NCBI RefSeq assembly: GCF_045037415.1
Contig: NZ_CP173438.1
DNA from: Escherichia coli
Lineage (GTDB): Bacteria > Pseudomonadota > Gammaproteobacteria > Enterobacterales > Enterobacteriaceae
Length of the DNA: 64,000 nucleotides
Reading direction: 5' to 3' (one strand)
The translations under genes and the position numbers were made by a program. The notes below the pieces were generated by a model. That model saw only the letters and a program-made list of their open reading frames with translations, made no database searches and was not told the origin of the DNA. This document shows, one piece after another, positions 1 through 64,000 of this stretch. Position 1 is the first letter of the stretch, and the number at the start of each line of letters is the position of its first letter.

Positions 1-428
1 ATAGCCGTTTAGGCACCCACGGCGGTCTGGCATTGATTTTTGTGGTACTGGCAAAGATTCTGGTGTTAAGCGAGTTGGCTCTGCGTGGCGAACCGATCCT
101 TGCATCGCTGGCGGCAGCATGTGCGGTCAGCCGCGGGACTGCCGCATTATTGATGTATCGTCATCGTTATGCGCGGGAAGAAGGGCTTGGCAATGTGTTC
201 ATTGGCAAAATTGATGGGCGACAAACCTGCGTCACACTCGGCTTAGCCGCTATTTTTGCTGCCGTATTATTGCCGGGTATGCATGGTGTGGCTGCTATGG
301 TGGTGACGATGGTGGCGATTTTCATCCTCGGTCAGCTTCTCAAACGTACGCTGGGCGGGCAAACGGGCGATACGCTGGGAGCAGCCATAGAGTTTGGTGA
401 ACTGGTTTTCCTGCTGGCACTGCTATAA
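1..428 (+). CDS. cobS: Cobalamin synthase (adenosylcobinamide-GDP ribazoletransferase), C-terminal part; gene enters from upstream of window
   Basis: Frame is open from the window start to the stop at 426-428; hydrophobic C-terminus recalled as CobS; immediately upstream of cobT as in E. coli cobUST. Confidence 0.85.
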
Positions 429-439
429 AGAGACGTGAC

Positions 440-1519
440 ATGCAAATACTTGCCGATTTACTGAATACGATCCCAGCCATCAATTCTGCCGCTATGTCGC
501 GTGCACAACGGCATGTTGACGGGTTACTCAAACCTGTTGGTAGCCTGGGAAAGCTGGAGGCGCTTGCCATACAACTGGCAGGAATGCCGGGGTTGAATGG
601 CATACCGCATGTGGGCAAAAAAGCAGTACTGGTTATGTGTGCCGATCACGGCGTCTGGGAGGAAGGGGTCGCTATTTCTCCAAAAGAAGTGACAGCCATA
701 CAGGCTGAAAATATGACCCGTGGAACAACCGGCGTGTGTGTGCTGGCAGCACAAGCGGGCGCTAACGTCCACGTAATTGATGTTGGTATTGATACTGCTG
801 AGCCTATCCCCGGGCTTATCAACATGCGTGTCGCACGAGGTAGCGGCAATATTGCTTCAGCTCCGGCAATGAGTCGCCGTCAGGCTGAAAAGTTGCTTTT
901 GGACGTCATATGTTATACGCGGGAGCTGGCAAAAAACGGTGTCACGCTGTTTGGTGTAGGTGAACTGGGGATGGCAAACACGACACCGGCAGCGGCAATA
1001 GTCAGCACAATCACTGGCCGGGATCCTGAAGAAGTGGTTGGGATTGGCGCAAACCTGCCGACAGATAAACTGGCTAATAAAATTGATGTTGTGCGTCGGG
1101 CGATTACGTTGAATCAACCAAATCCTCAGGATGGTGTTGATGTCCTGGCAAAAGTGGGTGGATTTGATTTGGTCGGAATAGCTGGAGTGATGTTAGGTGC
1201 TGCTTCCTGCGGTTTACCCGTGTTGCTGGATGGATTTCTTTCTTATGCTGCTGCGCTCGCAGCCTGCCAGATGTCTCCTGCAATCAAACCGTATCTCATT
1301 CCTTCTCACTTGTCGGCAGAAAAAGGCGCGCGTATAGCGCTCTCGCATTTGGGGCTGGAGCCTTATCTCAATATGGATATGCGTTTAGGTGAGGGGAGTG
1401 GTGCAGCTCTGGCGATGTCCATCATCGAAGCTGCTTGTGCGATATACAACAACATGGGCGAACTTGCTGCCAGTAATATTGTTCTACCGGGGAATACGAC
1501 TTCTGATTTGAACAGCTAA
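440..1519 (+). CDS. cobT: Nicotinate-nucleotide--dimethylbenzimidazole phosphoribosyltransferase
   Basis: 359-aa ORF with ATG at 440; length and sequence match CobT; synteny cobS-cobT-erfK. Confidence 0.9.
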
Positions 1520-1580
1520 AAACGAAAAGTCTGATAAAAGCTATACTTATCGGATAGTATTCGCGACTTAGGAAAGGGAC

Positions 1581-2516
1581 ATGATGCGTCGTGTAAATAT
1601 TCTTTGCTCATTTGCTCTGCTTTTTGCCAGCCAAAATAGCCTGGCGGTAACTTATCCATTACCTCCAGAGGGTAGCCGTTTAGTGGGGCAGTCGCTTACT
1701 GTAACTGTTCCTGATCACAATACTCAGCCGCTGGAGACTTTTGCCGCACAATACGGGCAAGGGTTAAGTAATATGCTGGAAGCGAATCCGGGCGCTGATG
1801 TTTTTTTGCCGAAGCCTGGCTCACAACTCACCATTCCGCAGCAACTGATTTTGCCCGCCACTGTTCGTAAAGGGATTGTGGTTAACGTCGCTGAAATGCG
1901 TCTTTATTACTATCCGCCAGACAGTAATACAGTGGAAGTCTTTCCTATTGGTATCGGCCAGGCTGGGCGAGAAACCCCGCGTAACTGGGTGACTACCGTT
2001 GAACGTAAACAAGAAGCACCAACCTGGACGCCAACGCCGAACACCCGGCGCGAATATGCGAAACGAGGGGAGAGTTTGCCCGCATTTGTTCCTGCGGGGC
2101 CCGATAACCCCATGGGGCTGTACGCGATTTATATTGGCAAGTTGTATGCCATCCACGGTACCAATGCCAATTTTGGTATTGGGCTCCGCGTAAGTCAGGG
2201 CTGTATTCGTCTGCGTAATGACGATATCAAATATCTGTTTGATAATGTTCCTGTAGGCACTCGTGTACAAATTATTGATCAGCCAGTGAAATACACAACG
2301 GAACCGGATGGTTCAAAGTGGCTGGAAGTTCATGAGCCGCTGTCGCGCAATCGTGCAGAATATGAGTCTGACCGAAAAGTGCCATTGCCGGTAACCCCAT
2401 CTTTGCGGGCGTTTATCAACGGGCAAGAAGTTGATGTAAATCGCGCAAATGCTGCGTTGCAACATCGATCGGGAATGCCTGTGCAAATTAGTTCTGGTTC
2501 AAGACAGATGTTTTAA
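1581..2516 (+). CDS. ldtA: L,D-transpeptidase ErfK/LdtA (YkuD family)
   Basis: 311-aa ORF with signal peptide and YkuD-type catalytic region (HGT...GCIRL); position between cobT and tRNA-Asn as in E. coli. Confidence 0.85.
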
Positions 2517-2538
2517 GAGCGTTGGTAATTAGAAAGTA

Positions 2539-2566
2539 AAAAGCCTGCTCGAAAGCAGGCTTTTTT
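2539..2566 (+). terminator. Rho-independent terminator downstream of erfK
   Basis: GC hairpin aaagcctgctcgaaagcaggc followed by a T-run. Confidence 0.6.
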
Positions 2567-2571
2567 GAATT

Positions 2572-2647
2572 TGGCTCCTCTGACTGGACTCGAACCAGTG
2601 ACATACGGATTAACAGTCCGCCGTTCTACCGACTGAACTACAGAGGA
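2572..2647 (-). tRNA. asnV: tRNA-Asn (GUU)
   Basis: 76-nt reverse-complement match to the E. coli tRNA-Asn sequence (tcctctgtagttcagtcggtagaacggcggactgttaatccgtatgtcactggttcgagtccagtcagaggagcca); copy name by synteny. Confidence 0.9.
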
Positions 2648-2973
2648 ATCGTGTGAACGGGGCGCATATTAATGGCAGTGCATGGTGATGTCAAAGGGTG
2701 AAATGCATTTTTTTGTTTGTTTGCTGACAATTTCAACAAAGTGGTGAGCTTTCAATCTTATTGGGTAATGAACCATCGTGGTGCATACCCCCCTTTTATA
2801 GGGCAGGTGAATGCGACTGCTGATAAAAAGGGCCAATGACGAATCTATCATAATCTCTTATTTGACAGTTGGTTAGCTTGCGCATCAACGCTAAAATAGA
2901 ACTGGCAAGCATCTTGCATTCTGGTTGTAAGTAATGGCGGCACTTGGGCCGATTCTTAAAAACCGGAGGCAAC

Positions 2974-3891
2974 ATGAACTTCAGACGCCTGAAATACTTC
3001 GTAAAAATTGTAGATATTGGTAGCCTGACCCAGGCTGCTGAAGTATTGCATATCGCACAACCAGCGCTCAGCCAGCAGGTTGCCACACTGGAAGGTGAGT
3101 TAAATCAACAGCTTTTGATTCGCACAAAACGGGGCGTTACGCCAACAGGCGCCGGAAAAATTCTCTATACCCATGCACGGGCCATTTTACGTCAGTGTGA
3201 GCAGGCCCAACTGGCGGTGCATAACGTTGGTCAGTCATTATCGGGGCAAGTCTCGATTGGCTTTGCGCCAGGAACCGCTGCGTCATCCATCACCATGCCC
3301 TTATTACAGGCGGTTCGCGCTGAATTCCCGGAGGTCGTTATCTATCTTCATGAAAATAGTGGTGCAGTGCTTAACGAAAAACTGATAAATCACCAACTCG
3401 ATATGGCGGTGATTTATGAGCATTCCCCTGTGGCTGGGGTATCCAGTCAGGCTTTGCTGAAAGAAGATCTTTTCCTGGTAGGAACTCAAGATTGCCCGGG
3501 GCAAAGCGTTGATGTTAATGCTATTGCGCAAATGAACCTTTTTCTCCCCAGTGATTACAGCGCTGTTAGACTTCGTGTTGATGAGGCTTTTTCCCTACGG
3601 CGGCTCACGGCAAAAGTCATTGGTGAAATTGAGTCTATTGCCACGCTTACCGCAGCGATTGCCAGCGGCATGGGCGTTGCAGTATTACCTGAATCGGCTG
3701 CGCGTTCGTTATGTGGCGCAGTAAATGGGTGGATGTCACGCATTACCACTCCTTCAATGAGTCTCTCTTTGTCCTTAAATTTACCCGCCAGAGCAAACTT
3801 GTCACCACAGGCACAGGCAGTGAAAGAGTTGTTAATGTCAGTGATTAGTTCTCCAGTGATGGAAAAAAGGCAGTGGCAATTGGTGAGCTAA
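2974..3891 (+). CDS. nac: LysR-family nitrogen assimilation control protein Nac
   Basis: N-terminus MNFRRLKYFVKIVDIGSLTQAAEVLHIAQPALSQQV matches Nac; GGAGG RBS before ATG at 2974; the track ORF starts 30 nt upstream at a non-native start. Confidence 0.9.
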   Translation: MNFRRLKYFVKIVDIGSLTQAAEVLHIAQPALSQQVATLEGELNQQLLIRTKRGVTPTGAGKILYTHARAILRQCEQAQLAVHNVGQSLSGQVSIGFAPGTAASSITMPLLQAVRAEFPEVVIYLHENSGAVLNEKLINHQLDMAVIYEHSPVAGVSSQALLKEDLFLVGTQDCPGQSVDVNAIAQMNLFLPSDYSAVRLRVDEAFSLRRLTAKVIGEIESIATLTAAIASGMGVAVLPESAARSLCGAVNGWMSRITTPSMSLSLSLNLPARANLSPQAQAVKELLMSVISSPVMEKRQWQLVS

Positions 3892-3992
3892 GCGTTATAT
3901 CGGGATGGAATAAGATGCGGGTTTTTATTATTTGTTATGCCGGGCATTAGACTTTAACAATAACGGGATATCTGAACTGCCCGGAGTTTACC

Positions 3993-4943
3993 GTGAATTT
4001 CCAACAACTAAAGATAATCCGCGAGGCTGCACGTCAGGATTACAACCTGACAGAGGTTGCGAATATGCTTTTTACCTCACAGTCAGGCGTTAGCCGTCAT
4101 ATTCGGGAACTGGAGGATGAACTTGGCATCGAAATATTTGTTCGACGAGGTAAGCGACTGCTGGGCATGACTGAACCGGGCAAAGCATTACTGGTCATTG
4201 CAGAACGCATTCTGAATGAAGCCAGTAATGTTCGTCGGCTCGCAGACCTGTTTACCAACGATACGTCTGGCGTTCTCACTATTGCAACGACGCATACTCA
4301 GGCACGTTATAGCTTGCCTGAGGTCATTAAAGCTTTTCGCGAACTTTTCCCGGAGGTTCGGCTGGAGCTAATCCAGGGTACACCACAGGAAATTGCGACG
4401 TTGTTGCAAAATGGCGAAGCTGATATTGGTATCGCCAGCGAGCGTTTGAGTAATGACCCGCAGCTCGTCGCCTTCCCGTGGTTTCGTTGGCACCATAGTT
4501 TGCTTGTTCCACTCGATCATCCCTTGACGCAAATTACACCGTTGACGCTGGAATCAATAGCGAAGTGGCCGTTAATTACTTACCGACAGGGGATTACGGG
4601 GCGCTCACGCATTGATGACGCATTTGCCCGCAAAGGTTTGCCGGCAGATATTGTATTAAGTGCACAGGATTCTGATGTCATTAAAACCTATGTTGCTCTT
4701 GGGCTTGGGATCGGATTAGTTGCCGAACAATCCAGCGGCGAACAAGAGGAAAAGAATTTAATCCGCCTGGATACGCGGCATCTTTTCGATGCTAATACTG
4801 TCTGGTTGGGACTGAAGCGAGGGCAACTTCAGCGTAACTATGTCTGGCGCTTTCTGGAACTTTGTAATGCAGGACTGTCAGTTGAGGATATCAAGCGCCA
4901 GGTGATGGAAAACAGTGAAGAGGAAATTGATTATCAGATATAG
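3993..4943 (+). CDS. cbl: LysR-family regulator Cbl (CysB-like)
   Basis: 316-aa ORF starting MNFQQLKIIREAARQDYNLTEVANMLFTSQSGVSRHIRELEDELGIEIF; nac-cbl tandem as in E. coli. Confidence 0.9.
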   Translation: MNFQQLKIIREAARQDYNLTEVANMLFTSQSGVSRHIRELEDELGIEIFVRRGKRLLGMTEPGKALLVIAERILNEASNVRRLADLFTNDTSGVLTIATTHTQARYSLPEVIKAFRELFPEVRLELIQGTPQEIATLLQNGEADIGIASERLSNDPQLVAFPWFRWHHSLLVPLDHPLTQITPLTLESIAKWPLITYRQGITGRSRIDDAFARKGLPADIVLSAQDSDVIKTYVALGLGIGLVAEQSSGEQEEKNLIRLDTRHLFDANTVWLGLKRGQLQRNYVWRFLELCNAGLSVEDIKRQVMENSEEEIDYQI

Positions 4944-4945
4944 CA

Positions 4946-4972
4946 AAAAGCCCGCTATAAAAGCGGGCTTTT
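4946..4972 (+). terminator. Rho-independent terminator downstream of cbl
   Basis: Hairpin aaaagcccgctataaaagcgggctttt. Confidence 0.55.
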
Positions 4973-4980
4973 CAGAAATT

Positions 4981-5056
4981 TGGCTCCTCTGACTGGACTC
5001 GAACCAGTGACATACGGATTAACAGTCCGCCGTTCTACCGACTGAACTACAGAGGA
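4981..5056 (-). tRNA. asnU: tRNA-Asn (GUU)
   Basis: Second reverse-complement copy of the 76-nt tRNA-Asn sequence. Confidence 0.9.
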
Positions 5057-5216
5057 ATCGCTGTTGAGGCACATCTTAACGGCGAAAAATATTTTGTCAA
5101 ACCCGATTTTTAAATTTCCCAACTGTTTGCCGTTTCTATCAACAGTTTGTTGCATTTGCAGACAATTTGTTGGCGAAAATCTTTGCAGCTTTGCTGATTC
5201 TCCCTCATCATTTGAA

Positions 5217-6704
5217 ATGTGGTTTCACTTTCTGCAATTAAGGTCGGCTTTGAATATCTCCTCTGCTTTACGCCAGGTTGTTCACGGCACTCGCTGGCAC
5301 TCTAAACGCAAGAGCTACAAAGTGTTGTTCTGGCGCGAGATAACCCCGCTTGCTGTTCCTATCTTCATGGAGAACGCCTGTGTCCTGTTGATGGGGGTCC
5401 TGAGCACTTTTCTGGTCAGCTGGCTGGGAAAAGATGCGATGGCCGGCGTGGGGTTGGCGGACAGCTTCAATATGGTCATTATGGCTTTTTTTGCAGCTAT
5501 CGATCTTGGTACTACTGTCGTTGTAGCATTTAGTCTCGGTAAGCGAGATCGACGACGAGCGAGGGTGGCGACGCGGCAGTCATTGGTGATCATGACGTTG
5601 TTTGCCGTACTGTTGGCAACGCTAATTCATCATTTTGGCGAACAAATTATTGATTTCGTCGCGGGTGATGCCACGACAGACGTTAAAGCACTGGCGTTGA
5701 CTTATCTGGAGCTGACCGTATTCAGTTATCCAGCAGCTGCCATCACTCTTATTGGTAGCGGGGCACTTCGTGGTGCAGGGAATACGAAAATACCGCTACT
5801 GATTAACGGTAGCCTGAATATTCTTAATATTATTATTAGCGGCATATTGATTTACGGCCTTTTCTCCTGGGCGGGACTGGGATTTGTCGGGGCTGGGTTG
5901 GGTTTAACCATTTCTCGTTATATTGGCGCAGTTGCAATTTTGTGGGTGCTGGCGATTGGTTTTAATCCTGCGCTAAGGATTTCGTTAAAGAGCTATTTTA
6001 AACCGCTGAATTTTAGCATTATCTGGGAAGTCATGGGGATTGGTATTCCAGCGAGTGTCGAATCAGTGTTATTTACCAGTGGTCGGTTATTAACCCAAAT
6101 GTTCGTTGCCGGGATGGGGACCAGCGTTATTGCCGGAAATTTTATCGCGTTCTCAATTGCGGCTCTTATCAACTTACCCGGAAGTGCGCTCGGTTCTGCT
6201 TCTACGATCATTACAGGCCGAAGGTTGGGGGTAGGGCAGATAGCGCAAGCAGAGATTCAGTTGCGGCATGTGTTCTGGCTGTCCACTCTTGGATTAACGG
6301 CCATCGCCTGGCTAACGGCTCCCTTTGCCGGGGTTATGGCATCGTTTTACACCCAGGATCCACAGGTTAAACACGTCGTTGTGATTCTGATTTGGCTAAA
6401 TGCTTTATTTATGCCTATTTGGTCCGCCTCATGGGTGCTACCCGCTGGATTTAAAGGTGCTCGTGATGCCCGTTACGCCATGTGGGTTTCGATGTTGAGC
6501 ATGTGGGGTTGTCGGGTTGTAGTCGGTTATGTGCTGGGAATCATGCTTGGCTGGGGTGTGGTTGGTGTCTGGATGGGAATGTTTGCCGACTGGGCTGTGC
6601 GGGCCGTGCTGTTTTACTGGCGAATGGTTACTGGACGTTGGCTATGGAAATACCCTCGATCCGAGCCGCAAAAGTGTGAAAAAAAGCCAGTTGTGTCGGA
6701 ATAA
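5217..6704 (+). CDS. yeeO: MATE-family multidrug/flavin efflux transporter YeeO
   Basis: Polytopic membrane protein with MATE-like repeats; track ORF starts at 5064, but the start at 5217 (MWFHF...) gives the 495-aa length recalled for YeeO; start uncertain. Confidence 0.8.
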   Translation: MWFHFLQLRSALNISSALRQVVHGTRWHSKRKSYKVLFWREITPLAVPIFMENACVLLMGVLSTFLVSWLGKDAMAGVGLADSFNMVIMAFFAAIDLGTTVVVAFSLGKRDRRRARVATRQSLVIMTLFAVLLATLIHHFGEQIIDFVAGDATTDVKALALTYLELTVFSYPAAAITLIGSGALRGAGNTKIPLLINGSLNILNIIISGILIYGLFSWAGLGFVGAGLGLTISRYIGAVAILWVLAIGFNPALRISLKSYFKPLNFSIIWEVMGIGIPASVESVLFTSGRLLTQMFVAGMGTSVIAGNFIAFSIAALINLPGSALGSASTIITGRRLGVGQIAQAEIQLRHVFWLSTLGLTAIAWLTAPFAGVMASFYTQDPQVKHVVVILIWLNALFMPIWSASWVLPAGFKGARDARYAMWVSMLSMWGCRVVVGYVLGIMLGWGVVGVWMGMFADWAVRAVLFYWRMVTGRWLWKYPRSEPQKCEKKPVVSE

Positions 6705-6804
6705 ACGACAAAATGCAGATTATTTCAGCAAACGATTTCAAATTTAAAAAACAGGCTTTGACATTGTGGGTGGGCATCGCTAATATTCGCCTCGTTCTCA
6801 CGAT

Positions 6805-6880
6805 TCCTCTGTAGTTCAGTCGGTAGAACGGCGGACTGTTAATCCGTATGTCACTGGTTCGAGTCCAGTCAGAGGAGCCA
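6805..6880 (+). tRNA. asnW: tRNA-Asn (GUU)
   Basis: Direct 76-nt tRNA-Asn sequence on the plus strand; in inverted orientation relative to asnU, flanking yeeO. Confidence 0.9.
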
Positions 6881-6943
6881 AATTTTAGTTTTGAGACATC
6901 TCTATGAGTCTCAGGACAGTTAAAAAATAAAAATTATTTTTAC

Positions 6944-6977
6944 CCGGTCACTTTGTAAAAAAGTGGCCGGGTTTTTG
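6944..6977 (+). terminator. Putative rho-independent terminator after asnW
   Basis: Hairpin cccggtcactttgtaaaaaagtggccggg followed by ttttt. Confidence 0.5.
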
Positions 6978-7333
6978 ATTTCTGTGTTTCGTGCGCTTAA
7001 TCGAGTCTCACGCTTCAGTGAGCAAATTGCCCCTCCCCAACAGACATCACGATTCACAAGGTCAAAAATTCTGTTCCATGAAGTACCGTACAAAGATAAA
7101 GAGAAAAATGCCTTATGCGGGATGTAGCTGTCGCGTCTTTATCGGGAAACTATACGTAATTGCCACTTTGTCTTCGGTAATCAGAAAAAGAAGACCTGCC
7201 ATTTTAATAAATATTATTTCTCTGGGAACGGGGATTTTTTATAAGCAATATGACGAGTTAAACATTATATTTTTATAAGGATTATATGAGATTAAAGAAA
7301 TCTGCCATAAAGACAGATTTCTTTAACATATAA

Positions 7334-8050
7334 TTAGAGATTTGCGACGTTATGATAAACTTTTTGTACATCGTCGTCATCTTCAAGGGCATCAACAAGC
7401 CCTTCAAAGATTTCTAAATCTTCTGGGGAAAGCTCAACTTCAGATTGAGCAATCATTTCTAATTCTGTTGTTGAGAACTCAGTGATTCCAGCTGCTTTTA
7501 GCGCCGCGATTCCTTTATGAAGGTCAGTAGGTTCAGTATAAATAACAATATTACCTTCTTCTTCAGTTACATCACGAACATCAACTTCAGCTTCAAGCAA
7601 AATTTCAAAAATATGGTCAGGGTCTGTTCCTTTAAATACAATCACACCCGTATTGTCAAACATATAGCTGACAGAACCTGCCGCTCCGATATTGCCGCCT
7701 TTTTTATTGAAAATTGTGCGAACGTTAGCAATCGTACGGTTAACATTTGAAGTTAATGTCTCAGCGATAATCATTGAGCCATTAGGACCAAAGCCTTCAT
7801 AACGTCCCTGCACGAACGTTTCATCTCCGCCGCCTTTGGCTTTATCAATTGCTTTATCAATAACGTGCTTTGGAACTTGTGCTTGTTTTGCACGTTCAAT
7901 AACGAATTTTAAAGATGTGTTTAATTCTGGATCGGGTTCACCTTGTTTGGCAGCAGCATAGATTTCTACACCGAATTTTGCATAAATTTTAGACGTTGCA
8001 CCGTCTTTAGCCGTTTTTTTAGCAACAATATTGGCCCATTTACGTCCCAC
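7334..8050 (-). CDS. yeeN: YebC/PmpR-family transcriptional regulator YeeN
   Basis: 238-aa ORF starting [27 protein letters not shown], typical of the YebC family; synteny asnW-yeeN-amn. Confidence 0.9.
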
Positions 8051-8392
8051 TGGAATGATCTCCTCGAAAATTTATTTACATTACTGGTAAATCGTTAACA
8101 TGTGTTAATTCGGCATATTATATCATAACAGGAAAAATCTCGTCTATTAGAAATAAAAATATTCTAAAGCCATAATCTTATATTTAATTTTATAAAAACT
8201 AATGTTGTTGGCGGGATTTTTTATAATTGTGTTTTGAAAGCATACTTGCTTTTAATATGTGGAAATCATTAAGACGATAATAAAACTCGCATCTGCCCAA
8301 GGAAGCAAACAGCCCGCGTTTATTGCAGGCTATTTGCCAGATGTCTTACTTAATCCTTCACATCTATTTCTGATAAGAAGGTTCATAACTTA

Positions 8393-9847
8393 TTATCGGA
8401 ACGGCGGCTCATTAAAGGTTCGTAATTTACGTGAATGCAGTCGGTCGCCTTCTGCGCGCAGCAAATCGATCGCCCGAATGCCAATTTGCAGGTGTTCGGA
8501 AATAGCGCCTTCATAAAAACGGTTAGCCTGGCCGGGAAGCTTAATCTCACCATGTAACGGTTTATCTGAAACACACAGTAGTGTCCCGTATGGCACGCGG
8601 AAACGATATCCTTGCGCGGCAATGGTTGCACTTTCCATATCAATTGCTACGGCCCGGCTTAAGTTAAAACGAAGTGCAGAAGCTGAGTAACGTAACTCCC
8701 AGTTCCTGTCATCTGTGGTTACCACCGTGCCAGTACGTAACCGCTGTTTGACTTCTTCACCAGGCCTGCCGCTGACTAACTTGGTAGCGTCATAAAGCGC
8801 ACGTTGCACTTCAGCAATGCTCGGAATAGGAATATCGGGCGGCAGAACCGCATCAAGAACGTGGTCATCGCGTAAATAAGCGTGTGCAAGGACATAATCT
8901 CCAATGGCCTGGCTTTCACGTAATCCGCCACAGTGACCAATCATCAACCAGACATCCGGGCGTAGCACTGCCAGATGATCGCAGATGGTTTTAGCATTGG
9001 ACGGTCCCACGCCAATATTCACCAGAGTAATACCCTGACCATCAGCGGTAATTAAATGCCATGCTGGCATCTGGTGTTTTTTCCATGCAAGGTCGGAAAT
9101 GGCTTCTTCTGGCGCTTCGGTTTCGGCAGTGATCCAGTTCCCGCCAGCACAAGAAAGGGCAATGTAGGGACTATCAGGATCGAGGATCTGGCTGCATCCC
9201 CAACGAACGAATTCATCCACATAACGTGTGTAGTTGGTAAACAAGACGAACGGTTGAAAATGTTCTACTGGCGTACCGGTATAATGGCGCAACCGTGCGA
9301 GGGAAAAATCAACCCGGCGAGCATCAAAATGCGATAGCGGGGAGAATTCCGTTGGATGATAAATGCCGTCTGCAGTTTCATCGCCAATTTGCGCCAGTTC
9401 TGTTGTCGGGAAGTAGCGAGTTAACCCAGCGCTCATTGAGCGATCAAGTGTCAATTCAGAGCCATCGATGACATAAGGATAAGGGATTTCATGCTGCGAG
9501 GGTTGCACCGAGATATGCGCACCATAATCCTGATACAGCAACGTAAGTTGTTCATTGAGATACGAACGAAAGAGAGTAGGGCGAGTAATCGTGGTGGTGT
9601 AGCTGCCTGCGTGGGTAAAACGACCAAATGCGCGCGTTTTGGGGGGATTAGTTGTGCTACCGTCCCAGGTTACGGTCAGTGATGGATAGACAAAAAGACC
9701 TTGTTTGCGGGCGTTTTCATCAGGTAATTCGCCACTTGTAATATATTTGCCAATGGCGTTGCGTAAAGCAACTACAGATTGCTCATACAGCGCGTCGAGT
9801 TTATCCAGTGCCTGAGCTGGGGTCAGACCGGAGCCCTTATTATTCAT
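8393..9847 (-). CDS. amn: AMP nucleosidase
   Basis: Start at MNNKGSGLTPAQALDKLDALYEQS gives 484 aa; AGGAG-like RBS upstream; the track ORF (to 10003) has a 52-codon N-terminal extension that is probably not translated. Confidence 0.9.
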   Translation of the reverse strand: MNNKGSGLTPAQALDKLDALYEQSVVALRNAIGKYITSGELPDENARKQGLFVYPSLTVTWDGSTTNPPKTRAFGRFTHAGSYTTTITRPTLFRSYLNEQLTLLYQDYGAHISVQPSQHEIPYPYVIDGSELTLDRSMSAGLTRYFPTTELAQIGDETADGIYHPTEFSPLSHFDARRVDFSLARLRHYTGTPVEHFQPFVLFTNYTRYVDEFVRWGCSQILDPDSPYIALSCAGGNWITAETEAPEEAISDLAWKKHQMPAWHLITADGQGITLVNIGVGPSNAKTICDHLAVLRPDVWLMIGHCGGLRESQAIGDYVLAHAYLRDDHVLDAVLPPDIPIPSIAEVQRALYDATKLVSGRPGEEVKQRLRTGTVVTTDDRNWELRYSASALRFNLSRAVAIDMESATIAAQGYRFRVPYGTLLCVSDKPLHGEIKLPGQANRFYEGAISEHLQIGIRAIDLLRAEGDRLHSRKLRTFNEPPFR

Positions 9848-9948
9848 GTGTGTCTCCTGTTCCATACAATTACCGCACATCCGATAGTATGTCACAGGAA
9901 TGTGAAACAAAAGTATAAGGCGAAGATCGGATGATCTTCGCCAGGCTA

Positions 9949-11265
9949 TCACGAGCGTTGATTGTCTTTCATCAATAAAGCGGTCATTGCAGAAATCAGG
10001 CATCCAGCCAGCAAATAAATGGCGACGCTATGCCAGTTCCCGGCAAAGTAAGTGATGAGTGCAGCGGCAATAAAAGGTGTAAATCCACCGCCAACCACAC
10101 TGGCAACCTGATAACCGACTCCAGCACCACTGTAGCGATAACTGGCACCAAACATTTCGGTAAACATCGGTTGTTGCACACACACCACCATGTCATGCGC
10201 AATGTTTGCCAGCATTATGGAGAAGAAAACTATCCAGAAAATAGATTGTGCTTCAAGCGCCATAAAGAAAGGAAATGCGCTCAACGTTCCGATCAACGCG
10301 CCTGTAATATAAACCCTGCGCCGACCAAAACGATCGGCAAGCCAGGCAAAACAGGGAATTGTCAGGCAGCTTAATCCACCTACCAGCAAACCAATATTAA
10401 GGAAAAGTTCGCGCGGTAACCCCATATTCTGGGTTGAATAATTAAGTGCAAAGGCAGTAACAATGTACATCGTCAGCAACTCGCACAGTCGTAGTGCAAT
10501 AATCTTCAGGAAAGCACCGGGATGTCGTAACAGAGCTTCGATAACCGGGATGCGTTTTTTCGCGGCCGCTTGATTATGTTGCTGTTGTTCAAATTCCGCG
10601 GACTCCTCCATGCCATTGCGCACCCACAATGCTCCCAGTACCAGTACGATGCTAAACAGGAAAGGAATGCGCCAGCCCCAGCTTAAAAACTGTTCGTCAG
10701 TCGTCATCATACTGATCAATGAAACCAGTCCGGTTGAAAGCAGTAAACCTACACCGTAGCCAACTTGTACACCGCTACTGTAAAAGGCTTTTTTATTTTT
10801 CGGCGCACTTTCAACGGAAAGCAACGCTGCGCCTCCCCATTCGCCGCCGACGGCAAATCCCTGAATGGCACGCAGTGTCACCAGCAAAATAGGTGCCCAC
10901 CACCCAATGGTCGAGAATGAAGGAAGAATACCAATTAAGGCTGTCGCGATGCCCATCATCCAGACGGTCAGCATTAACATGCGCTTACGTCCCAGTCGGT
11001 CGCCAAAGTGACCGAAAATGACACCGCCGAGCGGTCGGAAAAGGAAGCCGACACCAAAGGTGGCAAATGCGGCGAGCGTTCCCATCGCCGGGCTTACTTG
11101 CGGGAAAAACTCGCGATTAAACACCAGTGCGGCGGTAATGCCATAGAGTAGAAAATCATACCAGTCGACGACGGCACCAGCGAAACTGCCTAACGCAGCT
11201 CGTCGGGCGCGACTTAACGAAAGCGTCCCTTCATCGGGACGAGTGGAGATGAGCGTGGAGTCCAT
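9949..11265 (-). CDS. shiA: Shikimate transporter (MFS)
   Basis: 438-aa 12-TM MFS protein starting MDSTLISTRPDEGTLSLSRARRAALGSFAG; synteny amn-shiA. Confidence 0.9.
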   Translation of the reverse strand: MDSTLISTRPDEGTLSLSRARRAALGSFAGAVVDWYDFLLYGITAALVFNREFFPQVSPAMGTLAAFATFGVGFLFRPLGGVIFGHFGDRLGRKRMLMLTVWMMGIATALIGILPSFSTIGWWAPILLVTLRAIQGFAVGGEWGGAALLSVESAPKNKKAFYSSGVQVGYGVGLLLSTGLVSLISMMTTDEQFLSWGWRIPFLFSIVLVLGALWVRNGMEESAEFEQQQHNQAAAKKRIPVIEALLRHPGAFLKIIALRLCELLTMYIVTAFALNYSTQNMGLPRELFLNIGLLVGGLSCLTIPCFAWLADRFGRRRVYITGALIGTLSAFPFFMALEAQSIFWIVFFSIMLANIAHDMVVCVQQPMFTEMFGASYRYSGAGVGYQVASVVGGGFTPFIAAALITYFAGNWHSVAIYLLAGCLISAMTALLMKDNQRS

Positions 11266-11516
11266 AATGATCCTGTTTGTACTGTCTTTTTATAATTAGT
11301 ATGGAAAAGGTAACTCACATTGCCGTCGATCTATAAACGAACCTTATGAGACTACCTCGACAGAGCGCATCTGCAAATGATTTTATGGCTGATTAGCGGC
11401 AACATGAAAAATTCGATGGAAGATGAAAGCGCAGGAGTTGCTGGTGTTGTTTAAGGATTAAGCAGAGGGCCCACAGGTTCGAGATATGAAACATAAAAGT
11501 CCGCATATGCACAAAA

Positions 11517-12632
11517 TTGCACCCTGATGATTCTGATAGACTGCATTGCATTATAACCAGTAGGGAGGCGAGGTTAGTTATGTTTTTAGTATCATTGTTG
11601 AGACGTATTGCATTTAGTTACTACGATTATAAAACTTATAATTTTAATATTGAAAAAACAGACTTTGTTGTCATACATATTCCCGATCAGATTGGCGATG
11701 CTATGGCCATCTTTCCTGTTATTCGGGCGCTTGAATTGCATAAAATTAAGCATCTATTAATTGTTACGTCGACAATTAATTTAGAAGTCTTTAATGCGCT
11801 CAAACTTGAACAGACTAAATTAACATTAGTCACAATGACTATGCAGGATCACGCAACATTAAAAGAAATAAAAGATTTAGCGAAGAACATAACACTGCAA
11901 TATGGTACGCCGGATCTTTGTATAGAGGCGATGCGTAAAAAGAACCTGAAAACGATGATATTTATCAGTCAGTTGAAAGCAAAAACGAATTTCCAGGTCG
12001 TCGGTTTAACCATGAAGTGCTATTCCCCTTTGTGTAAGAACGCGTCCCGGATGGATCAGAATCTCCGGGCTCCTGTACCCATGACATGGGCATTTATGAT
12101 GCGTGAGGCGGGTTTTCCGGCAGTCAGGTCAATATATGAATTGCCATTAAGCGATGATGTACTCGATGAGGTACGCGAGGAAATGCGATCGTTAGGATCT
12201 TACATTGCGCTCAATTTAGAAGGTAGCTCGCAGGAACGTACATTTTCATTATCGATTGCAGAAAATCTAATAGCAAAAATTCAAAGTGAAACAGATATTC
12301 CAATAGTGATCGTTTATGGACCCAAAGGGGAAGATAAAGCCAGGGCATTAGTGGATTGTTATAATAATGTCTACCGTTTATCCTTATCACCCTCGATTAA
12401 ACGTTCAGCAGCAATCATAAAAGATGCTTATATTGCAATAACTCCTGACACCTCAATATTACATATGGCAAGTGCCTATAATACCCCTGTTGTTGCAATT
12501 TATGCTGATTACAAAACGCGATGGCCCGCAATGGCCGATGTTTCGGAGTCAGTCGTCGTTGGGCAAAAAATTGACAATATAAGTCTGGATGAATTCGCAA
12601 AGGCATTAAAAAGTGTTTTGGCGAGAATTTGA
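11517..12632 (+). CDS. yeeL: Putative glycosyltransferase family 9 (heptosyltransferase-like) protein YeeL; appears intact here
   Basis: 371-aa ORF (possible true start at the ATG 63 nt downstream, preceded by GGGAGG) at the position between shiA and yeeJ; GT9 assignment is by recall, not computed. Confidence 0.65.
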   Translation: MHPDDSDRLHCIITSREARLVMFLVSLLRRIAFSYYDYKTYNFNIEKTDFVVIHIPDQIGDAMAIFPVIRALELHKIKHLLIVTSTINLEVFNALKLEQTKLTLVTMTMQDHATLKEIKDLAKNITLQYGTPDLCIEAMRKKNLKTMIFISQLKAKTNFQVVGLTMKCYSPLCKNASRMDQNLRAPVPMTWAFMMREAGFPAVRSIYELPLSDDVLDEVREEMRSLGSYIALNLEGSSQERTFSLSIAENLIAKIQSETDIPIVIVYGPKGEDKARALVDCYNNVYRLSLSPSIKRSAAIIKDAYIAITPDTSILHMASAYNTPVVAIYADYKTRWPAMADVSESVVVGQKIDNISLDEFAKALKSVLARI

Positions 12633-12759
12633 GGCAGTACTTATGCATAGTAATGCCGATCTGTTATGAACGGTGGTGTCATCAATACTCTGAGGCTGGT
12701 CAATCATCACAGAAAACCAGCCTTTGGATCAAAGCAATACTCACCGAAAATGATCATAG

Positions 12760-15657
12760 TCACACCGAACGCGATTCAGGAGGAACTGTTTGGTAAATAG
12801 CACCACCGGATCTTGGGGGCGCTGTGATTATTACAGTATTGCTATCACCGTCATTTTTGAATGTCACTTTACCAGTAGCATCAACGCCTACCCAGGAGGC
12901 CGAGCTTGAAAACGAATAATCAGCCGCCGTTTTTCCTGGTGCAAAGTTGTCATTATTCAACTGATAATACGCCCCGGTAAATCCCTGCGAAGGGAATGAA
13001 GCTGTCGGTAGGTTTGCACTATTCACTGACACTGTACCCGTCATTGGTCTGGTTTCCGCGCTAATGAATTCTATCGTGGTACTCAGACCCGCCTGATGAA
13101 CACCATTCAATACGGGGATCAGCGTTGCGATACCCTCTCCGCCTCCTGTAACAGTAGCTTTGTAATCACCGTTGATATTTTGACTGTAATCAATTGCGCT
13201 AATTTTCATATAGGGCACGTTTGTACCTGATTGCACAAATTCTATCCCTTAAGAAACTTTGATCGGATTGCCTGATATATCGTGCAGAACAAGATGTAGC
13301 TCAGCACTATCGGTAAAGTCCCCTTTCAGTGATGACTGGTTGTTCTTAAGGATGGACTGCGAGGCGTCTGCTGGGCCTGCCACTAGCGATATATCTACTG
13401 TTTGCATTCCACCTGCGCTTATGACTGCGCTTACAGTGACGCTCCCTGTTATCGCTCATCTCACGTTTGTTGTCGCGATTCCGTTTTGATCGGTCACGGC
13501 TGTTAATGACGTTAATGTGGTGGAGCCGCTTTTTAAGGCGAAGTACACAGTGAGACCTTCGATCAGGTTACCACTGCCATCCTCAACCGTTGCCTTTAAG
13601 GTACTTAAATCACTGTTGGTGGCGGCGATAGTCGACGGATCAGCGATAAAGCTAGCAACATGTGCGGTGCTTGGGTTGCCAGTAACCTTCACGGTTGTCT
13701 GTGTCTGTATTGTGACGCCGTTATGGAACGATGCAGTCACCGTATATGTACCGACTTTATTGCTGGTCAGAACGACTGGAGCCTGATCTGAAGAGTTGGT
13801 TCTCACTTTTCCGCCACTTAACGTCGCACCTTCTAGCGTTACGCTAAAGTTGATGACCTGACCCTCCACTGGAGTGCCATTTGCAGAGGTTAGCGTTGCC
13901 GTCAGAGTAGCGCCTTTAGGAGCATTGACACCGATAAGCGGACTGGACGTGAGTGTCAGTTTTTCATCAATAGCCTCCAGTTGTTTCTCAAGTGAAGCTC
14001 CATTCGCTAGGGATGCTTTTACAGTATACGAGCCGTTTCTTTCAGACGTCATGGTGACCTCGGCTACTCCCTGCGTATTAGTAGAGACCGTGTTCTGGCT
14101 GATGATCATTTGCGAGGATGGCGCTGCACTGAATGTCGCGGGTTGATGCGTCACCGGGTTGCCAAACTGGTCGTTAACGTGAGCTTTAACTGCTATGTCT
14201 TGTGCGACCATGACCTGACCTTCAGGTATCTCCTGACTGGTAATCGTCGCAGAATTAACATCTACCTTGGCATTCAGTAATCGCGAGATGACTTCAGTAG
14301 GTTTATCTGCCAGAGAGGCTGAAACTGTTTTTAGTCCGACCTCGGTGCTTGTCACAAGAATTTCAGCAAAAACCTGATCATCCGTTTCAACGCTGGTGCT
14401 GCTTAGCGTGACGGAGGTTCCACGGAAATTAACTTTTATACCTTCTACTGGGTTGCCGTTTCCATCAGTCACTGTTGCTTGTAGCCTGGTCATTCCAATG
14501 TTATTGGCGATGAAATTGTCCTCGGTAACGTTAAGATTAACCTGCGCAGTGAGCGTATCCGCAGTAAAGTTCACCACCAACTGCTCACTCTTACCGCCAA
14601 CCATCGATGCTGTCACGGTATGAGCGCCTGCTTTTGTACCTTTCAGCGTGACTTTCGCTTTGCCATCGGCATCAGTAACCGCTTTGTCGCCATCGCTCAG
14701 CGTGAAGTTCGCCTTCACATCTTCCGGTAGAGTAAATGTTACCTCAGTGTTGGCTATCGCATTGCCCTCTGTATCAGCGACGGTGCTGTTAGTGTCGTGA
14801 GATCGTTATTGTCGGCAATCACCGGATCCTTCGAGGCTGCCAGCGTGATTTCAGCATTCGTGACGTTCGGCACATAGTTCACTGTTTGTTGCATCGAATC
14901 GCCATTTTCGAGGGTTGCCGTCACGGGAGTTCTTCAGGCTGAAATCTTCATCCACGCCCAGCGTGATTCTTGCGGTACCGAAGCGGCTTAACCAGTCTGT
15001 CATTACCCCTGAAGCCTGAGAAGAGGCCCATCCACGTGCTATGTTTGCCGCTTGCTCGCTGTTCATATCTTCGGCGAGCAGAGATCCAATTAGCTGTGAA
15101 GTACTGGCTATCTGTTGCTCAAGGTTGCCACTGCTGTTACCCGGCGGCGGGGTTAAATTTTTTTCACTAACTTGTGCCTGGACATCCAGTTCATCACCCG
15201 GGCGGACATTACGAACAAACGTACGAAACTGGTTGAGTTTGCGTAACAGGGGGGTATCTATAATTTGTTGCACAGGACAAATATATCTGGCTTCTGTACA
15301 GAGTCTTAAATTTTGACCATAAATAAAACCGTCACTGTCAAGCATGCATAGTTTATCAAGTAGGTCTCCCACAAACTGCCTGAATTTTATTTTTCCATTA
15401 AAAGTTTGTATCTTCTTAAGTATCACAGGAGACTGGAAATAGATCGATAGTAGGATGTTGCCACTCAAGGCATGACGATAAATATCGCTAGGAGTAATTT
15501 TTTGTTTTATGGCTTTGGTAGTGATCTCAACTGCTTCCGTTATAGTGACCCATGTTGACATATAATGAGTTATAAGCAATGGCTGATATTTTTTTGACAT
15601 AATATTATCTCCTTCTACACAACAATTCGTTCCGTTAAGGAAAAAGATTGGTGTCAC
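12760..15657 (-). pseudogene. yeeJ: yeeJ-like inverse autotransporter adhesin remnant: large internal deletion plus frame breaks
   Basis: Three consecutive minus-strand ORFs (14851-15657, 13456-14718, 12760-13236) carry LysM-like N-terminal and Big-repeat C-terminal segments in different frames; total about 2.9 kb versus about 7 kb recalled for intact yeeJ. Confidence 0.65.
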
Positions 15658-16213
15658 AAGTATTTATTTATGATTAATCAGAGGGTTTATGACAGAGAAA
15701 AGGATGTATATTTCTGAGTAAACATGTACAGGCCTATGGGGTGACTATTTAATGAGTAAATGCCGAATGATTTTCGGGGTGATGATTATAACTTGAGGAA
15801 AAATCCCAGCGTGGTTTGAGTAGTGTACCTGAGTGATATTTGTGTTATGTATGCATTGATTGTAGCAGAATAAATATAGTTCAGGCTAGTATAGTTTATG
15901 GTAGCTATGAGAATATATAATCTATTTTACCTATAAAATAATTTATATGTATGGGGTTGTTTTTTTAGGTTGTTTGTCTGTGCTTTTATATTCTGGAGAT
16001 GTGCCTTGTATATAGGATTGTTTGTTGGTTGTATTTTTTAATGTTGCACTGTTGTGAATTTTTATTTTGATATGATTATTTCTTTAGTATAAGGAGAGAA
16101 AGGAACGAGAAAGTTAAATCTATTTATCCTAATCGCAATTTCATTGTTTAAATAATCACTATGGATTAATATTTTTGCGACTCTGCTGAGTTACTGGTTT
16201 TAACTAGTGGTGT

Positions 16214-16242
16214 AAAAGGGATACCTTTTCGGTATCCCTTTT
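16214..16242 (-). terminator. Terminator hairpin downstream of fyuA
   Basis: Inverted repeat aaaagggataccttttcggtatccctttt next to the fyuA stop. Confidence 0.5.
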
Positions 16243-16249
16243 ACAATAA

Positions 16250-18271
16250 TCAGAAGAAATCAATTCGCGTATTGATACCGACGGTGCGACCCATATTGAC
16301 CTGCGCGACGGCGCTGCTGCCGTTCATGTAGCCATAGGTACGGTAACGACGGTCGAACAGGTTATCGACATAGACGGAAATGTTCATCCGTTCAGTCGCC
16401 TGCCAGCCCAGGCTGCTGTCCAGGGTGGCATAGGTGCCTTGCCGCAACTGGTTGTCGCCATCGAAATAATGCGGCCCGACCAGATTAACCGCCAGTCGGG
16501 GCATCAGTGCGCCATAGCGCGTATCAATCACGCCGTTCACGCTGCTTCCCGCGCCATAACGTGGTACGAACGGCACCCGGTTACCGTGATACAACTCACT
16601 GTCATTGGTGAATTCGGAACGGATCACGTTGCCATTGATATCCCATGACCAGCCTGGCGCAAACCGCCACTTCGCTTCAAGCTCAACGCCGGTGGCGTCG
16701 GCTTTACCCGCATTGCTTAATGTCTGCATCCCGACCGGGCCAGAGTAAAGCTGCATGTCTTTGGTGTGGGTATAAAACGTCGCGGCTTGCAGCGTGACGT
16801 CAGCGGTTTCGTAGCGGGTGCCAAGTTCATAGTTGATGGATTTCTCGGCGACGAACGGTTTGGCATCAAGACCCGCAGTAGGCACGATGTTGTACCCGGA
16901 AGGTTTATATCCCTGGGCTACACGGGTATACACTCTCCAGTCATCGGTCAGCATATAGCCTGCGGATAGCTGCCCGAGCACCTGATCGTCATTGCTCTTA
17001 CCCTGGTCGCCAAACGGGTTGCCGAGCATGCTGCCGTGATATTGTGTACTGGATTTATCATGCGAGAAGCGCACGCCGCCGCCGATATCAAAACGATCGG
17101 TTAAATGCCAGGTCAGGTCACTGTATGCGGCCAGCGTTTCAGCGGTGGTATAGCCGGTACTGCTTAAATAAGGCATTGTCGGCATGTCGTAGGCTGAATT
17201 TAACTTCTCGCGGGTGTTCTGCCGGTACAGCCCAAACACCATATCAACGGTACGCGCATCGCCCAGGGTTGCAGCGCGCAGCTCCTGCACATCCTGATTC
17301 CAGCGCTGAGGCATATTGACGATTAACGAACCGGAAGGGAAGGTGCGCGAATAATGCTGCTGCTGCCAGGCGCTGATCAGGTTGAAAACCCAGTCATCGG
17401 TGGTGTATTTCCCACTCAGGGTCTGGCTGTCAGTGCAGCGCCGCATGTACGGGTCTGGTGAACCATCGCTGATCGACAGCTTACGGCCCTTAATATCATT
17501 CCATCCCACATAGGCGTCCTGGGTGGCGCGGGTACATTCGCGTGAGGCGGCAAAGCCCATTTCCCAGGGCTGATCGTCCGGCGCCAGACGCAGTTTCACA
17601 TTCCCTATGCTGGCGCGGGTGCCGCCTAAGTCATCGCTTCCCGTCGCGGGGTTAATCATGTCGCCGTCATCAACTTGGCGTAACAGGGTGACGCTGCCGT
17701 ACAGCAGGCCATCCTGAATGGGGCCGCTCAGGTTGAACTTACTTCGATAACTGTCGCGGCTACTGACGCCGCCTTCAATATAGCCGCGCGGCGTGCTGTC
17801 CGGCTGCTGGGTGACGATGTTGATGATCCCGCCCTGAGCGCTTTTGCCATATAACGTTCCCTGTGGGCCTCGCAGCAACTCCACGCTTTGCACATCGGTA
17901 AGCGCCTGGATGGTGTTGGTGGAAAGCTGAGGGACGCCATCGACATACAGGGTGACGGCGGGGTTATAGAAGTCCTGCGCTGAAGAGACGCCGCGTAGCG
18001 AGATCGTCGAAAAAAGCATGTTGCCGCTATTTTCAATATTGAGCCCGGGCAAGACTCTGGGGAGTTTGTCGCTGGCGGTGACGCCGGCGTCGCTTAATTC
18101 CGGCGCGCTGACAACAGTAGATGAGACGTTGTTGGCTGATGCCGAGCGGGAAGATTGTTTACTGGCGGTAACCACCAGCGTGCTTTCGTCTTGCTGTGAA
18201 GTCTGGGCATTAGCAATGGCGGGGAGCAATAATCCCCCCAAGGCCAGAGGATAAAGCCGTGTCATTTTCAT
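16250..18271 (-). CDS. fyuA: TonB-dependent outer-membrane receptor for ferric yersiniabactin/pesticin
   Basis: 673-aa ORF with signal peptide and a TonB-dependent-receptor C-terminal ...RIDFF motif; position at the end of the ybt cluster. Confidence 0.9.
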   Translation of the reverse strand: MKMTRLYPLALGGLLLPAIANAQTSQQDESTLVVTASKQSSRSASANNVSSTVVSAPELSDAGVTASDKLPRVLPGLNIENSGNMLFSTISLRGVSSAQDFYNPAVTLYVDGVPQLSTNTIQALTDVQSVELLRGPQGTLYGKSAQGGIINIVTQQPDSTPRGYIEGGVSSRDSYRSKFNLSGPIQDGLLYGSVTLLRQVDDGDMINPATGSDDLGGTRASIGNVKLRLAPDDQPWEMGFAASRECTRATQDAYVGWNDIKGRKLSISDGSPDPYMRRCTDSQTLSGKYTTDDWVFNLISAWQQQHYSRTFPSGSLIVNMPQRWNQDVQELRAATLGDARTVDMVFGLYRQNTREKLNSAYDMPTMPYLSSTGYTTAETLAAYSDLTWHLTDRFDIGGGVRFSHDKSSTQYHGSMLGNPFGDQGKSNDDQVLGQLSAGYMLTDDWRVYTRVAQGYKPSGYNIVPTAGLDAKPFVAEKSINYELGTRYETADVTLQAATFYTHTKDMQLYSGPVGMQTLSNAGKADATGVELEAKWRFAPGWSWDINGNVIRSEFTNDSELYHGNRVPFVPRYGAGSSVNGVIDTRYGALMPRLAVNLVGPHYFDGDNQLRQGTYATLDSSLGWQATERMNISVYVDNLFDRRYRTYGYMNGSSAVAQVNMGRTVGINTRIDFF

Positions 18272-18319
18272 TGTTGTGAGTCCCTGTAAGACGGCGAAAC
18301 GCCAAAAATACCGACAATG

Positions 18320-18395
18320 GTGAATTGAAAATGATAACTATTTCTAATAGTGGTGCTACCCGAAACGGGTTTATTTCAACCTGTTTCGGGTCGGT
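18320..18395 (-). promoter_or_regulatory. fyuA promoter region with Fur-box-like sequence and YbtA-type inverted repeats
   Basis: gaaaatgataactatttc resembles the Fur consensus; cccgaaacggg ... ctgtttcggg repeat resembles the repeats upstream of irp2. Confidence 0.55.
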
Positions 18396-18401
18396 TTGCG
18401 C

Positions 18402-19979
18402 TTATTGGGCAGAATGGCGATAACGGTCGACGGCGAGAGCCGTCAGGCGTTTTTTGTCTATCTTGCCGACGGCGGTGAGCGGCCAGTGGTCCAGAAACTC
18501 GATTTGGTCAGGAATTTTCCACGCGCTGAGCCCCATACGGGTCAGTTGTTGACGCAACTGCTGATAGTCAGTTGGCACCTGCTGCGCGATGATAAACGCG
18601 CAAATCCGCTCGCCAAGCAGCGTGTCCGGCGCGGCGACCACCGCGCAATCTTGCACTTCCGCTAAACGCAGCAGTGCCGATTCCACTTCAGCCGCGGCTA
18701 TTTTTTCTCCGGCGCGGTTGATCTGCTCTTTTATGCGTCCCTCAACGTGCAGGTTCCCCACCTCATCCAGCCTGACATTGTCGCCTGTGCGGTAAAACCC
18801 TTGCGCGGTAAAGGCCTGCGCGTTGTGGGCAGGGGCGCGGTAATAGCCCGAAATGGTATAAGGGCCGCGCGTTAACAATTGCCCGGTTTCGCCCGGCGCG
18901 ACGTCGTTCTCGTCTTGATCAACGATGCGGATTTCATCCAGAGGGGACAACGGGCGCCCCTGGCTGTGGAGAATGGTGGCATGCGGATCGTCCAGCCGGG
19001 TAAAACAGAGCAGGCCTTCCGCCATACCGAAAACCTGTTGCAGGGTACAGTCAAAGGTGGCGATAACCTGCTCAGCAAGCGTCGGGTCGAGCCGGGCGCC
19101 GCCTGCCTGAATGACGCGCAGCGACGAAAGGTCGCTGTCTTCCCACTCCCTGGCCTGCACCCATAATTGCGCCAGCGCCGGAACCAGGGCGACGTGAGTC
19201 ACTCTTTCCTGCGCGATTAAAGGCATCACCTCATCACAGCTGGCGCTGTCGGTCAGCACCACTTTTCCGCCGCAGGCAAGCGTTCCCAGAATACCGGGGC
19301 AGGCCAGCGGAAAGTTATGCGCCACCGGGAGGACGGCGAGATACACGCTCTGTTGGCTGATGCCGCACAGTTCAGCAGAAGCGCTGAAGTTATAGCTATA
19401 GTCGGCATGTCGGCGCGGGATGAGTTTGGGCGTGCCGGTTGTGCCGCCTGAGAGCAACAACAACGCGGTGGCGGAAACATCAGGCTGCGGCCATGCCTGT
19501 CGCTCACCGTGAAGGGAGAAGAGCGGCGTAAAATCGTCGCTCACGGTCTCTCCAGCGACCAGAACATGACGCAAGCAGGCGTGTTTGTGCGCCATCTGTC
19601 GGGCCAGCTCTGCGAGGTTTTCCCCGTGAATAACGTAAGCGACGGGTTGCGCCAGCTCAATCAGCGCGTCGATATCCAGAGCCCGTTGCGAGGGCATCGC
19701 CAGCACGGGGATAACGCCCAGTCTTAACAAGGCGAACAGCAGGGTAACAAACGCGTTGTCGTTGGGAAGCTGCACAATTACATGCTCCCCCGAACGCAAA
19801 CCCAGTGATGACAGACCTGCGGCAAGTTCGTCAACTTGTGCATCAAGCGCGCTGTAGGTTAACGACCCCTTTGCATCAACGACGGCAATTCGCGAGGCAT
19901 AACGGGCCGCCCAGTGGCGCAACTGTTCGGCAATGGGTAAGGGATACTGTTCAATCAGAGATTCAAAGGAAGAATTCAT
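18402..19979 (-). CDS. ybtE: Salicyl-AMP ligase (adenylation enzyme of yersiniabactin synthesis)
   Basis: 525-aa ORF with adenylate-forming enzyme motifs (LLSGGTTGTPKLI, YRTGD); operon position. Confidence 0.9.
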   Translation of the reverse strand: MNSSFESLIEQYPLPIAEQLRHWAARYASRIAVVDAKGSLTYSALDAQVDELAAGLSSLGLRSGEHVIVQLPNDNAFVTLLFALLRLGVIPVLAMPSQRALDIDALIELAQPVAYVIHGENLAELARQMAHKHACLRHVLVAGETVSDDFTPLFSLHGERQAWPQPDVSATALLLLSGGTTGTPKLIPRRHADYSYNFSASAELCGISQQSVYLAVLPVAHNFPLACPGILGTLACGGKVVLTDSASCDEVMPLIAQERVTHVALVPALAQLWVQAREWEDSDLSSLRVIQAGGARLDPTLAEQVIATFDCTLQQVFGMAEGLLCFTRLDDPHATILHSQGRPLSPLDEIRIVDQDENDVAPGETGQLLTRGPYTISGYYRAPAHNAQAFTAQGFYRTGDNVRLDEVGNLHVEGRIKEQINRAGEKIAAAEVESALLRLAEVQDCAVVAAPDTLLGERICAFIIAQQVPTDYQQLRQQLTRMGLSAWKIPDQIEFLDHWPLTAVGKIDKKRLTALAVDRYRHSAQ

Positions 19980-19982
19980 GCG

Positions 19983-20786
19983 TCACCTTTCTGAAGTACT
20001 GGGCTGTTTTTGCCACGCGGTCATTGCAGAAAATGCGTGGGGAAAATGGCGGACAATCTGCGTAAAAAAGGACCGGGCTTGTTGAATGGGATAGAAATGA
20101 TCGCCGTCAATCACCACCGGGCCTGTAACGTGGCTCAGCCACTGACGCCAGGCATCGACCTGCTGCCAGGAGGCTTCGCGATCGTGGCTGCCGCACAATA
20201 ACAGCGCAGGCGTGCGCAGCGGCGGACAGACGTCGGGCGAGTCGTAGTGATAGCTCTCGGTGGCGTAAAAATCAGCGCGCAGAAGAGGAAGAAACAGCGA
20301 CATTAATTCCTGGTTTTCCCGCAGTTCAGGAGAACATCCGCCAATGTCTATCAGCTCAGCGATAAAGTCGGCATCATCGCGATGGCTGAGCTGGCGTTCA
20401 GAATGCAGATGCGGGGCATGGCACCCGGAAATAATCAGTCCTTGTGGCGCAAGCCCCCGTTGCTCCAGAAGTCGGCAGGTTTCAAACGCCACCTGCGCCC
20501 CCATGCTGTGCCCGGCGAGTAAAAGCGGCGTGTCAGGCGATACGGATGCTTCCAGCTCGTTCGCCAGCAGTGCCGCCAGTTGTGTAATGTTTCTGAGCGG
20601 TTCCAGATGGCGAAGGCGATCGCGCCCCGGCCAGGTCACCAGAGAAAGCGCGCAATCAGCCAGTTGCTCAGCTTGCCAGTGGCGAAACGCGCTACTGCTG
20701 CCGCCAGCGAAAGGGCACATGACCAGATGCGCAGTATTGCCGTTCCGGGCGGGCCACAGCGGGATGCACATTGCAGATTGCGTCAC
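19983..20786 (-). CDS. ybtT: Type II thioesterase
   Basis: 267-aa ORF with alpha/beta-hydrolase GHSMG motif and GDHFYP; overlaps the ybtU stop. Confidence 0.85.
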   Translation of the reverse strand: MTQSAMCIPLWPARNGNTAHLVMCPFAGGSSSAFRHWQAEQLADCALSLVTWPGRDRLRHLEPLRNITQLAALLANELEASVSPDTPLLLAGHSMGAQVAFETCRLLEQRGLAPQGLIISGCHAPHLHSERQLSHRDDADFIAELIDIGGCSPELRENQELMSLFLPLLRADFYATESYHYDSPDVCPPLRTPALLLCGSHDREASWQQVDAWRQWLSHVTGPVVIDGDHFYPIQQARSFFTQIVRHFPHAFSAMTAWQKQPSTSER

Positions 20787-21883
20787 AGCGCCTCCTTATC
20801 ATCATCGTTGTAGAAACCGGCTAACCGGTCGTGGTGCGGCGGCGTCAGGCGTCTGATCTCCGCATTGCCGGTCTTACGTAAAATCTGCTGCCATAAACGT
20901 GATAACGCGATCTGATGTACGCTTTGGCAGGCCGCTGGTGGATGTTCGCCCGCCAGATGGCTGCGCAACTGGTGTAGCAACCAGCTGACGCCCTCCGGCC
21001 CGACGGTTTCGCAGCAGTCGCGCCAGCTCAGGGGCGCCGCGCTGCGCGTCAGACCCGGCAGATCGCGCAGGATCTCCGGTCTGCGGTAGAGGCTGTGGGC
21101 GTTCTCCTGATGGTCTGCGACAAACAGGCTGGATGACCAGATGACGGGGCCGTAGCTCGCCTCCAGCGAAAGATGACCTTCCGGCCAGCCCAGCAGCAGG
21201 CGGTGCATGATAAGGCTATGCATATCTGGATCGTCAGGATCGAGATAGCGCTGAAGCAGCAGGCAGGCTTCTCCCTCCGGCCAGAAGAGTCTCAGACAGT
21301 GAAAATCGCTAAAGCTGCCAACCACGTCGCACTCCACGGCGGCGGCATCAACGCCCAGAGCCAGCAACAACAAATCCAGAGTGGAGTAGAGCAACTGTCG
21401 GCTGGTGGTGGCGTGGACCACCTGCGGCGTCTTAGCCAGACAGCGACGCAGCTGCTGCGCATCGCGAAGCCATGTGCGTCCCGCGCGCGTATGCGGATAA
21501 AACGTGTTTACCCAATAGCAGCAGCCCTGTTCCTGCGCCAGCGTTTGTAAGGAACTGATGTCATCCGGGTGGAGGGGATGCTCCTGAATGACGTGTACGC
21601 CGCGCGTCAGAAAGTGTCTGGCAAGCTGCGTACCGGTTCCTCCGGCGACGGTCGAACGCACGACAATACAGGCGATATCCGGCATCCTGGTTATCTGTTC
21701 CGGCGAGGTATACAGCGGAATGCCAAACGCATGAGCCAGCTCTCTTGAACGGGCGCTTCCCTGCGCCAGCAGGCCGACCAGTTCCAGCCCCTCCGGGGGC
21801 TGCATAAAGGCATTCAGGTACATTTCGCCAAATTTGGCGCCCACAATCAGTACGCGTTGTTTTGGGGAGGCGGACGGCATCAT
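20783..21883 (-). CDS. ybtU: Thiazolinyl imide reductase
   Basis: Start at MMPSASPKQRVLIVGAKFGEMYLNAF gives 366 aa; the track ORF extends 20 codons further upstream. Confidence 0.85.
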   Translation of the reverse strand: MMPSASPKQRVLIVGAKFGEMYLNAFMQPPEGLELVGLLAQGSARSRELAHAFGIPLYTSPEQITRMPDIACIVVRSTVAGGTGTQLARHFLTRGVHVIQEHPLHPDDISSLQTLAQEQGCCYWVNTFYPHTRAGRTWLRDAQQLRRCLAKTPQVVHATTSRQLLYSTLDLLLLALGVDAAAVECDVVGSFSDFHCLRLFWPEGEACLLLQRYLDPDDPDMHSLIMHRLLLGWPEGHLSLEASYGPVIWSSSLFVADHQENAHSLYRRPEILRDLPGLTRSAAPLSWRDCCETVGPEGVSWLLHQLRSHLAGEHPPAACQSVHQIALSRLWQQILRKTGNAEIRRLTPPHHDRLAGFYNDDDKEAL

Positions 21884-22074
21884 AACGTGTTCTCCGGTTG
21901 CGTTGAGGTTGCGCAAAGCCAGCGCGTAATGTGTTGCGCACAAGCCTGAACGTGGGGGGCTTCCATCATGATTTGCCAGTGGCTGGCTTCAATCACAGCG
22001 TCGTCGGCGTTGTTTATCCAGCCCTGCCACTCGGTTTCTGCTGGCGTCCAGTGCGCGGGTTCTCCCGGCGGCAT
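21880..22074 (-). other. irp1: Displaced C-terminal ~60 codons of the irp1 thioesterase domain in a shifted frame
   Basis: Track ORF ...PPGEPAHWTPAETEWQGW...TL ends exactly at the ybtU start; removing one G from the run at about 22063-22066 would restore a single ORF of about 3163-3164 aa, the length recalled for HMWP1. Confidence 0.6.
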
Positions 22075-25000
22075 ACACCATGAGACAGGGGACCGGAACG
22101 CTTTCGCCCGGCGTATGCTCAGTCAGTAAACGCAGCAGATGCGCGATGTTGTCGAGCCACGTTTCTGCCGCTTGCAGCGTCAGGTTTTGCGACACCATAC
22201 CGGCCGTTTTAGCGAGGCTGATAAAGTCGGCAAGCTGGCTGTCGGGCGTCTGCTGGTCGAAATGTTCGGGCAGTGCCAGAGGCGTTTGTCCTTCGGCTAA
22301 CAGGCGCAGCAGGGCCGCCCGGTTTTCGCAACAGAAATCCTGTCGGCACACGGGATCGATTAACACCATCCGAACCTGCTCGCCTTTGGCGTACAGGCGT
22401 TGTGCGGCGCCCGCCGCAAGAAACGCGCCATACGACCAACCCGCCAGCACATAAGGGCCGTGAGGCTGCTGACGACGGATGCACCCGACATACTCATCGA
22501 TCATCTGGTCGAGCGTGGCAAAGCGCTGCGGCGATTTTGCTTGCAGGCCGAAAACGCGCCTGTTCAACGCGCTAGCGAGCGGCAGCCAGGCGCTGATATC
22601 GCCGTCTGAAGCGTGGAAGACAAACAGGGTTTCCTCACCGTCGCCCTGGCAAAGGGGTATCGGGTTGTCCTCTCCTGACGTAGCCGCCTGTAGATGGGCG
22701 CAGAAGTCGCTCAGCGTCGAATGGCTGAACAGATCCTGAAGGTTAGCCCTGGCAATCCCTCTCCGGTTTAGCTGCGCGACCATCCTTGTCGCCATCAGGC
22801 TGTCGCCGCCCAGTTCGAAAAAGTCGTGATGCCTTGCCACGGGGCGAGACAGCAGCGATTGCCAGAGTTCAGCCACCTGTTTTTCCAGTGCCGGATTCCC
22901 CCCGGCAACTGGCGTGGGTTTGGCTGGCTCAGTCGGCGCATCAGACGGGGCATGCAGCGGCGTAAATAACGCTTCTCTTTGCCGGATCTGTAAAATGGGC
23001 AGACCGGTGCCAAAGCGCTGCTGTAAATAGCGGCTCACGGCTTTTTTATCCGGGCGATTTACGCCAGGCGAACGCGCTACCAGCAGATGCTGGCGCAGCG
23101 GCGACGATTCCTGCGCGGGCCACGCCAGCTCGTTTGCAAACCCGGCCTGAACGAGAACCTCCTGCCATGCGGAGCGGGTGAGCATCGGTTTCTCATCACG
23201 GCGGCGGAAATCGCGGTATCCGCTTAATCCCTCAATAAAGCCCACGCTCGCCAGCTGGAATACGCTGTTTCGCTCCGTCGCTTCAACGATCAGCAAACGT
23301 CCGCCGGCTTTCAGCAACAGTTTTAATCTGCGCAACGTCTGGACGACATGGCTGGCGTCGTGGAGCACATTGACGGCAACGATCAGGTCGTAACCCGCCT
23401 CCGGGTGGGCGGTGAAATCCAGCGGCTGGTTGATGTCGAACAAGGCATAAGACACCTGCGATTCATCATGGAAACGGGCTCTGGCGTCATTGAGGAACTG
23501 CGCGGAGACGTCCGTGAAGTGGTACGACTGCCGCGTGTTCCGCGTGGCCTTCAGCACCGGCGCGGTAGTGGCTGCGGTTCCGGCGCCAACCTCCAGAATC
23601 CGTTCTGCGCTGCACAAGGCGGCAATCTGCGCGGTATAGCGATTCAGACAGGCGCTGGCGGGGTTGTCGCGATACAGCGCGTCGGTAACGCGATGCTGCT
23701 CGTTGAACAGCAATTCCAGCGGAGAACACTGCCCGGAGAAGAGGGCGTCGTGCCGGGCGATGCAGGTTTCCAGATACTGCGCCAGCGCCTGGCTCCATTG
23801 GCTTTGCGGGCACGCTTCCTGAGGCTCAGGAATCTCGCTGAGCGGAATGCGGCAGCGCCAGCTTTCACCTTCGCGGATTAACCACTCTCTTTCCGTCAGA
23901 CACTGTAGCCACTGGCGCAGCAGACGCTGGTGAGACGCTTGCGCGGACAGCGCCTGTACTACTGCGCTAAAGCGATGGGCGATCTCCGGCGTGGTAAACA
24001 GGCCGTGACGATTTAGCGTAGCCGCGATCCCCTGTAGCGCACGCGCCTCCAGCCAGCGCCAGGTCGCCTCCAGCTCATCAAGCTGCGCCTGCTCAGGCAA
24101 CGGCAGCGCCAGTTGGGTAAGTTCGTGCTCATCAGGCATCGCCGCTGATGGCGAAGGATCGTCGGCCATCACGATATCCAGCGTCAACGCGCCCTGTTCG
24201 GTTATTTCCGCTCTGGCCTGCCGGATGCCGGGGTATTCGAGCGTCGCCTGCTCAATATCCCGCAGGTCGTAGTCCGCCTGCGCGTTCAGCGGCCAGCGTC
24301 GGCGGGGAATGTGCCTGGCGATGCCGCTGGCGAGAGTCTTCAGGCTTTCAGGGGCGGCGATGACGGCTTGCAGGATGGCGCAATAGTCATTAAACATCGC
24401 CTCGGCAGCGCCGGGTTCCAGCACGTTGTCCATGCAGTACCAGCTAAACATCAACTCGCCGTCGCTCTCCATGACCTGATGATCCAGCCAGACCTGCGGC
24501 GTTTGCGTGAATACATAGCAGGGTTCGCCGAACAGATGGCTCATCGCCTGATCGATAGTCATGCCTTCCAGCGTCATCCCCAGCATACTGGTAAACACTA
24601 CCGGCATCAGCGGTTGACGTTGTGATCCGCGCAGGCGGCCCAGCTCACGGATCACCTCAACACCGTTCATTTCACTGTGCGCCATGTTTTGCCAGAGGCG
24701 CTGTTGGGTCTGTTGCATCTGCTCTTGCAACGTCACCGGCGCTGAGAAGTTAAAATCAACCAGCGTGACGGAGGTAAAATCACCAATCAACTGGTTGATT
24801 TGCGGATGGATCGGCTGGCGATTGAAGAACGTCAGGTTCAGCGTAAATGTTGTGGTACGGCTCCAGCGCTCAAGGGTGGCGGCAAACAGCGTGAGCAGCG
24901 CGGCAGACGGTGTGACGCCTTGCTGCTGCCAGCGCTGTTTCACGGCCTGCCATTCTGTCTTGCCGATCGTCGATTTGAAGGTGGTGAAGTGTGGCGTTTC

Positions 25001-28000
25001 CGGGGGCGTCTCAACCACCGGCAGCTCTGGCGCTAAGGGCAGTTGCGGCAGTTTTTCCTGCCAGTAATCCCAGGCATCGTGCCATGCCGATGTCTGTCGG
25101 CGCGCCTGTTCAGCCATCACATAATCACGGAAGGTAATAGCGAGCGGCGCCAGCGTTTCACCGCGCCAGACCTGCGCCAGGTCGTCCATCATGACTTTAA
25201 AACTCTGCACATCAAACTGCAAAAGGTCGAGGTTCATATGCAGACGGTAATGGCAATCGTCGATTTCGCTGACCACCAGCTCAAAAAGAGGCCACTGGTC
25301 GGCAGGCAAAACGCGATAGCTCAGTTCATGCCGCCGTTTTTCCAGTGCGATGCGCTGTTCTTCCGGGGAAAGCGCGCGCAGATCGTCACGCGGGATGTGA
25401 TACTCCGGCGTTGTCGCCAGGATTCGCTGCTGCCCGTCGGCATCAACCACCATACGCAACATATCGTGGCGTGCGATGAGCTGGTTCCATGCTTTCTCCA
25501 GTATGGCGAGATCGAACTCATCGTGGCGTTTATCCCACTCAAACAGGACGTGACAGGCGACGCCGCCATAGCCAATGAGGTGGGTTCGCCCCAGCCAGTA
25601 GGCGTGCTGAATGGGCGTCAAAGGGAAGGGCGCATAACGCTCGTCGGCGTCGTGCCGCAATACTTCCGGCTGCGAAGCGGCAGGCGTCGCCTCTGGCTTA
25701 GAACAGATAAGCTGCGTGAGTCCATGAGGAGACAGATCCTGCCACGCCCGTTCCGCATTGATGCGTACACCCAGGTAGTGCTGAATATCGCTACTGAGTT
25801 CAAGGAAGAGCAGCGAGTCCATGCCGAGTTGCAACAGATCCTGGTTTGGATGCAGTGACGCCGGATCGCTCAGCCTTAGCTGAACCGCAATCCGCTTTTT
25901 CAGCCATGCCATCACCGCTGTTTCATCGCTCAGGCTGCCGTTAAAGGCGTTGTCATCAGCAGGAGGAATGACCGGCGTTGCGGCTTTTTCTGTGGCGCTG
26001 ATGTTAAACAGAGCCTGTTGTAACGGGGGCATTTTGTCGGTAAAAACGCGCATCGCCAGTCGCCACGGGGCGCCGCGCATCACCGCCTGTTCCAGGTGCC
26101 AGCAGCCTTCGGCATCGCTTAACGCGCCCATACCTCGGCTGGCGAGCGTCGCCAGCATTTCCGGCGTGGCCGCCCGACCGCTTTCTCCCCATGCGCCCCA
26201 GGCGACAGAGAGCGTTTTCGGCGCATCAAGGGTGGAAAACTGCTGGGCCAGCCCGTCCAGGTAGCCGCAGGCCAGCGCATGGGCGCTCTGACCCGGCGCG
26301 CCGAGGGTGGCGGCAGCGGAAGAGTAGAGAATAAGATAGCGTCCGTCGTGGTTGCGCAGGGTTTGCAACAGTTGGCTTGCCGCCTGCGCTTTTACCGCGA
26401 AAACGGCAGCCAGCTGGTGGTCATCAAGCTCCTGCAAGGGCGCGTCAGCCAATACGCCAGCGGCATGAATCGCTCCGGCAATGCCGCCGTTGGCCGCCAG
26501 ATCGTCAAGAACCGTGGCCAGTTGCCCGGCATCGCCCACATCACAACGGCAGACGCGCGTCTGCCCGCCCTCCACGTCGCGTAGCCATGACTCATCCACG
26601 CGCGGTGCCAGCAGGGCGATGCGTCGCGCCCCTTTTTCTCTGAGCCAGTTCACGGCAAGGCGGCCTAATCCGCCAAACGCTCCGGTCACCAGATGCCAGC
26701 GGCTATCGCCGGTAAACACGTTTGCCGGTAATTCAGCGGCGCATCCCGTATTGGGCGTCAGTGAAGGGAGCCAAAGGGTGTCACCCCGTGCGGCGAGCCA
26801 GCGCTGTGATAGTGAGACTGCGCTCAACCCTTGATGCAGCGTTTCCCACGGGGTGTTTTCGGCGAGATCGATGGCGGCAAGCAACCGTTCCGGCTGTTCG
26901 TTGGCCGCGACGCGAAGCAAGGCCCATAGCGCGTGATGGGATGCAGAGAGTGCTTCATTTTCCTCGACTCGCCACGCGCGGCGAGTAACCACAATCAATC
27001 CGGCTGCGCTGGCGGTGAGCGCTGCTATCACTTTCTCCGCTAAGGCCAGCGTATCCTCGCTCTCCTCAACAATCATCAGTCGTGAAGAGGCGTGCGGATC
27101 GTGAATGATGCCGTATTGCGCCAGCTCGTCGCTGCGCGCAAGCGTACCGGCGCTGAAGCTAAAGGTAAGCGGATGGTCAATGCTGGCGACGTTGAGGGGC
27201 GTCCAGCGCCATTGATAATGCGTTTGCGGCGCAGGAAGAGGCGCGGCGGGCGATAGCGGCAGCCACTCGCCAGCAGGATGACGGGCTTCAACGCGCATCT
27301 GACCGCGGGAAAAGGCTTCGTTTTGCCAGCTTAAGCGAACCTTCCCCAGCCACTCCGGGGCGGCGACGGGGGGCGGTTCCACAGGCAGAGCGTCGCCATG
27401 ACGCTGTGAAAGCAGACGCCATGCCTCCTGCCAGCGGGCGTTAAACCGTTCGGGCTGACCTGCGCAATCAGACCAGTCGGCGAGATAATCACCGTTATCC
27501 GTCAGCGCCTGCCCCAACACGGGTTCTGATGGCGCGGTGAATGTTACGGCGCTAACCGCCTGACCGGGCAGCGTGGCGAGAATGATATGTTCGCTCATCC
27601 CGGCGGTCGGGCTGCCATCCTGCGGTAGCCACGCCACTTTGCTGAATCCGGCGTGGCGGCACTGTTGTTGCCACTGAGCGGTGGTGAGGAATAACTCACC
27701 TTCGCGGGCGTCGAGATCCTGTAGCGGAAGAACCAGCGGGCCGAAAACGAAGTCAAACAGACGCATTGGCTGGGTGATTTCGCGCATCAGCAGGCGCCCG
27801 CCCGGCTTGAGCAGGGGGCGCAGATTATCGAGCGTGCGGCCAATATGGCGGGTGGCGTGAATCACGTTCGCTGCCACGATAAGATCGTAAGACTGTGCCT
27901 GGAAACCCTGAGACTGCGCCTCTTTTTCGAGATCCAGCTCGCTATACTTCACAAAATCATAGTCGGCGAATTTCTGCTGGGCGCGACGGGTGAACAGCGC

Positions 28001-31000
28001 CGAGATATCGGTGAAATGGTACTCCAGTGCCGGAACGCCGTTGAGTTCCGGCAGCAGCCACGCGGTGGTGCCGCCGGTTCCGCCGCCAACTTCAAGAATA
28101 CGCAACGGCTGGCGGGGCTGACGCGTCTGGACAATGCCGCGTAATACCCCGGCGGCGATTTGGTTGAAATAGCGGCCAAAGCTGAATTCCTGATACAGCA
28201 CTTCCACGCCGTCGGAGGCGCTTTGCGGGAAGATAATCGCCACCGGTTCTTCCGCGCCGCTCATCATTTCATATAACCGATCGCCGGCACGGGCGATGGT
28301 GTCGGGAATAGCCTGAAAACCTTCACAATAACCGGCAAGTTCCGTCAGCAGTGATTCCCGCTGTTGATGTTCAATGGGGCGGGCGCGGACGTATCGCCCG
28401 TCGGTGCAGCGGTAATCGCCGTCGACCACGCAGTTATTCAGCAGGCGCTGGAGTAGCTGCTGGTAGCGGGGCAGCAGACGTCCACGGCGCATGATGGTCA
28501 TGGCGTCCACGCCGTTCTCAATGGCATCGCCGGTACAGCGTTGTACCAGTTGATCGACGTAGATGGCGTGCAGTCGCGTGGCGCACTGTTTAAGCGCATC
28601 CAGGCGAGGGAGATCGAGCGCTGTCGCGGCGCGACTCGCCACCTCCAGCCCGGCAGACAGCGCTGCGTCGGCAGGCTCGCAGGCCGGGGAGACGCGCTCT
28701 TTCCAGTAACGTTCAGTATCAAACGGATAACATGGCGCAGCGATACGTTGTCCATCGCCCGCCAGCAGGTCGGCCCACGGTAGGGCGACGCCGGCAGCGT
28801 AAAGCTGGAGCAGGGCCTGATTGAGGACATCGCTCGCCTCTTTGTTACGCCGGGCGCTGGCTATCCAGTATGCGTTATCGCGGTATTCGCGCTGCCCGCA
28901 AGCAACCAACTGGGCATCGGGCCCCATCTCCAGAAAAACGCGGGCGCCGAGCTGATGCGCCACCTGAATACTCTGGATAAAACGCACCGGCTGGCGCATG
29001 TGTCGGCGCCAGTAATCCGCCTGGTTGAGCGTTGACTCATCAATGACGTCGGCGGTGAGCGTGGAAATAATCGGTATTTGCCCCGGCTCCGCGTGCAGTC
29101 CCGCGCAGGCGTCCTGGAACCGATCGAGTATCGGCTCCAGTAAAGCGGAGTGCGCCGCACCGGTTACGCTCAGGCGACGATAGTTAATGTCATGCTGCGA
29201 GAGCGTGGCGCAAAATACCGCGAGACGGGCTTCCGGCCCGGAAAATACCGTATGTTGCGTACCGTTGTTGGCGGCGAGATCCAGCTCAAACTGGCGAGCC
29301 AGCGGCATCAGCGTGTCTTCGTCTGCAAATACCGCCACCATCGCGCCGCTTGCGCACTGCTGCATTAGCGCGCCGCGCCGACAAACCAGTGGCATGACCT
29401 GTTCAATCGTATAGTGTCCGCAGACAACGGCAGCGGCAAATTCACCGACGGAATGCCCAATGGCGAAGTCTGGCTTCAGTCCTTCAGCACGCCAGTGCGC
29501 CGCCATCGCGATTTCAAACGCGACAATCGCCGGCTGCGCCCAGGCCATATTGTCCAGCTGCGCCGAATCGGGGTTAAACATCGCTTCGCGCAGTGACGGC
29601 GTGAGCATTTCGCTACAGGCGGAAAAACAGCGATCCAGCGTGTCGGCAAACGCCGTTGAGTGCTGGTACATCGTTTGACCCATAGTGCGCCAGTGCGAGC
29701 CCTGGCCGGTAAACAGCCACACCTGCTTGCCGCTGGCGCCGTGGCCGCTGTAAACCAGCGCCCCCGATTTCTCACCGGCCCAGGCGCTGAGCGCCTCGGC
29801 GGTTTCACGGTTTAATGGCGCCGCCAGGCGGAAGGGGAGATCGAGACGGCGCGCGTGCAGGGCTGTGAAGGCCAGAGAGCTGGCATCCGCATTCTCTCTC
29901 AGCGCCCCGGCATAATCCGTCGCCAGCCGCCGCAACGCGCTGTCGCTGGCGGCGCTGAGCAGCAGCGCGGTACTTTTTCTGCCGCTATCCGTATTGGGGA
30001 GGCGCGCGTTGAGCGCGTCGGGCAGCGAGGCGACGATCATATGGCAGTTGGTGCCGCCAATACCAAAGGAGGAGACGCCCGCATAGCGCATTTCGTCCTG
30101 CCATGCCTGTGCCGACACCGGTATGGTAAAGGGGCTCTCTTCAAGTTTCAGCGCCGGGTTGGGGGTGTGAAAATTCAGTAAGGGAGGAATTTGCCCGCGA
30201 CTGACTGCCAGAACGGTTTTCAGCAGTCCGGCAATGCCCGCCGCGGTATCCAGATGGCCCATGTTACTTTTCACGGAACCGAGCGCACAGCGCTGATCCT
30301 GCGGGCGAGGCGCATAGACGTTGCGTAACGCTTCAATTTCAATCGCGTCGCCCAGCGGTGTGCCGGTGCCGTGGGTTTCAATGTAACCTACCTGCCTGTC
30401 GTCGATGGCCGCCAGCATTAACGCCTCTTCGATGACTGCTTGTTGCCCTGCGACGGAAGGGGCGGTATAGCCGACCTTTCTGTTGCCGTCGTTGTTGACC
30501 GCGCTGGAGAGGATCACCGAGATAATCGGATCGCCTGACAGCAGCGCGTCTCTCAGGCGACGCAGCACCACGCAGCCGAGACCGTTACCGGCCCAGGTGC
30601 CCTCAGCCGAGGCGTCAAAGGGACGACAGTGACCATCAGGAGAGAAAATCATTCCGGGCTGGTAGCGGTAGCCTGCCTGCTGGGGGAAAGAGAGCGCCAC
30701 GCCGCCGGCAACCGCCATATCGGATTCGCCTGCGCGCAGGCTTTCACAGGCCAGATGCACGGCAACCAGCGAGCTGGAGCAGGCGGTCTGTACCGATAAC
30801 GCCGGGCCGTGCAGGTTGAGTTTGTACGCGGCGCGGGTGGCAATATAGTCTTTATCATTGCCCATCAGAGATTGCAGACCTTTTACCTGCGCGACTTCTG
30901 TCACGTTCAATGCTTCGCGACCGGGGTAGGTACTCATCCGGGAAGAGGCGAAAACGCCGGTCTTATGGGGGACGGCGCCGGGGGCATAACCGGCATGTTC

Positions 31001-31372
31001 CAGCGCATGCCAGACCGCCTGCAAAAACAGGCGCTGCTGCGGGTCCATCGACTCCGCTTCCTGTCGCGAATAGCCAAACAGGGTGGCGTCGAAGCAGTCG
31101 GCGTTGTCTAACACCGTACCGATATTGACATAATGAGGATCGTCAATGATGGCGGCATCCAGACCGACGGCCAGAAGCTCTTCGCGCGTAAAGCGTCGGC
31201 TGCATTCACGACCTTCCAGCAGATTTTGCCAGAACGTTTCGCCATCCGGCGATTCAGGAAAATGGCAGGCGTAGCCGATAACCGCGACAGGTTCGCAGTC
31301 CGGGTAGTGTTGAGCGATCGATGCATCAATGGAATCTGCTGTCGGCGCAGAAGAGAAGCGCAAGTTATCCAT
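21989..31372 (-). CDS. irp1: HMWP1 polyketide synthase/NRPS of yersiniabactin synthesis; main frame ends early with about 23 aberrant residues
   Basis: 3127-aa ORF with KS (DTACSSS), AT (GHSVGE), methyltransferase, KR, carrier-protein, condensation/cyclization and thioesterase (GWSYG) motifs; see the 21880-22074 feature for the displaced C-terminal codons. Confidence 0.9.
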   Translation of the reverse strand: MDNLRFSSAPTADSIDASIAQHYPDCEPVAVIGYACHFPESPDGETFWQNLLEGRECSRRFTREELLAVGLDAAIIDDPHYVNIGTVLDNADCFDATLFGYSRQEAESMDPQQRLFLQAVWHALEHAGYAPGAVPHKTGVFASSRMSTYPGREALNVTEVAQVKGLQSLMGNDKDYIATRAAYKLNLHGPALSVQTACSSSLVAVHLACESLRAGESDMAVAGGVALSFPQQAGYRYQPGMIFSPDGHCRPFDASAEGTWAGNGLGCVVLRRLRDALLSGDPIISVILSSAVNNDGNRKVGYTAPSVAGQQAVIEEALMLAAIDDRQVGYIETHGTGTPLGDAIEIEALRNVYAPRPQDQRCALGSVKSNMGHLDTAAGIAGLLKTVLAVSRGQIPPLLNFHTPNPALKLEESPFTIPVSAQAWQDEMRYAGVSSFGIGGTNCHMIVASLPDALNARLPNTDSGRKSTALLLSAASDSALRRLATDYAGALRENADASSLAFTALHARRLDLPFRLAAPLNRETAEALSAWAGEKSGALVYSGHGASGKQVWLFTGQGSHWRTMGQTMYQHSTAFADTLDRCFSACSEMLTPSLREAMFNPDSAQLDNMAWAQPAIVAFEIAMAAHWRAEGLKPDFAIGHSVGEFAAAVVCGHYTIEQVMPLVCRRGALMQQCASGAMVAVFADEDTLMPLARQFELDLAANNGTQHTVFSGPEARLAVFCATLSQHDINYRRLSVTGAAHSALLEPILDRFQDACAGLHAEPGQIPIISTLTADVIDESTLNQADYWRRHMRQPVRFIQSIQVAHQLGARVFLEMGPDAQLVACGQREYRDNAYWIASARRNKEASDVLNQALLQLYAAGVALPWADLLAGDGQRIAAPCYPFDTERYWKERVSPACEPADAALSAGLEVASRAATALDLPRLDALKQCATRLHAIYVDQLVQRCTGDAIENGVDAMTIMRRGRLLPRYQQLLQRLLNNCVVDGDYRCTDGRYVRARPIEHQQRESLLTELAGYCEGFQAIPDTIARAGDRLYEMMSGAEEPVAIIFPQSASDGVEVLYQEFSFGRYFNQIAAGVLRGIVQTRQPRQPLRILEVGGGTGGTTAWLLPELNGVPALEYHFTDISALFTRRAQQKFADYDFVKYSELDLEKEAQSQGFQAQSYDLIVAANVIHATRHIGRTLDNLRPLLKPGGRLLMREITQPMRLFDFVFGPLVLPLQDLDAREGELFLTTAQWQQQCRHAGFSKVAWLPQDGSPTAGMSEHIILATLPGQAVSAVTFTAPSEPVLGQALTDNGDYLADWSDCAGQPERFNARWQEAWRLLSQRHGDALPVEPPPVAAPEWLGKVRLSWQNEAFSRGQMRVEARHPAGEWLPLSPAAPLPAPQTHYQWRWTPLNVASIDHPLTFSFSAGTLARSDELAQYGIIHDPHASSRLMIVEESEDTLALAEKVIAALTASAAGLIVVTRRAWRVEENEALSASHHALWALLRVAANEQPERLLAAIDLAENTPWETLHQGLSAVSLSQRWLAARGDTLWLPSLTPNTGCAAELPANVFTGDSRWHLVTGAFGGLGRLAVNWLREKGARRIALLAPRVDESWLRDVEGGQTRVCRCDVGDAGQLATVLDDLAANGGIAGAIHAAGVLADAPLQELDDHQLAAVFAVKAQAASQLLQTLRNHDGRYLILYSSAAATLGAPGQSAHALACGYLDGLAQQFSTLDAPKTLSVAWGAWGESGRAATPEMLATLASRGMGALSDAEGCWHLEQAVMRGAPWRLAMRVFTDKMPPLQQALFNISATEKAATPVIPPADDNAFNGSLSDETAVMAWLKKRIAVQLRLSDPASLHPNQDLLQLGMDSLLFLELSSDIQHYLGVRINAERAWQDLSPHGLTQLICSKPEATPAASQPEVLRHDADERYAPFPLTPIQHAYWLGRTHLIGYGGVACHVLFEWDKRHDEFDLAILEKAWNQLIARHDMLRMVVDADGQQRILATTPEYHIPRDDLRALSPEEQRIALEKRRHELSYRVLPADQWPLFELVVSEIDDCHYRLHMNLDLLQFDVQSFKVMMDDLAQVWRGETLAPLAITFRDYVMAEQARRQTSAWHDAWDYWQEKLPQLPLAPELPVVETPPETPHFTTFKSTIGKTEWQAVKQRWQQQGVTPSAALLTLFAATLERWSRTTTFTLNLTFFNRQPIHPQINQLIGDFTSVTLVDFNFSAPVTLQEQMQQTQQRLWQNMAHSEMNGVEVIRELGRLRGSQRQPLMPVVFTSMLGMTLEGMTIDQAMSHLFGEPCYVFTQTPQVWLDHQVMESDGELMFSWYCMDNVLEPGAAEAMFNDYCAILQAVIAAPESLKTLASGIARHIPRRRWPLNAQADYDLRDIEQATLEYPGIRQARAEITEQGALTLDIVMADDPSPSAAMPDEHELTQLALPLPEQAQLDELEATWRWLEARALQGIAATLNRHGLFTTPEIAHRFSAVVQALSAQASHQRLLRQWLQCLTEREWLIREGESWRCRIPLSEIPEPQEACPQSQWSQALAQYLETCIARHDALFSGQCSPLELLFNEQHRVTDALYRDNPASACLNRYTAQIAALCSAERILEVGAGTAATTAPVLKATRNTRQSYHFTDVSAQFLNDARARFHDESQVSYALFDINQPLDFTAHPEAGYDLIVAVNVLHDASHVVQTLRRLKLLLKAGGRLLIVEATERNSVFQLASVGFIEGLSGYRDFRRRDEKPMLTRSAWQEVLVQAGFANELAWPAQESSPLRQHLLVARSPGVNRPDKKAVSRYLQQRFGTGLPILQIRQREALFTPLHAPSDAPTEPAKPTPVAGGNPALEKQVAELWQSLLSRPVARHHDFFELGGDSLMATRMVAQLNRRGIARANLQDLFSHSTLSDFCAHLQAATSGEDNPIPLCQGDGEETLFVFHASDGDISAWLPLASALNRRVFGLQAKSPQRFATLDQMIDEYVGCIRRQQPHGPYVLAGWSYGAFLAAGAAQRLYAKGEQVRMVLIDPVCRQDFCCENRAALLRLLAEGQTPLALPEHFDQQTPDSQLADFISLAKTAGMVSQNLTLQAAETWLDNIAHLLRLLTEHTPGESVPVPCLMVYAAGRTRALDASRNRVAGLDKQRRRRCD

Positions 31373-31459
31373 AATCGGTCCCGTTTCCTAAGATTCACAA
31401 AGTCAATGGAACGCCATGCGTTCGCGATGGCGTTCCGGGGAAAATCAGTTTGCTTCGCG

Positions 31460-34400
31460 CTATATCCGCCGCTGACGACGGCGAACAGGGCGAGGTCGTT
31501 TTGTTTTCTCCACCGTGGCGACGCCGGCCAGATAATCGGCCAGGGCAGCAGGAGAAGGGTGGGTGAAGAGGTCAAGCAACGTCAGGGTGGAAAATTCGTG
31601 ACGTTGTAACAAAACGTGCAGTTGCACCAGATTCAGCGACGTTGCGCCCGCCTCAAAGAAGTTTTCTGCGGGCGTGACAGACTCGCCAACCACCTCGCGG
31701 AAGGCGTCGCAAATCAGGCTGACGGTGCTCTCGTCCGCCGCAATGTGTGGCTGAGAGTGCTCAGGGCATACGCGCGGTGAGCGCTCTGCGCATTGCCCTG
31801 CGTGTTTAACGGGAGGCACCAGCGCGGCGAGCGGCAGTTGCCAGCCGCTTTCATCCTCGGCCATTCGGTTTAGCAATGCGCAATACTGTTCAAACTGGCG
31901 CTCCACCTGCCCGGCAGGAAACAGCGCGGCGACAAAATCCCAGTTAAAGCGCAGTTCGCCTTCGGATTCATAAATCTGGTGATCGAGCCAGACCTGCGGC
32001 GTCTGGGAGATGCCCCAGACCGGTTTGAGCAGATTACGCCGGGCGAGGAAGTTATCCTGCTCAAAGCCCAGCGCGCTGGTAAAGACGACGGGCATCGGAA
32101 CGGCTGGCACGTTTTGCCGTTGCGCCAGTTGACGCATCACGCGGATGGCTGACACATCGCGGTGGTTGAGGTTCTGGCTCAGCCGCTGCTGTAGTGACTG
32201 CGCGCTGTGCAGCCAGCTTTCGCCGGGATGCCAGCTCAGCAGCATCAGCGAGGTGAAATCGCCCAGAATCTGGTTGATTTGCGGGTGCAGCGGTCGCCTG
32301 TCGAAAAGCGTAAGGTTAAGCGTGAACTCAGGCTGTGCACTCCATGCAGAGAGAACCGTTGACCACACCGACAACAGTACGGCCGACGGGGTGAGATGGG
32401 CGTCAGCCGCCCGTTTTTTCAGCCGATGCCAGCGCGTGCTGTCCAGTGCGCCGTTCAGGCGGGCGAAGCGCGGTGTTTCAACCTCCTGAGGCAAGCAGCG
32501 CAGCGGCAACGCAGGCGCCGGAGGAATATCATCAAGCTGCGCCTGCCACCATGCCAGAGAATCTGGATTGGGCGACTGTAGCGAGGGTTGTTGCAGATAA
32601 TCCCTGAAGGTGACGGGCAGCGGCGGAAGCAGCTGTTGCGGGTAGCGGTAGCCGTGCTCCAGCTCCGCCAACAGAATCTGCATGCTCAGCCCGTCAAGTA
32701 ACAGGTTATCCAGACACAGCCACAGGCGGGCGGGCATCCCGTCAACGTAACCGACCTGGAGATCGAATACCGGCCAGACTTCGGGGTTGAGTACCTGATG
32801 GGCCAGTTTTTCGCGCACCTGCAACGCCTCTTCAGGCGTATGGAGGATGTGTGCGGGTATTACCCAGCGAGGCGTCTGTTCGAGCACCTGTTGCTGTCCA
32901 TCACGCACGACGGCGCGTAGCATATCGTGGCGGGCGATTAATCGGTTCCAGACCGTCTCCAACCGGGTGAGATCCAGATCGGCAATTTCAAATTCAACAA
33001 AGAAATGTGAGCCGACGCCGCCCAGGGCAAAGCCCGGCTGACGCCCCACTAGGTAAGCCTGCTGCACGTCGGTAAGCGCAAAGGGCTGGTAGCGATCTTC
33101 AGGGGAGTGGACGAATGGTTGTTCGACCGGGACGTCGGTTTTCCGCAGCGTGGCGGCAAAATCCGCCAGCCGGGGATGATTAAACAGGTCGCTTAATTGC
33201 GCTTCATAACCTGCCTGATGAAGTTGCCCGGTCAGACGGGTCGCCAGCAGGCTATCGCCGCCTTGCTGGAAGAAGTCGGTTTCTCTGGTGACATTGCCAG
33301 TTGATAAGAGTTGCTGCCAGAGGGCGGCAACCTGTTTTTCAATGTCGCCCTGGGGTAAATCCGCTTCGGCCGGGTTTTCCGCTTCAGGGGTATGACGACG
33401 CTTCAGCGCCTGGTAGTCAATTTTCCCGTTAGCCGTCAGCGGTAAGGCGTCGAGGAAGACGATCCGTTGCGGCACCATCCACCCCGGCAGACGCCCGGCG
33501 AGGGCGGCCTGAAGTTGACGGGGATCGCGGCGCACCTGCCTGTCAGGACATTGTACGAGGAAGCGTTGTAACCCCGCGACCTCATCGCCATGCTGACAGT
33601 TGAAGCCGGCCGCGCTAAATAATGCCGCCCAGTCGGCGCTGTTATGCAGCAAGGCCTCCGGCTGCCCATTGGTTAACAGGAGCGTGCTGAGTAGGGCGGA
33701 CGGCGTTAACTGGCGAAACTCCATCACGTAGAGCAGCGCGCCGGGAACGGCAAGCTGTTGTAATGTCGCAAGGAGCCCGGGATCTTCCGGCAGCAGACGA
33801 TGCAGGGCGTTATTAAGCCAGATAATGTCCGCCGAGTGAGCGTGCGCCGCCAGCGTGTCTGCATTCCAGAGGGACAGACGGGCGCCAGGCCAGGGGGCGA
33901 GCCTCTGCCGGGCGCTCAGCAGCATCTCCTGGCTCTGCTCAAGCCCGACATACTCAATCTGTCCGGCGTTGAGCTGTGCTAACAGCGATTCTGCGGCGCG
34001 GCCAGTGCGGGTTCCCACCTCAAGCAGGCGCACCGGGCGCTGTAAGCGCTGTGCAAGCTGTTGGCAAATTGTCGCCAGTTCCTGAATATACGGGGCGCTG
34101 GCCGGATGGTTAAAGGCCAGGCTTTCCGGCGACCACTGCGCGTCGTTCAGTAACGACAGTTCGTTACGGGCACCGCGAAGAATTTGCGATAACGTTAAAT
34201 CATGTCCGCTGAAGTGCGGGTGCTCATCCTCGCGTTCTTCACCAGCGCAGACCTGATAACCTTCAGCAGCGGGCTTCAGTCGCCGTTGTGTCACCAGAAA
34301 TGCTAACCAGCGTTCCACCACGGCCTGCCAGCGCGGCTGGATAGCGAGTGAGTTCATCAGGGGGAGAGGATCGGCGCCAGCGGTGTGACCCGGCTTCAGT

Positions 34401-37400
34401 TTTAGCAGGCGATGCTGAAGGAAATCGGCTACCTGTTCTGCGGAGATCTCTGGCGAGATGGCGCAACAGGGCAACGTTCCCGCAAGCGTGTGCCACGCCT
34501 GCGGCAGTGCCGGGTTCCGATGATCGGTAACGCAAAAAGCCTCGCCCTGAGGAACAACGTATGCCGCCAGCGTTTTTTCTTTTTCGCCGATCGCCAGAAC
34601 GGTTGCTTGTTTCACCCCCGCCAGCTGGCTGAGCGCGCTTTCGATTTCGCCCAGCTCGATGCGATATCCTCCGACTTTGACCTGCTTGTCGCGACGACCG
34701 AGGAACTCGATTGTGCCATCTGGCCAGTAGCAGCCGAGATCGCCGGTGCGATACCAGCGCTCGTCCGGGAGCGTCAAAAATTGCTGCTCGCTACGCAGGG
34801 GATCGTTGAAATAGCCTTCCGCGACCCCAATGCCGCCAATCCATAATTCACCCGGCACCCAGTCAGGGCAGTCCCGGCCCTGTTCATCCACCACCCGGTA
34901 GCGTTGGTTGGTTAGCGGAAAACCGTAAGGGATGGAGCGCCAGTGGGCGGGGACGTCGTGAATTTCGCAGGCGTTAGACCAGATAGACGCCTCGGTGGCA
35001 CCGCCCATCGCGATAAATTGTCCTTGTGGCCGGAAGGCCCGATAACGGGCGGGGAGGTCAAGCCCGATCCAGTCGCCGGAAAGCATCACTGCGCGCAGGT
35101 TTTCCGGCGTGGCGTCGGCGAAACCTTCACACCAGGTCAGCAGCATATCGAACAGCGCCGGGACGCTGTTCCAGAGCGTGACCTGATGGCGCTGGATCAG
35201 CTCACACCATGCGTGAGGATCGCGCCGTTGATTTTCCATCACCATCACCAGCGCGCCGCCCGCGCGCAGTACGCCAAAAATGTCGTAAACCGATAAATCA
35301 AAATGTAGGGCGGAGAGGGCCAGCACCCTGTCATGCGGGCCAACCTGATAGCGGGTATTGATATCGCAACAGGTGTTAAGCGCTCCCCGGTGAGAAATGA
35401 CTACCCCTTTCGGCGTACCGGTAGAGCCGGAGGTGTAGATAATGTAGGCCGGTTGCGTGGGGGCGCGTACTACCGGGTTGGCGATCGGCTCCGCCTCAAT
35501 GGCCTGCTGCCAGGCAAGGACGGGAATATCGTCTGACCCGGCGCTGGCGTCGTGCTGACAAATGAGCACCAGCCGGACGCTGGCGTCAGCGTAGATTTTC
35601 TCGCGCCGTGCGGCAGGCTGATCCAGCGAAACCGGAACGTAAACCGCCCCAGCCAGCAGGACGGCCAGAACCGCAACAAGTTGTCCTGCACCTTTCGACA
35701 TCGTGATAGCCACATTATCGCCGGGCTGAACCCCGCACTCGATTAACCTGCCCGCGCAACGGCGGGCATAGTCTGTCAGCTCATGATAATTCCACTGATA
35801 ACGCATGTCCGTTACCGCCAGCGCCTGCGGCTGTTGCAGAGCGATACGGAAAATGCCTTCATGCAGCAAGCCTTCGGGAATGGGGGCGCCGGTGGCGTTG
35901 ACCCGTTCGCGTATCGCGCGCTGGCTGGCGGGCATCATATCTGCGAACGGCTTTTGCCAGGCGCTTTCGTCATCGCAGAGTTGGTTAATCAACTGGCAGT
36001 AGGTATCGAACAATGTTTCGACTAACGCCGGAGGGAACAGCGCGTCGTTGCTGTCCCATTGTAGCCAGACCTCGCCGTGATGCTCGAACGCCAGATGATC
36101 TATCCAGACCTGCGGCGTTTGCGAGATGCCCCATTCCGGCTCGCCCAACGGCGATTCTGCGCGGCTGCTGTAGAGGGAACGCCCCAGATTGCTGGTAAAT
36201 ACCACCGGGGCGCCGTGGGGGTAGCGCTGCTGGCGTTTGAGTTCACGGAGTAATTCGACGCCGGACCAGTGGCGATGCTCCCAGTCCTCCGTAAACGTGA
36301 GCTGGTTTTTACGCGCCAGGTTGCTGACGGTATCGCCATCGCAGGCGGTATCCAGCAGAAGAATATTGGTGAAGTCGGCAAGCATCGCGCCAACCGCCGG
36401 GTGCAGCGGCTGGCGGTCGAATAAGGTGATGTTAAGCAGCAGACGCGTCAGGCCGCCCCAGCGAGCCAGCACGGCAGAAAAACAGGTCGCCAGTGCCATT
36501 GTCGGCGTCACGCCATACTCGCCGGCCCGGTTGCTAAAGGCGTGCCAGCGTGTTGCCGGGACAATCATGCGGCGTCGGGTATTACGGACTTCACGTAGCG
36601 TGGCGGGTTCGCAGGCCAGCGGCAAGACGGGCGCGGGGGGAAGCGTCGATGCTTTCGCCAGCCAGTAAGCGCGCGCGTCGTCTCTCAGTGGTTGATTGAT
36701 CTTCTGCTGGTGCAGCAAATACGAGCGGAAATCATAGCGGGTGTCGATAGCCGGCAGCGATTCTCCGGCCAGCAGGGCGTTAAGCTCATCGAAGAAAAGC
36801 GTAAAGCTGGAGGCATCCATAATCAGCAGGTCAATATTGACATGGAGGCGGTGGCGATTGTCCGGCAAGAGCGTCAGCTGAAAATCAAACGTTTCGCCGA
36901 TTTCCACGCGTAAAAGACGGTGGCTCAGGCGCTGGCGCAGTGCGTCCAGATAGGCCTGGCGGCTTTCAGCGTCGTTATGGCGTAAATCATGAACGGTGAC
37001 GCCGTTCCAGTAAGGTTGCGGTAGCCAGACCTGCTGCCCGTCGGGGCGAAAGGCGATATGCAGCATTGGGTGGCGTTGCAGCAAGGTCGTGATGGCCTGC
37101 TCCAGCTGCGACGCCGTCAGACAATGGCCTTCAAACTCCTGATACAGGTGGCAACCCACGCCGCCAAGCGTCTGCCCCGGCATGCGGCCCGTCAGGTAGG
37201 CGTGCTGTACTGGCGTCAATGGGAAGGGGGTACTTTCGGTCATGTTCGGCCAGGATGATTCGTCGGGCGGCGTTTCTTCTTCCGCGTTCTCCGGCGACCG
37301 GCTGAGCATTAACTGGTTCCATGCCGCCAGCGTGGGGGCGGCATACAGCTCGCGAAGGGTAAGGCGGTAGCCATTTTTACGAAACCAGTGTAACCATCTC

Positions 37401-37567
37401 ATCAATCTTATGGAATCCAGGCCGGCCTGGATCAGGTTGCTCTCTTCATGTAACTGCTGCGGCGTTAAATTCAGTTCCTGTATGAGCCGCTCGCGTAATT
37501 GTTGGTAATCAGCCGCGTGGCGGTTGTCCGGTAACAGCGAATCCTGAGATGGTGCGCCAGAAATCAT
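31460..37567 (-). CDS. irp2: HMWP2 non-ribosomal peptide synthetase of yersiniabactin synthesis
   Basis: Start at [23 protein letters not shown] gives 2035 aa; adenylation ([11 protein letters not shown]), carrier-protein and cyclization motifs. Confidence 0.9.
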
Positions 37568-37605
37568 TCTTCCTCCTGATGGCACGTCTTACCGAAAAGC
37601 ATTAC

Positions 37606-37680
37606 TCATATGAGAATAATAATTATTAACAATTGGATGCTACCCGAAACGGGTTTATTTATGCCCGTTTCGGGTTGGTA
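37606..37680 (-). promoter_or_regulatory. irp2 promoter region: Fur-box-like sequence plus YbtA-type inverted repeats
   Basis: gagaataataattattaac resembles the Fur consensus; ctacccgaaacgggtttatttatgcccgtttcgggttgg is a near-perfect inverted repeat. Confidence 0.6.
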
Positions 37681-37757
37681 ACAGGCGGAAAGAACAGAGG
37701 CCCTGATGGGGTATCCGGGCCTCTGTCAGGGAGGAGTTTAGGGGGGCGCGACCCCGG

Positions 37758-38717
37758 TTACATCCCGCGTTTAAAGGTCGAAGGAGTTACGCCAAACTGT
37801 TTCTGGAAGGCGGCAGAGAAATGGCTGGCGTTGGCATAGCCCAGATCGGCCGCCACCGTCATGACGGAGGTATTGCCGTTGGCCAGGCGTCTTCTGGCTT
37901 CCTGCATTCGTTCAGCCTGAAACAGGCCATAGACGCTGTTGTTGAACAGAACGCGGAAGCCTCGCTTAATTTTGAGAACGCTCAGACCGGACTCTCTGGC
38001 CAGCTCCGCGACGCCCGGCGCTTGCGTCAGATCAGCCAGCAGCAGATCCTTCGCCCGCAGCAGTTTCTGGCGTTCCATCGGGGTGAAGTGGCAGGAGAGG
38101 CAACTGGCGTCTTCGCGATGTTCATCCAGCACCAGACTGAGCATGACCAGACTTTGCCCCTGCAACCATAGCGTCGACGGCTTTTGTTCATGACTGAAGC
38201 CGCTGTGCATGCGCATCAGCGCGTGACGCAAGGCCTGAGCCGTTAAGTGGGTTTCAGCATTACAACGGTGCTGCTGGCAACAGCAGTGGGAGTCGATCTT
38301 ATTCTTAATGACCGCGCTAATATCCGGCACCCACAGCGCGAGGGTTTCAGGGCTGAAGGAGAGGGTAATGCTCTCGAATCGGCCACAATAGGAGGCGCTG
38401 CCGCGACAGTCTGGCGTATGGGTAATGTAATGGCGATTGCGCGCAAGCTCCCAGTCGGTGTGACGCCGGAGTCCCTGAATCGCAAAGCGCGATGTGCCTT
38501 CCAGGATGCACGAGAAGTTAATCCTGCCCAGATCGTCGTGTAGCTGCAACGTCTCAGGCCGCGCAAAATGGCCCCTCCAGAGCAAAATATCCATACCTTC
38601 CTGCAACGAACAGCGCAGCAGTTCACACTGAGCAGGAATATTGCCATCGTTTGCAGGTTTCCCGACCACCAACTGGTGAATAGAGATTTCAGATTGCGTT
38701 TGCGGTGACTCCGTCAT
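37758..38717 (-). CDS. ybtA: AraC-family transcriptional activator of the yersiniabactin regulon
   Basis: 319-aa ORF with C-terminal AraC-type HTH (ANASHFSAAFQKQFGVTPSTF). Confidence 0.9.
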   Translation of the reverse strand: MTESPQTQSEISIHQLVVGKPANDGNIPAQCELLRCSLQEGMDILLWRGHFARPETLQLHDDLGRINFSCILEGTSRFAIQGLRRHTDWELARNRHYITHTPDCRGSASYCGRFESITLSFSPETLALWVPDISAVIKNKIDSHCCCQQHRCNAETHLTAQALRHALMRMHSGFSHEQKPSTLWLQGQSLVMLSLVLDEHREDASCLSCHFTPMERQKLLRAKDLLLADLTQAPGVAELARESGLSVLKIKRGFRVLFNNSVYGLFQAERMQEARRRLANGNTSVMTVAADLGYANASHFSAAFQKQFGVTPSTFKRGM

Positions 38718-38883
38718 GACCTGGTTATCTCCCTGTGGCTTAGACCAATGCGGGTATAAATAGAACCGAATGGGGTAGATGAGTTATTGATAATGGTTAT
38801 TATTCACATTAATTCTCAGAACGCCACCCTGAATTGTCGTTTTTGGCGTCCGTAAAAATTCATCAGGAAATTCAGTTACTCCC
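38718..38883. promoter_or_regulatory. Divergent ybtA / ybtPQXS promoter region with Fur-box-like sequence
   Basis: gagttattgataatggttattattcac resembles the Fur consensus; lies between divergently oriented ybtA and ybtP. Confidence 0.5.
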
Positions 38884-40686
38884 ATGTCATCTCAATCATC
38901 CAATACTGAATCGCTGTCCCGATTTCCTCTTTGGCAGGTGATTACACCGGTTCGCAGGAAGGTTATTTTAGCTATGGCGCTGGCGGGGCTGGCGGCATTA
39001 ACCAGCCTGGGGGCGCTCCTTTTTCTGGCGTGGAGCCTGCGTGACATTCGCGCGACGCCTGACGCTATTCCGGCCTGGCCGCTGGGCGGCGTGATCGGCT
39101 GCGTGGTCTTAACTTTTGTTCTGCGCTTACAGGCGTTCAACACCTCTCATTACGCGGCTTTTCATCTGGAGAACATTCTGCGCAGCAGGTTAGCCCGTAA
39201 AGCATTGCAGCTTCCGCCTGGCGTGTTACAGCAAATGGGCAGCGGGTCAGTGGCGAAAGTGATGCTGGATGACGTGAAGTCGTTACATATTTTTGTGGCC
39301 GACAGCACGCCGCTCTATGCCCGCGCGATCATCATGCCGCTGGCGACAATCGTTATCTTGTTCTGGCTGGACTGGCGGCTGGCAATCGCGACGCTGGGGG
39401 TACTGGCGTTTGGATCGGTTGTTCTCGTGCTCGCCCGCCAGCGTTCGGAAGATATGGCTCAGCGTTATCATAAGGCGCGCGAGCAGGTTAGCGCGGCGGT
39501 TATTGAGTTCGTGCAGGCCATGCCCGTGGTGAGAACGTTTGATAGCGGCAGCACCAGTTTTTTGCGCTATCAACGCGCCCTTGAAGAGTGGGTCGATGTG
39601 CTCAAAACCTGGTATCGCAAAGCCGGTTTTTCAGCGCGTTTTTCCTTCTCGATTCTGAATCCTCTCCCGACCCTGTTTGTCCTGATCTGGTCGGGATACG
39701 GCCTGTTGCACTATGGCAGTTTCGATTTTATCGCGTGGGTGGCCGTTTTACTGCTGGGCAGCGGAATGGCCGAAGCCGTAATGCCAATGATGATGCTCAA
39801 TAACCTGGTCGCGCAAACGCGTTTAAGCATTCAGCGTATTTATCAGGTTCTCGCGATGCCGGAGTTATCGCTGCCGCAGTCTGACCAGCAGCCGCAAGAG
39901 GCGAGCATTACCTTTGAGCAGGTGAGCTTTCATTATCCGCAAGCGCGTACTGGCGCCGCGTTGCAGGAGGTGAGCTTTCATGTGCCTGCCGGGCAAATTG
40001 TGGCGCTGGTCGGGCCAAGCGGCGCCGGAAAAAGCACCGTGGTGCGCTTGCTGCTGCGTTACGCCGACCCGGACAAAGGCCATATCCGTATTGGCGGCGT
40101 GGATCTGCGTGATATGCAGACGGACACCCTGATGAAGCAACTCTCGTTTGTGTTTCAGGACAACTTCCTTTTTGCCGACACGATAGCCAATAACATTCGT
40201 CTGGGCGCGCCGGATACGCCGCTGGAGGCGGTTATAGCGGCGGCCAGAGTGGCGCAGGCCCATGATTTTATTAGCGCTCTGCCAGAAGGTTACAACACTC
40301 GAGTCGGGGAACGTGGGGTATTTCTCTCCGGCGGCCAGCGGCAGCGCATTACTATCGCCCGGGCGCTTTTGCAGGATCGCCCCATCCTGGTGCTCGATGA
40401 GGCGACGGCGTTTGCTGACCCGGAAAACGAAGCGGCGCTTATCAAGGCGCTCGCGGCGGCCATGCGTGGCCGGACGGTCATCATGGTCGCGCATCGTCTC
40501 TCAATGGTGACTCAGGCCGATGTGATATTGCTGTTTTCCGACGGACAGCTCAGGGAAATGGGGAACCATACGCAACTGTTGGCGCAGGGCGGCCTGTATC
40601 AACGGCTCTGGCAACACTATCAGCAGGCGCAGCATTGGGTGCCGGGTGGAACACAGGAAGAGGTGATGGAAAATGAAAGACAATAA
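38884..40686 (+). CDS. ybtP: ABC transporter permease/ATPase fusion (yersiniabactin uptake)
   Basis: 600-aa ORF with N-terminal TM domain and C-terminal Walker A GPSGAGKST, ABC signature LSGGQRQR. Confidence 0.9.
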   Translation: MSSQSSNTESLSRFPLWQVITPVRRKVILAMALAGLAALTSLGALLFLAWSLRDIRATPDAIPAWPLGGVIGCVVLTFVLRLQAFNTSHYAAFHLENILRSRLARKALQLPPGVLQQMGSGSVAKVMLDDVKSLHIFVADSTPLYARAIIMPLATIVILFWLDWRLAIATLGVLAFGSVVLVLARQRSEDMAQRYHKAREQVSAAVIEFVQAMPVVRTFDSGSTSFLRYQRALEEWVDVLKTWYRKAGFSARFSFSILNPLPTLFVLIWSGYGLLHYGSFDFIAWVAVLLLGSGMAEAVMPMMMLNNLVAQTRLSIQRIYQVLAMPELSLPQSDQQPQEASITFEQVSFHYPQARTGAALQEVSFHVPAGQIVALVGPSGAGKSTVVRLLLRYADPDKGHIRIGGVDLRDMQTDTLMKQLSFVFQDNFLFADTIANNIRLGAPDTPLEAVIAAARVAQAHDFISALPEGYNTRVGERGVFLSGGQRQRITIARALLQDRPILVLDEATAFADPENEAALIKALAAAMRGRTVIMVAHRLSMVTQADVILLFSDGQLREMGNHTQLLAQGGLYQRLWQHYQQAQHWVPGGTQEEVMENERQ

Positions 40687-42475
40687 TCCTGCGGATAACC
40701 TGGCCTGGCGCGTCATCTGGCGCCAGCTTATCTCCAGCGTTGGCAGTCAGGCCAGGATGCTGCGACGCAGTATGCTGGCGCTGTTGCTGGCGGCATTCAT
40801 GCAGGGGATCGCCTTTGCCTGTCTTTATCCGATCATTGATGCGCTGTTACGGGGAGACGCGCCGCAACTTCTTAACTGGGCTATGGCCTTCAGCGTCGCC
40901 GCAATTGTGACGCTGGTGCTACGCTGGTATGGCCTGGGCTTTGAATACCGTGGTCATCTGGCGCAGGCTACCCATGAGTTGCGCCTGCGACTTGGCGAGC
41001 AGTTACGCCGCGTGCCGCTGGAGAAGCTCCAGCGCGGCAGGGCGGGTGAAATGAACGCCTTGCTGCTGGGCAGCGTGGATGAAAACCTCAATTATGTTAT
41101 TGCGATAGCCAATATTTTGCTGCTCACCATTGTCACGCCGCTGACGGCGTCGCTGGCGACATTGTGGATAGACTGGCGGCTGGGGCTGGTGATGTTGCTG
41201 ATCTTCCCTCTGCTGGTGCCGTTTTATTACTGGCGCCGCCCGGCGATGCGGCGACAAATGCAGACGCTGGGGGAAGCGCACCAGCGTCTGAGCGGCGATA
41301 TCGTTGAATTTGCTCAGGGGATGATGGTATTGCGCACCTGCGGCAGCGATGCCGATAAAAGCCGGGCGCTGCTGGCGCATTTCAATGCGCTGGAAAACTT
41401 ACAGACCCGCACTCACCGTCAGGGCGCTGGCGCGACGATGCTGATCGCCAGCGTCGTGGAGTTGGGCCTACAGGTGGTGGTGTTATCCGGGATCGTCTGG
41501 GTAGTGACGGGCACTCTGAACCTCGCCTTTTTGATTGCCGCCGTCGCGATGATTATGCGCTTCGCAGAACCGATGGCGATGTTTATCAGCTACACCTCGG
41601 TTGTGGAACTGATCGCCAGCGCCCTGCAAAGGATTGAGCAGTTTATGGCGATAGCACCGCTTCCCGTCGCAGAGCAAAGCGAGATGCCGGAACGTTACGA
41701 TATCCGCTTTGACAACGTCAGCTATCGCTACGAAGAAGGTGACGGCCACGCGCTTAATCATGTTTCTTTGACGTTCCCGGCAGCCAGTATGAGCGCGCTG
41801 GTGGGTGCCTCCGGCGCAGGCAAAACTACCGTCACCAAACTGTTAATGCGCTATGCCGATCCGCAGCAAGGGCAGATTTCTATTGGCGGCGTCGATATTC
41901 GCCGCCTGACGCCGGAACAGCTCAATAGCCTGATTTCTGTTGTTTTCCAGGATGTCTGGCTGTTTGATGACACGCTGCTGGCGAATATCCGTATCGCGCG
42001 CCCACAGGCGACGCGGCAGGAGGTAGAAGAGGCCGCCCGCGCGGCGCAGTGCCTTGAGTTTATTTCCCGTCTTCCGCAAGGCTGGCTGACGCCAATGGGA
42101 GAGATGGGCGGCCAGCTATCGGGCGGCGAGCGCCAGCGGATTTCCATTGCCAGAGCGTTATTGAAAAACGCGCCGGTCGTTATTCTCGATGAACCGACTG
42201 CCGCGCTGGATATTGAAAGCGAGCTGGCGGTGCAAAAAGCGATCGATAACCTGGTTTACAACCGGACGGTGATTATCATCGCTCACCGTTTATCCACCAT
42301 CGCCGGGGCCGGAAACATTCTGGTGATGGAAGAGGGACAGGTGGTTGAGCAGGGTACTCATGCGCAATTGCTCTCACATCATGGACGTTATCAGGCGCTG
42401 TGGCAGGCGCAAATGGCCGCGCGCGTGTGGCGCGACGACGGGGTTTCCGCGTCTGGAGAGTGGGGGCATGAGTGA
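40673..42475 (+). CDS. ybtQ: ABC transporter permease/ATPase fusion (yersiniabactin uptake)
   Basis: 600-aa ORF with Walker A GASGAGKTT and LSGGERQR; overlaps the ybtP stop. Confidence 0.9.
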   Translation: MKDNNPADNLAWRVIWRQLISSVGSQARMLRRSMLALLLAAFMQGIAFACLYPIIDALLRGDAPQLLNWAMAFSVAAIVTLVLRWYGLGFEYRGHLAQATHELRLRLGEQLRRVPLEKLQRGRAGEMNALLLGSVDENLNYVIAIANILLLTIVTPLTASLATLWIDWRLGLVMLLIFPLLVPFYYWRRPAMRRQMQTLGEAHQRLSGDIVEFAQGMMVLRTCGSDADKSRALLAHFNALENLQTRTHRQGAGATMLIASVVELGLQVVVLSGIVWVVTGTLNLAFLIAAVAMIMRFAEPMAMFISYTSVVELIASALQRIEQFMAIAPLPVAEQSEMPERYDIRFDNVSYRYEEGDGHALNHVSLTFPAASMSALVGASGAGKTTVTKLLMRYADPQQGQISIGGVDIRRLTPEQLNSLISVVFQDVWLFDDTLLANIRIARPQATRQEVEEAARAAQCLEFISRLPQGWLTPMGEMGGQLSGGERQRISIARALLKNAPVVILDEPTAALDIESELAVQKAIDNLVYNRTVIIIAHRLSTIAGAGNILVMEEGQVVEQGTHAQLLSHHGRYQALWQAQMAARVWRDDGVSASGEWGHE

Positions 42476-43748
42476 TGTTCAGTCGAATGTGAAACCGCTG
42501 ACGTTGACGACCGGGCGGGTGATTTTTGCTATTGCCGGCGTCTATGTGACGCAGAGTCTGGTATCGGCGCTGTCTATGCAGTCCTTACCCGCGCTGGTGC
42601 GCGCTGCTGGCGGTTCGCTGGCGCTTGCCGGTGCGACAACCCTGTTTATGCTGCCCTGGGCGCTGAAGTTTATTTGGGCGCCGTGGATCGAGCGCTGGCG
42701 GCTTCCGCCCGGTAGCCAGGAACGCCGTTCCCGCATGTTAATCCTGCGTGGTCAGGTCGCGCTAGCGGCGATCCTGACTATTGCCGCAGCGATTGGCTGG
42801 TTTGGGCGAGAAGGGGGATTCCCCGATACGCAAATCGTCGCGTTATTTGTTCTGTTTATGGTGGCAGGCACGGTCGCCTCCACCATTGATATCGCCAGCG
42901 ACGGCTTTTGTGTCGATCAACTGACCCGCACGGGTTACGGCTGGGGAAACAGCGTGCAGGTCGGCGGCAGCTATCTGGGAATGATGTGCGGCGGCGGGGT
43001 GTTCATGATGCTGTCGGCGGCATCCGGCTGGCCTGTCGCCATGCTGATGATGGCGGTGCTGATTATGGCGCTGTCACTCCCGCTGTGGCGCATTACGGAG
43101 CCGACGCGAACAGCGACTATCCCGCATGTTCCGGCGTTAGGTTATGCGCTAAGGAGGAAGCAGGCGCGCCTGGGCTTACTGCTGGTATTGATGCTGAATT
43201 CAGGCATGCGGTTTGTGCTGCCTCTTCTGGCACCGCTGTTGTTGGATCATGGGTTGAGCATGTCCGCATTGGGCGCGCTGTTCAGCGGCGGCAATATTGC
43301 AGCGGGCATAGCAGGAACGCTGGCCGGCGGATTGCTGATGAAATACACCTCACCCGGCAGAGCGCTGTTGACGGCTTATGGCGTCCAGGGGATCGCGCTG
43401 CTGGCGGTGGTGATGACGCTCATGATGGCGCCGGGTCATCTGCTGCTGCAGATTCTCCAGTGTCTGGTCATTGTCCAGTCCATTTCGCTGGCCTGCGCGC
43501 TGGTCTGTCTTTACGCCACGCTGATGTCGCTTTCATCGCCTTTGCAGGCCGGTGTCGACTTCACCCTCTTTCAATGTACTGATGCGGCAATCGCCATTCT
43601 GGCAGGCGTTATCGGTGGCGTTGTTGCTCAACATTTTGGCTATGCGGCCTGCTTCCTGTTTGCCGGGGCATTCACGTTGCTGGCGGCGTGGGTTGCTTAT
43701 ATCCGGCTGCATTCGGCAAGAGAACTGATGACAAGCGCAATTGATTGA
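42468..43748 (+). CDS. ybtX: MFS-type membrane protein YbtX (Irp8)
   Basis: Start at the ATGAGTGA overlap with the ybtQ stop gives 426 aa; polytopic membrane protein. Confidence 0.85.
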   Translation: MSDVQSNVKPLTLTTGRVIFAIAGVYVTQSLVSALSMQSLPALVRAAGGSLALAGATTLFMLPWALKFIWAPWIERWRLPPGSQERRSRMLILRGQVALAAILTIAAAIGWFGREGGFPDTQIVALFVLFMVAGTVASTIDIASDGFCVDQLTRTGYGWGNSVQVGGSYLGMMCGGGVFMMLSAASGWPVAMLMMAVLIMALSLPLWRITEPTRTATIPHVPALGYALRRKQARLGLLLVLMLNSGMRFVLPLLAPLLLDHGLSMSALGALFSGGNIAAGIAGTLAGGLLMKYTSPGRALLTAYGVQGIALLAVVMTLMMAPGHLLLQILQCLVIVQSISLACALVCLYATLMSLSSPLQAGVDFTLFQCTDAAIAILAGVIGGVVAQHFGYAACFLFAGAFTLLAAWVAYIRLHSARELMTSAID

Positions 43749-43775
43749 TCCGCGAATAACACAGAGAGGTAAGGG

Positions 43776-45080
43776 ATGAAAATCAGTGAATTTCTACATC
43801 TGGCGTTACCAGAGGAACAATGGCTACCGACGATTTCTGGCGTTTTACGCCAGTTCGCAGAAGAAGAGTGTTATGTCTATGAGCGTCAACCCTGTTGGTA
43901 TTTAGGCAAAGGGTGCCAGGCACGGCTGCACATTAATGCCGACGGAACGCAGGCGACATTTATTGATGATGCCGGGGAGCAAAAATGGGCGGTGGATTCC
44001 ATTGCCGACTGCGCGCGTCGTTTTATGGCGCATCCTCAGGTGAAAGGACGTCGGGTATATGGACAGGTTGGGTTCAACTTTGCGGCGCATGCGCGGGGGA
44101 TTGCCTTTAACGCCGGGGAGTGGCCGCTGCTGACGTTAACCGTTCCCCGTGAAGAACTTATTTTTGAAAAGGGAAATGTCACCGTTTATGCGGACTCCGC
44201 CGACGGGTGCCGACGTTTGTGCGAGTGGGTAAAAGAGGCCGGTACAACGACGCAGAACGCACCACTGGCGGTGGATACCGCCCTCAATGGTGAGGCATAT
44301 AAACAACAGGTTGCGCGCGCCGTTGCGGAGATCCGCCGTGGCGAGTATGTCAAAGTGATTGTCTCGCGCGCCATTCCCCTGCCATCGCGGATTGATATGC
44401 CCGCCACGCTGTTATACGGGCGGCAGGCAAACACGCCTGTGCGCTCGTTTATGTTCCGTCAGGAAGGACGCGAAGCGCTGGGCTTTAGCCCAGAACTGGT
44501 GATGTCAGTGACGGGCAATAAAGTGGTCACTGAACCGCTTGCGGGCACCCGCGATCGCATGGGAAACCCGGAGCATAATAAGGCGAAAGAGGCAGAACTG
44601 CTGCACGACAGTAAAGAGGTGCTTGAGCATATCCTTTCTGTCAAAGAAGCTATTGCTGAACTGGAGGCCGTTTGCCAGCCGGGCAGCGTGGTGGTTGAAG
44701 ATTTAATGTCGGTTCGCCAGCGCGGCAGCGTTCAGCATCTGGGGTCTGGCGTGAGCGGTCAGCTTGCGGAAAACAAGGATGCCTGGGATGCGTTTACCGT
44801 GCTGTTTCCGTCGATTACCGCCTCAGGTATCCCTAAAAATGCTGCTCTGAACGCGATTATGCAAATTGAGAAGACGCCGCGAGAGCTTTATTCCGGCGCA
44901 ATCCTGCTGCTGGACGATACGCGCTTTGATGCGGCGCTAGTTCTGCGTTCCGTATTTCAGGATAGCCAGCGCTGCTGGATACAGGCGGGGGCGGGAATCA
45001 TCGCGCAATCTACGCCGGAACGCGAACTGACAGAAACCCGGGAGAAATTAGCGAGCATTGCGCCCTATTTAATGGTGTAG
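43776..45080 (+). CDS. ybtS: Salicylate synthase (chorismate-utilising enzyme)
   Basis: 434-aa ORF with chorismate-binding-family C-terminal region; canonical position next to the island integrase. Confidence 0.9.
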   Translation: MKISEFLHLALPEEQWLPTISGVLRQFAEEECYVYERQPCWYLGKGCQARLHINADGTQATFIDDAGEQKWAVDSIADCARRFMAHPQVKGRRVYGQVGFNFAAHARGIAFNAGEWPLLTLTVPREELIFEKGNVTVYADSADGCRRLCEWVKEAGTTTQNAPLAVDTALNGEAYKQQVARAVAEIRRGEYVKVIVSRAIPLPSRIDMPATLLYGRQANTPVRSFMFRQEGREALGFSPELVMSVTGNKVVTEPLAGTRDRMGNPEHNKAKEAELLHDSKEVLEHILSVKEAIAELEAVCQPGSVVVEDLMSVRQRGSVQHLGSGVSGQLAENKDAWDAFTVLFPSITASGIPKNAALNAIMQIEKTPRELYSGAILLLDDTRFDAALVLRSVFQDSQRCWIQAGAGIIAQSTPERELTETREKLASIAPYLMV

Positions 45081-45273
45081 GAGTAACTGTTTTCTAACCT
45101 CACAACCAGACTGTCCAAAGACAATTGAGTCGCTCTTTGATTCCTCTGTGACTCTATTGTCTTCTTTTGGGATAAAATAGGTGTTTTTCGTCATGAAGTT
45201 GATAAAAGTCTATATAGAACCACCTCTTGTGGAGGTGGTGGTAATTTGCCAGAGTGTGGGATTCGTTAGTATA

Positions 45274-46536
45274 CTATGGGATAAACTTATTTTTACCAAT
45301 TGTATAAGGCGGTGCATAAGATTCTCGGCATGCTTCCAGATAATCCGACCACCACTGCATCATCGCTTTGCGGGCTTCCAGGTGCTCTGCCTTATGAATA
45401 TAAGCCATGCGCACGGTATTGCGCTCCTGATGACTCATCTGGCGTTCTACTGCGTCCTTTGCCCATAAACCCGATTCCATCAGCGCACTGCATGCCATTG
45501 CCCGGAAGCCGTGACCGCAGATATCCTTTTTCGTGTCGTAACCCATCACCCGCAGTGCCTTATTGACCGTGTTTTCACACATTGGCTTATACGGGTTATG
45601 GTCGCCGGGGAAGATCAGTTCATTATTACCGGTGATATCCTTAATCTGTTTCAGAATGGCGATGGACTGTTCTGAGAGGGGGACGATATGCGGCATTCGC
45701 ATTTTTGCCCCGCGGCCGGAATAACGCACGCCAATAATGGGTTCTCGCGTCGCGGGTATCGTCCAGACTCGGTTTGTGAAATCAATCTCTGACCAGCGGG
45801 CGAAACGCAGTTCACTGGAGCGAATGAACACATGCAGCATCAGCAGAACGGCATGCCGGGTCAGTTCACGGCCCTGATGATATGCCCCAATACGTTCAAG
45901 CAGTTCAGGCAGCCGCTCCAGCGGCAGGGCAGGATAGTGCCGTCTGACAGGAGGTGTGGTCACGCCGCCAAGGTTTGCTGCAGGGTTCGTATCGATTAAC
46001 TCCTGATGGACCGCATGGCGCATTATGTTACTCAGGTGCTGCCGTGTGCGGGACGCAACCTCCAGCAGACCTTTTTCCTCGATCCCTTTCAGCAGGTCAA
46101 TGAAATGACGGGGTTTAAGTTCTGATACAGGTAGGTTCCCGATGACCGGAAAGATGTGATTGTTCAGGCTGGCAAGCAGACGGTCGGCGGTGTTCTGCGA
46201 CCATTTCCTGTTACTTTTATGCCACGCCAGCGCCACGTTTTTAAAAACTTTCTCCGGTGTTCGTGAGCCACGTACAGCAGCCCGCTGCTGTACCGGGTTG
46301 ATATTCAGCGCCAGCATTTTACGGATACCTTCACGTTGCTGTCGCGCATCAGACAGGGAGATGGCTGGATAGGTACCCAGCGCAATGCGGGATTCTTTAC
46401 CGCTAATACGGTATTTGAGATACCAGTGGCGGGAGCCACCCGGCTTGACCCGCAGATACAGACCGTGAGAATCGGAGACTTTAAAGGGTTTATCAGAAGG
46501 CTTGAGGGTGCGGATTTTTGCGCTGGTAAGGGACAT
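45274..46536 (-). CDS. int: P4-type tyrosine integrase of the HPI
   Basis: 420-aa ORF (MSLTSAKIRTLKPSDKPFKVSDSHGLYLRV...) with tyrosine-recombinase C-terminal domain, adjacent to tRNA-Asn. Confidence 0.85.
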   Translation of the reverse strand: MSLTSAKIRTLKPSDKPFKVSDSHGLYLRVKPGGSRHWYLKYRISGKESRIALGTYPAISLSDARQQREGIRKMLALNINPVQQRAAVRGSRTPEKVFKNVALAWHKSNRKWSQNTADRLLASLNNHIFPVIGNLPVSELKPRHFIDLLKGIEEKGLLEVASRTRQHLSNIMRHAVHQELIDTNPAANLGGVTTPPVRRHYPALPLERLPELLERIGAYHQGRELTRHAVLLMLHVFIRSSELRFARWSEIDFTNRVWTIPATREPIIGVRYSGRGAKMRMPHIVPLSEQSIAILKQIKDITGNNELIFPGDHNPYKPMCENTVNKALRVMGYDTKKDICGHGFRAMACSALMESGLWAKDAVERQMSHQERNTVRMAYIHKAEHLEARKAMMQWWSDYLEACRESYAPPYTIGKNKFIP

Positions 46537-46697
46537 ATGGGGGTCACTCCATTATCGAACTAACCTGACCCCAGATTTGACCACCAATTTTTCCCGATGC
46601 GTAGGGTAAAATCAAAATGCACTGAGAAGAGTTTTCACACTAACCTGTTGAATCAACATCAGATAAAGATTCGCAAGGATGCATGAAAACAGAAAAT

Positions 46698-46773
46698 TGG
46701 CTCCTCTGACTGGACTCGAACCAGTGACATACGGATTAACAGTCCGCCGTTCTACCGACTGAACTACAGAGGA
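46698..46773 (-). tRNA. asnT: tRNA-Asn (GUU); HPI attachment tRNA
   Basis: Fourth copy of the 76-nt tRNA-Asn sequence, about 160 bp from the island integrase gene. Confidence 0.9.
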
Positions 46774-46873
46774 ATCGTGAGAACGGGGCGCATATTACTT
46801 AGCGGTACCTTGTCTGTCAACACTAAATTTCATAAGCCATTTCAATTGGTTAATTAATCTGCAAAGTTGTTAA

Positions 46874-47671
46874 TTAATGAACATTCGTCGCCGAAAACGA
46901 GTCTGTATCATTAGCGTGATGCAGTCTCTGCAAAGGATCTTGTTGATAAAATTGACAGAAACGTTGCCACAATGAAGGGAAACGAGGAGCAAAAAGTTCT
47001 GGGGCGCTAAAGAAATATTCAGAAAGTACGGCAAAACATTCAGCAGGATCACTGGCAGCATAAGCATCAATGCTCGCCGCATTCTCACCAACTAATTCGA
47101 TTTCTTCCTGAATGTTGTTCATTGCAGCATGAAGATCGTGTTCCCAGCCAGCAACCTCACGCAACGAAATAAAGGGAACTCCGCTGGCGCGATCGCCGTT
47201 ACGGGTGTCCAGCTTATGAGCGACTTCATGAATAATCAGGTTAAAACCAGAAGCATCAAAAGAATCTTGTATATCCAACCAGTTCAAAACGATAGGCCCT
47301 TGCTGCCAGCTCTGACCTGACTGAACAATACGTTGGTTATGCACCAGACCGATATCGTCTTCCCATTCATCATCGACCACAAATGGCGCAGGATAAATTA
47401 AGATTTCATGAAAACCATCCAGCCATTCCAGTCCTAACTCCAGAACGGGCAGGCAAAATAGAAGTGCTATCCGGCAGCTTCTTAATGAATTCAGCTCAAA
47501 GCCCTGTAAAGGAACAAGCCGTTTTTGCTGTAAAAAACGTTCGGCAAGAGCGACCAATTTGCTTTGTTCCTGTTCTGTCAGACACGTTAAAAGGGGGATC
47601 GATAGTGCTTCCTGCCAGGGAAGGGCAGTTTGATGTGCTGATTCTTGTACTTTCCAGGGCCACTTAATCAT
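46874..47671 (-). CDS. mtfA: Mlc titration factor A (zinc-dependent peptidase-like)
   Basis: Start at [20 protein letters not shown] gives 265 aa; HEVAH zinc motif. Confidence 0.85.
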
Positions 47672-47764
47672 CGTTTTGCTCGCAAACTCGTCACTTGAAC
47701 AAAATTGCACGGACAGGGACTGTTAAAATGCCAAATTTCCTGGCATCATGGCAACCATCTGAAC

Positions 47765-47855
47765 GGAGAGATGCCGGAGCGGCTGAACGGACCGGTTCTC
47801 GAAAACCGGAGTGGGGGCAACTCCACCGGGGGTTCAAATCCCCCTCTCTCCGCCA
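47765..47855 (+). tRNA. serU: tRNA-Ser, long variable arm (serU-like)
   Basis: About 91 nt, ggagagatgccggagcggctgaacgg...ggttcaaatccccctctctccgcca; acceptor stem pairs and ends in CCA; integrase immediately downstream. Confidence 0.85.
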
Positions 47856-47907
47856 AAATTCAATCACTTACACATCATTAAGTCAGTGACAAAAATCACA
47901 CTTGGAA

Positions 47908-48933
47908 TTACTTGGAATATTTTCTTGGAATATTTTCAGGTAACGGGACATCAAGTGTTGGTGAAACTTTAACCTTCCTGTCATAGATTAGCACTTGCCC
48001 CTCGGTTTTGTGACCAGAGAAAAGTTGCTTATCCCGGCTGCTTCCTTCATAGTCTGAAATTCCTTTCGCCTTCAGATCATGAAAGGTGAAGTCGGTTAAA
48101 ATACCTGAAATTTTGCCTGCGCGATTTCTTGCTTCTACCCACATTTCGTTAAAGCCTTTGTACATATATCGGTTGCCATATTGATTGCTGATTACATAGA
48201 CGGATGCTGGTAACTGTTTTGCTTTTTCGATCGCCGCCTGTAATCGTGGACTCCATGCTTTTATCTGTTTTTTCCCTGTTTTCCCTTGCTGGATAAAGAT
48301 CCCGTCGTTTCCAATCTGCTCCCATTTCAGTGATAACACATCGGAAACCCTCGCTGCACACAGATAGGCAATTTCCATTGCGATAAAAACAGGAAGAGGT
48401 GCAACGCTTAATACTGCCTGGTATTCTTTGTCGGTTACATATCGTTCGCGGTTTTTGGCCTTGAATTTACTTACACCTGCACATGGGTTAGCCTTCACGT
48501 ACCCTCGCTCATATCCCCAACTGTAAACGCGGGACATACTGCTTTTTTCATGGTTGGCTTGCGTTTTGCTCTGTTCCCCTCTTTTGTCCATGTATCGACG
48601 GATGTGTTCTGGTTTTATGGAATCCGCTGGTACCTTACCGAATACGGCAAGCAACTTTTTTTGATGTTGCAGATAATCTTTTTGTGTTCTTGGGCTAAGG
48701 TCACTGTAACAGGCGCTGGCGAGGAATTTTTCCCACAAGCGACCGAATGTCATTGCACGATCGCGATTATTTACAGTTTCCTCATACTTTTTCCATAAAG
48801 CAGCTAAACCATCCTTGATGGCGGTTAGTGTTACAGATTCTCTGGATGTTGGTTTCCATACATAACTATATTTATTTGGGTATACATTTGGAGGTAATTT
48901 TTCGTGTTCAGGATTTTTCCTTCGTCTTCCCAT
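47908..48933 (-). CDS. int: Phage tyrosine integrase
   Basis: 341-aa ORF directly next to the tRNA-Ser 3' end, with tyrosine-recombinase C-terminal region. Confidence 0.85.
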   Translation of the reverse strand: MGRRRKNPEHEKLPPNVYPNKYSYVWKPTSRESVTLTAIKDGLAALWKKYEETVNNRDRAMTFGRLWEKFLASACYSDLSPRTQKDYLQHQKKLLAVFGKVPADSIKPEHIRRYMDKRGEQSKTQANHEKSSMSRVYSWGYERGYVKANPCAGVSKFKAKNRERYVTDKEYQAVLSVAPLPVFIAMEIAYLCAARVSDVLSLKWEQIGNDGIFIQQGKTGKKQIKAWSPRLQAAIEKAKQLPASVYVISNQYGNRYMYKGFNEMWVEARNRAGKISGILTDFTFHDLKAKGISDYEGSSRDKQLFSGHKTEGQVLIYDRKVKVSPTLDVPLPENIPRKYSK

Positions 48934-49136
48934 CAGATCGCACCAAAATTCGGCTCTACCTCGCGTGGTGGTAAAGTTTTATTGCAGGTAAATAGATCCC
49001 GGCTGACAATCGGTTTGCCACTACGATTGGTATAGAACGGAAGCCCGTTTTCCATTAACCATTTTCGCTGGTGACTTGCATATTTGCAGCCCGTTAATAT
49101 TAGCAATTCATCTTTGGTTAAAAATAAGCTGCTCAT
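48933..49136 (-). CDS. xis: Putative excisionase
   Basis: 67-aa ORF immediately upstream of int, typical int-xis pairing; family not verified. Confidence 0.5.
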   Translation of the reverse strand: MSSLFLTKDELLILTGCKYASHQRKWLMENGLPFYTNRSGKPIVSRDLFTCNKTLPPREVEPNFGAI

Positions 49137-49194
49137 AGCTATATCTCATAACCGCCGCTAACTATATGCGGTTAGCGGCGATCAGGGTTGAACA

Positions 49195-51669
49195 TTAAAA
49201 ATCAGCCTGACTCGGGATCAGTTTTTGCCAGATAGCTGAAACGTATTTTGCCTGGTAACGGGCGTCATCAAGTGCATTATGGCGCTCACCTTCGAATGGA
49301 ATAGCCGTTCTGGCATCGAAGTCTATGGCTTTCCCCAGCTCAACGATTGTGCGTACATCGCGATCGTTGTAGTAACGCCACGGGCAGGGGATCCCCTGCC
49401 GTTCGTATGAACGGCGCAAAATTGTGTTGTCGAAGTTGGCTCCATTTCCCCAGACCTGAACAAAAAATTCACCGGAGTTTTCGTCGATAAATTCCCGCAA
49501 TTGTAACAGTGCATCATCTAACGGGATTTCATCGGTCATAATGGCAGATTGCGCTTCGCGTGATTGCTTAAGCCACCATTTAATGGTGCCACGATCAATG
49601 ACTCCGCCAGCAGTATCCATATCGATGGTCTTACTAAATTCCGGCCCCATATCTCCGGTTTGCGGATCGAAAAATATTGCACCTATTGAGATAAGCGGGG
49701 CATCGGGATTTTTTCCCATGGTTTCAAGGTCGATCATCATGTGGTGCCACATTCTGCTGGTGGATGTGATTTTATGATGACCGTTCATGGTAATTAAGGG
49801 ATTTGCCGTCCCGCCAGCTTCATTATCGCTGGTGTGATGCTGATTACCGCCAGCGTTCTCTTTGTGCGGATATTCAACACGTTCCATTTCCTCCGGATCA
49901 TTTTCCTGAACTTCAACCTGATTCTCTTCATTGAATGTTTCCTGGTATGTTGCGTCACCCATCACCGCGCCACAATCAGGGCAGTTGCCGCCGCCGGTCT
50001 GACCGCAGGCGGTGCAGACTTTTTCCGGTTCCTGTTGCGCTACTGGTTCAGGTTGTTTCGTTTCTGGCTCGTTTTGTAACGCATTTGGGCTGTTTTGTTC
50101 CGCTTTCTGGCCGTTCTGTTCCGTTTCTTGCTGGTTCTGATTCACTGAATCGCGGGTTTCAATCCCCTTCACCCATTTCGGATCATTCGGGTCGCTAATC
50201 CCTGCAACAAATTCACCACGTGATACAGCAAGCAACTTATTGGCGTCAGGCTGGCTGATATTGGCTGCCTGCATAATTTTGTTTACTTCGTCAGCGGTAA
50301 CTTTTATCGGCTCTGGTTGTGCGATCGTGTCAGATGCACCAGTATTTTGTTGTGAACCTGAGTACGTGCCGTTTTTACGTGCGAAGTATTCCTCTTTTGT
50401 GATTTCCGTAGCTCCCAGGGCCAGTGCTTTTTCCAGACCAGAAAGTTTGTTTGCGCGACCGTATTTTTCGCCGTCCTTATCGGTGAAAAGGAAGTAGAAC
50501 GGTCCCTCACGCTCTACAGATGGTTCGTCTTCCACTTCGCATTCGGTTTTTTCGTTGTCCGGCATTGCCGTTTCCACTGCATCAGTTTCTGGTACTGGTG
50601 ACGGGAGAGTACCAGCTGTGCCCTGATTTGTTCCTTCGTCATCTTCAAACACGCCCTTGGTAGTCAGGTATTCAGTGATGTATTTGTTCAGTGCTACGGG
50701 ATCTTTGTGAATGTCGATCGGACGCTCACGGACAAGGCCAAAAATAGTCTGACGGTCGTAGCGAACGGCATCGGGTTGTTTGCGCATTGATGCGGAAATG
50801 CGCTTCCAGTCTTCGCGATCTTTGTCGATAACTTCATTTTTTGCCCAGCGATGGATGCTGCCGTCAATGTTTCCGGTATCAATATCGCCAGGCCAGAGAG
50901 CGTAGGCCAGTTCTTCATCCAGCGTTTTCCATGTCTGCTTGTATTCGCGACAAATGGCGGCAGTGACTGGGTTGATTTTTCCTGCTGAGTTTTCAGTGTT
51001 CTGTTGATTGACTCTGGCGCTGGCGAGATCAACAACAGACGTGTATTTTCCAGTCTCTTTGCGCTCTGCGTCCTGCCGTTTTTTCCAGTTACGTAATTCA
51101 GCCTGAATTTCGGGCCATTTGGCACCCGGATTACATTTGTGTTTAACCCATCCGATAGCGAACAGTTTGCGTTCCGGATACATAGCGTTAATTTCAGGCG
51201 TTTTCATCAGTGCTTCAACGATATGCCCGTCAAAGGTAGCAACGTCTTCCTGCAGTAATTCCTGCGCGTCAATCGCCATATCAACGGTGATGTTTTCACA
51301 TGTACCGAACTTAACCAGGACCGCGTTCTGTACTTCAAGGGACAGCTTGTCAAAATTGACGTTCATCGGATCGGATTCTGGTTCGACCGGAATAAAGGAA
51401 GCGGATTCCTCATCCCAGCGGTTTTCCTGCATATATTCAGCATCCCAGGAATCGAGGGCAGGGCGGGGTATACCGGGTTTATCCTCGCAAACAAGAAATT
51501 TATAAGCGCAGTCCTGAGCAGCCGGATAATGTTCCAGGAATTGCCAGTGAAATTTTGCGCGGGCGCGACGTTCATCACCGGCTTCAATGGCAGTGGCTAC
51601 AGCGACGGCACCTTCTTCCTTTATTGCCTGTTCGTCCGGAATGGCGGCGCAAATAAAGACTTTACTCAT
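49195..51669 (-). CDS. Large prophage exonuclease (relatives are often annotated exodeoxyribonuclease VIII); C-terminal DEDD-type 3'-5' exonuclease domain
   Basis: 824 aa; C-terminal MMIDLETMG ... WGNGANFDNTIL ... HNALDDA resembles DnaQ-like motifs; central C-x2-C ... C-x2-C zinc-ribbon (CTACGQTGGGNCPDCG). Confidence 0.55.
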   Translation of the reverse strand: MSKVFICAAIPDEQAIKEEGAVAVATAIEAGDERRARAKFHWQFLEHYPAAQDCAYKFLVCEDKPGIPRPALDSWDAEYMQENRWDEESASFIPVEPESDPMNVNFDKLSLEVQNAVLVKFGTCENITVDMAIDAQELLQEDVATFDGHIVEALMKTPEINAMYPERKLFAIGWVKHKCNPGAKWPEIQAELRNWKKRQDAERKETGKYTSVVDLASARVNQQNTENSAGKINPVTAAICREYKQTWKTLDEELAYALWPGDIDTGNIDGSIHRWAKNEVIDKDREDWKRISASMRKQPDAVRYDRQTIFGLVRERPIDIHKDPVALNKYITEYLTTKGVFEDDEGTNQGTAGTLPSPVPETDAVETAMPDNEKTECEVEDEPSVEREGPFYFLFTDKDGEKYGRANKLSGLEKALALGATEITKEEYFARKNGTYSGSQQNTGASDTIAQPEPIKVTADEVNKIMQAANISQPDANKLLAVSRGEFVAGISDPNDPKWVKGIETRDSVNQNQQETEQNGQKAEQNSPNALQNEPETKQPEPVAQQEPEKVCTACGQTGGGNCPDCGAVMGDATYQETFNEENQVEVQENDPEEMERVEYPHKENAGGNQHHTSDNEAGGTANPLITMNGHHKITSTSRMWHHMMIDLETMGKNPDAPLISIGAIFFDPQTGDMGPEFSKTIDMDTAGGVIDRGTIKWWLKQSREAQSAIMTDEIPLDDALLQLREFIDENSGEFFVQVWGNGANFDNTILRRSYERQGIPCPWRYYNDRDVRTIVELGKAIDFDARTAIPFEGERHNALDDARYQAKYVSAIWQKLIPSQADF

Positions 51670-51748
51670 TTTGTTTTACCTCATTACAGATTTAAGGGTG
51701 AACAAATCCCTGCCATTGCTGGCATATAAAAATGAAACTGGATATTAA

Positions 51749-51958
51749 TTACGGCGCTGTTTTTAATCCTGCCGGGATTTCGTTATTGTCCATGTGAATA
51801 ACTTTATCGACCGGATAACAGTTGCCGGGAATTTTCTGTTCCGCTGCGGCAGCCATGCATTCTTTCATTGAGTTGTACATGCCGGTGATTGCATCAAGCG
51901 ACTCACCAGTATTGAGATATACAGTCAGAATGAGTATGAATAATGTGTTCATCGCCAC
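51749..51958 (-). CDS. Small membrane protein, possibly ydfD-like
   Basis: 69-aa ORF with N-terminal hydrophobic helix, directly downstream of the dicB-like gene as ydfD is in Qin. Confidence 0.35.
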   Translation of the reverse strand: MAMNTLFILILTVYLNTGESLDAITGMYNSMKECMAAAAEQKIPGNCYPVDKVIHMDNNEIPAGLKTAP

Positions 51959-52137
51959 TCTCCGAAAATACCGAGTTTAAGAAGGGCAATTCTGGAGAGT
52001 ATGGAATTGTCATTCAGCAGGTAGGGTTCATATTTTCTCATATTGATTGCATCCTCGGTGAAATCCCTGTTACTGAGCAGAACACCAATATTAAAGCACC
52101 CGTCAGACGTATTAACGTTTGGTAGTGACGTTTCCAT
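51949..52137 (-). CDS. dicB: DicB-like cell-division inhibitor
   Basis: 62-aa ORF; METSLPNVNTSDGCFNIGV...FTEDAIN resembles recalled Qin DicB (62 aa); located downstream of the DicF homolog. Confidence 0.55.
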   Translation of the reverse strand: METSLPNVNTSDGCFNIGVLLSNRDFTEDAINMRKYEPYLLNDNSILSRIALLKLGIFGEWR

Positions 52138-52147
52138 TATCGCGTCC

Positions 52148-52705
52148 TCAACAATGAATTTTTAGCAATTGCTCCACAGTCATATTTTTAATTGCGCTCC
52201 GGTTTACAAGAGTCCATCCTTGTTTCTCCAGATAAAACCGGAAGGTATCCAGGGTGCAGACCATTGCGCCGTCAGGAACGGTTTCAGTGAATTTGATATT
52301 GCCGTGTTCGTCGAGACGGATAACCAGGGTGCGTCCGTCCCCGTGAATCATTTTGTCGGGAGACGGGGCGTTATTCTGGCGCAGTTCTTCCTCCATGCGA
52401 TCGAACTCAGCGATGTAGGCTTCTTTGAAAGTTGCGGCTTTTTTACCTGTGAACCCCATCACCAGGAAAACGAAGCCGTTTTTGGTGATTTGGTACATTG
52501 GGAGTTTGCGCCCGGTTGAGTCGGTGTATTCGCTCGACACAAAATTGTGCTCAGTGAATTTTGCTGAACAGTCCAGATTGCGAATTTTATCCAACACTCG
52601 TTCGTGGCGTTTGCCAAAGAACTCGGCGATCGCAACAGACGTAGTGACAGCGCGACCATTTTCGATGGTTACGTCAGGGTGAGAAAGGGTAAGGATAGTA
52701 GCCAT
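52148..52705 (-). CDS. rha: Rha-family phage regulatory protein
   Basis: MATILTLSHPDVTIENGRAVTTSVAIAEFFGKRHERVLDKIRNL...GFTGKKAATFKEAYIAEFDRMEEEL matches the Phage_pRha N-terminal domain; track ORF 52148-53002 has a probable non-coding N-terminal extension. Confidence 0.7.
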   Translation of the reverse strand: MATILTLSHPDVTIENGRAVTTSVAIAEFFGKRHERVLDKIRNLDCSAKFTEHNFVSSEYTDSTGRKLPMYQITKNGFVFLVMGFTGKKAATFKEAYIAEFDRMEEELRQNNAPSPDKMIHGDGRTLVIRLDEHGNIKFTETVPDGAMVCTLDTFRFYLEKQGWTLVNRSAIKNMTVEQLLKIHC

Positions 52706-53179
52706 GATGGCAGCCTCCGCGATGAATTTGATTAACTCACCACCGAGGTTTTCCACGACCATAAGGGTGGTGAGACGTACAGGGGTGGAAATACCGGTCA
52801 TCACGGAACCCGGCCAGCCTTGCGGCTGCCCTGCACGCCCCACCATAATGCGAATGTGGCTGTGCTTAACGCATAAAAAAACCGCCTGAGCGCGGTTATG
52901 CGCCGTGAATGATTTCGGGTTTCCACGCCCGGCACCCGTTTTATGAGGTGCAGGTGCACTATAATTCCACCCGTTCTGGTTTTCAATAGCTACATTCAAC
53001 ATTTTCTCTACCTTTCATCACCGAAGTGAACTTTGTTGATGCGGTGCCTGGTGCCTCCAGGTGACGTTAACCAGTTAACAATTAACGCCGGATACAGAGA
53101 ATCCACCCATAACACTGTTTTTGGTTTTAACTGTTCCGCGTGCGCTTAGCCGCATTCACCGCATCACAAAATTCACTTT

Positions 53180-53237
53180 AAAAAGGGCGGCAGAGCAGTC
53201 ACGGAGTAGAACTGATACCGCCAAAAGTCACCAGAAA
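53180..53237 (-). ncRNA. dicF: DicF-like small RNA
   Basis: Minus-strand sequence tttctggtgacttttggcggtatcagttctactccgtgactgctctgccgcccttttt differs at about 2 positions from the DicF sequence as recalled and ends in a terminator hairpin plus U-run; lies in a 540-bp region with no ORF. Confidence 0.7.
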
Positions 53238-53540
53238 ATTGATAACAGAGGGCGTTGCAGCGGGGTTGTCACTTAAGCGTATGGTCAACCTGACAACCCG
53301 GTGTCCTCAACGGGGGAAGGAATAACCCCGCCATACTTACCGCCGCGCCATTTCGCGGATTGCCACAACCGGAAGCGCACGGTCGACGAAAATTTAACGA
53401 CTACCTACAGAGAGACGAACTTCGCCGTGCGCTTTCGCGTTATGCCCTGACTTTTCAGGGATATATCCTTTTCAGTAAACTGTCAGTGCCGGATTCTTAT
53501 CCGTGTCCGGCGCACGCACTCTACCTCACCTGTGAATAAA

Positions 53541-53927
53541 TTAATGATTAATTGATATTTTGTTGTTTGATTCAACTTTCCCATCGGATGTGTGATGCTT
53601 TAAATCACAGGAATTAATACTGCTTGCTGTAAAATGATTTTCAAGGGGAGCTATTCGAATCCCTTTCTTTTTCATTAACAAGCCAAATCCTTTATTAATG
53701 ATGTCCATTAATTCCAGGAAGTATTTTTCATGTAAATCCTGGTTATCAGAGAGCTGCTTCTCTTCGCACAGACCGATAAAGGCACGACGAACGTTACCGG
53801 ATATAGTATCGATGGTTTCTTTTTCTACGGTACTCAGGTCAAGAGTCGCCAGTTGGGAACGAACTATATTCGCTGCCATTTCCTGGAATGGTACTGGTAA
53901 ATCTTTAAATTCCATCGTCAACCTCAT
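53541..53927 (-). CDS. Hypothetical protein in the ydfB/ydfC position of the dicB operon
   Basis: 128-aa ORF between ydfA and dicF; function unknown. Confidence 0.4.
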   Translation of the reverse strand: MRLTMEFKDLPVPFQEMAANIVRSQLATLDLSTVEKETIDTISGNVRRAFIGLCEEKQLSDNQDLHEKYFLELMDIINKGFGLLMKKKGIRIAPLENHFTASSINSCDLKHHTSDGKVESNNKISINH

Positions 53928-61781: not shown

Positions 61782-62774
61782 GTGCGGGTATTACTTCGAC
61801 CTGTTCTGGTACCGGAACTCGGGCTGGTGATCGTTAAGCCGGGCCGTGAATCCATGCCGGTATTCCACAATACCCGGGTACTGGTGGAGCCGGAACCGAA
61901 AAGCATGCGTAATCTGCCGTCCGGGGTCGTTCCTGCCGTTCGCCAGCCGCTGGCGGAGGATAAATCATTACTGCCATTTTTCAGCGACGAACGAGTGATT
62001 CGTGCTGCTGGTGGCGCTGGCGCATTGTCTGACTGGTTACTGCGCCATGTTAAATCCTGCCAGTGGCCGCACGGCGATTATCACCACAGTGAAACCGTCA
62101 TTCACCGTTATGGTGCCGGCGCAATGGTGTTGTGCTGGCACTGCGATAACCAGCTGCGCGATCAGTTCACGGAACGGCTGGAATCAATGGCAACGGATAA
62201 CTGTGCCCGCTGGGTGTTGTCTGTTGTGCGTCGGGATCTCGGTTTTGATGATAGTCACGTTGTGACAATGCCGGAACTGTGCTGGTGGCTGATTCGTAAT
62301 GACCTGGCGGATGCCTTACCGGAAAGTGCAGCCCGTAAGGCACTGAGATTACCGAAGCCTGTTGTGCCATCTGTCACCCGGGAAAGTGACCTTGTGCCTT
62401 CAGTTCCTGCCACCAGCATCATCCAGGATAAAGCGAAAAAGGTGCTGGTACTGAAAGTGGATCCGGAGTCGCCGGAGTCTTTTATGTTACGCCCAAAACG
62501 TCGCCGCTGGGTTAATGAAAAGTACACGCGCTGGGTTAAGACGCAGCCGTGCGCATGTTGTGGAAAGCCTGCTGATGATGCCCACCACCTGATAGGTCAC
62601 GGTCAGGGTGGAATGGGTACAAAAGCGCATGACCTCTTTGTGTTGCCTTTGTGCAGAAAGCATCACGACGAGCTGCATGCGGATACCGTGGTATTTGAAG
62701 AGAAGTATGGCTCCCAGTTGGAGCTGATATTTCGTTTTATTGATCGTGCGCTGGCAATTGGCGTGCTGGCGTAA
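61782..62774 (+). CDS. DUF968-family prophage protein (YdfU-like)
   Basis: 330-aa ORF with a C-terminal Cys/His-rich segment (CACCGKPADDAHHL...CRKHHDELH); position upstream of the Q-like gene as ydfU is in Qin. Confidence 0.55.
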   Translation: MRVLLRPVLVPELGLVIVKPGRESMPVFHNTRVLVEPEPKSMRNLPSGVVPAVRQPLAEDKSLLPFFSDERVIRAAGGAGALSDWLLRHVKSCQWPHGDYHHSETVIHRYGAGAMVLCWHCDNQLRDQFTERLESMATDNCARWVLSVVRRDLGFDDSHVVTMPELCWWLIRNDLADALPESAARKALRLPKPVVPSVTRESDLVPSVPATSIIQDKAKKVLVLKVDPESPESFMLRPKRRRWVNEKYTRWVKTQPCACCGKPADDAHHLIGHGQGGMGTKAHDLFVLPLCRKHHDELHADTVVFEEKYGSQLELIFRFIDRALAIGVLA

Positions 62775-62788
62775 GTGGAGAACTCTAA

Positions 62789-63367
62789 ATGATTAATCCT
62801 TCTGAAATTGGCAAAACGGGTGAAATGGTTCGTCTTCGTACTCTGGAAAGTATCTGGGTTCAGGGGAAGCTCCGCATGTGGGGGCGTTGGTCTTATATCA
62901 GTGGAGGGACTAGCGGTAACATGTTTAACCAACTGCTTGTATCCAGCAAAATTACCAAAACTGCAATCAACGATGCGCTGCGCCGTATGAAAAAGTCAGG
63001 CATTACGAAACCAGAGCTCGAAGCTTATTTGCGCGAAATACTCAACAGTAAAAACAAAAGTAGTCTGGCGTTTTGCTCGGACGATGAAGGCCTGAAGATT
63101 GACGGTGTGATCGCCTCGGTGCTGATGAATAATGATTACCGTTCTCTATACGGTGTGATTGTTGGCCGGTATTGTCTGCGTAAGAGCAAGTTGCAAATGG
63201 CCAATGAGCTTCATATTAAACATCCTGACTGGGCGCTCATTACCTGTCGCCGCCGAGTTGACACATGGATAAGTTTGGCCGAATCGCTCCTGTACGCTCC
63301 ACTATGTGATGCGTTTGGCACAAATAGCGACAGATTTAAATTGCAAAGTGAGCAAGAAAGTGCTTGA
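62789..63367 (+). CDS. Putative late-gene antiterminator Q
   Basis: 192-aa ORF with the ...LRMWGRW... segment recalled from Q-family antiterminators; followed by a promoter-like region and a strong terminator as expected for qut/tR'. Confidence 0.5.
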   Translation: MINPSEIGKTGEMVRLRTLESIWVQGKLRMWGRWSYISGGTSGNMFNQLLVSSKITKTAINDALRRMKKSGITKPELEAYLREILNSKNKSSLAFCSDDEGLKIDGVIASVLMNNDYRSLYGVIVGRYCLRKSKLQMANELHIKHPDWALITCRRRVDTWISLAESLLYAPLCDAFGTNSDRFKLQSEQESA

Positions 63368-63418
63368 ATTGTGATAAGCTCGGGACGAAAAGCGAACTGA
63401 GCAACATAATAGTAAGAA

Positions 63419-63441
63419 CCCGCCATTGTGCGGGTTTTTGC
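63419..63441 (+). terminator. Rho-independent terminator (tR'-like) downstream of Q
   Basis: Hairpin acccgccattgtgcgggt followed by ttttt. Confidence 0.5.
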
Positions 63442-63506
63442 GTTTAGGAAAGGCTTGCCAAAAAGAATGATGTTATAGTTTTCGAAAAAAATGCAGGAGA
63501 ATAAAA

Positions 63507-64000
63507 ATGCTCTGTGGAGGTCTTTCTTTGCGAGACTTTATGCATAAACTGCATAAAGTTTTGCGACCAACGGGTCCAGTTGTTTCTATGGAACTGTTAT
63601 TTGGACGTGAAAAACATGTAACCGATCTCGAATTGGCGCTTTATGCTACAGGTCGGCATGCTTTCATTTATGGTGATCGCGGAGTAGGAAAGACATCCTT
63701 AGCGCAAACTGTTGCTTTTAAGCTGCAGGAAGATGCTGAACCTATTTTGGTTGGCTGCGAGAAAGAATCCACTTTTTCAAGTGTCATGAATGACATTATT
63801 TTGCGAGGCACACCTCAGGATAAGAAAATCGATACACAGGGATGGAGCTTTGGCTTAAATGTGGCTGGAATTGGTGGTATCAATGCTGGTCAAAATCAAA
63901 AATATAATTATCCAGAACTGAAAATTGACTCAGTTTCTGCAGCCGTTCGGGCGTTGCAATTTTTAACTAAAGTTCACTCAAAGATTCCTTATATAGTTAT
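63507..64000 (+). CDS. P-loop NTPase (AAA-type ATP-binding protein), N-terminal part; truncated by the window end
   Basis: ATG at 63507 preceded by AGGAGA; Walker A GDRGVGKTS; no stop before the window end; not in the ORF track. Confidence 0.6.
   Translation, partial: MLCGGLSLRDFMHKLHKVLRPTGPVVSMELLFGREKHVTDLELALYATGRHAFIYGDRGVGKTSLAQTVAFKLQEDAEPILVGCEKESTFSSVMNDIILRGTPQDKKIDTQGWSFGLNVAGIGGINAGQNQKYNYPELKIDSVSAAVRALQFLTKVHSKIPYIV

Follow-up and report, generated by a model that had tools for sequence, protein, structure and literature searches.

Recurrent inversion of the yeeO segment between identical tRNA-Asn genes in Escherichia coli

Introduction

In Escherichia coli and Salmonella, opposed copies of the rRNA operons, of IS elements or of tufA and tufB give rise to inversions by homologous recombination. 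Identical stable-RNA or housekeeping genes serve there as crossover sites, and the rearranged chromosomes are viable and are found as polymorphisms between strains; the repeats measure 1-5 kb and the inverted regions hundreds of kb to Mb. Invertase switches, such as fimS with FimB/FimE, or Hin, also place a segment within inverted repeats and have two orientations. tRNA-Asn genes are attachment sites for islands that encode P4-type integrases (the yersiniabactin HPI at asnT, pks, ICEEc1/ICEKp1) and that insert by site-specific recombination. The pks island has been located at asnW, asnU or asnV (PMC8209727), and a 4.3-kb inversion of yeeO-asnU-cbl-nac (gltC) between asnV and asnW has been described in pks-positive phylogroup B2 E. 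coli, where it is associated with acquisition of this island (PMC8209727, PMC8461471).

Here we analyse a stretch of 64,000 nucleotides of E. coli DNA (GCF_045037415.1, NZ_CP173438.1; hereafter the window), in which yeeO is bracketed by asnU and asnW. The inversion that this pair permits has the same locus and the same identical tRNA-Asn repeats as end points as the published asnV-asnW inversion, but the latter involves a larger segment and another pair of copies, is tied to one island-bearing lineage and is absent from the window. Compared with the rRNA operon, IS and tuf inversions, the repeat is much shorter (85 nt) and so is the segment (1.7 kb), from which we would expect a rarer event with little effect on chromosome architecture. 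As for the P4-integrase islands, the window has an island and its integrase 3' of asnT, and other genomes have islands at other copies; whereas these elements insert by site-specific recombination, the yeeO inversion would need only the repeat. Finally, in contrast to fimS and Hin, the yeeO segment has no dedicated recombinase, its repeats consist of functional genes, the flip uncouples no promoter from its gene, and one orientation is dominant.

Results

Four identical tRNA-Asn genes, two of which bracket yeeO

ARAGORN identified four tRNA-Asn(GTT) genes in the window, namely asnV (2572-2647, minus strand), asnU (4981-5056, minus strand), asnW (6805-6880, plus strand) and asnT (46698-46773, minus strand), each of which scored 72.6 bits with the Rfam tRNA model RF00005 (gathering score 29). 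When compared by script, all four 76-nt sequences proved to be one identical string. The sequence-only reading of this DNA had described four identical copies within 45 kb, with asnV and asnT as two further copies beside the pair around yeeO, and it had both the coordinates and the strands right; measured from end to end, the four copies span 44.2 kb. The 17-nt 3' end of the tRNA occurs four times in the window, against 0.00 occurrences expected in shuffles, which rules out chance. Upstream, about 25 nt are alike in asnV, asnW and asnT, and the region upstream of asnU is different.

The same reading had taken asnU and asnW to be identical inverted repeats of 76 nt on either side of yeeO. A repeat finder, whose output was rechecked, extended this to a perfect inverted repeat of 85 nt, with arms at 4976-5060 and 6801-6885 that are 100% complementary and 1,740 nt apart. 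The remaining five pairs of tRNA-Asn genes have perfect runs of 81-89 nt in common.

The DNA between the arms (5061-6800) contains yeeO (5217-6704, plus strand), which encodes a MATE-family efflux transporter of 495 aa that matches the EmmdR/YeeO equivalog model NF007562 at 907.9 bits and the Pfam family PF01554 (MatE). A longer ORF of 546 aa (5064-6704) was considered as yeeO and dismissed: annotation places the start of the 495-aa product at 5217, and the longer frame extends into the promoter region of asnU. Both tRNA genes are transcribed outward from this 1.74-kb segment, and matches to the promoter consensus lie inside it for asnU (TTGACA-16-TAAGAT, 5073-5100, minus strand) and for asnW (TTGACA-17-TAATAT, 6758-6786, plus strand). 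Beyond the segment there is a terminator-like hairpin 3' of asnW (6942-6972, plus strand) and, by eye, a hairpin after asnU that is common to cbl (approximately 4946-4975).

GC skew on the plus strand is positive (+0.054 overall), from which we infer that yeeO in its native orientation is co-directional with replication and that a flipped yeeO would be head-on. As a separate observation, three of the four tRNA-Asn genes (2572-2647, 4981-5056 and 46698-46773) lie on the minus strand, so if the plus strand is leading, as the skew indicates, these highly expressed genes would run head-on to replication, an orientation that is unusual among tRNA genes.

The locus is the standard asn cluster of a putative B2-like strain

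The interval between asnV and asnU holds two genes for LysR-type regulators, nac (2974-3891, plus strand) and cbl (3993-4943, plus strand), identified from their ORFs and from the annotation of same-register loci. To the right of asnW lies its native flank, yeeN (YebC/PmpR family, 7334-8050, minus strand), and mtfA is located past asnT, on the 5' side of that gene. The names asnV, asnU, asnW and asnT fit the gene order ldtA-Asn-nac-cbl-Asn-yeeO-Asn-yeeN of a near-identical annotated genome. The locus is thus the standard cluster of the K-12 type, ldtA-asnV-nac-cbl-asnU-yeeO-asnW-yeeN-amn-shiA...asnT-mtfA, in which asnW alone is on the strand opposite to the other three copies, as in K-12.

In this near-identical genome, that of strain AREA_494, the annotation reads cobS-cobT-ldtA-Asn(-)-nac-cbl-Asn(-)-yeeO(+)-Asn(+)-yeeN(-)-amn-shiA, followed by a family-9 glycosyltransferase gene, yeeJ remnants and then fyuA, ybtE, ybtT, ybtU and irp1. 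This genome is identical to the window in the three segments compared between asnV and shiA and 100% identical over 7000-20000, bar one extra IS1 in AREA_494. The flanking segments are moreover 99.9% identical to Nissle 1917 and NU14, suggesting that the window comes from a phylogroup B2-like strain without pks.

A fixed yersiniabactin island occupies asnT

On the 3' side of asnT lies the yersiniabactin HPI (16250-46697, the low-coordinate boundary being approximate), with fyuA, ybtE/T/U, irp1, irp2, ybtA/P/Q/X/S and int. Its P4-type tyrosine integrase (420 aa, 45274-46536, minus strand; domains Arm-DNA-bind_3, Phage_int_M and Phage_integrase) lies directly against the 3' end of asnT, and the G+C content of the island is 58.4%, compared with 46.4% for the core. 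At the distal end of the island we found no direct repeat of the tRNA 3' end: allowing up to two mismatches, the 17-mer matches only the four tRNA genes in the window. The island is accordingly a truncated, fixed form that lacks the flanking direct repeats of an intact one, and the missing distal copy agrees with the fixed form of the island known in E. coli. The earlier claim that only asnT is occupied also stands: on their 3' sides, asnV, asnU and asnW still have their native neighbours, ldtA, cbl and yeeN, respectively.

Other features of this region were recorded. The interval 12700-16250 is a degenerate far border of the island, with remnants of yeeJ (inverse autotransporter) but without a further copy of the 3' end of the tRNA; in the closest complete genomes this interval carries an extra IS1, which is absent from the window. 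Within the island, a direct repeat of 42 nt (88% identical) is found at 18354-18395 and 37638-37679, that is, in the fyuA-ybtE and irp2-ybtA intergenic regions; it holds an inverted repeat (ACCCGAAACGGG...) and seems to resemble the YbtA-binding repeats of yersiniabactin promoters. Three further families of direct repeats (D2-D4, between 24440 and 37076; 61-72% identical, with spacings of approximately 7.5 and 4.1 kb) fall within the giant ORFs irp1 and irp2, as expected of repeated synthetase modules.

Further downstream, ARAGORN reported a 'tRNA-???' at 47765-47855 (plus strand), where Rfam reported no tRNA at the gathering score. This is a tRNA-Ser gene; its position is that of a 90-nt tRNA-Ser, probably serU, in the annotation of other genomes. 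By eye, an extra T gives it an 8-nt anticodon loop, and its variable arm is a variant one. The exact 91-nt form was found in 10 of the 5,426 complete genomes, which makes a one-off sequencing error unlikely, and 90-nt forms are present in most. Its 3' half may have been supplied by the adjacent prophage-like region, which begins directly after the gene (47908-64000) and includes a tyrosine integrase (47908-48933, minus strand), a protein with a partial match to exodeoxyribonuclease VIII (49195-51669, minus strand) and the small RNAs C4, isrK, DicF and sok (52763-60814). Genomes without this region have yodB and zinT directly after the tRNA-Ser gene.

yeeO is inverted in a minority of complete genomes

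The inverted isomer of 4400-7500 was built in silico, and both this and the native sequence were searched against all 5,426 complete RefSeq E. coli genomes; a genome was counted when one aligned place covered at least 80% of the query, a coverage attainable by the matching orientation alone. The native order cbl-asnU-yeeO-asnW was present in 5,348 genomes (98.6%). In 35 genomes (0.65%) the yeeO segment alone was inverted between asnU and asnW, with full-length alignment to the predicted isomer. In the remaining 43 neither query reached 80%, and two of these gave no match at all. The proposal that the asnU/asnW repeat is a substrate for inversion is therefore supported, and the orientation of yeeO, which had been put forward as the character to compare across genomes, is not invariant.

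Annotation of nine inverted genomes, SHP24 included, reads cbl(+)-Asn(-)-yeeO(-)-Asn(+)-yeeN(-). In the eight inverted genomes sampled for sequence comparison, the inversion takes in everything from one tRNA gene to the other, a length of 1,748 bp in seven genomes and of 1,745 bp in the eighth. The breakpoints thus lie within the tRNA repeats and both orientations exist in natural genomes, so this is a repeat-mediated polymorphism.

The contiguous asnW-yeeN junction is lacking from about 540 genomes (4,808 with the junction versus 5,348 native-order matches), in keeping with asnW being often occupied or rearranged.

The inversion arose in several backgrounds

The eight sampled inverted loci represent at least six haplotypes: one shared by SHP24 and EH10-18-47, which are mutually identical, one shared by LR-25 and CRECJHTL34, which are mutually near-identical, and one each in TC24, LD27-1, LR-06 and AHB21. 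These haplotypes differ at 6-44 sites in the 1,748-bp yeeO segment and at up to 112 sites in 4.3 kb of the right flank, about the same divergence as that between each of them and the window.

Three inverted haplotypes (SHP24, TC24 and LD27-1) were then re-inverted in silico and searched again. Re-inverted SHP24 was 100.0% identical over 3.9 kb to ST130, a non-inverted strain. Re-inverted TC24 was 99.7% identical to non-inverted genomes, with matches of at least 99% in 1,503 genomes. For re-inverted LD27-1 no close relative was found, inverted or not, the top match being 98.7%. Since two inverted backgrounds have non-inverted relatives that are 99.7-100% identical, the inversion recurs, and the comparison of the eight sampled loci indicates that it arose several times. 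Similar search scores suggest, however, that the SHP24 haplotype accounts for roughly twenty of the 35 inverted genomes, which probably inherited a single event. With most of the 35 probably of one haplotype, to judge from these scores and from the identity of SHP24 with EH10-18-47, the number of independent events would be well below 35.

Other copies of tRNA-Asn are also rearranged or occupied

The published inversion between asnV and asnW was recovered as well: its nac-Asn-yeeN junction was present in 266 of the 5,426 genomes, among them Nissle 1917 and NU14. Its other junction, ldtA-Asn followed by the 3' end of yeeO, was found in one genome (SE15); in pks-positive strains the island lies, on our reading of PMC8461471, between ldtA and that tRNA gene.

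An inversion between asnW and asnT, recognised by a yeeN-Asn-mtfA junction, was seen in a single genome (1/5,426), that of ET5, whose annotation (locus 1-17700) reads yeeJ-like(+)-GT9(-)-shiA(+)-amn(+)-yeeN(+)-Asn(-)-mtfA(-), giving an inversion of approximately 13 kb. Island-like genes, including an AlpA-family regulator and several hypothetical proteins, lie approximately 14 kb from the junction, past the inverted genes and on the side where the second junction is expected.

Islands were found at copies other than asnT, as the sequence-only reading had anticipated in calling each copy a potential integration target. In TC24 (locus 12700-18080) the yeeO flip coexists with an integrase/RHS island at asnV. 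In E12 (locus 1-6076) an island with an integrase and a type III restriction-modification system adjoins the Asn gene to the left of yeeO, and the 6 kb fetched from that side do not include nac-cbl. The published positions of pks at asnW, asnU or asnV (PMC8209727) agree with this.

Homologous recombination probably flips the segment

We consider it likely, with good though not full confidence, that the locus is a standard asn cluster with the HPI at asnT in which a rare crossover within the identity between asnU and asnW flips the yeeO segment, most probably by RecA-dependent homologous recombination. In the proposed sequence of events, the identical asnU and asnW bodies would pair as the 85-nt perfect inverted repeat, and a rare crossover inside it would turn the segment round. 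Both tRNA-Asn genes would emerge intact from the exchange, as would yeeO, which would retain its own upstream region. Because asnU and asnW have identical bodies and the segment carries the promoter-like sites together with the complete yeeO gene, the flip probably alters only the direction of yeeO, which would change from co-directional with replication to head-on. Such a change is probably near-neutral, which would explain why the flip is scattered over unrelated backgrounds and why a lineage can retain it. The breakpoints within the repeats support homologous recombination, as does the absence of a recombinase among the flanking genes, which are cbl, yeeO and yeeN; since the repeat arms are identical, the exact crossover point cannot be mapped.

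The P4-type integrases of the asn-tRNA islands (HPI, pks, ICEEc1-like) might instead produce the inversions, by recombining two tRNA-Asn genes of opposite orientation at an att core in their 3' ends. The 17-nt 3' core, which is the putative island att sequence, is present in all four genes, and the window encodes such an integrase; the literature links the asnV-asnW inversion, carried by the 266 genomes, to pks acquisition, and TC24 and ET5 both pair a rearrangement with nearby island-like genes. However, the normal partners in an integrase reaction are attP and attB, or attL and attR, not two attB sites. In the inverted strains EH10-18-47 and LD27-1, moreover, the 39-41 kb that were fetched showed neither an island nor an integrase at any of the four genes. 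A perfect repeat of 85 nt should in any case suffice for RecA-type recombination, and we regard an integrase origin as unlikely.

It is still less probable that misassembly at a short repeat accounts for the 35 inverted genomes. Several of the haplotypes (TC24, LD27-1, LR-06 and AHB21) are each represented by one sampled genome, but an 85-nt repeat and a 1.7-kb segment are far below the length of long reads and are bridged by ordinary paired reads. Independent laboratories also obtained the same inverted haplotypes, one from swine in Shanghai (SHP24) and from a human in Laos (EH10-18-47), and another in Ecuador (LR-25) and China (CRECJHTL34).

That the segment is a programmed phase-variation switch for yeeO or for one of the tRNA genes was rejected as barely credible: a gene-sized segment within perfect inverted repeats superficially resembles an invertible switch, but there is no dedicated invertase or other recombinase gene in or beside it (the nearest integrase, that of the island, is approximately 38 kb distant), and it is the tRNA genes that form the repeat arms. 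The segment includes the promoter-like sites and all of yeeO, so that inversion parts no promoter from its gene, and 98.6% of the genomes have a single orientation.

Discussion

The asn tRNA cluster of E. coli is a known hotspot for the integration of islands, and inversion between Asn copies had already been published. The flip of yeeO alone, between asnU and asnW, is not described in PMC8209727 or PMC8461471, and our literature searches returned the asnV-asnW inversion and otherwise mostly papers on organelle genomes. Crossover between asnU and asnW by homologous recombination is the reading that we favour. The yeeO-only flip adds a little to a class of rearrangement that is already known, and it is probably neutral.

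A bolder view would make the yeeO cassette a recurrent, possibly reversible inversion hotspot that flips measurably within cultures, the head-on form of which might alter yeeO expression, replication-transcription conflict or the stability of neighbouring asn-tRNA islands. We think this doubtful. If it were true, the cassette would be a small, hitherto undescribed structural polymorphism that affects the phenotype of E. coli.

What the present analysis contributes is a count of the yeeO-only flip, in 0.65% of 5,426 complete genomes and in several unrelated backgrounds, which is a modest addition. These counts show that 85 nt of identity are sufficient for recurrent natural inversions. For comparative genomics, and for the typing of islands by junction PCR, this means that neither the orientation of yeeO nor the labels 'asnU' and 'asnW' can safely be treated as constant in E. 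coli.

Follow-up and report, generated by a model that had tools for sequence, protein, structure and literature searches.

[quoted passage not shown] As computed on the window, the island measures 31,449 bp and has a GC content of 57.7%, which places it well above the backbone of the left flank (46.8%); PAI-asnT in ExPEC genomes is given as 31 kb with 57% GC (PMC7545054). The genes follow the canonical order int-ybtS-X-Q-P-ybtA-irp2-irp1-ybtU-T-E-fyuA, and the eleven ybt/irp/fyuA genes have canonical sizes, as judged from the list of open reading frames (ORFs) and the PGAP names in near-identical genomes: SK1144, in which PGAP names every gene, is 99.97% identical to the window across 47.9 kb, and annotated E. 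coli genomes match it at 99.97% over the island. The insertion site is asnT and not asnU, asnV or asnW, flanked by mtfA-serU and, at the far end, by yeeJ-yeeL-shiA, the same neighbours that asnT has in K-12. An earlier description made from the letters alone (the sequence-only reading) had named a yersiniabactin HPI at asnT, matching the immobilised E. coli form and known rather than novel, and on these points it was right: gene order, integrase and near-identical annotated genomes agree on the identity, the same junction recurs in 2000 of 5426 complete E. coli genomes and fits the published description, and the fixed E. coli HPI was already reported in 2009 (PMC2606025). Its claim of a complete gene set stands for the presence, order and size of all eleven genes, but not for the reading frame of irp1, which a 1-bp insertion at 22060 shifts in the sequence as given; every other island gene is open, and this lesion, probably an artefact, is the one departure from canonical content. 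What is new is the exact deletion junction and the one-base irp1 frameshift; the island itself is ordinary and well known, few virulence and iron-uptake islands of extraintestinal E. coli being better described, and its importance here is mostly one of housekeeping.

The siderophore yersiniabactin is synthesized by YbtS, YbtE, HMWP2, HMWP1, YbtU and YbtT, and its uptake involves the outer-membrane receptor FyuA, the inner-membrane ABC transporter YbtPQ, and YbtX. In the system as it is known, the genes form four transcription units, which Fur represses when iron is plentiful, while the AraC-type protein YbtA activates through paired repeats situated just upstream of the Fur sites. The features located in the window are collected in Table 1; the open frame of ybtP also permits a 600-aa form starting at 38884.

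Table 1. Features of the island and its borders, in window coordinates.
Feature	Position	Strand	Basis
yeeJ pseudogene, remainder: patches of K-12 yeeJ with large internal deletions between	12793..14924	-	blastn against K-12
Chimeric ORF, 249 aa	14851..15600	-	three-way alignment, junction probe, Pfam
AT-rich variable right-arm remnant, ~33% GC	15248..16216	.	absent from K-12
End of conserved core: 8-bp GC hairpin GGGATACC/GGTATCCC just past fyuA stop	16217..16249	-	sequence
fyuA, TonB-dependent yersiniabactin receptor, 673 aa, intact	16250..18271	-	annotated near-identical genome, open frame
fyuA promoter: partner ACCCGAAACAGG 18380-18391, exact 21-bp YbtA repeat 18354-18374, Fur-box-like 18327-18345	18327..18391	-	
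ybtE, salicyl-AMP ligase, 525 aa	18402..19979	-	annotated near-identical genome, open frame
ybtT, type II thioesterase, 267 aa	19983..20786	-	annotated near-identical genome, open frame
ybtU, reductase, 366 aa	20783..21883	-	annotated near-identical genome, open frame
irp1 (HMWP1), PKS/NRPS, frameshifted as sequenced	21880..31372	-	genome comparison, translation, Pfam
irp2 (HMWP2), NRPS, 2035 aa, intact	31460..37567	-	annotated near-identical genome, open frame
irp2 promoter: partner ACCCGAAACGGG 37663-37674, exact 21-bp YbtA repeat 37638-37658, Fur-box-like 37612-37630	37612..37674	-	
ybtA, AraC-type activator, 319 aa	37758..38717	-	annotated near-identical genome, open frame
ybtA/ybtP divergent promoter: degenerate YbtA repeat 38760-38780, overlapping Fur-box-like sites 38783-38807	38760..38807	+	
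ybtP, ABC transporter, 570 aa	38974..40686	+	PGAP annotation, open frame
ybtQ, ABC transporter, 600 aa	40673..42475	+	annotated near-identical genome, open frame
ybtX, MFS transporter, 426 aa	42468..43748	+	annotated near-identical genome, open frame
ybtS (irp9), salicylate synthase, 434 aa	43776..45080	+	annotated near-identical genome, open frame
int (intB), P4-like tyrosine integrase, 420 aa, intact	45274..46536	-	without internal stops
asnT, tRNA-Asn(GUU), integration target	46698..46773	-	ARAGORN; Rfam tRNA 72.6 bits

At the asnT side the border is conventional. Homology to K-12 stops at 46694 (blastn), and an exact match to the 17-bp att core CCAGTCAGAGGAGCCAA, which agrees with Table 1 of PMC2801613, occupies 46697–46713 at the 3′ end of asnT. 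The neighbouring integrase had been called P4-like, and this is confirmed by its Pfam architecture (Arm-DNA-bind_3, Phage_int_M and Phage_integrase) and by a match to phage P4 Int that covers 99% of the length at 48.9% identity (E = 2e-124), just as ARAGORN confirms the tRNA; the int interval shows zero differences from SK1144, where the gene is annotated as WP_000060157.1.

The opposite border lies elsewhere than had been supposed. An AT-rich, ORF-free stretch was described beyond fyuA, and it exists (15601–16249, 31.3% GC, the sole ORF of at least 30 aa being the upstream extension of the neighbouring one), but the island does not end at 15658: DNA that K-12 lacks and ICE-type islands have runs on to 15247/15248, inside the ORF that had been taken for yeeJ, so that the true border sits 411 bp farther left, within a chimeric ORF. 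Codons 1–118 of this ORF are those of the first island ORF downstream of fyuA, which has 308 aa in the ICE type and belongs to no known family, and codon 118 is joined in frame to approximately codon 74 of yeeJ, after which a frameshift shortens the ORF. The deletion junction falls between 15246 and 15248, base 15247 being common to both parents; three-way alignment places the switch point at ...CCCCCCTG followed by TTACGC..., and by blastn the homology to K-12 resumes only at 15247, inside yeeJ. When a junction probe was run against 5426 complete E. coli genomes, 2000 gave a full-length match, HPI-negative genomes matched only up to 15247, and the ICE type matched only from 15241. What had been read as a yeeJ neighbour is thus a chimera attached to a heavily deleted yeeJ remnant, for which PGAP records a frameshift, an internal stop and incompleteness. 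The ORF annotated as an "inverse autotransporter" joins part of an island gene to part of yeeJ, so that any strain carrying this junction has an inactive yeeJ, and annotation should let the island stop at 15247/8, neither at the fyuA terminator nor at 15658.

The AT-rich stretch is therefore island DNA, namely its variable right arm, and not a border scar. It could be supposed instead that this stretch is native backbone, the asnT-yeeJ spacer, and that the island ends at the fyuA terminator, since its GC content of 31% is unlike the 58% of the island core and homology to Klebsiella and Salmonella ybt loci gives out at 16217–16250 (at 16217 for Salmonella diarizonae and at 16250 for Klebsiella oxytoca/michiganensis; scans of genome contigs for ybt loci gave Klebsiella and Salmonella loci only). 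That supposition is almost certainly wrong: the stretch resembles neither the K-12 spacer nor the 5′ end of yeeJ, it is confined to the 2258 genomes that carry the island, and it directly adjoins fyuA in an ICE-type island that is inserted at another tRNA gene, asnV. The remnant at 15248–16216, found in those 2258 of the 5426 genomes, is common only to E. coli ICE-type islands, relative to which ~207 bp are missing between imperfect 13-bp repeats at 15954–15966. The hairpin GGGATACC/GGTATCCC appears terminator-like by eye; a consensus terminator scan made no call on it at 16217–16249.

Comparison with the known types of HPI places the island among the common E. coli form, of which PAI IV of strain 536 and PAI-asnT of CFT073 and UTI89 are examples of the same structure. 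It shares with them the asnT site, a length of ~31 kb, 57% GC, the gene order, the intact P4-like integrase and the unique fyuA-side deletion, which cuts into the backbone and takes the direct repeat with it, the junction being identical across the 2000 complete genomes; the window differs only in the 1-bp irp1 insertion and in a private synonymous SNP at 23198. The ICE type, known from ICEEc1 of ECOR31, related to ICEKp1 and HPI-ICEEh1 and represented here by strain CB7286, is more than 99.6% identical to the window over the int-to-fyuA core and equally over the first kb beyond fyuA, including the first 118 codons of the 308-aa ORF. In CB7286, however, the island sits at asnV and continues with the full 308-aa ORF, an AlpA-family gene that is a candidate recombination directionality factor (RDF) and a VirB-type type IV secretion system (T4SS), as well as a MobC/coupling protein, defence cargo and a distal 17-bp repeat, all of which are absent from the window. 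The HPI of Yersinia pestis and Y. pseudotuberculosis has, according to the literature, the same biosynthetic, transport and regulatory genes and the same att core and integrase family (PMC2704930, PMC2801613, PMC10136090), but it keeps both repeats and hef and is excisable through Int and Hef, whereas the island in the window has neither a second repeat nor an RDF homologue.

These comparisons suggest a simple history. [quoted passage not shown] A single later deletion would have begun at codon 118 of the first ORF that follows fyuA and ended near codon 74 of chromosomal yeeJ. With it would have gone the remaining right arm, attR, the excisionase (RDF) gene and any conjugation module included, as well as the spacer between asnT and yeeJ and the 5′ part of yeeJ, leaving an intact integrase without a partner site. 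The island appears fixed because only one att copy is present and an RDF is lacking: no copy of CCAGTCAGAGGAGCCAA with up to three mismatches occurs in the window outside the four asn tRNA genes, the ICE AlpA-family protein as tblastn query gave only E>1 in the window, tblastn queries with the ICE AlpA-family, DUF2857 and TraR proteins stayed at E>0.4 everywhere in it, and ORFs of a T4SS are missing from the fyuA-yeeJ interval. Loss of excision, for which sequence and literature argue together, is thus probable; excision needs the Hef RDF (PMC2704930), and Schubert et al. (2009) found the fyuA-border deletion with loss of the repeat in every HPI-positive strain tested of the E. coli reference collection (ECOR) except ECOR31 and described spread of the fixed HPI only through homologous recombination of large flanking segments (PMC2606025). 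An island that is still mobile, with a diverged attR at the fyuA end on which the integrase could act, would accord with the intact integrase and with the documented excision of related islands (PMC2801613), but we consider it highly improbable. The absence of a second copy of the tRNA 3′ end, as first reported, withstood the search with mismatches, in which the best match within 12700–16300 had 6 mismatches, the modal value in shuffles and hence chance level, and no degenerate repeat appeared at the fyuA end. The identical search does recover the 17-bp repeat in the ICE-type island of CB7286, 31–34 kb beyond fyuA and adjoining ldtA; moreover, both sides of the junction fall within coding sequence and share no more than 1 bp, and no RDF homologue is found in the window.

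The irp1 lesion requires separate consideration. Relative to near-identical genomes, an extra base at 22060 turns GGTCTC (+ strand) into GGTTCTC; the reading frame changes from codon 3105 of 3163 onward and ends in a stop at 21989, giving a protein of 3127 aa that loses the His motif EASHWQIM of the thioesterase domain (Pfam thioesterase/alpha-beta hydrolase domain). The identical insertion occurs in serU, in the anticodon loop at 47796 and in the same 7-base context, GGT^CTC becoming GGTTCTC in both cases just where a GC hairpin begins on its 5′ side. The two inserted bases are the sole differences between Esc5 and Esc27 over 50 kb; among the Esc assemblies, nine have the irp1 insertion and ten the serU insertion, both being present only in Esc5 and Esc26 and neither in Esc27. 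Since the insertions share a context and vary among otherwise identical assemblies, that in irp1 is most likely a base-calling artefact and that in serU probably one as well, and the organism accordingly probably makes yersiniabactin. Left unrecognized, such a pair can make irp1 look like a pseudogene and serU like an unassignable tRNA, and biological claims about either need read-level support.

A genuine frameshift in a decaying island, with FyuA and the transporters expressed and no finished yersiniabactin released, is unlikely, though it deserves more weight than the alternatives weighed above. The insertion stands in the sequence as given, at a site that is no long homopolymer, and PGAP labels irp1 frameshifted in genomes with the same insertion, including isolates from Egypt and Taiwan; the terminal thioesterase of HMWP1 releases the siderophore (PMC10136090), and release would fail because a protein cut before EASHWQIM is without the catalytic His of that domain. 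Yet the insertion is present in only 12 of 2266 irp1-positive genomes, it comes and goes within the Esc clone independently of its serU counterpart with no further Esc5-Esc27 difference, and it appears again in strain 98194, whose island is of another haplotype, a pattern that calls for systematic base-calling error or else for mutation that is both very frequent and reversible at a site outside any repeat. Were it genuine, irp1 would be a pseudogene, the label of a functional siderophore island would be wrong for this strain, and the strain would be a non-producer that could still import the yersiniabactin of its neighbours. Far less likely still is a real, recurrent, motif-directed insertion of the extra T at both sites, flipping within the clone, which would amount to a reversible switch of yersiniabactin release and, in serU, to a tRNA-Ser whose anticodon loop has 8 nt.

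Regulatory motifs had been noted upstream of fyuA, irp2 and ybtP, and all three sets are present, the YbtA repeat on the ybtP side agreeing at 14 of 21 positions with the fyuA/irp2 copy. The exact 21-bp repeat occurs twice in the window, only upstream of fyuA and irp2, against 0 expected by chance, with ACCCGAAACAGG and ACCCGAAACGGG as the respective inverted partners, and ~70 bp of the fyuA promoter are 80% identical to that of irp2. Fur-box-like 19-mers adjoin each repeat, with 4 mismatches at irp2, 4–5 at ybtP and a weak 6 at fyuA; of the 23 sites in the window with up to 6 mismatches, 5 fall within the 576 bp of promoter DNA, an enrichment of ~24-fold across the three regions. Motifs so far above chance, taken with the literature, suggest that fyuA, irp2 and ybtA/ybtP may be controlled by Fur and YbtA. 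The reverse complement of 38789–38807 is one base off the Fur site in the ybtA promoter of the Salmonella plasmid pESI, for which the heading of section 3.5 of the source announces direct Fur binding (PMC11225919).

The island in the window is the already known yersiniabactin High Pathogenicity Island (HPI) in the fixed state usual for E. coli, and what is added here is the exact junction at its fyuA-side end, with the neighbouring ORF recognised as an island-yeeJ fusion, together with a warning on two probable sequence errors, in irp1 and serU. Because homology to K-12 ends at 46694 on the asnT side and, by blastn, resumes only at 15247, at about nucleotide 219 of K-12 yeeJ, the 1002 bp at 15248-16249 are, judged by this comparison, not backbone; MAFFT found no meaningful alignment between the K-12 asnT-yeeJ spacer and 15500-16260. 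Among 5426 complete E. coli genomes the same DNA is present in 2258, a set made up essentially of those that carry the island, and it is contained in the ICE-type island (an HPI with a conjugation module) of strain CB7286, where the DNA beyond fyuA holds, in order, an intact 308-aa ORF that matches no Pfam or NCBIfam family, IS1, an AlpA-family gene, DUF2857, TraR, and a VirB-type secretion system. An earlier, sequence-only reading had ended the island at 15658, in an AT-rich, ORF-free stretch; such a stretch does exist (15601-16249, 31.3% GC, with no ORF of its own of at least 30 aa), but it is not the border, and island DNA reaches 15247/15248.

The coding-strand sequence across the junction is GATACCCCCCTG / TTACGCAAACTC, corresponding to window 15246/15248, with base 15247 present in both parents, and all DNA from codon 118 of the island ORF to codon 74 of yeeJ is missing. 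A 121-bp junction probe matched 2000 genomes at full length, while its partial matches extended only to 15247 in HPI-negative genomes and only from 15241 in the ICE type. In the resulting chimeric ORF, Pfam and NCBIfam detect the inverse-autotransporter part only. This ORF may be expressed, but its product has no YeeJ signal peptide and would therefore not be expected to act as a surface adhesin. The deletion has left the yeeJ remnant without the gene's start and signal peptide, and further large deletions beyond the junction leave a pseudogene, with about 2.4 kb of patches from the 7-kb K-12 gene; truncation of yeeJ is frequent beside this hotspot (PMC5595812).

Since the core conserved across genera stops at the hairpin 3' of fyuA (16217 for Salmonella diarizonae, 16250 for Klebsiella), 15248-16216 is, on sequence grounds, the stump of a variable AT-rich arm. 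Rfam found no match in this arm, and a scan of 15200-16300 returned fewer promoter-like sites than shuffled sequences and no terminators. In the ICE type, the post-fyuA arm is longer by about 207 AT-rich bases (28.5% GC; ICE-type locus L003 6720-6926 against window 15954-15966), flanked by the imperfect 13-bp repeats GGGGTGGTTTTTTT and GGGTTGTTTTTTTT; the common type has a single repeat copy, pointing to a small deletion across short repeats. In the contig collection searched, an exact 26-mer spanning the fyuA stop had no match, and a codon-degenerate pattern of the last 13 FyuA codons plus stop retrieved only Klebsiella oxytoca, K. michiganensis, and Salmonella diarizonae.

When up to 3 mismatches are allowed, the 17-bp attachment core at the 3' end of asn tRNA genes, with its sequence taken from PMC2801613, is confined in the window to the four asn tRNA genes. 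Between 12700 and 16300 the closest match differs at 6 positions, the commonest value in shuffled sequences, so that, in agreement with the earlier reading, no second copy of the tRNA 3' end was found between fyuA and yeeJ. As a positive control, the ICE-type island yields the repeat 31-34 kb past fyuA; because this distal repeat adjoins ldtA, the CB7286 island is placed by its sequence at asnV. Another att-like repeat in that island, differing at 1 position, lies 2.3 kb ahead of the final one. Toward its distal end (CB7286 locus L010, 21500-32200) the ICE type differs further in carrying defence-like cargo, including a restriction endonuclease, an ABC-three-component system, a retron Eco8 effector with its reverse transcriptase, and a DUF4917 protein. 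The window contains nothing homologous to the AlpA-family protein of the ICE type. Excision of the Yersinia island requires Int and the recombination directionality factor Hef (PMC2704930), and Schubert et al. describe the fyuA-border deletion, with loss of the direct repeat, in all HPI-positive ECOR strains that they tested but ECOR31, as well as spread of the island via recombination of flanking DNA (PMC2606025); in the light of these reports, the deletion junction and the loss of repeat and directionality factor bear out the view of a known, immobilised E. coli form rather than a novel system.

The P4-like integrase next to asnT has the expected domain architecture and shares 48.9% identity with P4 Int across 99% of its length, and the corrected limits give an island of 31,449 bp and 57.7% GC, in agreement with the size and GC listed for PAI-asnT of ExPEC genomes (PMC7545054). 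Integrases 98-99% identical to that of the island are encoded by three phage-deposited records (Klebsiella phage ST101-KPC2phi6.3 and Escherichia phages vB_EcoS-689R5 and vB_EcoM-606R7; hits H136-H138 in the phage collection), at the extreme record end in two of the three; these records may be prophage predictions that take in an island border. The promoter motifs reported for fyuA, irp2, and ybtP are present above chance as sequence: the 64 kb contain two exact copies of the YbtA-type 21-mer ATAAACCCGTTTCGGGTAGCA, with none expected by chance, and the inverted partner ACCCGAAAC(N)GG lies ahead of each. The Fur consensus has no match at up to 3 mismatches and Fur-like sites emerge only at 4-6, for which reason enrichment was used; of the 23 sites with up to 6 mismatches, 5 fall in the promoter regions, which total 576 bp and would be expected to contain 0.2. 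A site on Salmonella plasmid pESI, reported by its authors as a direct Fur binder, differs at one base from the predicted ybtA site (PMC11225919).

Coordinates of features in the window
Feature	Coordinates	Strand	Remarks
yeeJ remnant	12793-15247		K-12 yeeJ nt 219-550, 4244-4718, 5002-6677 kept
Chimeric ORF	14851-15600	-	island ORF codons 1-118 fused in frame to yeeJ at ...LRKLNQFRTF...
Fur-box-like site	18327-18345		6 mismatches; after YbtA repeat
YbtA 21-mer	18354-18374		upstream of fyuA
Fur-box-like site	37612-37630		4 mismatches; after YbtA repeat
YbtA 21-mer	37638-37658		upstream of irp2
Degenerate YbtA repeat	38760-38780		14/21 match; facing ybtP
Fur-box-like site	38783-38807		4-5 mismatches; after YbtA repeat
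Integrase, 420 aa	45274-46536	-	arm-binding, central and catalytic domains as in P4-type integrases
asnT	46698-46773	-	
serU, tRNA-Ser(CGA)	47765-47855	+	extra T at 47796; 8-nt anticodon loop
Lambdoid prophage	47871-64000		integrated in serU
Prophage integrase	47908-48933	-	frameshifted per PGAP in matching genomes

The ybt/irp/fyuA set had been called complete, and its eleven genes do have canonical order and lengths, except that irp1 is frameshifted as sequenced: relative to SK1144, a near-identical annotated strain, an extra T at 22060 shifts HMWP1 at residue 3105 of 3163 and ends it at 3127, removing EASHWQIM, a segment of the terminal thioesterase domain that is taken here to contain its catalytic His; release of the finished siderophore is the task of this domain (PMC10136090). 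This insertion occurs in 12 of 2266 irp1-positive genomes, where PGAP labels the gene 'frameshifted'. Compared with near-identical genomes, the window has just one more insertion of a single base, the one in serU, for which ARAGORN returns 'tRNA-???' and the Rfam tRNA model scores below threshold; this insertion is found in only 10 of 5419 genomes, all belonging to the Esc group of near-identical assemblies. Esc1 to Esc27 have nearly equal lengths and share a private fyuA SNP, and across 50 kb Esc5 and Esc27 differ only at the irp1 and serU bases. The irp1 insertion is carried by Esc 2, 3, 5, 9, 13, 14, 20, 23, and 26, that in serU by Esc 1, 5, 7, 11, 12, 19, 21, 22, 25, and 26, and Esc27 has neither, so that all four combinations exist inside one clone; the window carries both although its prophage differs and it is thus not an Esc genome, and strain 98194 has the irp1 insertion on another island haplotype. 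Both insertions turn GGTCTC into GGTTCTC at the 5' edge of a GC-rich hairpin; that they recur in a single motif irrespective of descent points to a systematic base-calling error as the probable source of both, the shared context making the serU insertion probably an artefact as well; that a methylated GGTCTC site causes the error is our guess. A real irp1 frameshift is unlikely. Its suppression by the 8-nt-loop serU was considered and rejected, there being, as the sequence was read, no in-frame TCG codon from the insertion to the new stop, and the two insertions also assort independently.

The chromosomal order is cobT-ldtA-asnV-nac-cbl-asnU-yeeO-asnW-yeeN-amn-shiA-yeeL, the yeeJ remnant, the island, asnT, mtfA, serU, and a lambdoid prophage. 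An intact 350-aa ORF represents yeeL (glycosyltransferase family 9, 11580-12632, + strand), annotated as a pseudogene in K-12. Window 1-47870 is 99.97% identical to SK1144 (13 substitutions and 3 gaps), and the prophage part is identical to O25b:H4-ST131 genomes save at 3 aligned positions; from these matches, the source strain is probably ST131-like. Only 52 genomes, headed by ST131 strains, match 80% or more of the length of the prophage stretch, which encodes an exonuclease, Rha, DicB/DicC, replication P, hokD, and rem, along with Rfam matches to DicF, C4, isrK, and sok. Neither K-12 nor the prophage-free SK1144 shares the sequence of the 3' half of serU, with its compensatory G/C changes in the variable arm, or of the adjoining 3' flank, and by this comparison both came with the phage. 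Just past hokD, at 60967-60970, the prophage differs from ST131 strain 4433 by a 1-base deletion paired with a 1-base insertion, perhaps a local variant or one more small sequence error.

Follow-up and report, generated by a model that had tools for sequence, protein, structure and literature searches.

An apparent frameshift in irp1 of an ST131-type Escherichia coli genome is probably an assembly error at a methylated GGTCTC motif

The type IIS system RM.EcoMI / Eco31I of Escherichia coli ST131 recognises GGTCTC/GAGACC (Forde et al. 2015, mBio, PMC4659465). In the ST131 strain EC958, GAGACC is 100% m6A-methylated by M1.EcoMI, which is identical to M1.Eco31I, while the product of M2.EcoMI is GGTm5CTC, with GAGm6ACC on the opposite strand (PMC4659465). 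Methylated motifs of this kind matter to long-read sequencing. The methylation errors of Oxford Nanopore reads are restricted to a strain-specific methylation motif, and the ambiguity falls on the purine directly 5' to a methylated adenine; replicate assemblies of one strain disagree there and the remainder is essentially error-free (Lohde et al. 2024, Genome Res, PMC11610573). Genuine pseudogenes of irp1 and irp2 form a third point of reference. They occur in Enterobacteriaceae with the high-pathogenicity island and combine a premature irp1 stop with an otherwise intact ybt cluster.

We analysed a window of 64,000 nucleotides from an E. coli chromosome in which irp1, encoding the yersiniabactin PKS/NRPS HMWP1, is frameshifted as written. 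It resembles all three systems in part. GGTCTC/GAGACC is the motif at all three aberrant sites found, the spurious irp1 base adjoins the m6A and m5C positions, and the window is 100% ST131-like, although RM.EcoMI itself is encoded outside the window, in GI-leuX, and is relevant here only as a source of base modification. The locus shares with the published nanopore errors the confinement to one motif, the ambiguous purine, the disagreement between sister assemblies and an otherwise almost error-free sequence. It differs in that the motif is that of Eco31I/EcoMI, with m6A and m5C on opposite strands, in that an inserted base gives false frameshifts rather than a substitution alone, and in that the platform is here presumed. 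Compared with genuine irp1/irp2 pseudogenes, the lesion is irreproducible and motif-linked, and the corrected protein is identical to the functional allele. The comparisons below indicate that the irp1 frameshift is almost certainly an artefact and not a genuine feature of the strain.

The irp1 reading frame and the thioesterase tail

As written, the minus-strand irp1 ORF (Table 1) ends in ...VYAAGRTRALDASRNRVAGLDKQRRRRCD*. It departs from the native HMWP1 frame at residue 3105 and stops after 23 aberrant codons, so the original prediction, made from the letters of the window, was right that one extra base splits the gene. It had also located the expected tail in another frame, and this is where we found it: the ORF at 21880..22074 ends in ...PAHWTPAETEWQGWINNADDAVIEASHWQIMMEAPHVQACAQHITRWLCATSTQPENTL*, and its TGA (21882-21880) overlaps the ybtU start codon. 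In the alignment with intact irp1, the inserted base is a minus-strand A (plus-strand T) at 22060/22061, and it changes the intact GGGAGACCC to GGGAGAACCC. On the plus strand, GGTCTC (minus GAGACC) has become GGTTCTC (minus GAGAACC) at 22058..22064, and the affected Eco31I/EcoMI site corresponds to irp1 codons 3103-3105. The irp1 frameshift is thus due to a single, apparently spurious T/A within a GGTCTC site.

Table 1. Coordinates of irp1, its neighbour ybtU and the GGTCTC/GAGACC sites in the window.
Feature	Position	Strand	Remarks
irp1 (HMWP1 yersiniabactin PKS/NRPS)	21880..31372	-	9493 nt as written, equal to 9492 nt plus one apparently spurious base
irp1 ORF, uncorrected	21989..31372	-	3127 aa; final 23 codons (22060..21992) out of frame
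Displaced native HMWP1 C-terminus	21880..22059	-	59 codons plus stop (P3105...L3163); holds thioesterase H3131
ybtU	20783..21883	-	Intact; ATG (21883-21881) overlaps irp1 stop (ATGA)
Second aberrant site, GGTTCTC for GGTCTC	47794..47800	+	T inserted into the tRNA-Ser(CGA) anticodon loop (gene 47765-47855)
Third aberrant site	60968..60973	+	AGAACC vs GAGACC in ST131 references; just 3' of hokD stop codon
Intact GGTCTC in ybtE	19545..19550	+	GAGAACC at the same site in the strain 446 assembly
Remaining intact motif sites	13552-13557, 14084-14089, 15363-15368, 30578-30583		

The alignment to reference irp1 that the prediction had proposed therefore confirmed the one-base lesion, but at a different position and with a different base, since a G in the run at 22063-22066 had been named. 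A miscounted G homopolymer is rejected, as the extra A/T stands in a run of one to two bases. The residues expected at the junction, AAG-EPAHW, likewise do not agree with the reference protein, which reads AAGRPAHW. Deletion of the spurious base restores an HMWP1 of 3163 aa that is 100% identical to WP_000369500.1 (SK1144, Ecol_AZ146; the ST131 allele). This agrees with the anticipated length of about 3163-3164 aa, although the base to be removed is A, not G. The gene order irp2-irp1-ybtU-ybtT-ybtE-fyuA is kept, with irp1 between irp2 and ybtU. The ybt genes beside irp1 (fyuA, ybtPQXS, ybtA, irp2 and ybtU/T/E) are intact.

As had been proposed, the displaced codons form the end of the HMWP1 thioesterase domain. 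This C-terminal alpha/beta hydrolase matches PF00975 (E = 1.8e-20), and a match to PF12697 crosses the frameshift point. The serine of its GxSxG motif (GWSYG, S2980) precedes the shift, and the distal H3131, in EASHWQIM, lies in the displaced tail. H3131 is probably the catalytic His, which bears out the suggestion that the lost segment may include this residue. Comparison with the EntF and DEBS thioesterases gave a weak local alignment, in which the residues just before H3131 match, at a local score short of significance, those preceding the EntF residue that we take to be the catalytic His.

Were the insertion real, irp1 would be a pseudogene and its thioesterase would be 59 residues short at the C-terminus; with the catalytic His lost, release of yersiniabactin would be impossible, and the strain would be a siderophore 'cheater' that keeps FyuA and YbtPQ. 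We consider this improbable, even though the window sequence as given is frameshifted and a change of A to AA is unlike the classical error in a long homopolymer. The position of the lesion would also suit a loss of function, as H3131 falls within the lost segment and the finished siderophore is released by the HMWP1 thioesterase domain (PMC10136090). Evidence against a real mutation comes from the other motif sites and from related assemblies, as described below.

A real frameshift might also be offset by a +1 ribosomal slip at GGG-AGA, giving near-native HMWP1. Judged from the sequence alone, GCC GCC GGG AGA ACC presents a rare AGA after a slippery GGG_A, where the P-site tRNA-Gly could re-pair on GGA; GGG followed by GAA CCC... 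would then return to the normal frame. The shifted arrangement is, however, unconserved: about 2,240 of the 2,266 complete E. coli genomes that carry this stretch have the in-frame GGG AGA CCC (AAGRPAHW) in a single ORF. Slippage would moreover yield AAGEPAHW rather than the native AAGRPAHW, and the evidence for an artefact applies in full. We therefore regard such a slip as so unlikely that it can practically be disregarded.

Changes at other GGTCTC sites in the window

Only four events distinguish the 64,000 bases of the window from ST131 strain Ecol_AZ146. Three of these fall in GGTCTC/GAGACC sites, at 22060 (irp1), 47796 (tRNA-Ser) and 60968-70 (P = 1.7e-9), and both single-base indels are the identical change of GGTCTC to GGTTCTC. 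As in long-read methylation errors, further discrepancies of the window (47794-47800 and 60968-60973) thus lie on the same motif as the first. This concentration at a methylated motif speaks against a real irp1 mutation, as does the finding that the same assemblies are aberrant at another GGTCTC, in a conserved tRNA. ARAGORN reported the tRNA gene of the window as 'tRNA-???' and the reference copy as tRNA-Ser. The ybtE gene of strain 446, annotated as 'frameshifted', shows GAGACC changed to GAGAACC at another motif site.

Changes were specific to the full hexamer, affecting three of eight GAGACC sites and none of the 56 other AGACC sites (p = 0.0013). EcoP1I, the type III enzyme of phage P1 that recognises AGACC, was rejected as the modifier because only GAGACC sites are altered and the literature assigns GAGACC to Eco31I/EcoMI. 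Dam and Dcm were likewise set aside; neither GATC nor CCWGG is present at the irp1 site.

The EcoMI methylase cassette, a methyltransferase pair of the Alw26I/Eco31I/Esp3I family, is annotated in EC958 (4977699-4980504) and was found in 634 of 5,426 complete E. coli genomes (about 12%), including ST131 and Nissle 1917. Among its carriers are the affected assemblies 439, Z135-2, Esc7 and Esc25, as well as the closest relatives of the window. Because of its ST131 identity, the source genome itself presumably carries Eco31I-family methylases. The window sequence matches ST131 genomes; none of the 5,426 is identical to it throughout, and its best ST131 hits depart from it by the motif errors. The irp1 lesion sits at a motif that is methylated in this lineage.

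Could Eco31I sites instead change in vivo, for instance by restriction-site avoidance or by error-prone repair where both strands are methylated, so that differences between sister assemblies reflect true heterogeneity? The alterations are strictly motif-linked, and GGTCTC is scarce in the window, with eight true sites observed against 19.2 +/- 4.7 expected. We nevertheless judge this very improbable. We know of no mechanism for erosion or hypervariability of Eco31I sites in vivo, Eco31I cleaves outside its recognition site, and one of the changes would inactivate the anticodon loop of a tRNA. In a more far-reaching form, sites with m6A opposite m5C would be mutation hot spots, and irp1, ybtE and tRNA-Ser would switch on and off within mosaic ST131 cultures; we give this just as little credence.

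The irp1 and tRNA-Ser sites across complete E. coli genomes

We searched the 5,426 complete E. coli genomes with 54-nt probes spanning the sites. The exact irp1 insertion was present in 12 of the 2,266 genomes having this stretch. These twelve RefSeq genomes come from Egypt, Taiwan and the 'Esc' series, and PGAP labels their irp1 as 'frameshifted', which would favour a real mutation. At least three studies contributed to the twelve, and the exact insertion, taken alone, resembles a real allele. We rejected a lineage-marker allele common to the twelve because the probe revealed sister assemblies that vary at the irp1 site, and the same genomes at the tRNA site.

Aberrant readings occurred at the irp1 site in 29 of the 5,426 genomes and at the tRNA-Ser site in 48; 27 of the 29 irp1-aberrant genomes were also aberrant at tRNA-Ser (hypergeometric P = 1.5e-57). 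All aberrant assemblies (the Esc series, 439/446/447/463, 98194, A1.S1.126 and the UID series) have recent accession numbers. They group by study and accession era, not by lineage, and the tRNA-Ser site is aberrant in only 48 of the 634 cassette-bearing genomes; both observations argue against changes of the motif in vivo.

Near-identical sister assemblies did not agree on the irp1 site. The Esc assemblies are each about 5,156,5xx bp long, with the coordinate of the irp1 site within 2 bp, and give three readings of it (GAGAACC, GAAACC or GAACC). The 439/446/447/463 set is also inconsistent at this site. Across assemblies, the states of the irp1 and tRNA sites occur in every combination, which is incompatible with clonal inheritance. 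The identical insertion was furthermore found on two divergent ybt alleles, as more than 60 SNPs separate 98194 from the window over 24.5 kb of alignment, and a real mutation would therefore need to have recurred. A true pseudogene should carry the same lesion reproducibly and inherit it clonally, independently of technical error hot spots. The irp1 lesion is instead variable among sister assemblies and falls within an Eco31I motif that is methylated on both strands.

Proposed origin and consequences of the inserted base

The irp1 frameshift is very probably an error of the assembly consensus at a methylated GGTCTC, and not a mutation of the strain. We infer this from comparison of assemblies; the accession numbers of the affected ones gave no hits in a literature search for their sequencing platform. 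The source would be an ST131-type E. coli chromosome in which RM.EcoMI methylates every GGTCTC/GAGACC on both strands. In native-DNA long reads, most probably from Oxford Nanopore, the modified bases would distort the signal, and the basecaller would be undecided between G and A at the purine directly 5' of the methylated A. Consensus or polishing steps may then write GAGACC as GAAACC, GAGAACC, GAACC, GGAACC or AGAACC, and a copy of the motif written as GAGAACC in irp1 would produce the apparent frameshift.

Nanopore errors are known to cluster at purines that precede a methylated A ('RA/TY', e.g. RACC/GGTY; PMC11610573), and the change of GAG to GAA seen here fits this pattern. That a G/A ambiguity before methylated A is a known nanopore artefact (PMC11610573) also weighs against change of the motif in vivo. 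Most published nanopore errors linked to methylation are substitutions, and to explain an insertion one must also assume that a G/A ambiguity becomes 'GA' in the consensus step. In the literature on GGTCTC, nanopore and methylation, we found no report of GGTCTC as a nanopore error hot spot. The original prediction had allowed for a homopolymer sequencing error. A sequencing error is indeed favoured, but as an extra A/T in an Eco31I motif and not as a G-homopolymer miscount.

The real irp1 should be intact and encode a normal 3163-aa HMWP1, and the yersiniabactin locus should therefore be functional. The prediction of a thioesterase-dead HMWP1, and of a non-producer with fyuA and ybtPQ retained, is unsupported, as we attribute the frameshift to an assembly error at a methylated motif. 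The biology would thus be unchanged: the ST131-type yersiniabactin locus is best treated as intact, and neither a non-producer nor a cheater phenotype should be read from it. For curation, the change of GGTCTC/GAGACC to GGTTCTC, GAAACC, GAACC and similar forms provides a checkable signature. It would explain why irp1 and ybtE are falsely 'frameshifted', and tRNA-Ser is broken, in dozens of recent complete E. coli RefSeq genomes. In affected assemblies, GGTCTC sites would likewise bias virulence-gene presence/absence, pseudogene counts and cgMLST distances.

Extra base near the 3' end of irp1

Two ORFs divide the end of irp1, the yersiniabactin synthetase gene encoding HMWP1, as the original prediction had described, and the stop of the shorter one overlaps the ybtU start (ATGA). 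Of 5,426 complete E. coli genomes, 2,266 carry this stretch in a search with a 501-nt query spanning the site. The match covers all 501 bases in only 12 of them; in the remainder it covers 500 bases with a one-base gap. Alignment showed that intact irp1 of the reference genomes SK1144 and Ecol_AZ146 reads GCC GCC GGG AGA CCC GCG (AAGRPAHW) and that the window reads GGGAGAACCC, with one additional base at 22060/22061 (minus-strand A, plus-strand T), within the motif GGTCTC/GAGACC. The extra G proposed at 22063-22066 and the expected peptide AAG-EPAHW were both slightly off. With the A deleted, the product is a 3163-aa HMWP1 100% identical to WP_000369500.1, and the gene itself is an ordinary irp1. 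A compensating +1 slip at GGG-AGA is no more than a formal possibility.

Features of the window and its differences from ST131 strain Ecol_AZ146
Feature	Position	Strand	Location or product
irp1 long ORF	21989..31372	minus	3127 aa, C-terminal end ...VYAAGRTRALDASRNRVAGLDKQRRRRCD*
Second-frame ORF	21880..22074	minus	reads ...PAHWTPAETEWQGWINNADDAVIEASHWQIMMEAPHVQACAQHITRWLCATSTQPENTL*
T insertion, GGTCTC to GGTTCTC	22060		irp1
T insertion, GGTCTC to GGTTCTC	47796 (site 47794-47800)		tRNA-Ser(CGA) anticodon loop
GAGACC to AGAACC	60968-60970 (site 60968-60973)		directly 3' of hokD stop codon
Synonymous SNP	23198		irp1, off motif

Changes at GGTCTC in the window and in other assemblies

Only four difference events separate the 64,000 bases of the window from Ecol_AZ146, and three of them fall at the motif (P = 1.7e-9), altering three of its eight sites. 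By comparison, none of the 56 other AGACC sites was changed (p = 0.0013). The tRNA-Ser gene (47765-47855) is called 'tRNA-??? (cg)' by ARAGORN in the window and tRNA-Ser (cga) in the reference. The change beside hokD is without coding consequence. Real hypermutation targeted to GGTCTC would inactivate a tRNA; we know of no mechanism for it and regard it as extremely improbable. The window is ST131-type: its last 16 kb match O25b:H4-ST131 genomes perfectly outside the altered tRNA-Ser and hokD sites. The SNP replaces a plus-strand C by A, turning the minus-strand Pro codon CCG into CCT; it lies at no recognised methylation motif and occurs only in the window among the genomes compared.

The irp1 and tRNA-Ser sites were searched in the 5,426 E. 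coli genomes using 54-nt probes designed to force any 28-mer seed across the inserted base. The irp1 site was aberrant in 29 genomes and the tRNA-Ser site showed some aberration in 48, a list that includes 27 of the 29 (P = 1.5e-57). The 'Esc' assemblies have chromosomes of ~5,156,5xx bp and the same irp1-site coordinate to within 2 bp, and they read GAGAACC (n = 9), GAAACC (n = 8) or GAACC (n = 2). Strains 446 and 463 have GAGAACC and their sister 447 has GAAACC; at the level of the probe match, their sister 439 resembles 447, with the same 53-base match. UID2404240038 has GGAACC. Every combination of irp1-site and tRNA-site states is present, so the states are not clonally inherited. In strain 446 (NZ_CP183097.1), ybtE is annotated 'frameshifted' because GAGACC became GAGAACC at a site intact in the window (19545-19550), and irp1 has a further A5-to-A4 homopolymer deletion (window 26637). 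Several technical indels occur in the ybt locus of this assembly.

A real irp1 pseudogene is very unlikely. Twelve identical assemblies support it superficially, but the lesion is not reproduced among sister assemblies, the motif is a confounder, and the mutation would have to recur on two ybt alleles more than 60 SNPs apart in the aligned 24.5 kb. Judged from these sequence comparisons, the irp1 frameshift is almost certainly a sequencing error and not a real feature.

Eco31I-family methylation as a probable source of assembly error

GGTCTC is the Eco31I site. Its sites are scarce in the window, with five as written (13552, 14084, 15363, 19545 and 30578) and eight in truth (adding 22058, 47794 and 60968), where dinucleotide-preserving shuffles gave 19.2 ± 4.7. 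The deficit may possibly reflect restriction-site avoidance tied to the Eco31I-family system. ST131 strain EC958 has two methyltransferases, M1.EcoMI and M2.EcoMI, that match those of Eco31I at 100% identity, and SMRT sequencing found the GAGACC adenines 100% methylated (GAGm6ACC), with GGTm5CTC predicted on the opposite strand (PMC4659465). The EC958 cassette is annotated with three genes, for an Alw26I/Eco31I/Esp3I-family adenine methyltransferase, a C5 methyltransferase and a restriction endonuclease, and we found it in 634 of the 5,426 genomes. Among the matches listed, the full cassette is present in affected assemblies 439 and Z135-2, both methyltransferase genes in affected assemblies Esc7 and Esc25, and the cassette in the window's closest relatives (FDAARGOS_1265, S8, R12 and 2024CK-00184). 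Cassette matches in Esc7 (NZ_OZ369353.1) and Esc25 (NZ_OZ369279.1) lie in two separate places, the methyltransferase genes being contiguous and the endonuclease part elsewhere or interrupted; a methylase-only, restriction-defective state is suggested for the Esc clone.

Lohde et al. described strain-specific errors close to methylation sites in native-DNA nanopore assemblies, where the ambiguous base is typically a purine preceding A ('RA/TY', e.g. RACC/GGTY) and the outcome differs from run to run of one sample (PMC11610573). The change of GAG-m6A-CC to GAA-A-CC agrees with this pattern. Assuming a nanopore platform, GAGAACC would most simply be a consensus retaining both G/A alternatives. 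The irp1 'feature' belongs to a known artefact class, here at a motif, GGTCTC/GAGACC, for which a literature search found no report as an error hot spot. The original prediction's caveat of a sequencing error was right as to cause, but not as to kind and exact position, the error being an A/T in the GAGACC motif. The value of the finding is purely practical: GGTCTC sites in nanopore-only E. coli assemblies with Eco31I-family methylases yield false pseudogenes in RefSeq.

Thioesterase domain and neighbouring genes

The frame shifts after R3104 of HMWP1, downstream of S2980 (GWSYG) and upstream of H3131 (EASHWQIM). Pfam gave a PF00975 match and an alpha/beta-hydrolase match that crosses the shift point. 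The stretch directly preceding H3131 aligns weakly to an EntF stretch that ends immediately before the catalytic-His position. Since the HMWP1 thioesterase frees the finished siderophore (PMC10136090), predicting a yersiniabactin non-producer would be reasonable for a real lesion; with a sequencing error, neither this nor a truncated thioesterase is supported.

A lambdoid prophage integrated at tRNA-Ser (window ~47,900-64,000), typical of an ST131 subset, has genes for exonuclease, Rha, DicB, hokD, Rem and DUF968. Ecol_AZ146 has the prophage integrase annotated as 'frameshifted'; since the window shows no difference from it there, this defect is not a motif artefact. Adjoining fyuA, a yeeJ-like inverse autotransporter/Ig-like domain gene (12,794-15,601) carries the annotation of a frameshifted, internally stopped fragment in all genomes compared, including the older references SK1144 and Ecol_AZ146, and is a long-standing real pseudogene.

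Follow-up and report, generated by a model that had tools for sequence, protein, structure and literature searches.

An apparently complete mosaic prophage with a Qin-like early-left operon in serU of ST131-type Escherichia coli

Relatives of the serU prophage

The Escherichia phage mEp460_ev081 (LR597641.1), which is temperate and comes from infant faeces, is a functional phage that carries dicB, dicF, dicAC and rem (PMC10448788). Its left arm shows the same gene order as an element found in serU at positions 47856-64000 of the window, the 64,000-nt stretch of E. coli DNA analysed here, so this family, preliminarily described as one known mostly from cryptic remnants, is not limited to remnants. 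In addition to int and xis, mEp460_ev081 encodes an exonuclease of about 823 aa (88.6% identity to that of the element), a YdfD-like protein, DicB (61%), a YdfA-like protein (90%) and counterparts of the 135-aa repressor (53%), the Cro-like protein (74%), the YdaT-like protein (92.5%), HokD (100%), Rem (92%) and the DUF968 protein (66%). It differs from the element by its integrase and attachment site, by the absence of the Rha/isrK/C4 insertion, by another cassette at the orf128 position (38% over 53 aa) and by a different O/P region, RusA with another Q and a different virion module; it covers 36% of the DNA at 91% identity.

Salmonella phage ST64B, which is naturally defective and presumably also integrates at serU, has the nearest relative of the integrase (59% identity over 328/329 residues, the ST64B Int being 329 aa), an excisionase, Sb29, with 35% identity (E=9e-9) and a virion module of about 76% DNA identity, whereas its early region and cargo genes are different. 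The Shigella flexneri phages SfV, SfII, SfIV and SfI resemble the right arm of the element, with 94-97% DNA identity in the part of the right-arm query (45-58%) that could be aligned to each. In SfV, on the other hand, the repressor is of the CI type (UmuD-like), the early genes are different, gtr O-antigen genes are present and the int is its own; with respect to SfV, the element shows an exchanged tape measure, major capsid protein (MCP) and tail-fibre C-terminus and lacks the gtr genes. Finally, the serU prophage of E. coli Esc5 (NZ_OZ369446.1) has the same attL junction, the same integrase and a full exonuclease (823 aa), and window positions 47600-52162, which include the host sequence preceding serU as well as int, xis, exonuclease and dicB, are 91% identical to it, but it harbors a Qin-type ydfB/ydfC block (98% to Qin), RusA, another Q, tRNA genes, iss and a different late region. 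The nearest GenBank 'phage' records (the vB_Eco...R-number series) were considered as evidence of viability and rejected, because they contain host genes and have the appearance of predicted prophage regions; a literature search on the names and accessions of these records (vB_EcoM-606R7 and others) returned nothing.

Extent, attachment sites and integration genes

Positions 47856-64000 are the left 16 kb (left arm) of a prophage of about 40.1 kb in serU. The window ends inside the element, and the right arm is known from identical genomes (PGAP-annotated L001). The prophage sequence is 100% identical, bar one base in serU, in at least 25 complete ST131-type E. coli genomes. Among 5426 complete genomes, 52 contain at least 80% of it. 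Given this identity to ST131-type chromosomes and the PGAP gene list of the whole element, it is very probably a structurally complete mosaic temperate prophage of about 40.1 kb, integrated in serU by a ST64B-type tyrosine integrase. Its gene content, gene order, intactness and attachment sites were observed, and it is a clade-restricted ST131 prophage of ordinary structure. The early region belongs to the Qin/mEp460 type, and gene order and strands follow the lambdoid plan, with int-xis adjoining the attachment site at the distal end of the leftward early operon. A named serU prophage was sought in the ST131 literature and none was found; M27PP1 and M27PP2 were rejected as candidates, being different islands.

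The serU gene, a tRNA-Ser(CGA), lies at 47765-47855 on the plus strand (ARAGORN; alignment to THO-003), and its 3' 63 nt (47793-47855) are the phage-supplied attL core. The attR is a 62-nt repeat of attL (L001 42285-42346) that spans serU from the anticodon stem to the 3' end and carries two compensatory mismatches in the variable arm; a phage-borne copy of these 62 nt would have rebuilt the tRNA after insertion into the 3' part of serU. The serU of the window contains an extra T at 47796/47797 that produces an 8-nt anticodon loop, a sequence found on no metagenome contig, versus at least 120 contigs with the normal one.

The integrase gene (47908-48933, minus strand; Pfam Phage_integrase, tblastn) encodes 341 aa, and its stop codon is 52 nt from attL. 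Tandem TTGGAAT(A/T)TTTTC repeats at 47900-47939 overlap the 3' end of int, and the same motif occurs about 100 bp inside attR (L001 42173-42183 and 42237-42249); these repeats are likely to be Int arm-type sites, a putative binding role suggested by the sequence. PGAP flags a frameshift in int, owing to a tandem repeat of 13 bp that follows the catalytic tyrosine. Decay of int was rejected as its explanation, since the flag affects only the last ~10 codons and the exact 341-aa form, found on at least 1000 contigs, is the common natural one; comparison of the C-terminus showed the catalytic ...GHKTEGQVLIYDRK motif to be intact. The adjacent xis (48933-49136, minus strand) encodes an excisionase-like DUF4224 protein of 67 aa (Pfam).

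Leftward operon and relation to Qin and Rac

The presence of a serU prophage with a Qin-like early-left operon and a hok-rem-DUF968 block, as first described, is borne out by blastn and BLASTP, and all the features then named were found where they had been placed, including a complete int-xis and O/P. After xis, the leftward operon (all genes on the minus strand) contains an 824-aa exonuclease gene (49195-51669; phrog_2082 over the full length), whose product combines a YdfE-like N-terminus, a RecE-like middle region (37% to RecE residues 278-592) and a Rv2179c-like 3'-5' exonuclease domain at the C-terminus (Pfam). The proposed contrast with a disrupted ydfE is correct: K-12 YdfE is an IS2-truncated copy, 87.5% identical to residues 1-256 of the exonuclease, and the match stops exactly at the IS2E boundary. 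It is followed by a YdfD-like DUF1482 small lysis protein (51749-51952; Pfam, 65% to K-12 YdfD) and by the 62-aa DicB cell-division inhibitor (51949-52137; Pfam DicB 111.7 bits, 64% to K-12 DicB). A putative Rha-family regulator/antirepressor-like ORF (52148-53002; 284 aa; Pfam Phage_pRha and Phage_ASH, start-codon survey) sits on a 864-bp insertion (52163-53026) relative to Qin, as defined by blastn junctions, and an isrK-like RNA (52875-52951) and a C4-like RNA (52763-52850), both detected with Rfam, overlap its annotated N-terminus. This isrK/C4-Rha module within the dicBF operon is similar to immI of P1. A 'partial dicB' annotated by PGAP (window ~53032-53115) was considered as a possible dicB duplication and rejected: the annotation corresponds to Qin sequence that lies upstream of dicB, at the border of the 864-bp insertion, and does not represent a second gene. 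The DicF sRNA (53185-53236) is full length (Rfam RF00039, 71.5 bits, gathering score 48), with flanks 93% identical to Qin (blastn). Last come orf128 (53541-53927; 128 aa, or 124 aa from Met5; phrog_6937, no assigned function) and a YdfA-like DUF1391 gene (53927-54079; Pfam, 90% to K-12 YdfA).

DicA/DicC, YdfA, DicF, DicB, YdfD, the YdfE N-terminus, HokD, Rem and YdfU are common to the element and Qin in the same order, and the dicBF/immunity module (DicF, DicB, DicA/DicC) is of Qin type, within colinear blastn blocks. The Qin order reported earlier thus reflects a real colinearity, but a patchy one: six blastn blocks account for 4619 of 16401 bases (28%), at 74-93% identity. Unlike the element, Qin is located between ydfJ and rspB and not at serU, its IntQ is only 22% identical to Int over 236 aa, its QuuQ/YdfT gives no BLASTP match to the Q-like DUF1133 protein, and it lacks O/P and virion genes. 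It also has relBE in place of the sok leader, an IS2-cut exonuclease, a truncated YdaT-like gene (ydfX), and ydfB/ydfC in place of orf128. Although orf128 does sit at the ydfB/ydfC position, as proposed, the implied homology fails: BLASTP gave no match to YdfB or YdfC at E<=10, and the PHROG families are different (phrog_6937/1363 versus phrog_2061 and phrog_1744 for YdfB/YdfC). By these comparisons orf128 is a replacement cassette that is non-homologous to both, and ydfB and ydfC, instead of being fragments, are full-length members of their own families that occur intact in other complete prophages. The relation to Rac is similarly weak: matches are confined to the RecE middle region, YdaF (86%), YdaW (60%) and a 29-aa stretch of YdaT, and the set of recET, kilR, sieB and racR/ydaS/ydaT/ydaUV is not found.

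These comparisons bear on the idea that the element is an ancestral, undecayed form of Qin (and Rac), of whose larger ORFs ydfB, ydfC and ydfE would all be fragments. The IS2E-cut YdfE fits it, as do YdfX, whose 96 aa correspond to only the N-terminal half of the YdaT-like protein, the occurrence here of a sok leader that K-12 hokD lacks, and the colinear gene order; ydfE and ydfX of K-12 are confirmed as truncated genes, and Qin hokD is confirmed to have lost its sok leader. It is nevertheless improbable. Little of the DNA aligns to Qin, orf128 is unrelated to YdfB/YdfC, Int and the Q-like protein are unrelated to those of Qin or very distant, and Rac shows three partial matches only. Additionally, in the Esc5 prophage the ydfA-to-ydfE block is 98% identical to that of Qin and ydfB/ydfC are intact, which makes this prophage far closer to the progenitor of Qin. 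For ydfB/ydfC, where the idea of fragments is corrected, and for Rac, the sequence comparisons largely refute the ancestral form; as applied to Qin, the term overreaches, since neither the integrase nor Q is that of Qin, just 28% of the DNA aligns to Qin and hardly anything is in common with Rac. The element is better described as a mosaic relative.

Rightward early region

All genes of this region are on the plus strand. A 183-aa YdaT/CII-like protein (54982-55533; sequence and PHROG comparison) is followed by an O-like replication initiator with HTH and DnaT domains (55505-56545; Pfam, PHROG). A repeat search found 5-6 ACACCCAAAAACGG iterons within the O-like gene (55791-55987), and this stretch is the probable replication origin. 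The P-like helicase loader (56538-56999; Pfam Phage_lambda_P, phrog_109) has 153 aa as annotated, shorter than lambda P, but its ORF is open from 56334 and could encode 221 aa. Next to it, a nin-like block of small accessory genes (57033-60253; PGAP of an identical genome, Pfam, PHROG) comprises DUF1627 (YdaW-like), DUF977, DUF4406, Ea22-like, DUF7167 and hypothetical proteins. The hok/sok locus (60643-60967) is complete, with a sok/mok leader at 60643-60814 (Rfam sok 106.7 bits) and hokD at 60812-60967; HokD is 100% identical to that of K-12, and homology to Qin starts only at 60798.

Downstream of Rem, the region encodes a YdfU-like DUF968/HNH protein (61782-62774; Pfam, 71% to YdfU) and a Q-like antiterminator of the DUF1133 type (62789-63367; phrog_753 'anti-termination protein Q-like', Pfam Phage_antitermQ 35.5 bits). 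The last gene, of which the window includes only the 5' part (63507-64000), encodes an AAA/STAND-like ATPase moron of 463 aa (PGAP of L001; Pfam, PHROG). PADLOC, run on ten candidate accessory proteins, reported no defence system.

Right arm and completeness of the element

Beyond the window, L001 shows holin, endolysin and Rz followed by SfV-like virion genes, ending at the 62-nt attR, so that, as in the lambdoid plan, the Q-type gene is upstream of the holin-endolysin-Rz cassette and the virion genes seen in the identical genomes. L001 has full-length counterparts of 20 of the 22 SfV virion genes, plus holin, endolysin and HNH; identity to the SfV counterparts ranges from 24 to 100%, with 17 of the 20 at 81% or more. 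The SfV-type myovirus set is present: terminase, portal, protease, capsid, Mu-like sheath, tube and baseplate. The objection that the right arm might lack morphogenesis and lysis genes fails, since int-xis, O/P and the right arm are complete. A satellite, phage-inducible island or remnant that borrows the virion genes of a helper, for which nothing speaks beyond the window end hiding the right arm, has a negligible probability and is refuted by the gene content of the identical genomes, where a full terminase, portal, capsid, sheath, tube, baseplate, fibre and lysis set precedes attR.

Across 54 ORFs no IS and no internal stops were found, so the marks of a cryptic prophage (lost modules, IS, truncated essential genes) are absent, and the sole flags, both examined, are those of PGAP on the int 3' end and on the tail-fibre gene, which it splits. 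A single uninterrupted ORF of 791 aa encodes the tail fibre and includes a Peptidase_S74 chaperone domain. A separate gene for tail-fibre assembly is missing, and a stretch of 730 bp before attR is devoid of genes. Many complete-looking lambdoid prophages are defective, and this one might look intact and yet be defective, fixed in a ST131 subclade and producing no infectious particles, a possibility to which we give limited credit. It agrees with the PGAP pseudogene flags, the lack of an assembly gene, the gene-free stretch, the short P gene, the defective nature of ST64B as the nearest Int relative, and the near-clonal identity across the 25 or more genomes, which fits vertical inheritance. 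However, the int flag concerns the last ~10 codons of a form common in nature, the tail-fibre ORF is open throughout and includes a chaperone domain of its own, and every other gene is open and full length against SfV.

For the structurally complete mosaic prophage there is little new here, since a functional phage with dicB, dicF, dicAC and rem has already been published, and its significance beyond annotation is small. For ST131 workers it provides a complete map of attachment sites, predicted operators and probable origin, and for the DicBF field one more intact context, besides mEp460_ev081, for Rem-dependent induction.

Immunity switch and induction

The immunity region has the lambdoid arrangement of divergent repressor and cro genes with predicted operator repeats (2+3) flanking the repressor gene. 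The 135-aa repressor (54287-54694, minus strand) is of the short DicA type (NCBIfam DicA 241.6 bits, cut-off 101; 63% identical to DicA) and consists of an HTH only (Pfam HTH_3), without the S24 peptidase domain. Divergently, a 75-aa DicC/Cro-like regulator (54771-54998, plus strand) shows 84% identity to DicC (Pfam P22_Cro). A repeat search found TTAG-N6/7-CTAA palindromes on both sides, two upstream of the leftward operon (54156-54210) and three between the repressor and cro-like genes (54696-54761), which are predicted to be the left and right operators by analogy with dicBp and lambda OL (PMC10448788). Rem (61184-61435, plus strand; 83 aa) is 93% identical to K-12 Rem, an antirepressor of DicA (PMC10448788).

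From this organization we infer the regulation as follows, and actual virion production is likewise a prediction. The DicA-like repressor would maintain lysogeny, and derepression would depend on the antirepressor Rem or on the bistable switch flipping, not on RecA cleavage. DicB and DicF may then block host division and receptor function during phage replication, which would start from the origin inside O, and the late genes would be turned on by Q. A tentative extension is that the element is a viable phage of pandemic ST131 in which the DicA/DicC switch, Rem, DicF, DicB and the isrK/C4-Rha module all work in the lytic context native to them. If so, induction would be SOS-independent, with Rem or a stress (heat or urea, for example) as its driver, and the phage would be a tractable system for the natural Rem trigger and the phage-side role of DicB/DicF.

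DicA lacks RecA-cleavage features, and it is doubtful that mitomycin C induces a prophage with a DicA-type repressor (PMC10448788). A LexA box (CTGT-N8-ACAG) was sought near rem and is absent, and the features of a SOS-inducible CI-type immunity are not found. Both the short DicA-type repressor and the lack of a LexA box ahead of rem speak against a simple induction by mitomycin C. The single CTGT-N8-ACAG within the prophage lies inside O, at chance level.

Chromosomal Setting and Extent of the Prophage

The prophage observed at serU is confirmed, and it lies in an E. coli chromosome in the order yersiniabactin island at asnT, mtfA, serU (47765–47855) and phage DNA. Window 47600–64000 is found at 100% identity over 16400 of 16401 bases in at least 25 complete genomes, mostly labelled ST131, and at least 80% of it is present in one place in 52 of 5426 complete genomes. 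The right arm was read in one of the matching genomes, strain THO-003 (region L001; window coordinate = L001 + 45600 right of serU), and the right-arm content described here is taken from that region and not from window DNA. The right attachment site was located there, beside zinT: the 3'-terminal 62 nt of serU, starting from the 5' strand of the anticodon stem, are repeated at L001 42285–42346, indicating an element of about 40.1 kb and a tRNA rebuilt from a phage-borne copy. The window covers the left 16.1 kb, and its edge falls within an ATPase gene after the Q-like gene. attL and attR differ at two positions, both in the variable arm and compensatory (GTGGGG...CTCCAC in attL and GTAGGG...CTCTAC in attR). 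The same phage-type attL junction occurs in about 780 complete genomes, which makes serU a busy site.

The yersiniabactin high-pathogenicity island (window ~27000–46536) includes its own P4-type integrase (45274–46536) and uses tRNA-Asn 46698–46773, directly left of mtfA and serU, so that adjacent tRNA genes each hold a mobile element. Three further tRNA-Asn genes lie at 2572–6880.

Integration Module

A complete int-xis, as claimed in the preliminary description, is present: a 341-aa Int (47908–48933, minus strand) with Pfam integrase domains shows 59% identity over 328/329 residues of ST64B Int (Salmonella phage), and a 67-aa DUF4224 protein shows 35% identity to the ST64B excisionase. PGAP calls int frameshifted, and the source is a 13-bp tandem repeat (GAAAATATTCCAA twice) in the last ~10 codons, 3' of the GHKTEGQVLIYDRK catalytic motif and beyond the end of ST64B Int. 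Decay of int was considered on the basis of this flag and rejected, since the exact 341-aa form is found on at least 1000 public contigs and the "unshifted" 345-aa form on one. Tandem TTGGAAT(A/T)TTTTC motifs overlap the int stop codon (47900–47939), and their copy-number variation gives rise to the PGAP call; copies of the TTGGAAT motif also lie ~100 bp inside attR (L001 42173–42249), and these repeats are probably arm-type Int sites.

Early Region and Comparison with Qin and Rac

In a blastn comparison, K-12 Qin (region L002) aligns in six colinear blocks that together span 4619 of the 16401 bases, with identities of 74–93%. At the protein level, identity to the Qin counterparts is 100% for HokD, 93% for Rem, 90% for the YdfA-like protein, 84% for the DicC-like protein, 71% for the DUF968 protein (YdfU), 65% for the DUF1482 protein (YdfD), 64% for DicB and 63% for the DicA-like protein, and DicF has a full-length Rfam match (71.5 bits). 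Conversely, Int is only 22% identical to Qin IntQ, and the DUF1133 protein, with Q-like PHROG matches and a weaker Pfam Phage_antitermQ match, does not match QuuQ. The hok/sok/mok locus is complete (60643–60967), with a sok/mok leader before hokD (Rfam sok, 106.7 bits), whereas in K-12 Qin homology begins just 14 nt 5' of hokD, the place of the leader being taken by relBE.

The proposal that K-12 ydfE is a fragment of the exonuclease gene is borne out: the 824-aa protein matches YdfE at 87.5% over residues 1–256, and homology stops at L002 20845, the exact IS2E edge. YdfX (96 aa, L002 17347–17637), absent from the earlier list, is another fragmentary Qin gene, corresponding to the N-terminal half of a YdaT/CII-like protein of 183 aa (window 54982–55533; 89% identity). 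The 128-aa ORF, on the other hand, is not a counterpart of ydfB and ydfC: it matches neither product even at E ≤ 10 and is assigned to phrog_6937/1363, while YdfB and YdfC are assigned, at nearly full length, to phrog_2061 and phrog_1744. A relation to Rac also fails, as only the middle of RecE (37%), YdaF, YdaW and a small piece of YdaT are shared.

The exonuclease (49195–51669) is itself a chimera, in which a YdfE-like N-terminus is followed by a middle with 37% identity to residues 278–592 of RecE, which lie outside its catalytic part, and by an Rv2179c-like DEDD 3'-5' exonuclease domain that replaces the RecE nuclease; it has no RecT-like partner gene. An 864-bp insertion relative to Qin lies within the dicBF operon, ~20 nt upstream of dicB (52148–53026, minus). 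It carries an isrK-like RNA (52875–52951) ending in a stem-loop plus U7 (intrinsic terminator), a C4 antisense-like RNA (52763–52850) and a Rha-domain gene. Both RNA matches are strong, and the annotated 284-aa Rha ORF reads through them; translation probably begins at Met81 or Met100. Pfam Phage_ASH matches residues 14–109, corresponding to the first ~80–100 codons of this ORF and spanning both RNA matches, and the family may in part be a model of a translated RNA gene. The downstream sequence GGTGGTGAG complements the 3' strand of C4, an arrangement resembling P1 immI.

The repressor (135 aa, with an HTH as its sole domain) matches NCBIfam "transcriptional repressor DicA" over its full length (241.6 bits, cut-off 101). 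TTAG-N6/7-CTAA palindromes are found three times between the repressor and Cro-like genes and twice upstream of the leftward operon. The full O/P module is also present: the O-like gene combines an HTH with a DnaT domain and contains 5–6 ACACCCAAAAACGG iterons (55791–55987), and a P-like helicase loader lies 3' of it. The layout is lambdoid: in the probable mode of action the DicA-like repressor would hold both early promoters, the leftward operon (the PL analogue) would yield DicF, DicB, the YdfD-like protein, exonuclease, Xis and Int, and the rightward operon would lead to replication functions and Q. In Qin, DicA is devoid of RecA-cleavage features, the DicA/DicC switch is flipped by heat and urea, and Rem is an antirepressor, dicBp being derepressed 165-fold (Ragunathan et al., PMC10448788). 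Given these data, the 93% identity of Rem and the lack of a LexA box upstream of rem, induction would probably be Rem- or stress-driven and SOS-independent.

Right Arm and Cargo

The right arm does not lack the late genes, and the completeness of the element is supported: L001 holds holin, GH24 endolysin, Rz and HNH genes, followed through the virion set by terminase, portal, protease, capsid, connectors, sheath, tube, tape measure and a Mu-like baseplate. Twenty of the 22 virion proteins of the Shigella flexneri phage SfV have full-length counterparts, 17 of these at 81–100% identity, with exchanged variants of the capsid (68%), orf13 (44%) and tape measure (24%). The tail fibre, split by PGAP ("partial stfP" and "tail fiber domain protein"), is in fact one open 791-aa ORF; its Peptidase_S74 intramolecular chaperone domain explains why no separate assembly gene is present. 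A 463-aa AAA/STAND-like P-loop ATPase gene (phrog_6841; window 63507–64000, cut; L001 17907–19298), with no PADLOC system match, is placed between the Q-like and holin genes. In lambdoid phages this slot is a cargo site, e.g., for stx. A DUF2441 gene (L001 20780–21388) follows the lysis genes.

Relation to Known Phages

The functional temperate phage mEp460_ev081 was already known to carry dicB, dicF, dicAC and rem (PMC10448788), and its left-arm order is the same as here, including a full-length exonuclease at 88.6% identity. HannyBb, Tritos, Evi and PhiR42_1 (records named as phages) and EHEC prophages (PPompW) share 26–51% of the left arm at ~90–93% identity. Judged by this sharing, the element adds another mosaic to those built from two familiar pools of modules, with its early region of Qin/mEp460 type, its virion genes of SfV type and an ST64B-type integrase at serU, and its novelty is low. 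The interpretation in the preliminary description holds for ydfE, int-xis, the O/P module and completeness and not for ydfB/ydfC or Rac; that the family is mainly known from remnants is an outdated view, and "ancestral" is wrong.

Another serU prophage, in strain Esc5 (NZ_OZ369446.1; region L006, 20117–40141), is a different element with the same integrase. Its ydfA-ydfB-ydfC-dicF-dicB-ydfD block is 98% identical to Qin and adjoins a full 823-aa exonuclease gene, which indicates that ydfB and ydfC, both intact there, are genuine small genes and that the Esc5 element is much nearer to the progenitor of Qin than the present one; as an intact Qin-like phage it is a much better candidate. It also carries RusA, Q, tRNA-Ile, tRNA-Arg, iraM and iss.

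Finally, serU in the window has an extra T at 47796–47797 relative to at least 25 otherwise identical genomes, enlarging the anticodon loop from 7 to 8 nt (CCGGT-TCTCGAAA-ACCGG); ARAGORN reports tRNA-??? with no assignment, and the gene falls short of the gathering score of the Rfam tRNA model. The extra T was found in none of the metagenome contigs, of which at least 120 have the normal sequence, and among complete genomes it is common to 10, one clonal "Esc" series with a different serU prophage, and to no others. Either the assembly has a homopolymer error here, or this non-essential tRNA carries a rare private mutation; +1 frameshift suppressors classically have an anticodon loop of 8 nt.

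Follow-up and report, generated by a model that had tools for sequence, protein, structure and literature searches.

In the stretch of 64,000 nucleotides of Escherichia coli DNA analysed here (contig NZ_CP173438.1; hereafter the window), a dicBF-type operon of a Qin- or Rac-like prophage carries an 874-bp cassette (52163..53036) that is absent from "empty-site" dicB operons. The cassette is probably an antisense-RNA switch of the kind present in immI of phage P1 and in the isrK locus of Gifsy-1, here for an antirepressor-like protein. The dicBF locus is a textbook cryptic-prophage toxin and small RNA (sRNA) locus. A few hundred complete E. coli genomes have the variant. Within 500 nucleotides it contains DicF, an IsrK-like RNA, and a C4-like RNA, all three of them regulatory, and a second predicted, RNA-gated promoter unit precedes the division inhibitor. 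In the open-access papers searched, no operon is described in which Rha, isrK, or an antirepressor separates dicF from dicB. The arrangement is an unreported variant assembled from known kinds of parts. All the operon features described below are on the minus strand of the window.

The lambdoid prophage operon has the order dicA-ydfA-orf-DicF-dicB-ydfD. The DicA-like repressor of 135 residues (54287..54694) matches the NCBIfam model PRK09706, "transcriptional repressor DicA", over its full length with 241.6 bits (cutoff 101), and also matches Pfam HTH_3. The candidate dicBp-like promoter TTGACC-18-TAAATT (54156..54185), positioned 5′ of ydfA, is a weak match in the consensus scan (9/12), and its place corresponds to that of dicBp in K-12. 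The ydfA-like DUF1391 gene (53927..54133; Pfam E-value 1.5e-28) has a shorter, 153-nt form in the PGAP annotation. The slot of K-12 ydfB and ydfC is taken by a gene encoding a hypothetical protein of 128 residues (53541..53927), which belongs to the PHROG family phrog_6937 (4.9e-76; function not assigned in PHROG) and has zero matches in Pfam or NCBIfam. The dicB gene (51949..52137), which had already been noticed as dicB-like in an earlier reading made from the sequence only, encodes 62 residues that are 64% identical to K-12 DicB; it is recognized by Pfam DicB (1.3e-32) and NCBIfam NF049927 (103.4 bits, cutoff 100). The ydfD-like DUF1482 gene is located at 51749..51958 (Pfam 3.5e-19). The DicA-type repressor, ydfA, DicF, dicB, ydfD, and the downstream exonuclease are common to the window and the K-12 Qin operon (dicA / ydfABC-dicF-dicB-ydfDE). 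The prophage integrase is frameshifted. The same prophage already contains rem, which encodes a known antirepressor of DicA, itself a Gifsy-type repressor under antirepressor control (PMC10448788). The K-12 dicBF operon is transcribed from a single promoter, without an internal one, under the control of DicA and Rem (PMC10448788).

The DicF gene, including the U-tail of its terminator, occupies positions 53180..53236. The scan with the Rfam covariance model RF00039 matched 53236-53185 at all 52 model positions (1-52/52) with 71.5 bits against a gathering threshold of 48, and with an E-value of 8.9e-14 for the whole window and 3.6e-15 in a local scan. Together with the U-tail, which reaches 53180, the match bears out the DicF homolog that the sequence-only reading had placed at about 53180-53237. 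DicF is flanked on the same strand by the DicA, DUF1391, DicB, and DUF1482 genes. Relative to K-12 DicF it contains two substitutions, both of which are unpaired in the Rfam consensus, and its predicted fold has an energy of -15.3 kcal/mol, compared with -15.9 kcal/mol for K-12. The predicted complementarity to the ftsZ translation start is retained, as the RNAduplex energy with the K-12 ftsZ region from -60 to +40 is -36.9 kcal/mol, versus -38.5 kcal/mol for K-12 DicF.

DicF is located within a segment of 538 bp (53003-53540) without an open reading frame of at least 60 residues. The sequence-only reading had called this gap apparently empty, which holds for open reading frames of that length, but the gap is not unusual, since its counterpart between ydfC and dicB in K-12 Qin has 567 bp of ~97% identical sequence. 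Nor is it the only long ORF-free stretch of the prophage as far as the window covers it, because that at 60554-61183 (hok/sok) is longer. The 538-bp segment is the non-coding DicF block that dicB operons in general conserve. Its portion 5′ of DicF (53237..53535) is ~97% identical to K-12 Qin and to an O157 prophage, the flanking genes of which differ, and has a fold z-score of only -1.9. [quoted passage not shown] On the other side, a structured DicF-dicB leader (53032..53184; minimum free energy -51.5 kcal/mol, z -3.44) weakly resembles STnc100 (38 bits in Rfam, under the gathering threshold of 47), and is kept upstream of both dicB and kilR. PGAP annotates 53115-53032 as a "DicB pseudogene, missing C-terminus"; we rejected its interpretation as a duplicated 5′ end of dicB that would indicate an insertion into the gene, since it is the leader open reading frame, which in K-12 likewise shares the frame of dicB.

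The borders of the cassette were determined from alignments with K-12, O157, and the empty site of another strain that has the dicB allele of the window; WP4-W18-ESBL-09 (NZ_AP022069.1) is an example of such a strain. The backbone is the same as in K-12 Qin and the O157 prophage up to ...GCACCGCATCA and resumes at AAAATTCATTGTTGAGGACGCGATAATG; of the three sequences, only the window has the ~870 bp in between, and the K-12 leader enters dicB directly. When the two cassette flanks of the window are joined into an artificial junction, the uninterrupted site of the strain with this dicB allele matches it with 99.0% identity. The insertion point is 148 nt 3′ of the DicF terminator, directly after the closing stem of the leader, which is intact. 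The ends of the cassette form an imperfect direct repeat of ~10 nt, ACAAAGTTCA ... AAAAATTCA, and a single copy, CACAAAATTCA, is found at the empty site. Insertion of a transposon or IS element was rejected, because there is no transposase, there are no inverted repeats, and the direct repeat is short and imperfect.

The stretch from DicF through the cassette to the dicB start is present in 387 of the 5426 genomes searched, and 262 genomes contain the exact rha-dicB junction, 238 of them with at least 99% identity. By comparison, 3811 genomes match this junction query, mostly in its dicB part alone. Rha is thus a minority feature, which operons of this type usually lack: the variant is carried by ~5% of complete E. 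coli genomes, and the cassette by ~6-7% of genomes bearing dicB or kilR. This rha allele is found almost exclusively 5′ of a division inhibitor, either dicB (262 genomes) or kilR (118 genomes), and the kilR-linked form is present in some O157:H7 strains.

The best sigma-70 match of the region, TTGAAA-17-TATAGT (52958..52986; 10/12), is the predicted PisrK-like promoter of the cassette. It is 100% conserved in 5/5 aligned dicB- or kilR-linked copies and ends 7 nt 5′ of the first IsrK model position. The IsrK-like sRNA (52875..52951; RF01394, 67.7 bits, gathering 50) and the C4-like antisense RNA (52763..52850; RF01695, 81.9 bits, gathering 45; predicted fold -47.3 kcal/mol) both match their families over the full length. 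They fall in 53002-52706, a stretch that separates the gap from the Rha domain and is joined with rha in one open reading frame. The terminator scan identified the Rho-independent terminator of IsrK, a hairpin followed by U7, at 52897-52875, and the C4 RNA overlaps an orf45-like start at 52846. The Rfam c4-a1b1 model scored 25.7 bits, below its gathering threshold of 46.7.

The predicted C4 RNA contains two antisense elements, b′ in the loop of hairpin 2 (52808-52798) and a′ in the 3′ tail (52791-52785). Alignment of 12 homologous cassettes and computed duplexes show these elements to be complementary to b2 (52725-52715) and a2 (52756-52750) in the rha leader (52714..52756) and to the copies b1 (52912-52903) and a1 (52926-52920), putative decoy sites in IsrK assigned by covariation with C4. 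Site b2 overlaps the rha Shine-Dalgarno sequence GGAGG (52718-52714), 10 nt 5′ of the ATG. Across the 12 cassettes, the C4 loop and tail are 95-98% paired with the rha leader and IsrK sites, with 20/27 pairs compensatory. The b′-b2 interaction is 95.5% paired (7/11 pairs compensatory), compared with 31-48% in slid controls; for a1-a′ and b1-b′, 97.9% of cells are paired, 13/16 pairs are compensatory, and none of 500 shuffles reached the observed value. The duplex with the rha leader target has an energy of -19.3 kcal/mol in the window, and across cassettes the values are -17.7 kcal/mol for cognate and -8.2 kcal/mol for non-cognate combinations. The a′-a2 pairing was judged from per-sequence duplex energies (cognate -9.3, non-cognate -5.5 kcal/mol), because MAFFT misregisters a2 in sequences with a 3-nt deletion. 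Segment-level duplexes were used in place of full-length RNAduplex calculations, which gave z-scores of -3.0 for C4 with the leader and -1.4 with IsrK and are uninformative, since they ignore intramolecular structure. Cognate pairing is much stronger than non-cognate pairing and falls into discrete specificity classes; the specificity alleles of the predicted switch are discrete and apparently heteroimmune.

The rha gene extends from the ATG at 52705 to the stop codon at 52148, as the sequence-only reading had outlined it, and is complete. Its 185-residue product consists of an N-terminal Rha domain (Pfam Phage_pRha PF09669, 1e-30, 106.5 bits against a threshold of 29.9; TIGR02681, 108.5 against 45.95 bits) and an AnrP-like C-terminal domain. 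The C-terminal 85 residues match the AnrP family phrog_2379 with an E-value of 2.3e-8, and only this domain is common to Rha and AnrP (BLASTP 23% identity over 75 residues, E 0.003). A PDB sequence search with Rha gave nothing meaningful (best E 0.7). The Rha domain and the C-terminus are under purifying selection, as indicated by dN/dS values of 0.12-0.42. In the dicB context, the 3′ end of rha is fused to the dicB leader, so that the last four codons and the stop codon come from the backbone, and this stop codon, TGA (52150-52148), shares bases with GAGGA (52149-52145), the Shine-Dalgarno sequence of dicB. Where kilR follows, rha has its own stop codon and then a spacer of ~45 nt. An effect of the cassette on dicB expression is plausible because of the new internal promoter, the extra terminator, and the overlap of the rha stop codon with the dicB Shine-Dalgarno sequence.

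The regulatory part of the cassette resembles immI of phages P1 and P7 (a1 b1 - c4 - a2 b2 - icd - ant) in the full-length C4 family match, in the duplication of the targets on both sides of c4, and in the position of b2 just 5′ of the first translated gene. The P1 record annotates a1, b1, c4, a2, b2, icd, and ant at nearly the spacings of the window: ~15 nt between a1 and b1, 4-7 nt from the end of c4 to a2, ~30 nt between a2 and b2, and 10-11 nt from b2 to the AUG. The allelic a/b specificity classes resemble the heteroimmunity of P1 and P7, and in both systems an antirepressor-type gene goes together with a cell-division inhibitor. Unlike immI, the window lacks icd: rha follows b2 directly, and the inhibitor, dicB or kilR, is positioned after the effector, whereas that of P1 precedes it. 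No Icd homolog was found between b2 and dicB in the window. The small open reading frame phrog_1153, which follows the antirepressor in cII-O contexts, was rejected as an Icd homolog, as it gave no BLASTP alignment and no Pfam match. Furthermore, P1 Ant1 has a KilAC/ANT domain (PF03374), whereas the window protein has a Rha domain (PF09669) without ANT, and the a1/b1 segment of the window is a separate terminated sRNA, IsrK.

The isrK-orf45-anrP locus of Gifsy-1 from Salmonella is similar to the cassette in the IsrK family match, in regulatory DNA that aligns through IsrK, C4/orf45, and the Shine-Dalgarno sequence, in the positions of the orf45-like AUG (~+106) and effector AUG (~+247), and in the C-terminal domain of the effector. 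It differs in that it is located downstream of antQ, whereas the cassette of the window is in the early-left operon before dicB, and in that the N-terminal domain of AnrP is ORF6N instead of Rha. In addition, the Gifsy-1 orf45 is a separate gene, the stop codon of which overlaps the anrP start (AUGA), whereas in the window the reading frame from the orf45-like AUG at 52846 continues into rha without a stop codon; an in-frame fusion of orf45 and the effector is also present in S. dysenteriae (Hershko-Shalev et al. 2016, PMC4825925). IsrK provided in trans increased anrP translation ~140-fold (PMC4825925). The covariation across the 12 cassettes is clean evidence that the IsrK system of Gifsy-1 and immI of P1 belong to one kind of three-site RNA switch.

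By analogy with the experiments on P1 and Gifsy-1, C4, acting in cis or in trans, would pair with a2 and b2 and block the translation of rha, and IsrK would compete for the same region of C4 and turn rha translation on. As in P1, an untranslated rha mRNA may be shortened by Rho, which would leave dicB downstream silent; the basis of this step is the Rho polarity mechanism that Biere, Citron, and Schuster reportedly described in P1 in 1992. When rha is translated, ribosomes would terminate at the Shine-Dalgarno sequence of dicB, 10 nt 5′ of its AUG, and dicB would be co-expressed. Rha, which has its C-terminal domain in common with AnrP, may be an antirepressor-like regulator, and it may act on the DicA-like repressor, which is of the Gifsy type. 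Three types of repressor are found beside the same rha allele (DicA-like, a 154-residue HTH protein, and a LexA-family protein), and a simple cognate repressor-antirepressor pair is therefore disfavoured. The presence of rem in the prophage also speaks against the proposed role of Rha.

The sequence-only reading had interpreted rha as plain cargo inserted into the sRNA-toxin operon, with altered processing of DicF from a ydfA-initiated read-through transcript as the main effect. A Rha-domain gene does lie between DicF and dicB, and it is extra relative to K-12 Qin and O157 and missing from most dicB operons; however, it is not a lone gene, as the inserted segment has its own promoter, terminator, and two RNA genes. 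DicF, 290 nt 5′ of it, and ~150 nt 3′ of it are essentially identical to K-12. Since the processing sites are 5′ of DicF and the insertion is 3′ of the terminator, past the intact leader, DicF processing is probably unaffected by the cassette, and we consider the plain-cargo explanation very unlikely. It is likewise very unlikely that the 284-residue "Ash-Rha" open reading frame is the sole real product and that conservation of its coding sequence accounts for the isrK and C4 matches. The PGAP form of rha does start at ATG 53002 and spans both RNA genes, the long form also occurs in PHROG families, residues 14-109 match Pfam Phage_ASH (2.1e-16), and the Rha frame is open over all 237-246 nt 5′ of the rha ATG in 12/12 homologs, while the other frames have 0-6 stop codons. 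Nevertheless, substitutions in this part are spread evenly over codon positions (0.264/0.280/0.287), and dS in the upstream extension is depressed (0.12-0.25, versus 0.35-1.06 in diverged parts of rha) with a dN/dS of 0.4-0.9, a signature of constraint at the nucleotide level. The 20 compensatory pairs connect three separate segments, the promoter and terminator are inside the open reading frame, and in Gifsy-1 both IsrK and processed orf45/C4 species were detected experimentally (PMC4825925).

With the RNA switch as the preferred reading of the cassette, its history and present state may still be viewed differently. The cassette could be ancestral, and a deletion between the two direct repeats of ~10 nt could have removed it from most dicB and kilR operons. 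The repeat at the cassette ends with one copy at the empty site, the presence of the cassette in both Qin-like and Rac-like backbones, and the age of the arrangement suggested by the divergence of copies at this site (up to 17% of nucleotides, dS about 1) all agree with such a polarity. We consider it unlikely, however, as only ~6-7% of the relevant genomes are filled, the isrK-C4-antirepressor unit is found elsewhere in phages at the cII-O position and downstream of Q and thus behaves as a mobile module, and the fusion of the rha 3′ end to backbone-derived codons looks secondary. A very low probability is also assigned to the cassette being an inert remnant in a decaying prophage with no present function. 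This explanation would fit the frameshifted integrase, and recent clonal or horizontal spread could account for the uniformity of the rha-dicB junctions. On the other hand, rha has a dN/dS of 0.12-0.31 against copies with dS of 0.5-1.1, the RNA pairings are kept by compensatory changes, and the promoter is invariant among diverged copies.

A C4-type switch combined with a division inhibitor may form a recurrent unit (P1 c4-icd-ant, c4-rha-dicB, c4-rha-kilR) that provides a second route to DicB or KilR expression, independent of DicA or RacR; we put this forward tentatively and regard it as doubtful. Expression by this route would start from the cassette promoter, a near-consensus internal promoter of a kind that the K-12 Qin operon lacks, and would be gated by IsrK and C4 via Rho polarity and stop-codon/Shine-Dalgarno coupling. 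In a linked possibility, ribosomes starting at ATG 53002 on operon transcripts could unwind C4 and bypass the switch through the frame that is open across both RNA genes, with a lysogenic and an induced mode of expression as the result. Should dicB or kilR be under the control of the cassette, carriers would differ in the wiring of filamentation, of phage-receptor inhibition by DicB, and of prophage induction, and if the second route exists, an sRNA "immunity type" would set the timing of host division arrest in ~7% of E. coli genomes. The kilR region of Rac is organized similarly to the dicB operon: the same DicF-like hairpin and a structured leader precede the gene of a small inhibitor that targets FtsZ. 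In K-12 Rac, the cassette is absent and sieB is located upstream on the opposite strand, whereas the Rac-like prophages of the 118 genomes contain the same cassette at the same position relative to the leader.

The genes around DicF form a bona fide dicB operon on the minus strand, which carries all genes of interest here: dicA (NCBIfam, 241.6 bits), the DUF1391 gene ydfA, a 128-aa ORF, dicB (Pfam, 1.3e-32; NCBIfam, 103.4 against a cutoff of 100) and the DUF1482 gene ydfD. In an Rfam gathering-threshold scan of the whole window, DicF was matched over its full length at 53236-53185 (71.5 bits against a gathering threshold of 48, E 8.9e-14), which confirms the homolog proposed by the sequence-only reading. 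It differs from K-12 DicF in two positions, both unpaired in the Rfam consensus, and its predicted fold (-15.3 versus -15.9 kcal/mol) and predicted duplex with the ftsZ start region of K-12 (-36.9 versus -38.5 kcal/mol) are essentially unchanged. The 538-bp stretch 53003-53540 contains no ORF of at least 60 aa, as that reading had noted; it is not the only such stretch of the prophage, since 60554-61183, with the sok antitoxin RNA (60643-60814, plus strand; Rfam, 106.7 bits) adjoining the annotated hokD, also lacks such an ORF and is longer. K-12 Qin has a comparable ydfC-dicB gap of 567 bp, so the stretch is not odd, and its sequence is about 97% identical to Qin from about 290 nt upstream to about 150 nt downstream of DicF. 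The structured leader between DicF and dicB (53184-53032) folds unusually well (MFE z-score -3.44). Positions 53032-53173 of the leader (minus strand) have a sub-threshold resemblance to Rfam STnc100 (38 bits against 47), and the leader is kept upstream of dicB and of kilR alike.

The leader is followed by a cassette. In alignment, the backbone is identical to K-12 Qin and an O157 prophage up to ...GCACCGCATCA and resumes at AAAATTCATTGTTGAGGACGCGATAATG (dicB). The cassette spans 53036-52163 (874 bp). An artificial empty junction, made by joining the two flanks of the window, matches strain WP4-W18-ESBL-09 over its full length with 99.0% identity, and the DicB protein of this strain is that of the window (WP_000450218.1). 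An imperfect direct repeat, ACAAAGTTCA ... AAAAATTCA, marks the borders of the cassette; one copy, CACAAAATTCA, is present at the empty site. The cassette is thus a discrete unit, and its insertion point lies right behind the closing stem of the leader. The dicB leader supplies the final four codons of rha (KIHC) and its TGA, which overlaps the dicB Shine-Dalgarno sequence (TGAGGA); the dicB ATG follows 10 nt on.

Between the ORF-free gap and the Rha domain, the whole-window Rfam scan detected two full-length RNAs that the sequence-only reading had overlooked, isrK at 52951-52875 (67.7 bits against 50) and a C4 antisense RNA at 52850-52763 (81.9 bits against 45). The top promoter match of the region, a predicted sigma-70 promoter (TTGAAA-17-TATAGT, 52986-52958), ends 7 nt before position 1 of IsrK, and IsrK terminates in a hairpin with a tail of seven Us.

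The regulatory regions of 12 cassettes were aligned from the start of IsrK to the first rha codons. The loop of C4 hairpin 2 (b') shows covariation with b2, a site of 11 nt that ends within the rha Shine-Dalgarno sequence: 95.5% of the cells are paired, against 31-48% in slid controls, and 7 of the 11 pairs show compensatory changes. Element b' also co-varies with b1, a single-stranded stretch of IsrK, and the 3' tail of C4 (a') co-varies with a1, the loop of IsrK hairpin 2. Together, the a1-a' and b1-b' pairings are 97.9% paired with compensatory changes in 13 of 16 pairs, a value reached in none of 500 shuffles. In addition, a' complements a2, a second copy of the site directly after C4. The mean duplex energy is -9.3 kcal/mol for cognate and -5.5 kcal/mol for non-cognate a'-a2 pairs, and -17.7 and -8.2 kcal/mol, respectively, for b'-b2; the window's own b'-b2 duplex reaches -19.3 kcal/mol. 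In the energy matrix, the a and b elements sort into discrete classes; no other cassette of the 12 shares the b class of the window.

The Rha-domain assignment made from the sequence alone holds (Pfam, 1e-30, and TIGR02681), and the C-terminal 85 residues fall into phrog_2379, the AnrP family (E 2.3e-8). Against copies with dS of 0.5-1.1, dN/dS is 0.22-0.31 for the Rha domain and 0.12-0.15 for the C-terminal domain, which marks rha as a functional gene. In the comparison with L010, a nearer copy, dN/dS is 0.42 for the Rha domain, and there are no differences in the C-terminal domain. PGAP annotates a "Rha family" ORF of 284 aa, which starts at ATG 53002, runs through isrK and C4, and matches Pfam Phage_ASH in its N-terminal part. 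The 99-codon extension upstream of rha has a depressed dS of 0.12-0.25, a dN/dS of 0.4-0.9, and equal variability over the three codon positions, a pattern that indicates constraint at the RNA rather than the protein level. Phage_ASH and the "ash family protein" of PGAP seem to represent translated RNA-constrained DNA. The Rha frame is nevertheless open through both RNAs (52706-53002, minus strand) in all 12 homologs, with length differences in multiples of three. One explanation would be selection for translation through the RNAs; the other, that Ash is in part a spurious protein family.

The layout is that of phage P1 immI, annotated with promoters, a1, b1, c4, a2, b2, icd, and ant at spacings nearly equal to those of the window (NC_005856.1). 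Rfam's c4-a1b1 model has a weak overlap with IsrK, at 25.7 bits. The regulatory DNA also aligns with the Gifsy-1 isrK-orf45-anrP region. The N-terminal domains differ, with Rha in the window protein, ORF6N in Gifsy-1 AnrP, and KilAC/ANT in P1 Ant. The C4 RNA of P1 keeps icd/ant from being translated, and the Icd protein blocks cell division (NC_005856.1 record notes). In Gifsy-1, the mRNA formed by read-through of IsrK is inactive; IsrK supplied in trans increases the translation of anrP about 140-fold, by way of orf45 (PMC4825925).

Among 5426 genomes, matches with at least 80% coverage were found in 387 for the stretch from DicF through the cassette to the start of dicB, in 393 for the cassette alone, in 262 for the exact rha-dicB junction (with 99% identity or more in 238), and in 118 for the rha-kilR junction. 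From these counts, about 97% of the copies of the window-type rha allele lie directly upstream of a cell-division inhibitor. The cassette is present in about 6-7% of genomes with a query-matching dicB (262/3811) or kilR (118/1960). Rha is therefore no regular component of the operon, and the condition that the sequence-only reading had named as refuting its view does not hold. In Rac-like prophages, including those of some O157:H7 strains, the cassette has the same leader position, after a DicF-like hairpin and before kilR; K-12 Rac has the DicF-like element and leader without the cassette. The DicF-leader-inhibitor architecture is thus common to Qin and Rac. The hairpin scores a sub-threshold 42.8 bits for Rfam DicF in Rac (L011, upstream of kilR) and a Rac-like prophage (L008, 2246-2300). 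Faubladier and Bouche reportedly described dicF-like sequences in Rac in 1994.

Stx phages, ST64B, and e14-like prophages have related isrK-C4 units, with different antirepressor alleles, in the interval between cII and O; the unit of Gifsy-1 is downstream of Q. In the cII-O contexts (L006, 4789-5013; L017, 2292-2516; L014, 2292-2525; L015, 2103-2336), an ORF of 74-77 aa (phrog_1153, function unknown) invariably comes after the antirepressor gene; it overlaps the antirepressor stop codon and occupies the position of dicB or kilR after rha; it has no similarity to P1 Icd and no Pfam match. The DicF copy of another cassette-bearing prophage (L010, 2254-2305; 61.1 bits) diverges in its 5' part, and its terminator stem shows compensatory substitutions (GGCGG/CCGCC to GGUGG/CCACC). 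In the kil-linked locus of E. coli A34 (L009, 2239-2316; NZ_CP028741.1), a tRNA-like element takes the place of DicF about 170 nt upstream of the cassette (Rfam tRNA, 46.6 bits; PGAP "tRNA-OTHER"; no ARAGORN match).

The suggestion that the insertion could change DicF processing is unlikely, because the sequence bearing on processing is unchanged. The expected consequences concern dicB. Operon transcripts would have to pass a second terminator to reach dicB, and a near-consensus predicted promoter now lies upstream of it. The dicB Shine-Dalgarno sequence is overlapped by the stop codon of an ORF that would be gated by C4. In P1, translational repression by C4 reportedly leads to Rho-dependent termination downstream (attributed to Biere et al., 1992). 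By analogy, dicB would stay off as long as C4 blocks rha, and would be expressed together with rha once IsrK lifts the block. K-12 dicBF, unlike the window variant with its predicted promoter, shows no internal promoter (PMC10448788).

DicA, a non-cleavable repressor of the Gifsy type, is under antirepressor control, and Rem is its experimentally shown antirepressor in Qin (PMC10448788). The prophage of the DicF locus also encodes Rem (61184-61435, plus strand; PGAP "protein Rem"), and may thus have two antirepressor-type genes, rem and rha. Rha could be a second antirepressor in a positive feedback loop; the occurrence of the window-type allele beside three different repressor types counts against such a role. 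All components belong to known types, and RefSeq annotates the arrangement piece by piece. No description of it was found in the searchable open-access literature, and a 10-strain survey of dicBF contexts does not mention it (PMC5069750).

The window matches the E. coli Ecol_AZ146 chromosome (NZ_CP018991.1) with 100% identity, in reverse orientation. The locus belongs to a lambdoid prophage with a frameshifted integrase, exonuclease, immunity region, replication genes, hokD/sok, rem, and lysis and head genes, integrated next to a tRNA-Ser-like gene and mtfA. The tRNA adjoining the integrase (47765-47855, plus strand) is tRNA-Ser according to PGAP and "tRNA-???" with an abnormal anticodon loop according to ARAGORN, and is absent from the whole-window Rfam gathering-threshold list; it may be the attachment-site tRNA changed by integration. 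Four identical tRNA-Asn(GUU) genes are located at 2572-2647, 4981-5056, 6805-6880, and 46698-46773, and further down the window from the last, the PGAP annotation of the identical record places an integrase and a yersiniabactin island (ybtS, ybtX).

Follow-up and report, generated by a model that had tools for sequence, protein, structure and literature searches.

What is an ATPase gene doing between the antitermination gene and the lysis genes of a lambdoid prophage of Escherichia coli, and does its product serve the lysogen, the phage or neither? The question was raised by a stretch of 64,000 nucleotides of E. coli DNA, referred to here as the window, at whose right-hand end a first-pass annotation had noticed a truncated ATPase gene and proposed it as accessory cargo and a candidate component of a defence or abortive-infection system. 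The left border of the cargo slot is a Q-like antiterminator gene (62789-63367, plus strand, as are all the window features given below), which matches phrog_753, 'anti-termination protein Q-like', with an E value of 6e-67 and is placed by RefSeq in the DUF1133 family. Inside the 3′ end of this gene sits a promoter-like site, TTGGCA-16-TAAATT (63315-63342; 9/12 matches), the sole sigma-70-like match that a consensus scan returned within 62700-64000. It is followed by a tR′-like intrinsic terminator hairpin that is slightly longer than first described, spanning 63412-63441 and not 63419-63441, with a G+C-rich stem of 12 bp (63412-63423 pairing with 63430-63441), a loop of 6 nt and then UUUUU. 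With -19.7 kcal/mol (z = -5.2), the hairpin is more stable than all of 200 shuffled sequences, and it was also flagged by the consensus scan, in which terminator-like sites in the region number 5 vs 1.2 +/- 1.1 expected. By analogy with pR′/tR′ of lambda, the site at 63315-63342 could be a late promoter whose short transcript would end at the hairpin 63412-63441. An extended -10-like element read by eye, TGtTATAGT (63471-63479), could serve as the cargo gene's own promoter in the lysogen. This element was not called by the consensus scan, the nearest -35-like sequence, TTGCCA (63455-63460), is only 13 nt off, and the putative promoter, a by-eye reading, is weak by consensus.

Downstream of the hairpin, the ATPase gene has, as first described, a ribosome-binding site of its own: a Shine-Dalgarno sequence, AGGAG (63495-63499), read from the sequence 7 nt before the ATG at 63507-63509. 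The reading frame at 63507 translates to MLCGGLSLRDFMHKLHKVL...GDRGVGKTS... over 164 codons to the window edge, and in an alignment of 39 homologues the proteins start at the position equivalent to this ATG. The open reading frame and the peptide originally quoted for it therefore stand, whereas the start implied with them, 63508, is one base off and lies in a frame full of stops. On the combined evidence of the translation, phrog_6841 and Pfam AAA_16, the interval 63507-64000 holds the first 164 of the 463 codons of a solo AAA+ (ORC/Cdc6-like) ATPase. The window edge cuts the gene just upstream of Walker B (VIDEFD), and the full gene would end at the window-equivalent position 64898. The full-length version is found in E. 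coli THO-003 (L001 12719-14110), which matches the final 13,212 bases of the window at all but 3 positions; the gene's 463 codons encode WP_021562676.1, annotated 'ATP-binding protein'. The window tail is 100% identical in about 53 complete E. coli genomes, one of which is named O25b:H4-ST131. The integrase of the carrier prophage is frameshifted. In THO-003, folding of the locus revealed a second hairpin (-16 kcal/mol) 3′ of the full ATPase gene, and the genes that follow encode a lambda-family holin, a GH24 lysozyme, Rz, a DUF2441 protein, an HNH protein and a P27-type terminase. The first-pass annotation had left room for a partner gene or effector beyond the window; this is ruled out by the full locus, where the lysis genes come directly next.

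The proposal that the Q-to-lysis slot houses accessory cargo gained support from several sides. The gene has its own ribosome-binding site and is enclosed by terminators on both sides; its GC content is 39.8% vs 49.7% for the locus, and along the locus GC runs at 37-41% over the ATPase gene vs 46-57% on either side. The right homology breakpoint falls at L001 14147, 37 nt past the ATPase stop codon and within the trailing terminator hairpin. Among otherwise syntenic prophages, a comparison suggested at the outset, some carry the ATPase and others carry different cargo, and the ATPase is missing from most of them. In three (L093-L095), with the gene order DUF968, antiterminator, slot, holin, lysozyme, spanin, HNH and terminase, the slot is filled by a 65-aa open reading frame together with an orphan DNA methyltransferase. 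Of 5426 E. coli genomes, only 55 cover the whole of a 2.6-kb query that comprises Q, the ATPase gene and the holin gene, and about 1457 have the holin flank. The homologue of Enterobacter sp. kpr-6 occupies the same slot, preceded by NinB, RusA and a Q-like gene (phrog_753) and followed by endolysin and Rz. Given this presence and absence among syntenic phages, the deviant GC content, the hairpins on both sides and a putative promoter, the cargo gene looks like a moron, an optional unit of promoter, gene and terminator inserted between Q and the lysis genes of a lambdoid prophage. RexAB of lambda, and stx between Q and S, are prophage morons in lysogenic-conversion slots. The ATPase gene shares with them the genomic logic of an optional, AT-rich, terminator-flanked insert, but it has no kinship with them in sequence or fold and the likeness is positional.

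The position of the gene also bears on which of the two, lysogen or phage, would benefit. Lying downstream of Q and tR′, it would be read through in lytic growth, and a gene transcribed late in the lytic cycle could just as well act to the advantage of the phage. One alternative to a role in protecting the lysogen is a factor for counter-defence or competition between elements, which would benefit the phage or plasmid that carries it, be expressed late under Q antitermination or early on plasmid entry, and, for example, bind host immune or restriction proteins or strip them from DNA. The orphan DNA methyltransferase that fills the slot in the syntenic prophages speaks for this alternative, to which the distribution of the homologues, discussed below, is also relevant.

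Identification of the product as a P-loop ATPase with the Walker A motif GDRGVGKTS held: the motif occupies residues 56-64 (63672-63698), and G56, R58, G59, G61, K62 and S64 are invariant in the 39 homologues. Ahead of the NTPase core lies an hhGRE motif, LFGRE (residues 31-35; 63597-63611), with L31, G33 and R34 likewise invariant. In the part of the protein beyond the window, the same 39 homologues showed that R232 is invariant and that Walker B (DEF 166-168: D166, E167 and F168), a GGHxSSxRQ motif containing R217, an SDGFPxYxH motif, and residues W327, R398 and G399 are invariant or nearly so. R217 is read as a box VII arginine finger by analogy with the SRC motif of ORC and clamp loaders. 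The SDGFPxYxH motif includes a GxP element (GFP, G261-F-P263), and elements of this type are typical of STAND helical domains. In Pfam, the protein matches AAA_16 (2e-9), AAA_22, ATPase_2 (4.3e-5, residues 32-187) and nSTAND1 (1.8e-4, residues 29-332), and there is no Pfam match in the C-terminal third of its 463 aa. The sole full-length match in PHROGs is phrog_6841 (E 6e-103), a group of unknown function.

An AlphaFold (AF2) model with a pLDDT of 82.8 and a pTM of 0.76 predicts an AAA+ base, a helical lid and a winged helix at about residues 330-407, with disorder in an insert at residues 106-134 and in the tail from residue 420. The insert lies in the ATPase core (63822-63908), has pLDDT values below 50 and shows the highest column entropy of the protein (2.95-2.98 bits); overall, variability is greatest in residues 91-135, in helices 346-375 of the winged helix and in the tail. 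The protein ends about 55 residues past the winged helix, which by hand count is basic, with about 15 K/R vs 8 D/E over residues 330-410. Single-sequence and family-profile searches found no relative of solved structure beyond the P-loop, and the viral structure library BFVD returned only generic AAA+ and clamp-loader matches. As modelled, then, the protein is a stand-alone AAA+ switch ATPase of predicted Orc1/Cdc6 build, with neither an enzymatic effector domain nor a sensor domain.

With which known proteins can such an ATPase be compared? The top structural matches were the archaeal Walker-type PF01637 (ATPase_2) proteins PABY2304 (PDB 2qen) and SSO1545 (PDB 2fna), which share with it the layout of AAA+ base, lid and winged helix and a similar size, but are only 14-16% identical to it, and the weak Pfam match to this family covers the N-terminal half only. 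Since the PDB descriptions of 2qen and 2fna assign no function, this likeness informs on fold and not on mechanism. Other close folds in the structure search were Orc1/Cdc6, TnsC and MuB. The archaeal replication initiators Orc1/Cdc6 (PDB 1fnn, 1w5s and 2qby) have the same AAA+ base, lid and C-terminal winged helix. Further common features are the GRE motif that precedes Walker A and a box VII-like motif, SSxRQ, with the invariant R217. The best NCBIfam match was likewise orc1/cdc6 (TIGR02928, E 4.7e-9), confined to residues 29-115; membership of that family by sequence is ruled out by a score of 35.6 bits vs a cut-off of 181.3.

These likenesses give rise to a second alternative, in which the protein would be a DNA-transaction or regulatory ATPase of mobile elements, similar to ORC/Cdc6, TnsC, MuB or MalT, that controls replication, the choice of integration site, partition or transcription. 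Consistent with it are the fold nearest to Orc1/Cdc6, TnsC and MuB, the net positive charge of the winged helix and the neighbours of the homologues. Across 78 species-level loci no conserved neighbour was found. Apart from an S24 repressor and a ribonucleotide reductase gene, the latter a chromosomal flank common to three loci, the only recurrent neighbours were serine recombinases (12 loci) and tyrosine integrase groups (7, 4 and 4 loci), and profile searches located a recombinase no more than 7 kb away at 19 of the 48 loci having full flanks. In addition, the copy on Yersinia pestis CO92 plasmid pMT1 follows parAB. However, orientation and distance to the recombinases are not fixed, and the position of the gene varies between four prophage positions, islands and plasmids. 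In contrast to Orc1/Cdc6, the ATPase is dispensable cargo and not the replication gene of the element that carries it: it is missing from most otherwise syntenic prophages and is therefore not needed for the prophage life cycle, and for replication the E. coli prophage carries a module of its own (a DnaT-like protein plus P). Neither origin-like nor iteron repeats flank the gene, the repeats found being a short palindrome in the 5′ coding region and chance direct repeats, and the TIGR02928 score also argues against this alternative. A transposition ATPase of the TnsC/MuB/IstB type was rejected, as there is no operon with a cognate transposase. Overall, a role in the DNA transactions of the carrying element is considered unlikely.

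Among the known immune proteins close to it in build are the STAND NTPases, including the Avs proteins. They share with the ATPase the hhGRE motif, Walker A and B, the GxP element of the helical domain, a winged helix and the nSTAND1 match, as well as carriage on prophages and in defence islands. The ATPase differs in having no C-terminal repeat sensor (TPR, WD40 or LRR), no N-terminal effector and no match to the PADLOC Avs models, and in the arginine of AAA+ type, R217, that follows sensor 1. STAND defence proteins are large, with sensors of at least 400 aa (PMC12803255), whereas the ATPase, with 463 aa in all, is far shorter. Prophage-encoded STAND clades are mentioned in the Gao-lab 2026 STAND survey. 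Identity as an Avs or NLR protein is ruled out, as sensor and effector are both absent according to Pfam and the best 150 relatives are of equal length. In its mode of action, the protein appears most like a nucleotide switch of the initiator or STAND type.

A match to a known defence family, for which a PADLOC check had been proposed, was not obtained. The best matches in PADLOC-DB v2.0.0 (mad8, 2.2e-4, residues 46-79 only; PDC-S01; IetA) are all confined to the P-loop, with E values of at least 2e-4, and the NCBIfam 20.0 anti-phage models scored far below threshold (DS41_1, 15.8 vs a cut-off of 370; IteA, 11.6 vs 510). Known defence family membership is accordingly ruled out, there being no significant match among the PADLOC v2 or NCBIfam anti-phage models. 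The PADLOC Brx and Pgl models did not match either. As for BrxC and PglY, the ORC-like ATPases of BREX, BrxC was matched only within complexes with BrxB and PglZ (9zll and 9zn5), whereas the ATPase is solo. Nor is the protein a phage packaging, replication or structural ATPase, an identity that the first-pass annotation had taken to refute a defence role: the PHROG matches to clamp loader, Sak4, DnaA-like and terminase proteins are partial, with E values of 6e-5 or weaker. A literature search found WP_021562676.1 in no paper, although an earlier description under another name is possible, and no paper linking PF01637 to phage defence, Cdc6-like proteins to anti-phage activity or COG1672 to defence. 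The ATPase is not among the proteins listed in the DefensePredictor supplements.

The size and the conservation of the family bear on a third alternative, in which a remnant ATPase gene, decaying or without function, is carried along by a prophage as a passenger. The frameshifted integrase and the restriction of the gene, within E. coli, to 55 near-identical genomes would agree with such a view. Nevertheless, the open reading frame of 463 codons is intact and its catalytic motifs are all invariant. The copy of Enterobacter sp. kpr-6 is 91% identical in amino acids and 78.5% in nucleotides, with a pN of 0.054, a pS of 0.78 and a pN/pS of 0.07, where pN and pS are given instead of dS as synonymous sites are saturated at this distance. 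Because pN is low relative to pS against a copy that occupies the same slot, these values point to strong purifying selection and to long residence in the phage module. In a profile search of 1.84 billion representative proteins, the family comprised 967 clusters at E <= 1e-30, rising to 2705 at E <= 1e-10. Nearly all of the best 150 relatives measure 410-470 aa or are shorter fragments, and none carries a fused domain. A family of about 1000 diverged clusters of equal length is not what decay would leave, and the passenger alternative is regarded as very improbable.

The genomic context of the homologues was the main source of evidence on function. A system of two genes, ATPase and effector, is ruled out by the holin that comes next in E. 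coli and by the lack of a conserved neighbour in the 78 species; a search for a fast-evolving downstream partner, by all-against-all BLAST of 31 same-strand downstream neighbours, gave no pairs at E < 0.01. The homologues are carried in varied settings. In a prophage of Edwardsiella ictaluri, the ATPase gene lies downstream of a cI-like repressor and a PDC-M66A/B pair and before xis and int, in a rexAB-like position, since lambda rexAB likewise lies downstream of cI. In Erwinia it directly follows int at the prophage edge, and in Vibrio parahaemolyticus it comes after DUF968 and before variable cargo and lysis genes. Other copies reside among known or candidate defence genes. In Pseudomonas, the ATPase gene adjoins Gabija (GajA, E = 0; GajB, 1e-211) and PDC-S28; in Pectobacterium it is found in an integrative element with PDC-S26; and at further loci it stands beside an Avs4-like STAND protein, a type IIG restriction-methylase, PtuA of Septu or a type IV Mrr enzyme, and in one case near an AbiJ-domain gene. 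These defence neighbours were counted among hand-picked large neighbours, without a matched genomic control. Matching proteins in sequenced phages are limited to gp30 of mycobacteriophage Kevin1 and gp34 of Gordonia phage Cashline. Kevin1 gp30 is a true member of the family (hhalign 99.9%, 357 aligned columns) and is encoded on the repressor/integrase strand in the central variable region of cluster N, a region known for defence by prophages; the authors who described Kevin1 regarded gp30 as an orpham that may be relevant to such defence (PMC6544188).

This distribution also weighs on the counter-defence alternative. Homologues were found in 80 plasmid records, 63 of them from Yersinia, and the copy on pMT1 lies just upstream of a DNA methylase and ArdA. 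The methylase and ArdA of pMT1, like the orphan methyltransferase in the E. coli slot, are anti-restriction functions, and such company favours counter-defence and counts against defence. On the other hand, many homologues share chromosomal islands with Gabija, Septu and restriction genes, a setting in which anti-defence is unexpected; the Edwardsiella and Kevin1 copies are on the same strand as the repressor, within regions that lysogens express; and an Enterobacter plasmid copy lies outside the leading region. We also know of no anti-defence protein with the fold of this ATPase. Taken together, a counter-defence or competition role is judged improbable.

The reading that is preferred here is that the ATPase acts as a one-protein anti-phage or superinfection-exclusion factor that protects the lysogen or the mobile element carrying it, a reading to which we give somewhat better than an even chance. 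In its favour are the carriage on mobile elements and the association with defence islands (Gabija, Septu and restriction systems), and from this genomic context a solo defence role is likely. Counting against it, the ATPase has no effector domain, so that no chemistry of killing or interference can be named. Of the original proposal of a defence or abortive-infection component, the first half is thus favoured by the genomic associations and the second finds no support. It had further been held that downstream genes running straight into the lysis genes, with no associated effector, would refute a defence role. This is the arrangement found, but the requirement was too strict because single-gene defence systems exist.

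How could an effector-less ATPase protect a lysogen? In the mechanism that we propose, the ATPase would rest as an inactive monomer, and the variable insert 106-134, together with the basic winged helix, would sense a phage-derived cue, which may be DNA or a replication or packaging protein. The cue would trigger ATP-dependent oligomerisation through the box VII arginine R217, and the oligomer would bind or coat nucleic acid, thereby blocking phage replication, transcription or packaging directly, with no release of a toxin. As the ATPase has no effector domain, direct obstruction is the most economical mechanism. What we infer in this scheme is that the gene is expressed in the lysogen, that its product binds DNA and acts against phages, and that oligomerisation is triggered in this way. 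Extended to the whole family, the proposal is more tentative, and we hold it possible but doubtful: the family may represent a widespread, effector-less, one-protein form of immunity that ranges from Proteobacteria to mycobacteriophages on prophages, plasmids (Y. pestis pMT1 among them) and defence islands, and in which an ORC/Cdc6-like switch recognises phage DNA or a replication or packaging intermediate and stops the phage by ATP-dependent assembly on its target.

As an NTPase-based candidate for defence, the ATPase is unusually minimal and borne by mobile elements. Whatever the function of the ATPase proves to be, the Q-to-holin slot is an exchange site that can hold either this gene or an orphan methyltransferase. 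Should members of the family protect against phages, they would amount to a one-gene system that is both very small (about 450 aa) and very common (about 1000 diverged clusters). Being effector-less, such a system would call for a mechanism beyond the sensor-activated nuclease, NADase or pore, and it would link ATPases of the replication-origin type to immunity. It would also annotate a gene carried by a prophage of the pandemic lineage ST131, by plasmid pMT1 of Y. pestis and by a cluster N mycobacteriophage.

The slot between the Q-like antiterminator and holin genes, which holds the ATPase gene in the window and in the matching locus of E. coli THO-003 (L001), is filled differently in syntenic prophages. 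In one of them (L093, 2586-3982), the ATPase is replaced by a 65-aa ORF and a 350-aa orphan DNA methyltransferase, and the same two genes, without the ATPase, are found at the same positions in two others (L094 and L095). On the antiterminator side, L095 carries instead two reverse-strand genes, one for a 'nucleoid-associated protein' and one for a hypothetical protein, neither of which gave a match when searched against PADLOC. A second AT-rich insert (GC 37.8%; L001 15592-16200, about 1.6-2.2 kb past the window end) was located between Rz and the HNH/terminase genes of the THO-003 prophage. This insert encodes a DUF2441 protein that matches phrog_9842, a family of unknown function. Its position is occupied by differing small genes in L093-L095 and is therefore a second cargo slot.

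Homologues of the ATPase also occur in other phages and prophages. In the Edwardsiella ictaluri prophage, the gene for the cI-like repressor is separated from the ATPase homologue by a HipA_2 and DUF3037 gene pair (L002 5570-7122), which gave a match to PDC-M66A/B, a candidate system in PADLOC; the pair and the homologue form a small accessory cluster at a rexAB-like position. In mycobacteriophage Kevin1, a HicB-like antitoxin gene (gp31) is immediately followed by gp30, the family member (L009 5545-7200 for the two genes). The strand of gp30 is that of the repressor and the integrase, and gp30 and gp31 are each an orpham of the cluster N variable region.

The family extends to plasmids and chromosomes. 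Y. pestis CO92 pMT1 encodes a full-length homologue, 44% identical (NC_003134.1 66212-67603; L100 8001-9392), directly 3′ of parA-parB and followed downstream by genes for a DNA methylase, a DUF1380 protein and ArdA; a homologue is present in 63 Yersinia plasmid records. Three alphaproteobacterial genomes carry the family gene directly downstream of a gene of roughly 1230 aa (L029 3324-6962; L058 110-3814; L059 3022-6945), which, judging from its sequence, is taken to be a ribonucleotide reductase. The recurrence of this reductase-like gene directly upstream in all three suggests a common chromosomal insertion site.

The ATPase-carrying prophage is inserted beside a tRNA-Ser (window ~47,766-47,855). 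Its tyrosine integrase (window ~47,883-48,933) is annotated as frameshifted in RefSeq, so the prophage may have lost the capacity to excise. Nearly half of the window corresponds to the yersiniabactin high-pathogenicity island (~16,250-46,540, coordinates within 2 nt), comprising fyuA, ybtE/T/U, irp1, irp2, ybtA and ybtPQXS together with the island's own integrase (~45,275-46,537), which adjoins a tRNA-Asn (~46,699-46,774).

Two features of the ATPase gene itself deserve mention. Codons 8-19 contain an inverted repeat (window 63530-63564) with 15-nt arms that are 87% complementary and a perfect 12-nt palindrome, TTTATGCATAAA, inside it. Because the inverted repeat overlaps the coding sequence of a peptide repeat, MHK-LHK, it could have arisen by chance or could be a regulatory site. 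At the other end of the protein, residues ~433-450 (L001 ~14015-14068, outside the window) comprise the motif Y-x-P-L-T/S-x-V/I-E and a predicted helix. The motif sits after a disordered linker and is kept in the gammaproteobacterial subfamily; in alpha- and betaproteobacterial members of the family it is missing or altered. For the gammaproteobacterial subfamily, this short C-terminal motif may serve as a docking peptide for an unlinked partner.
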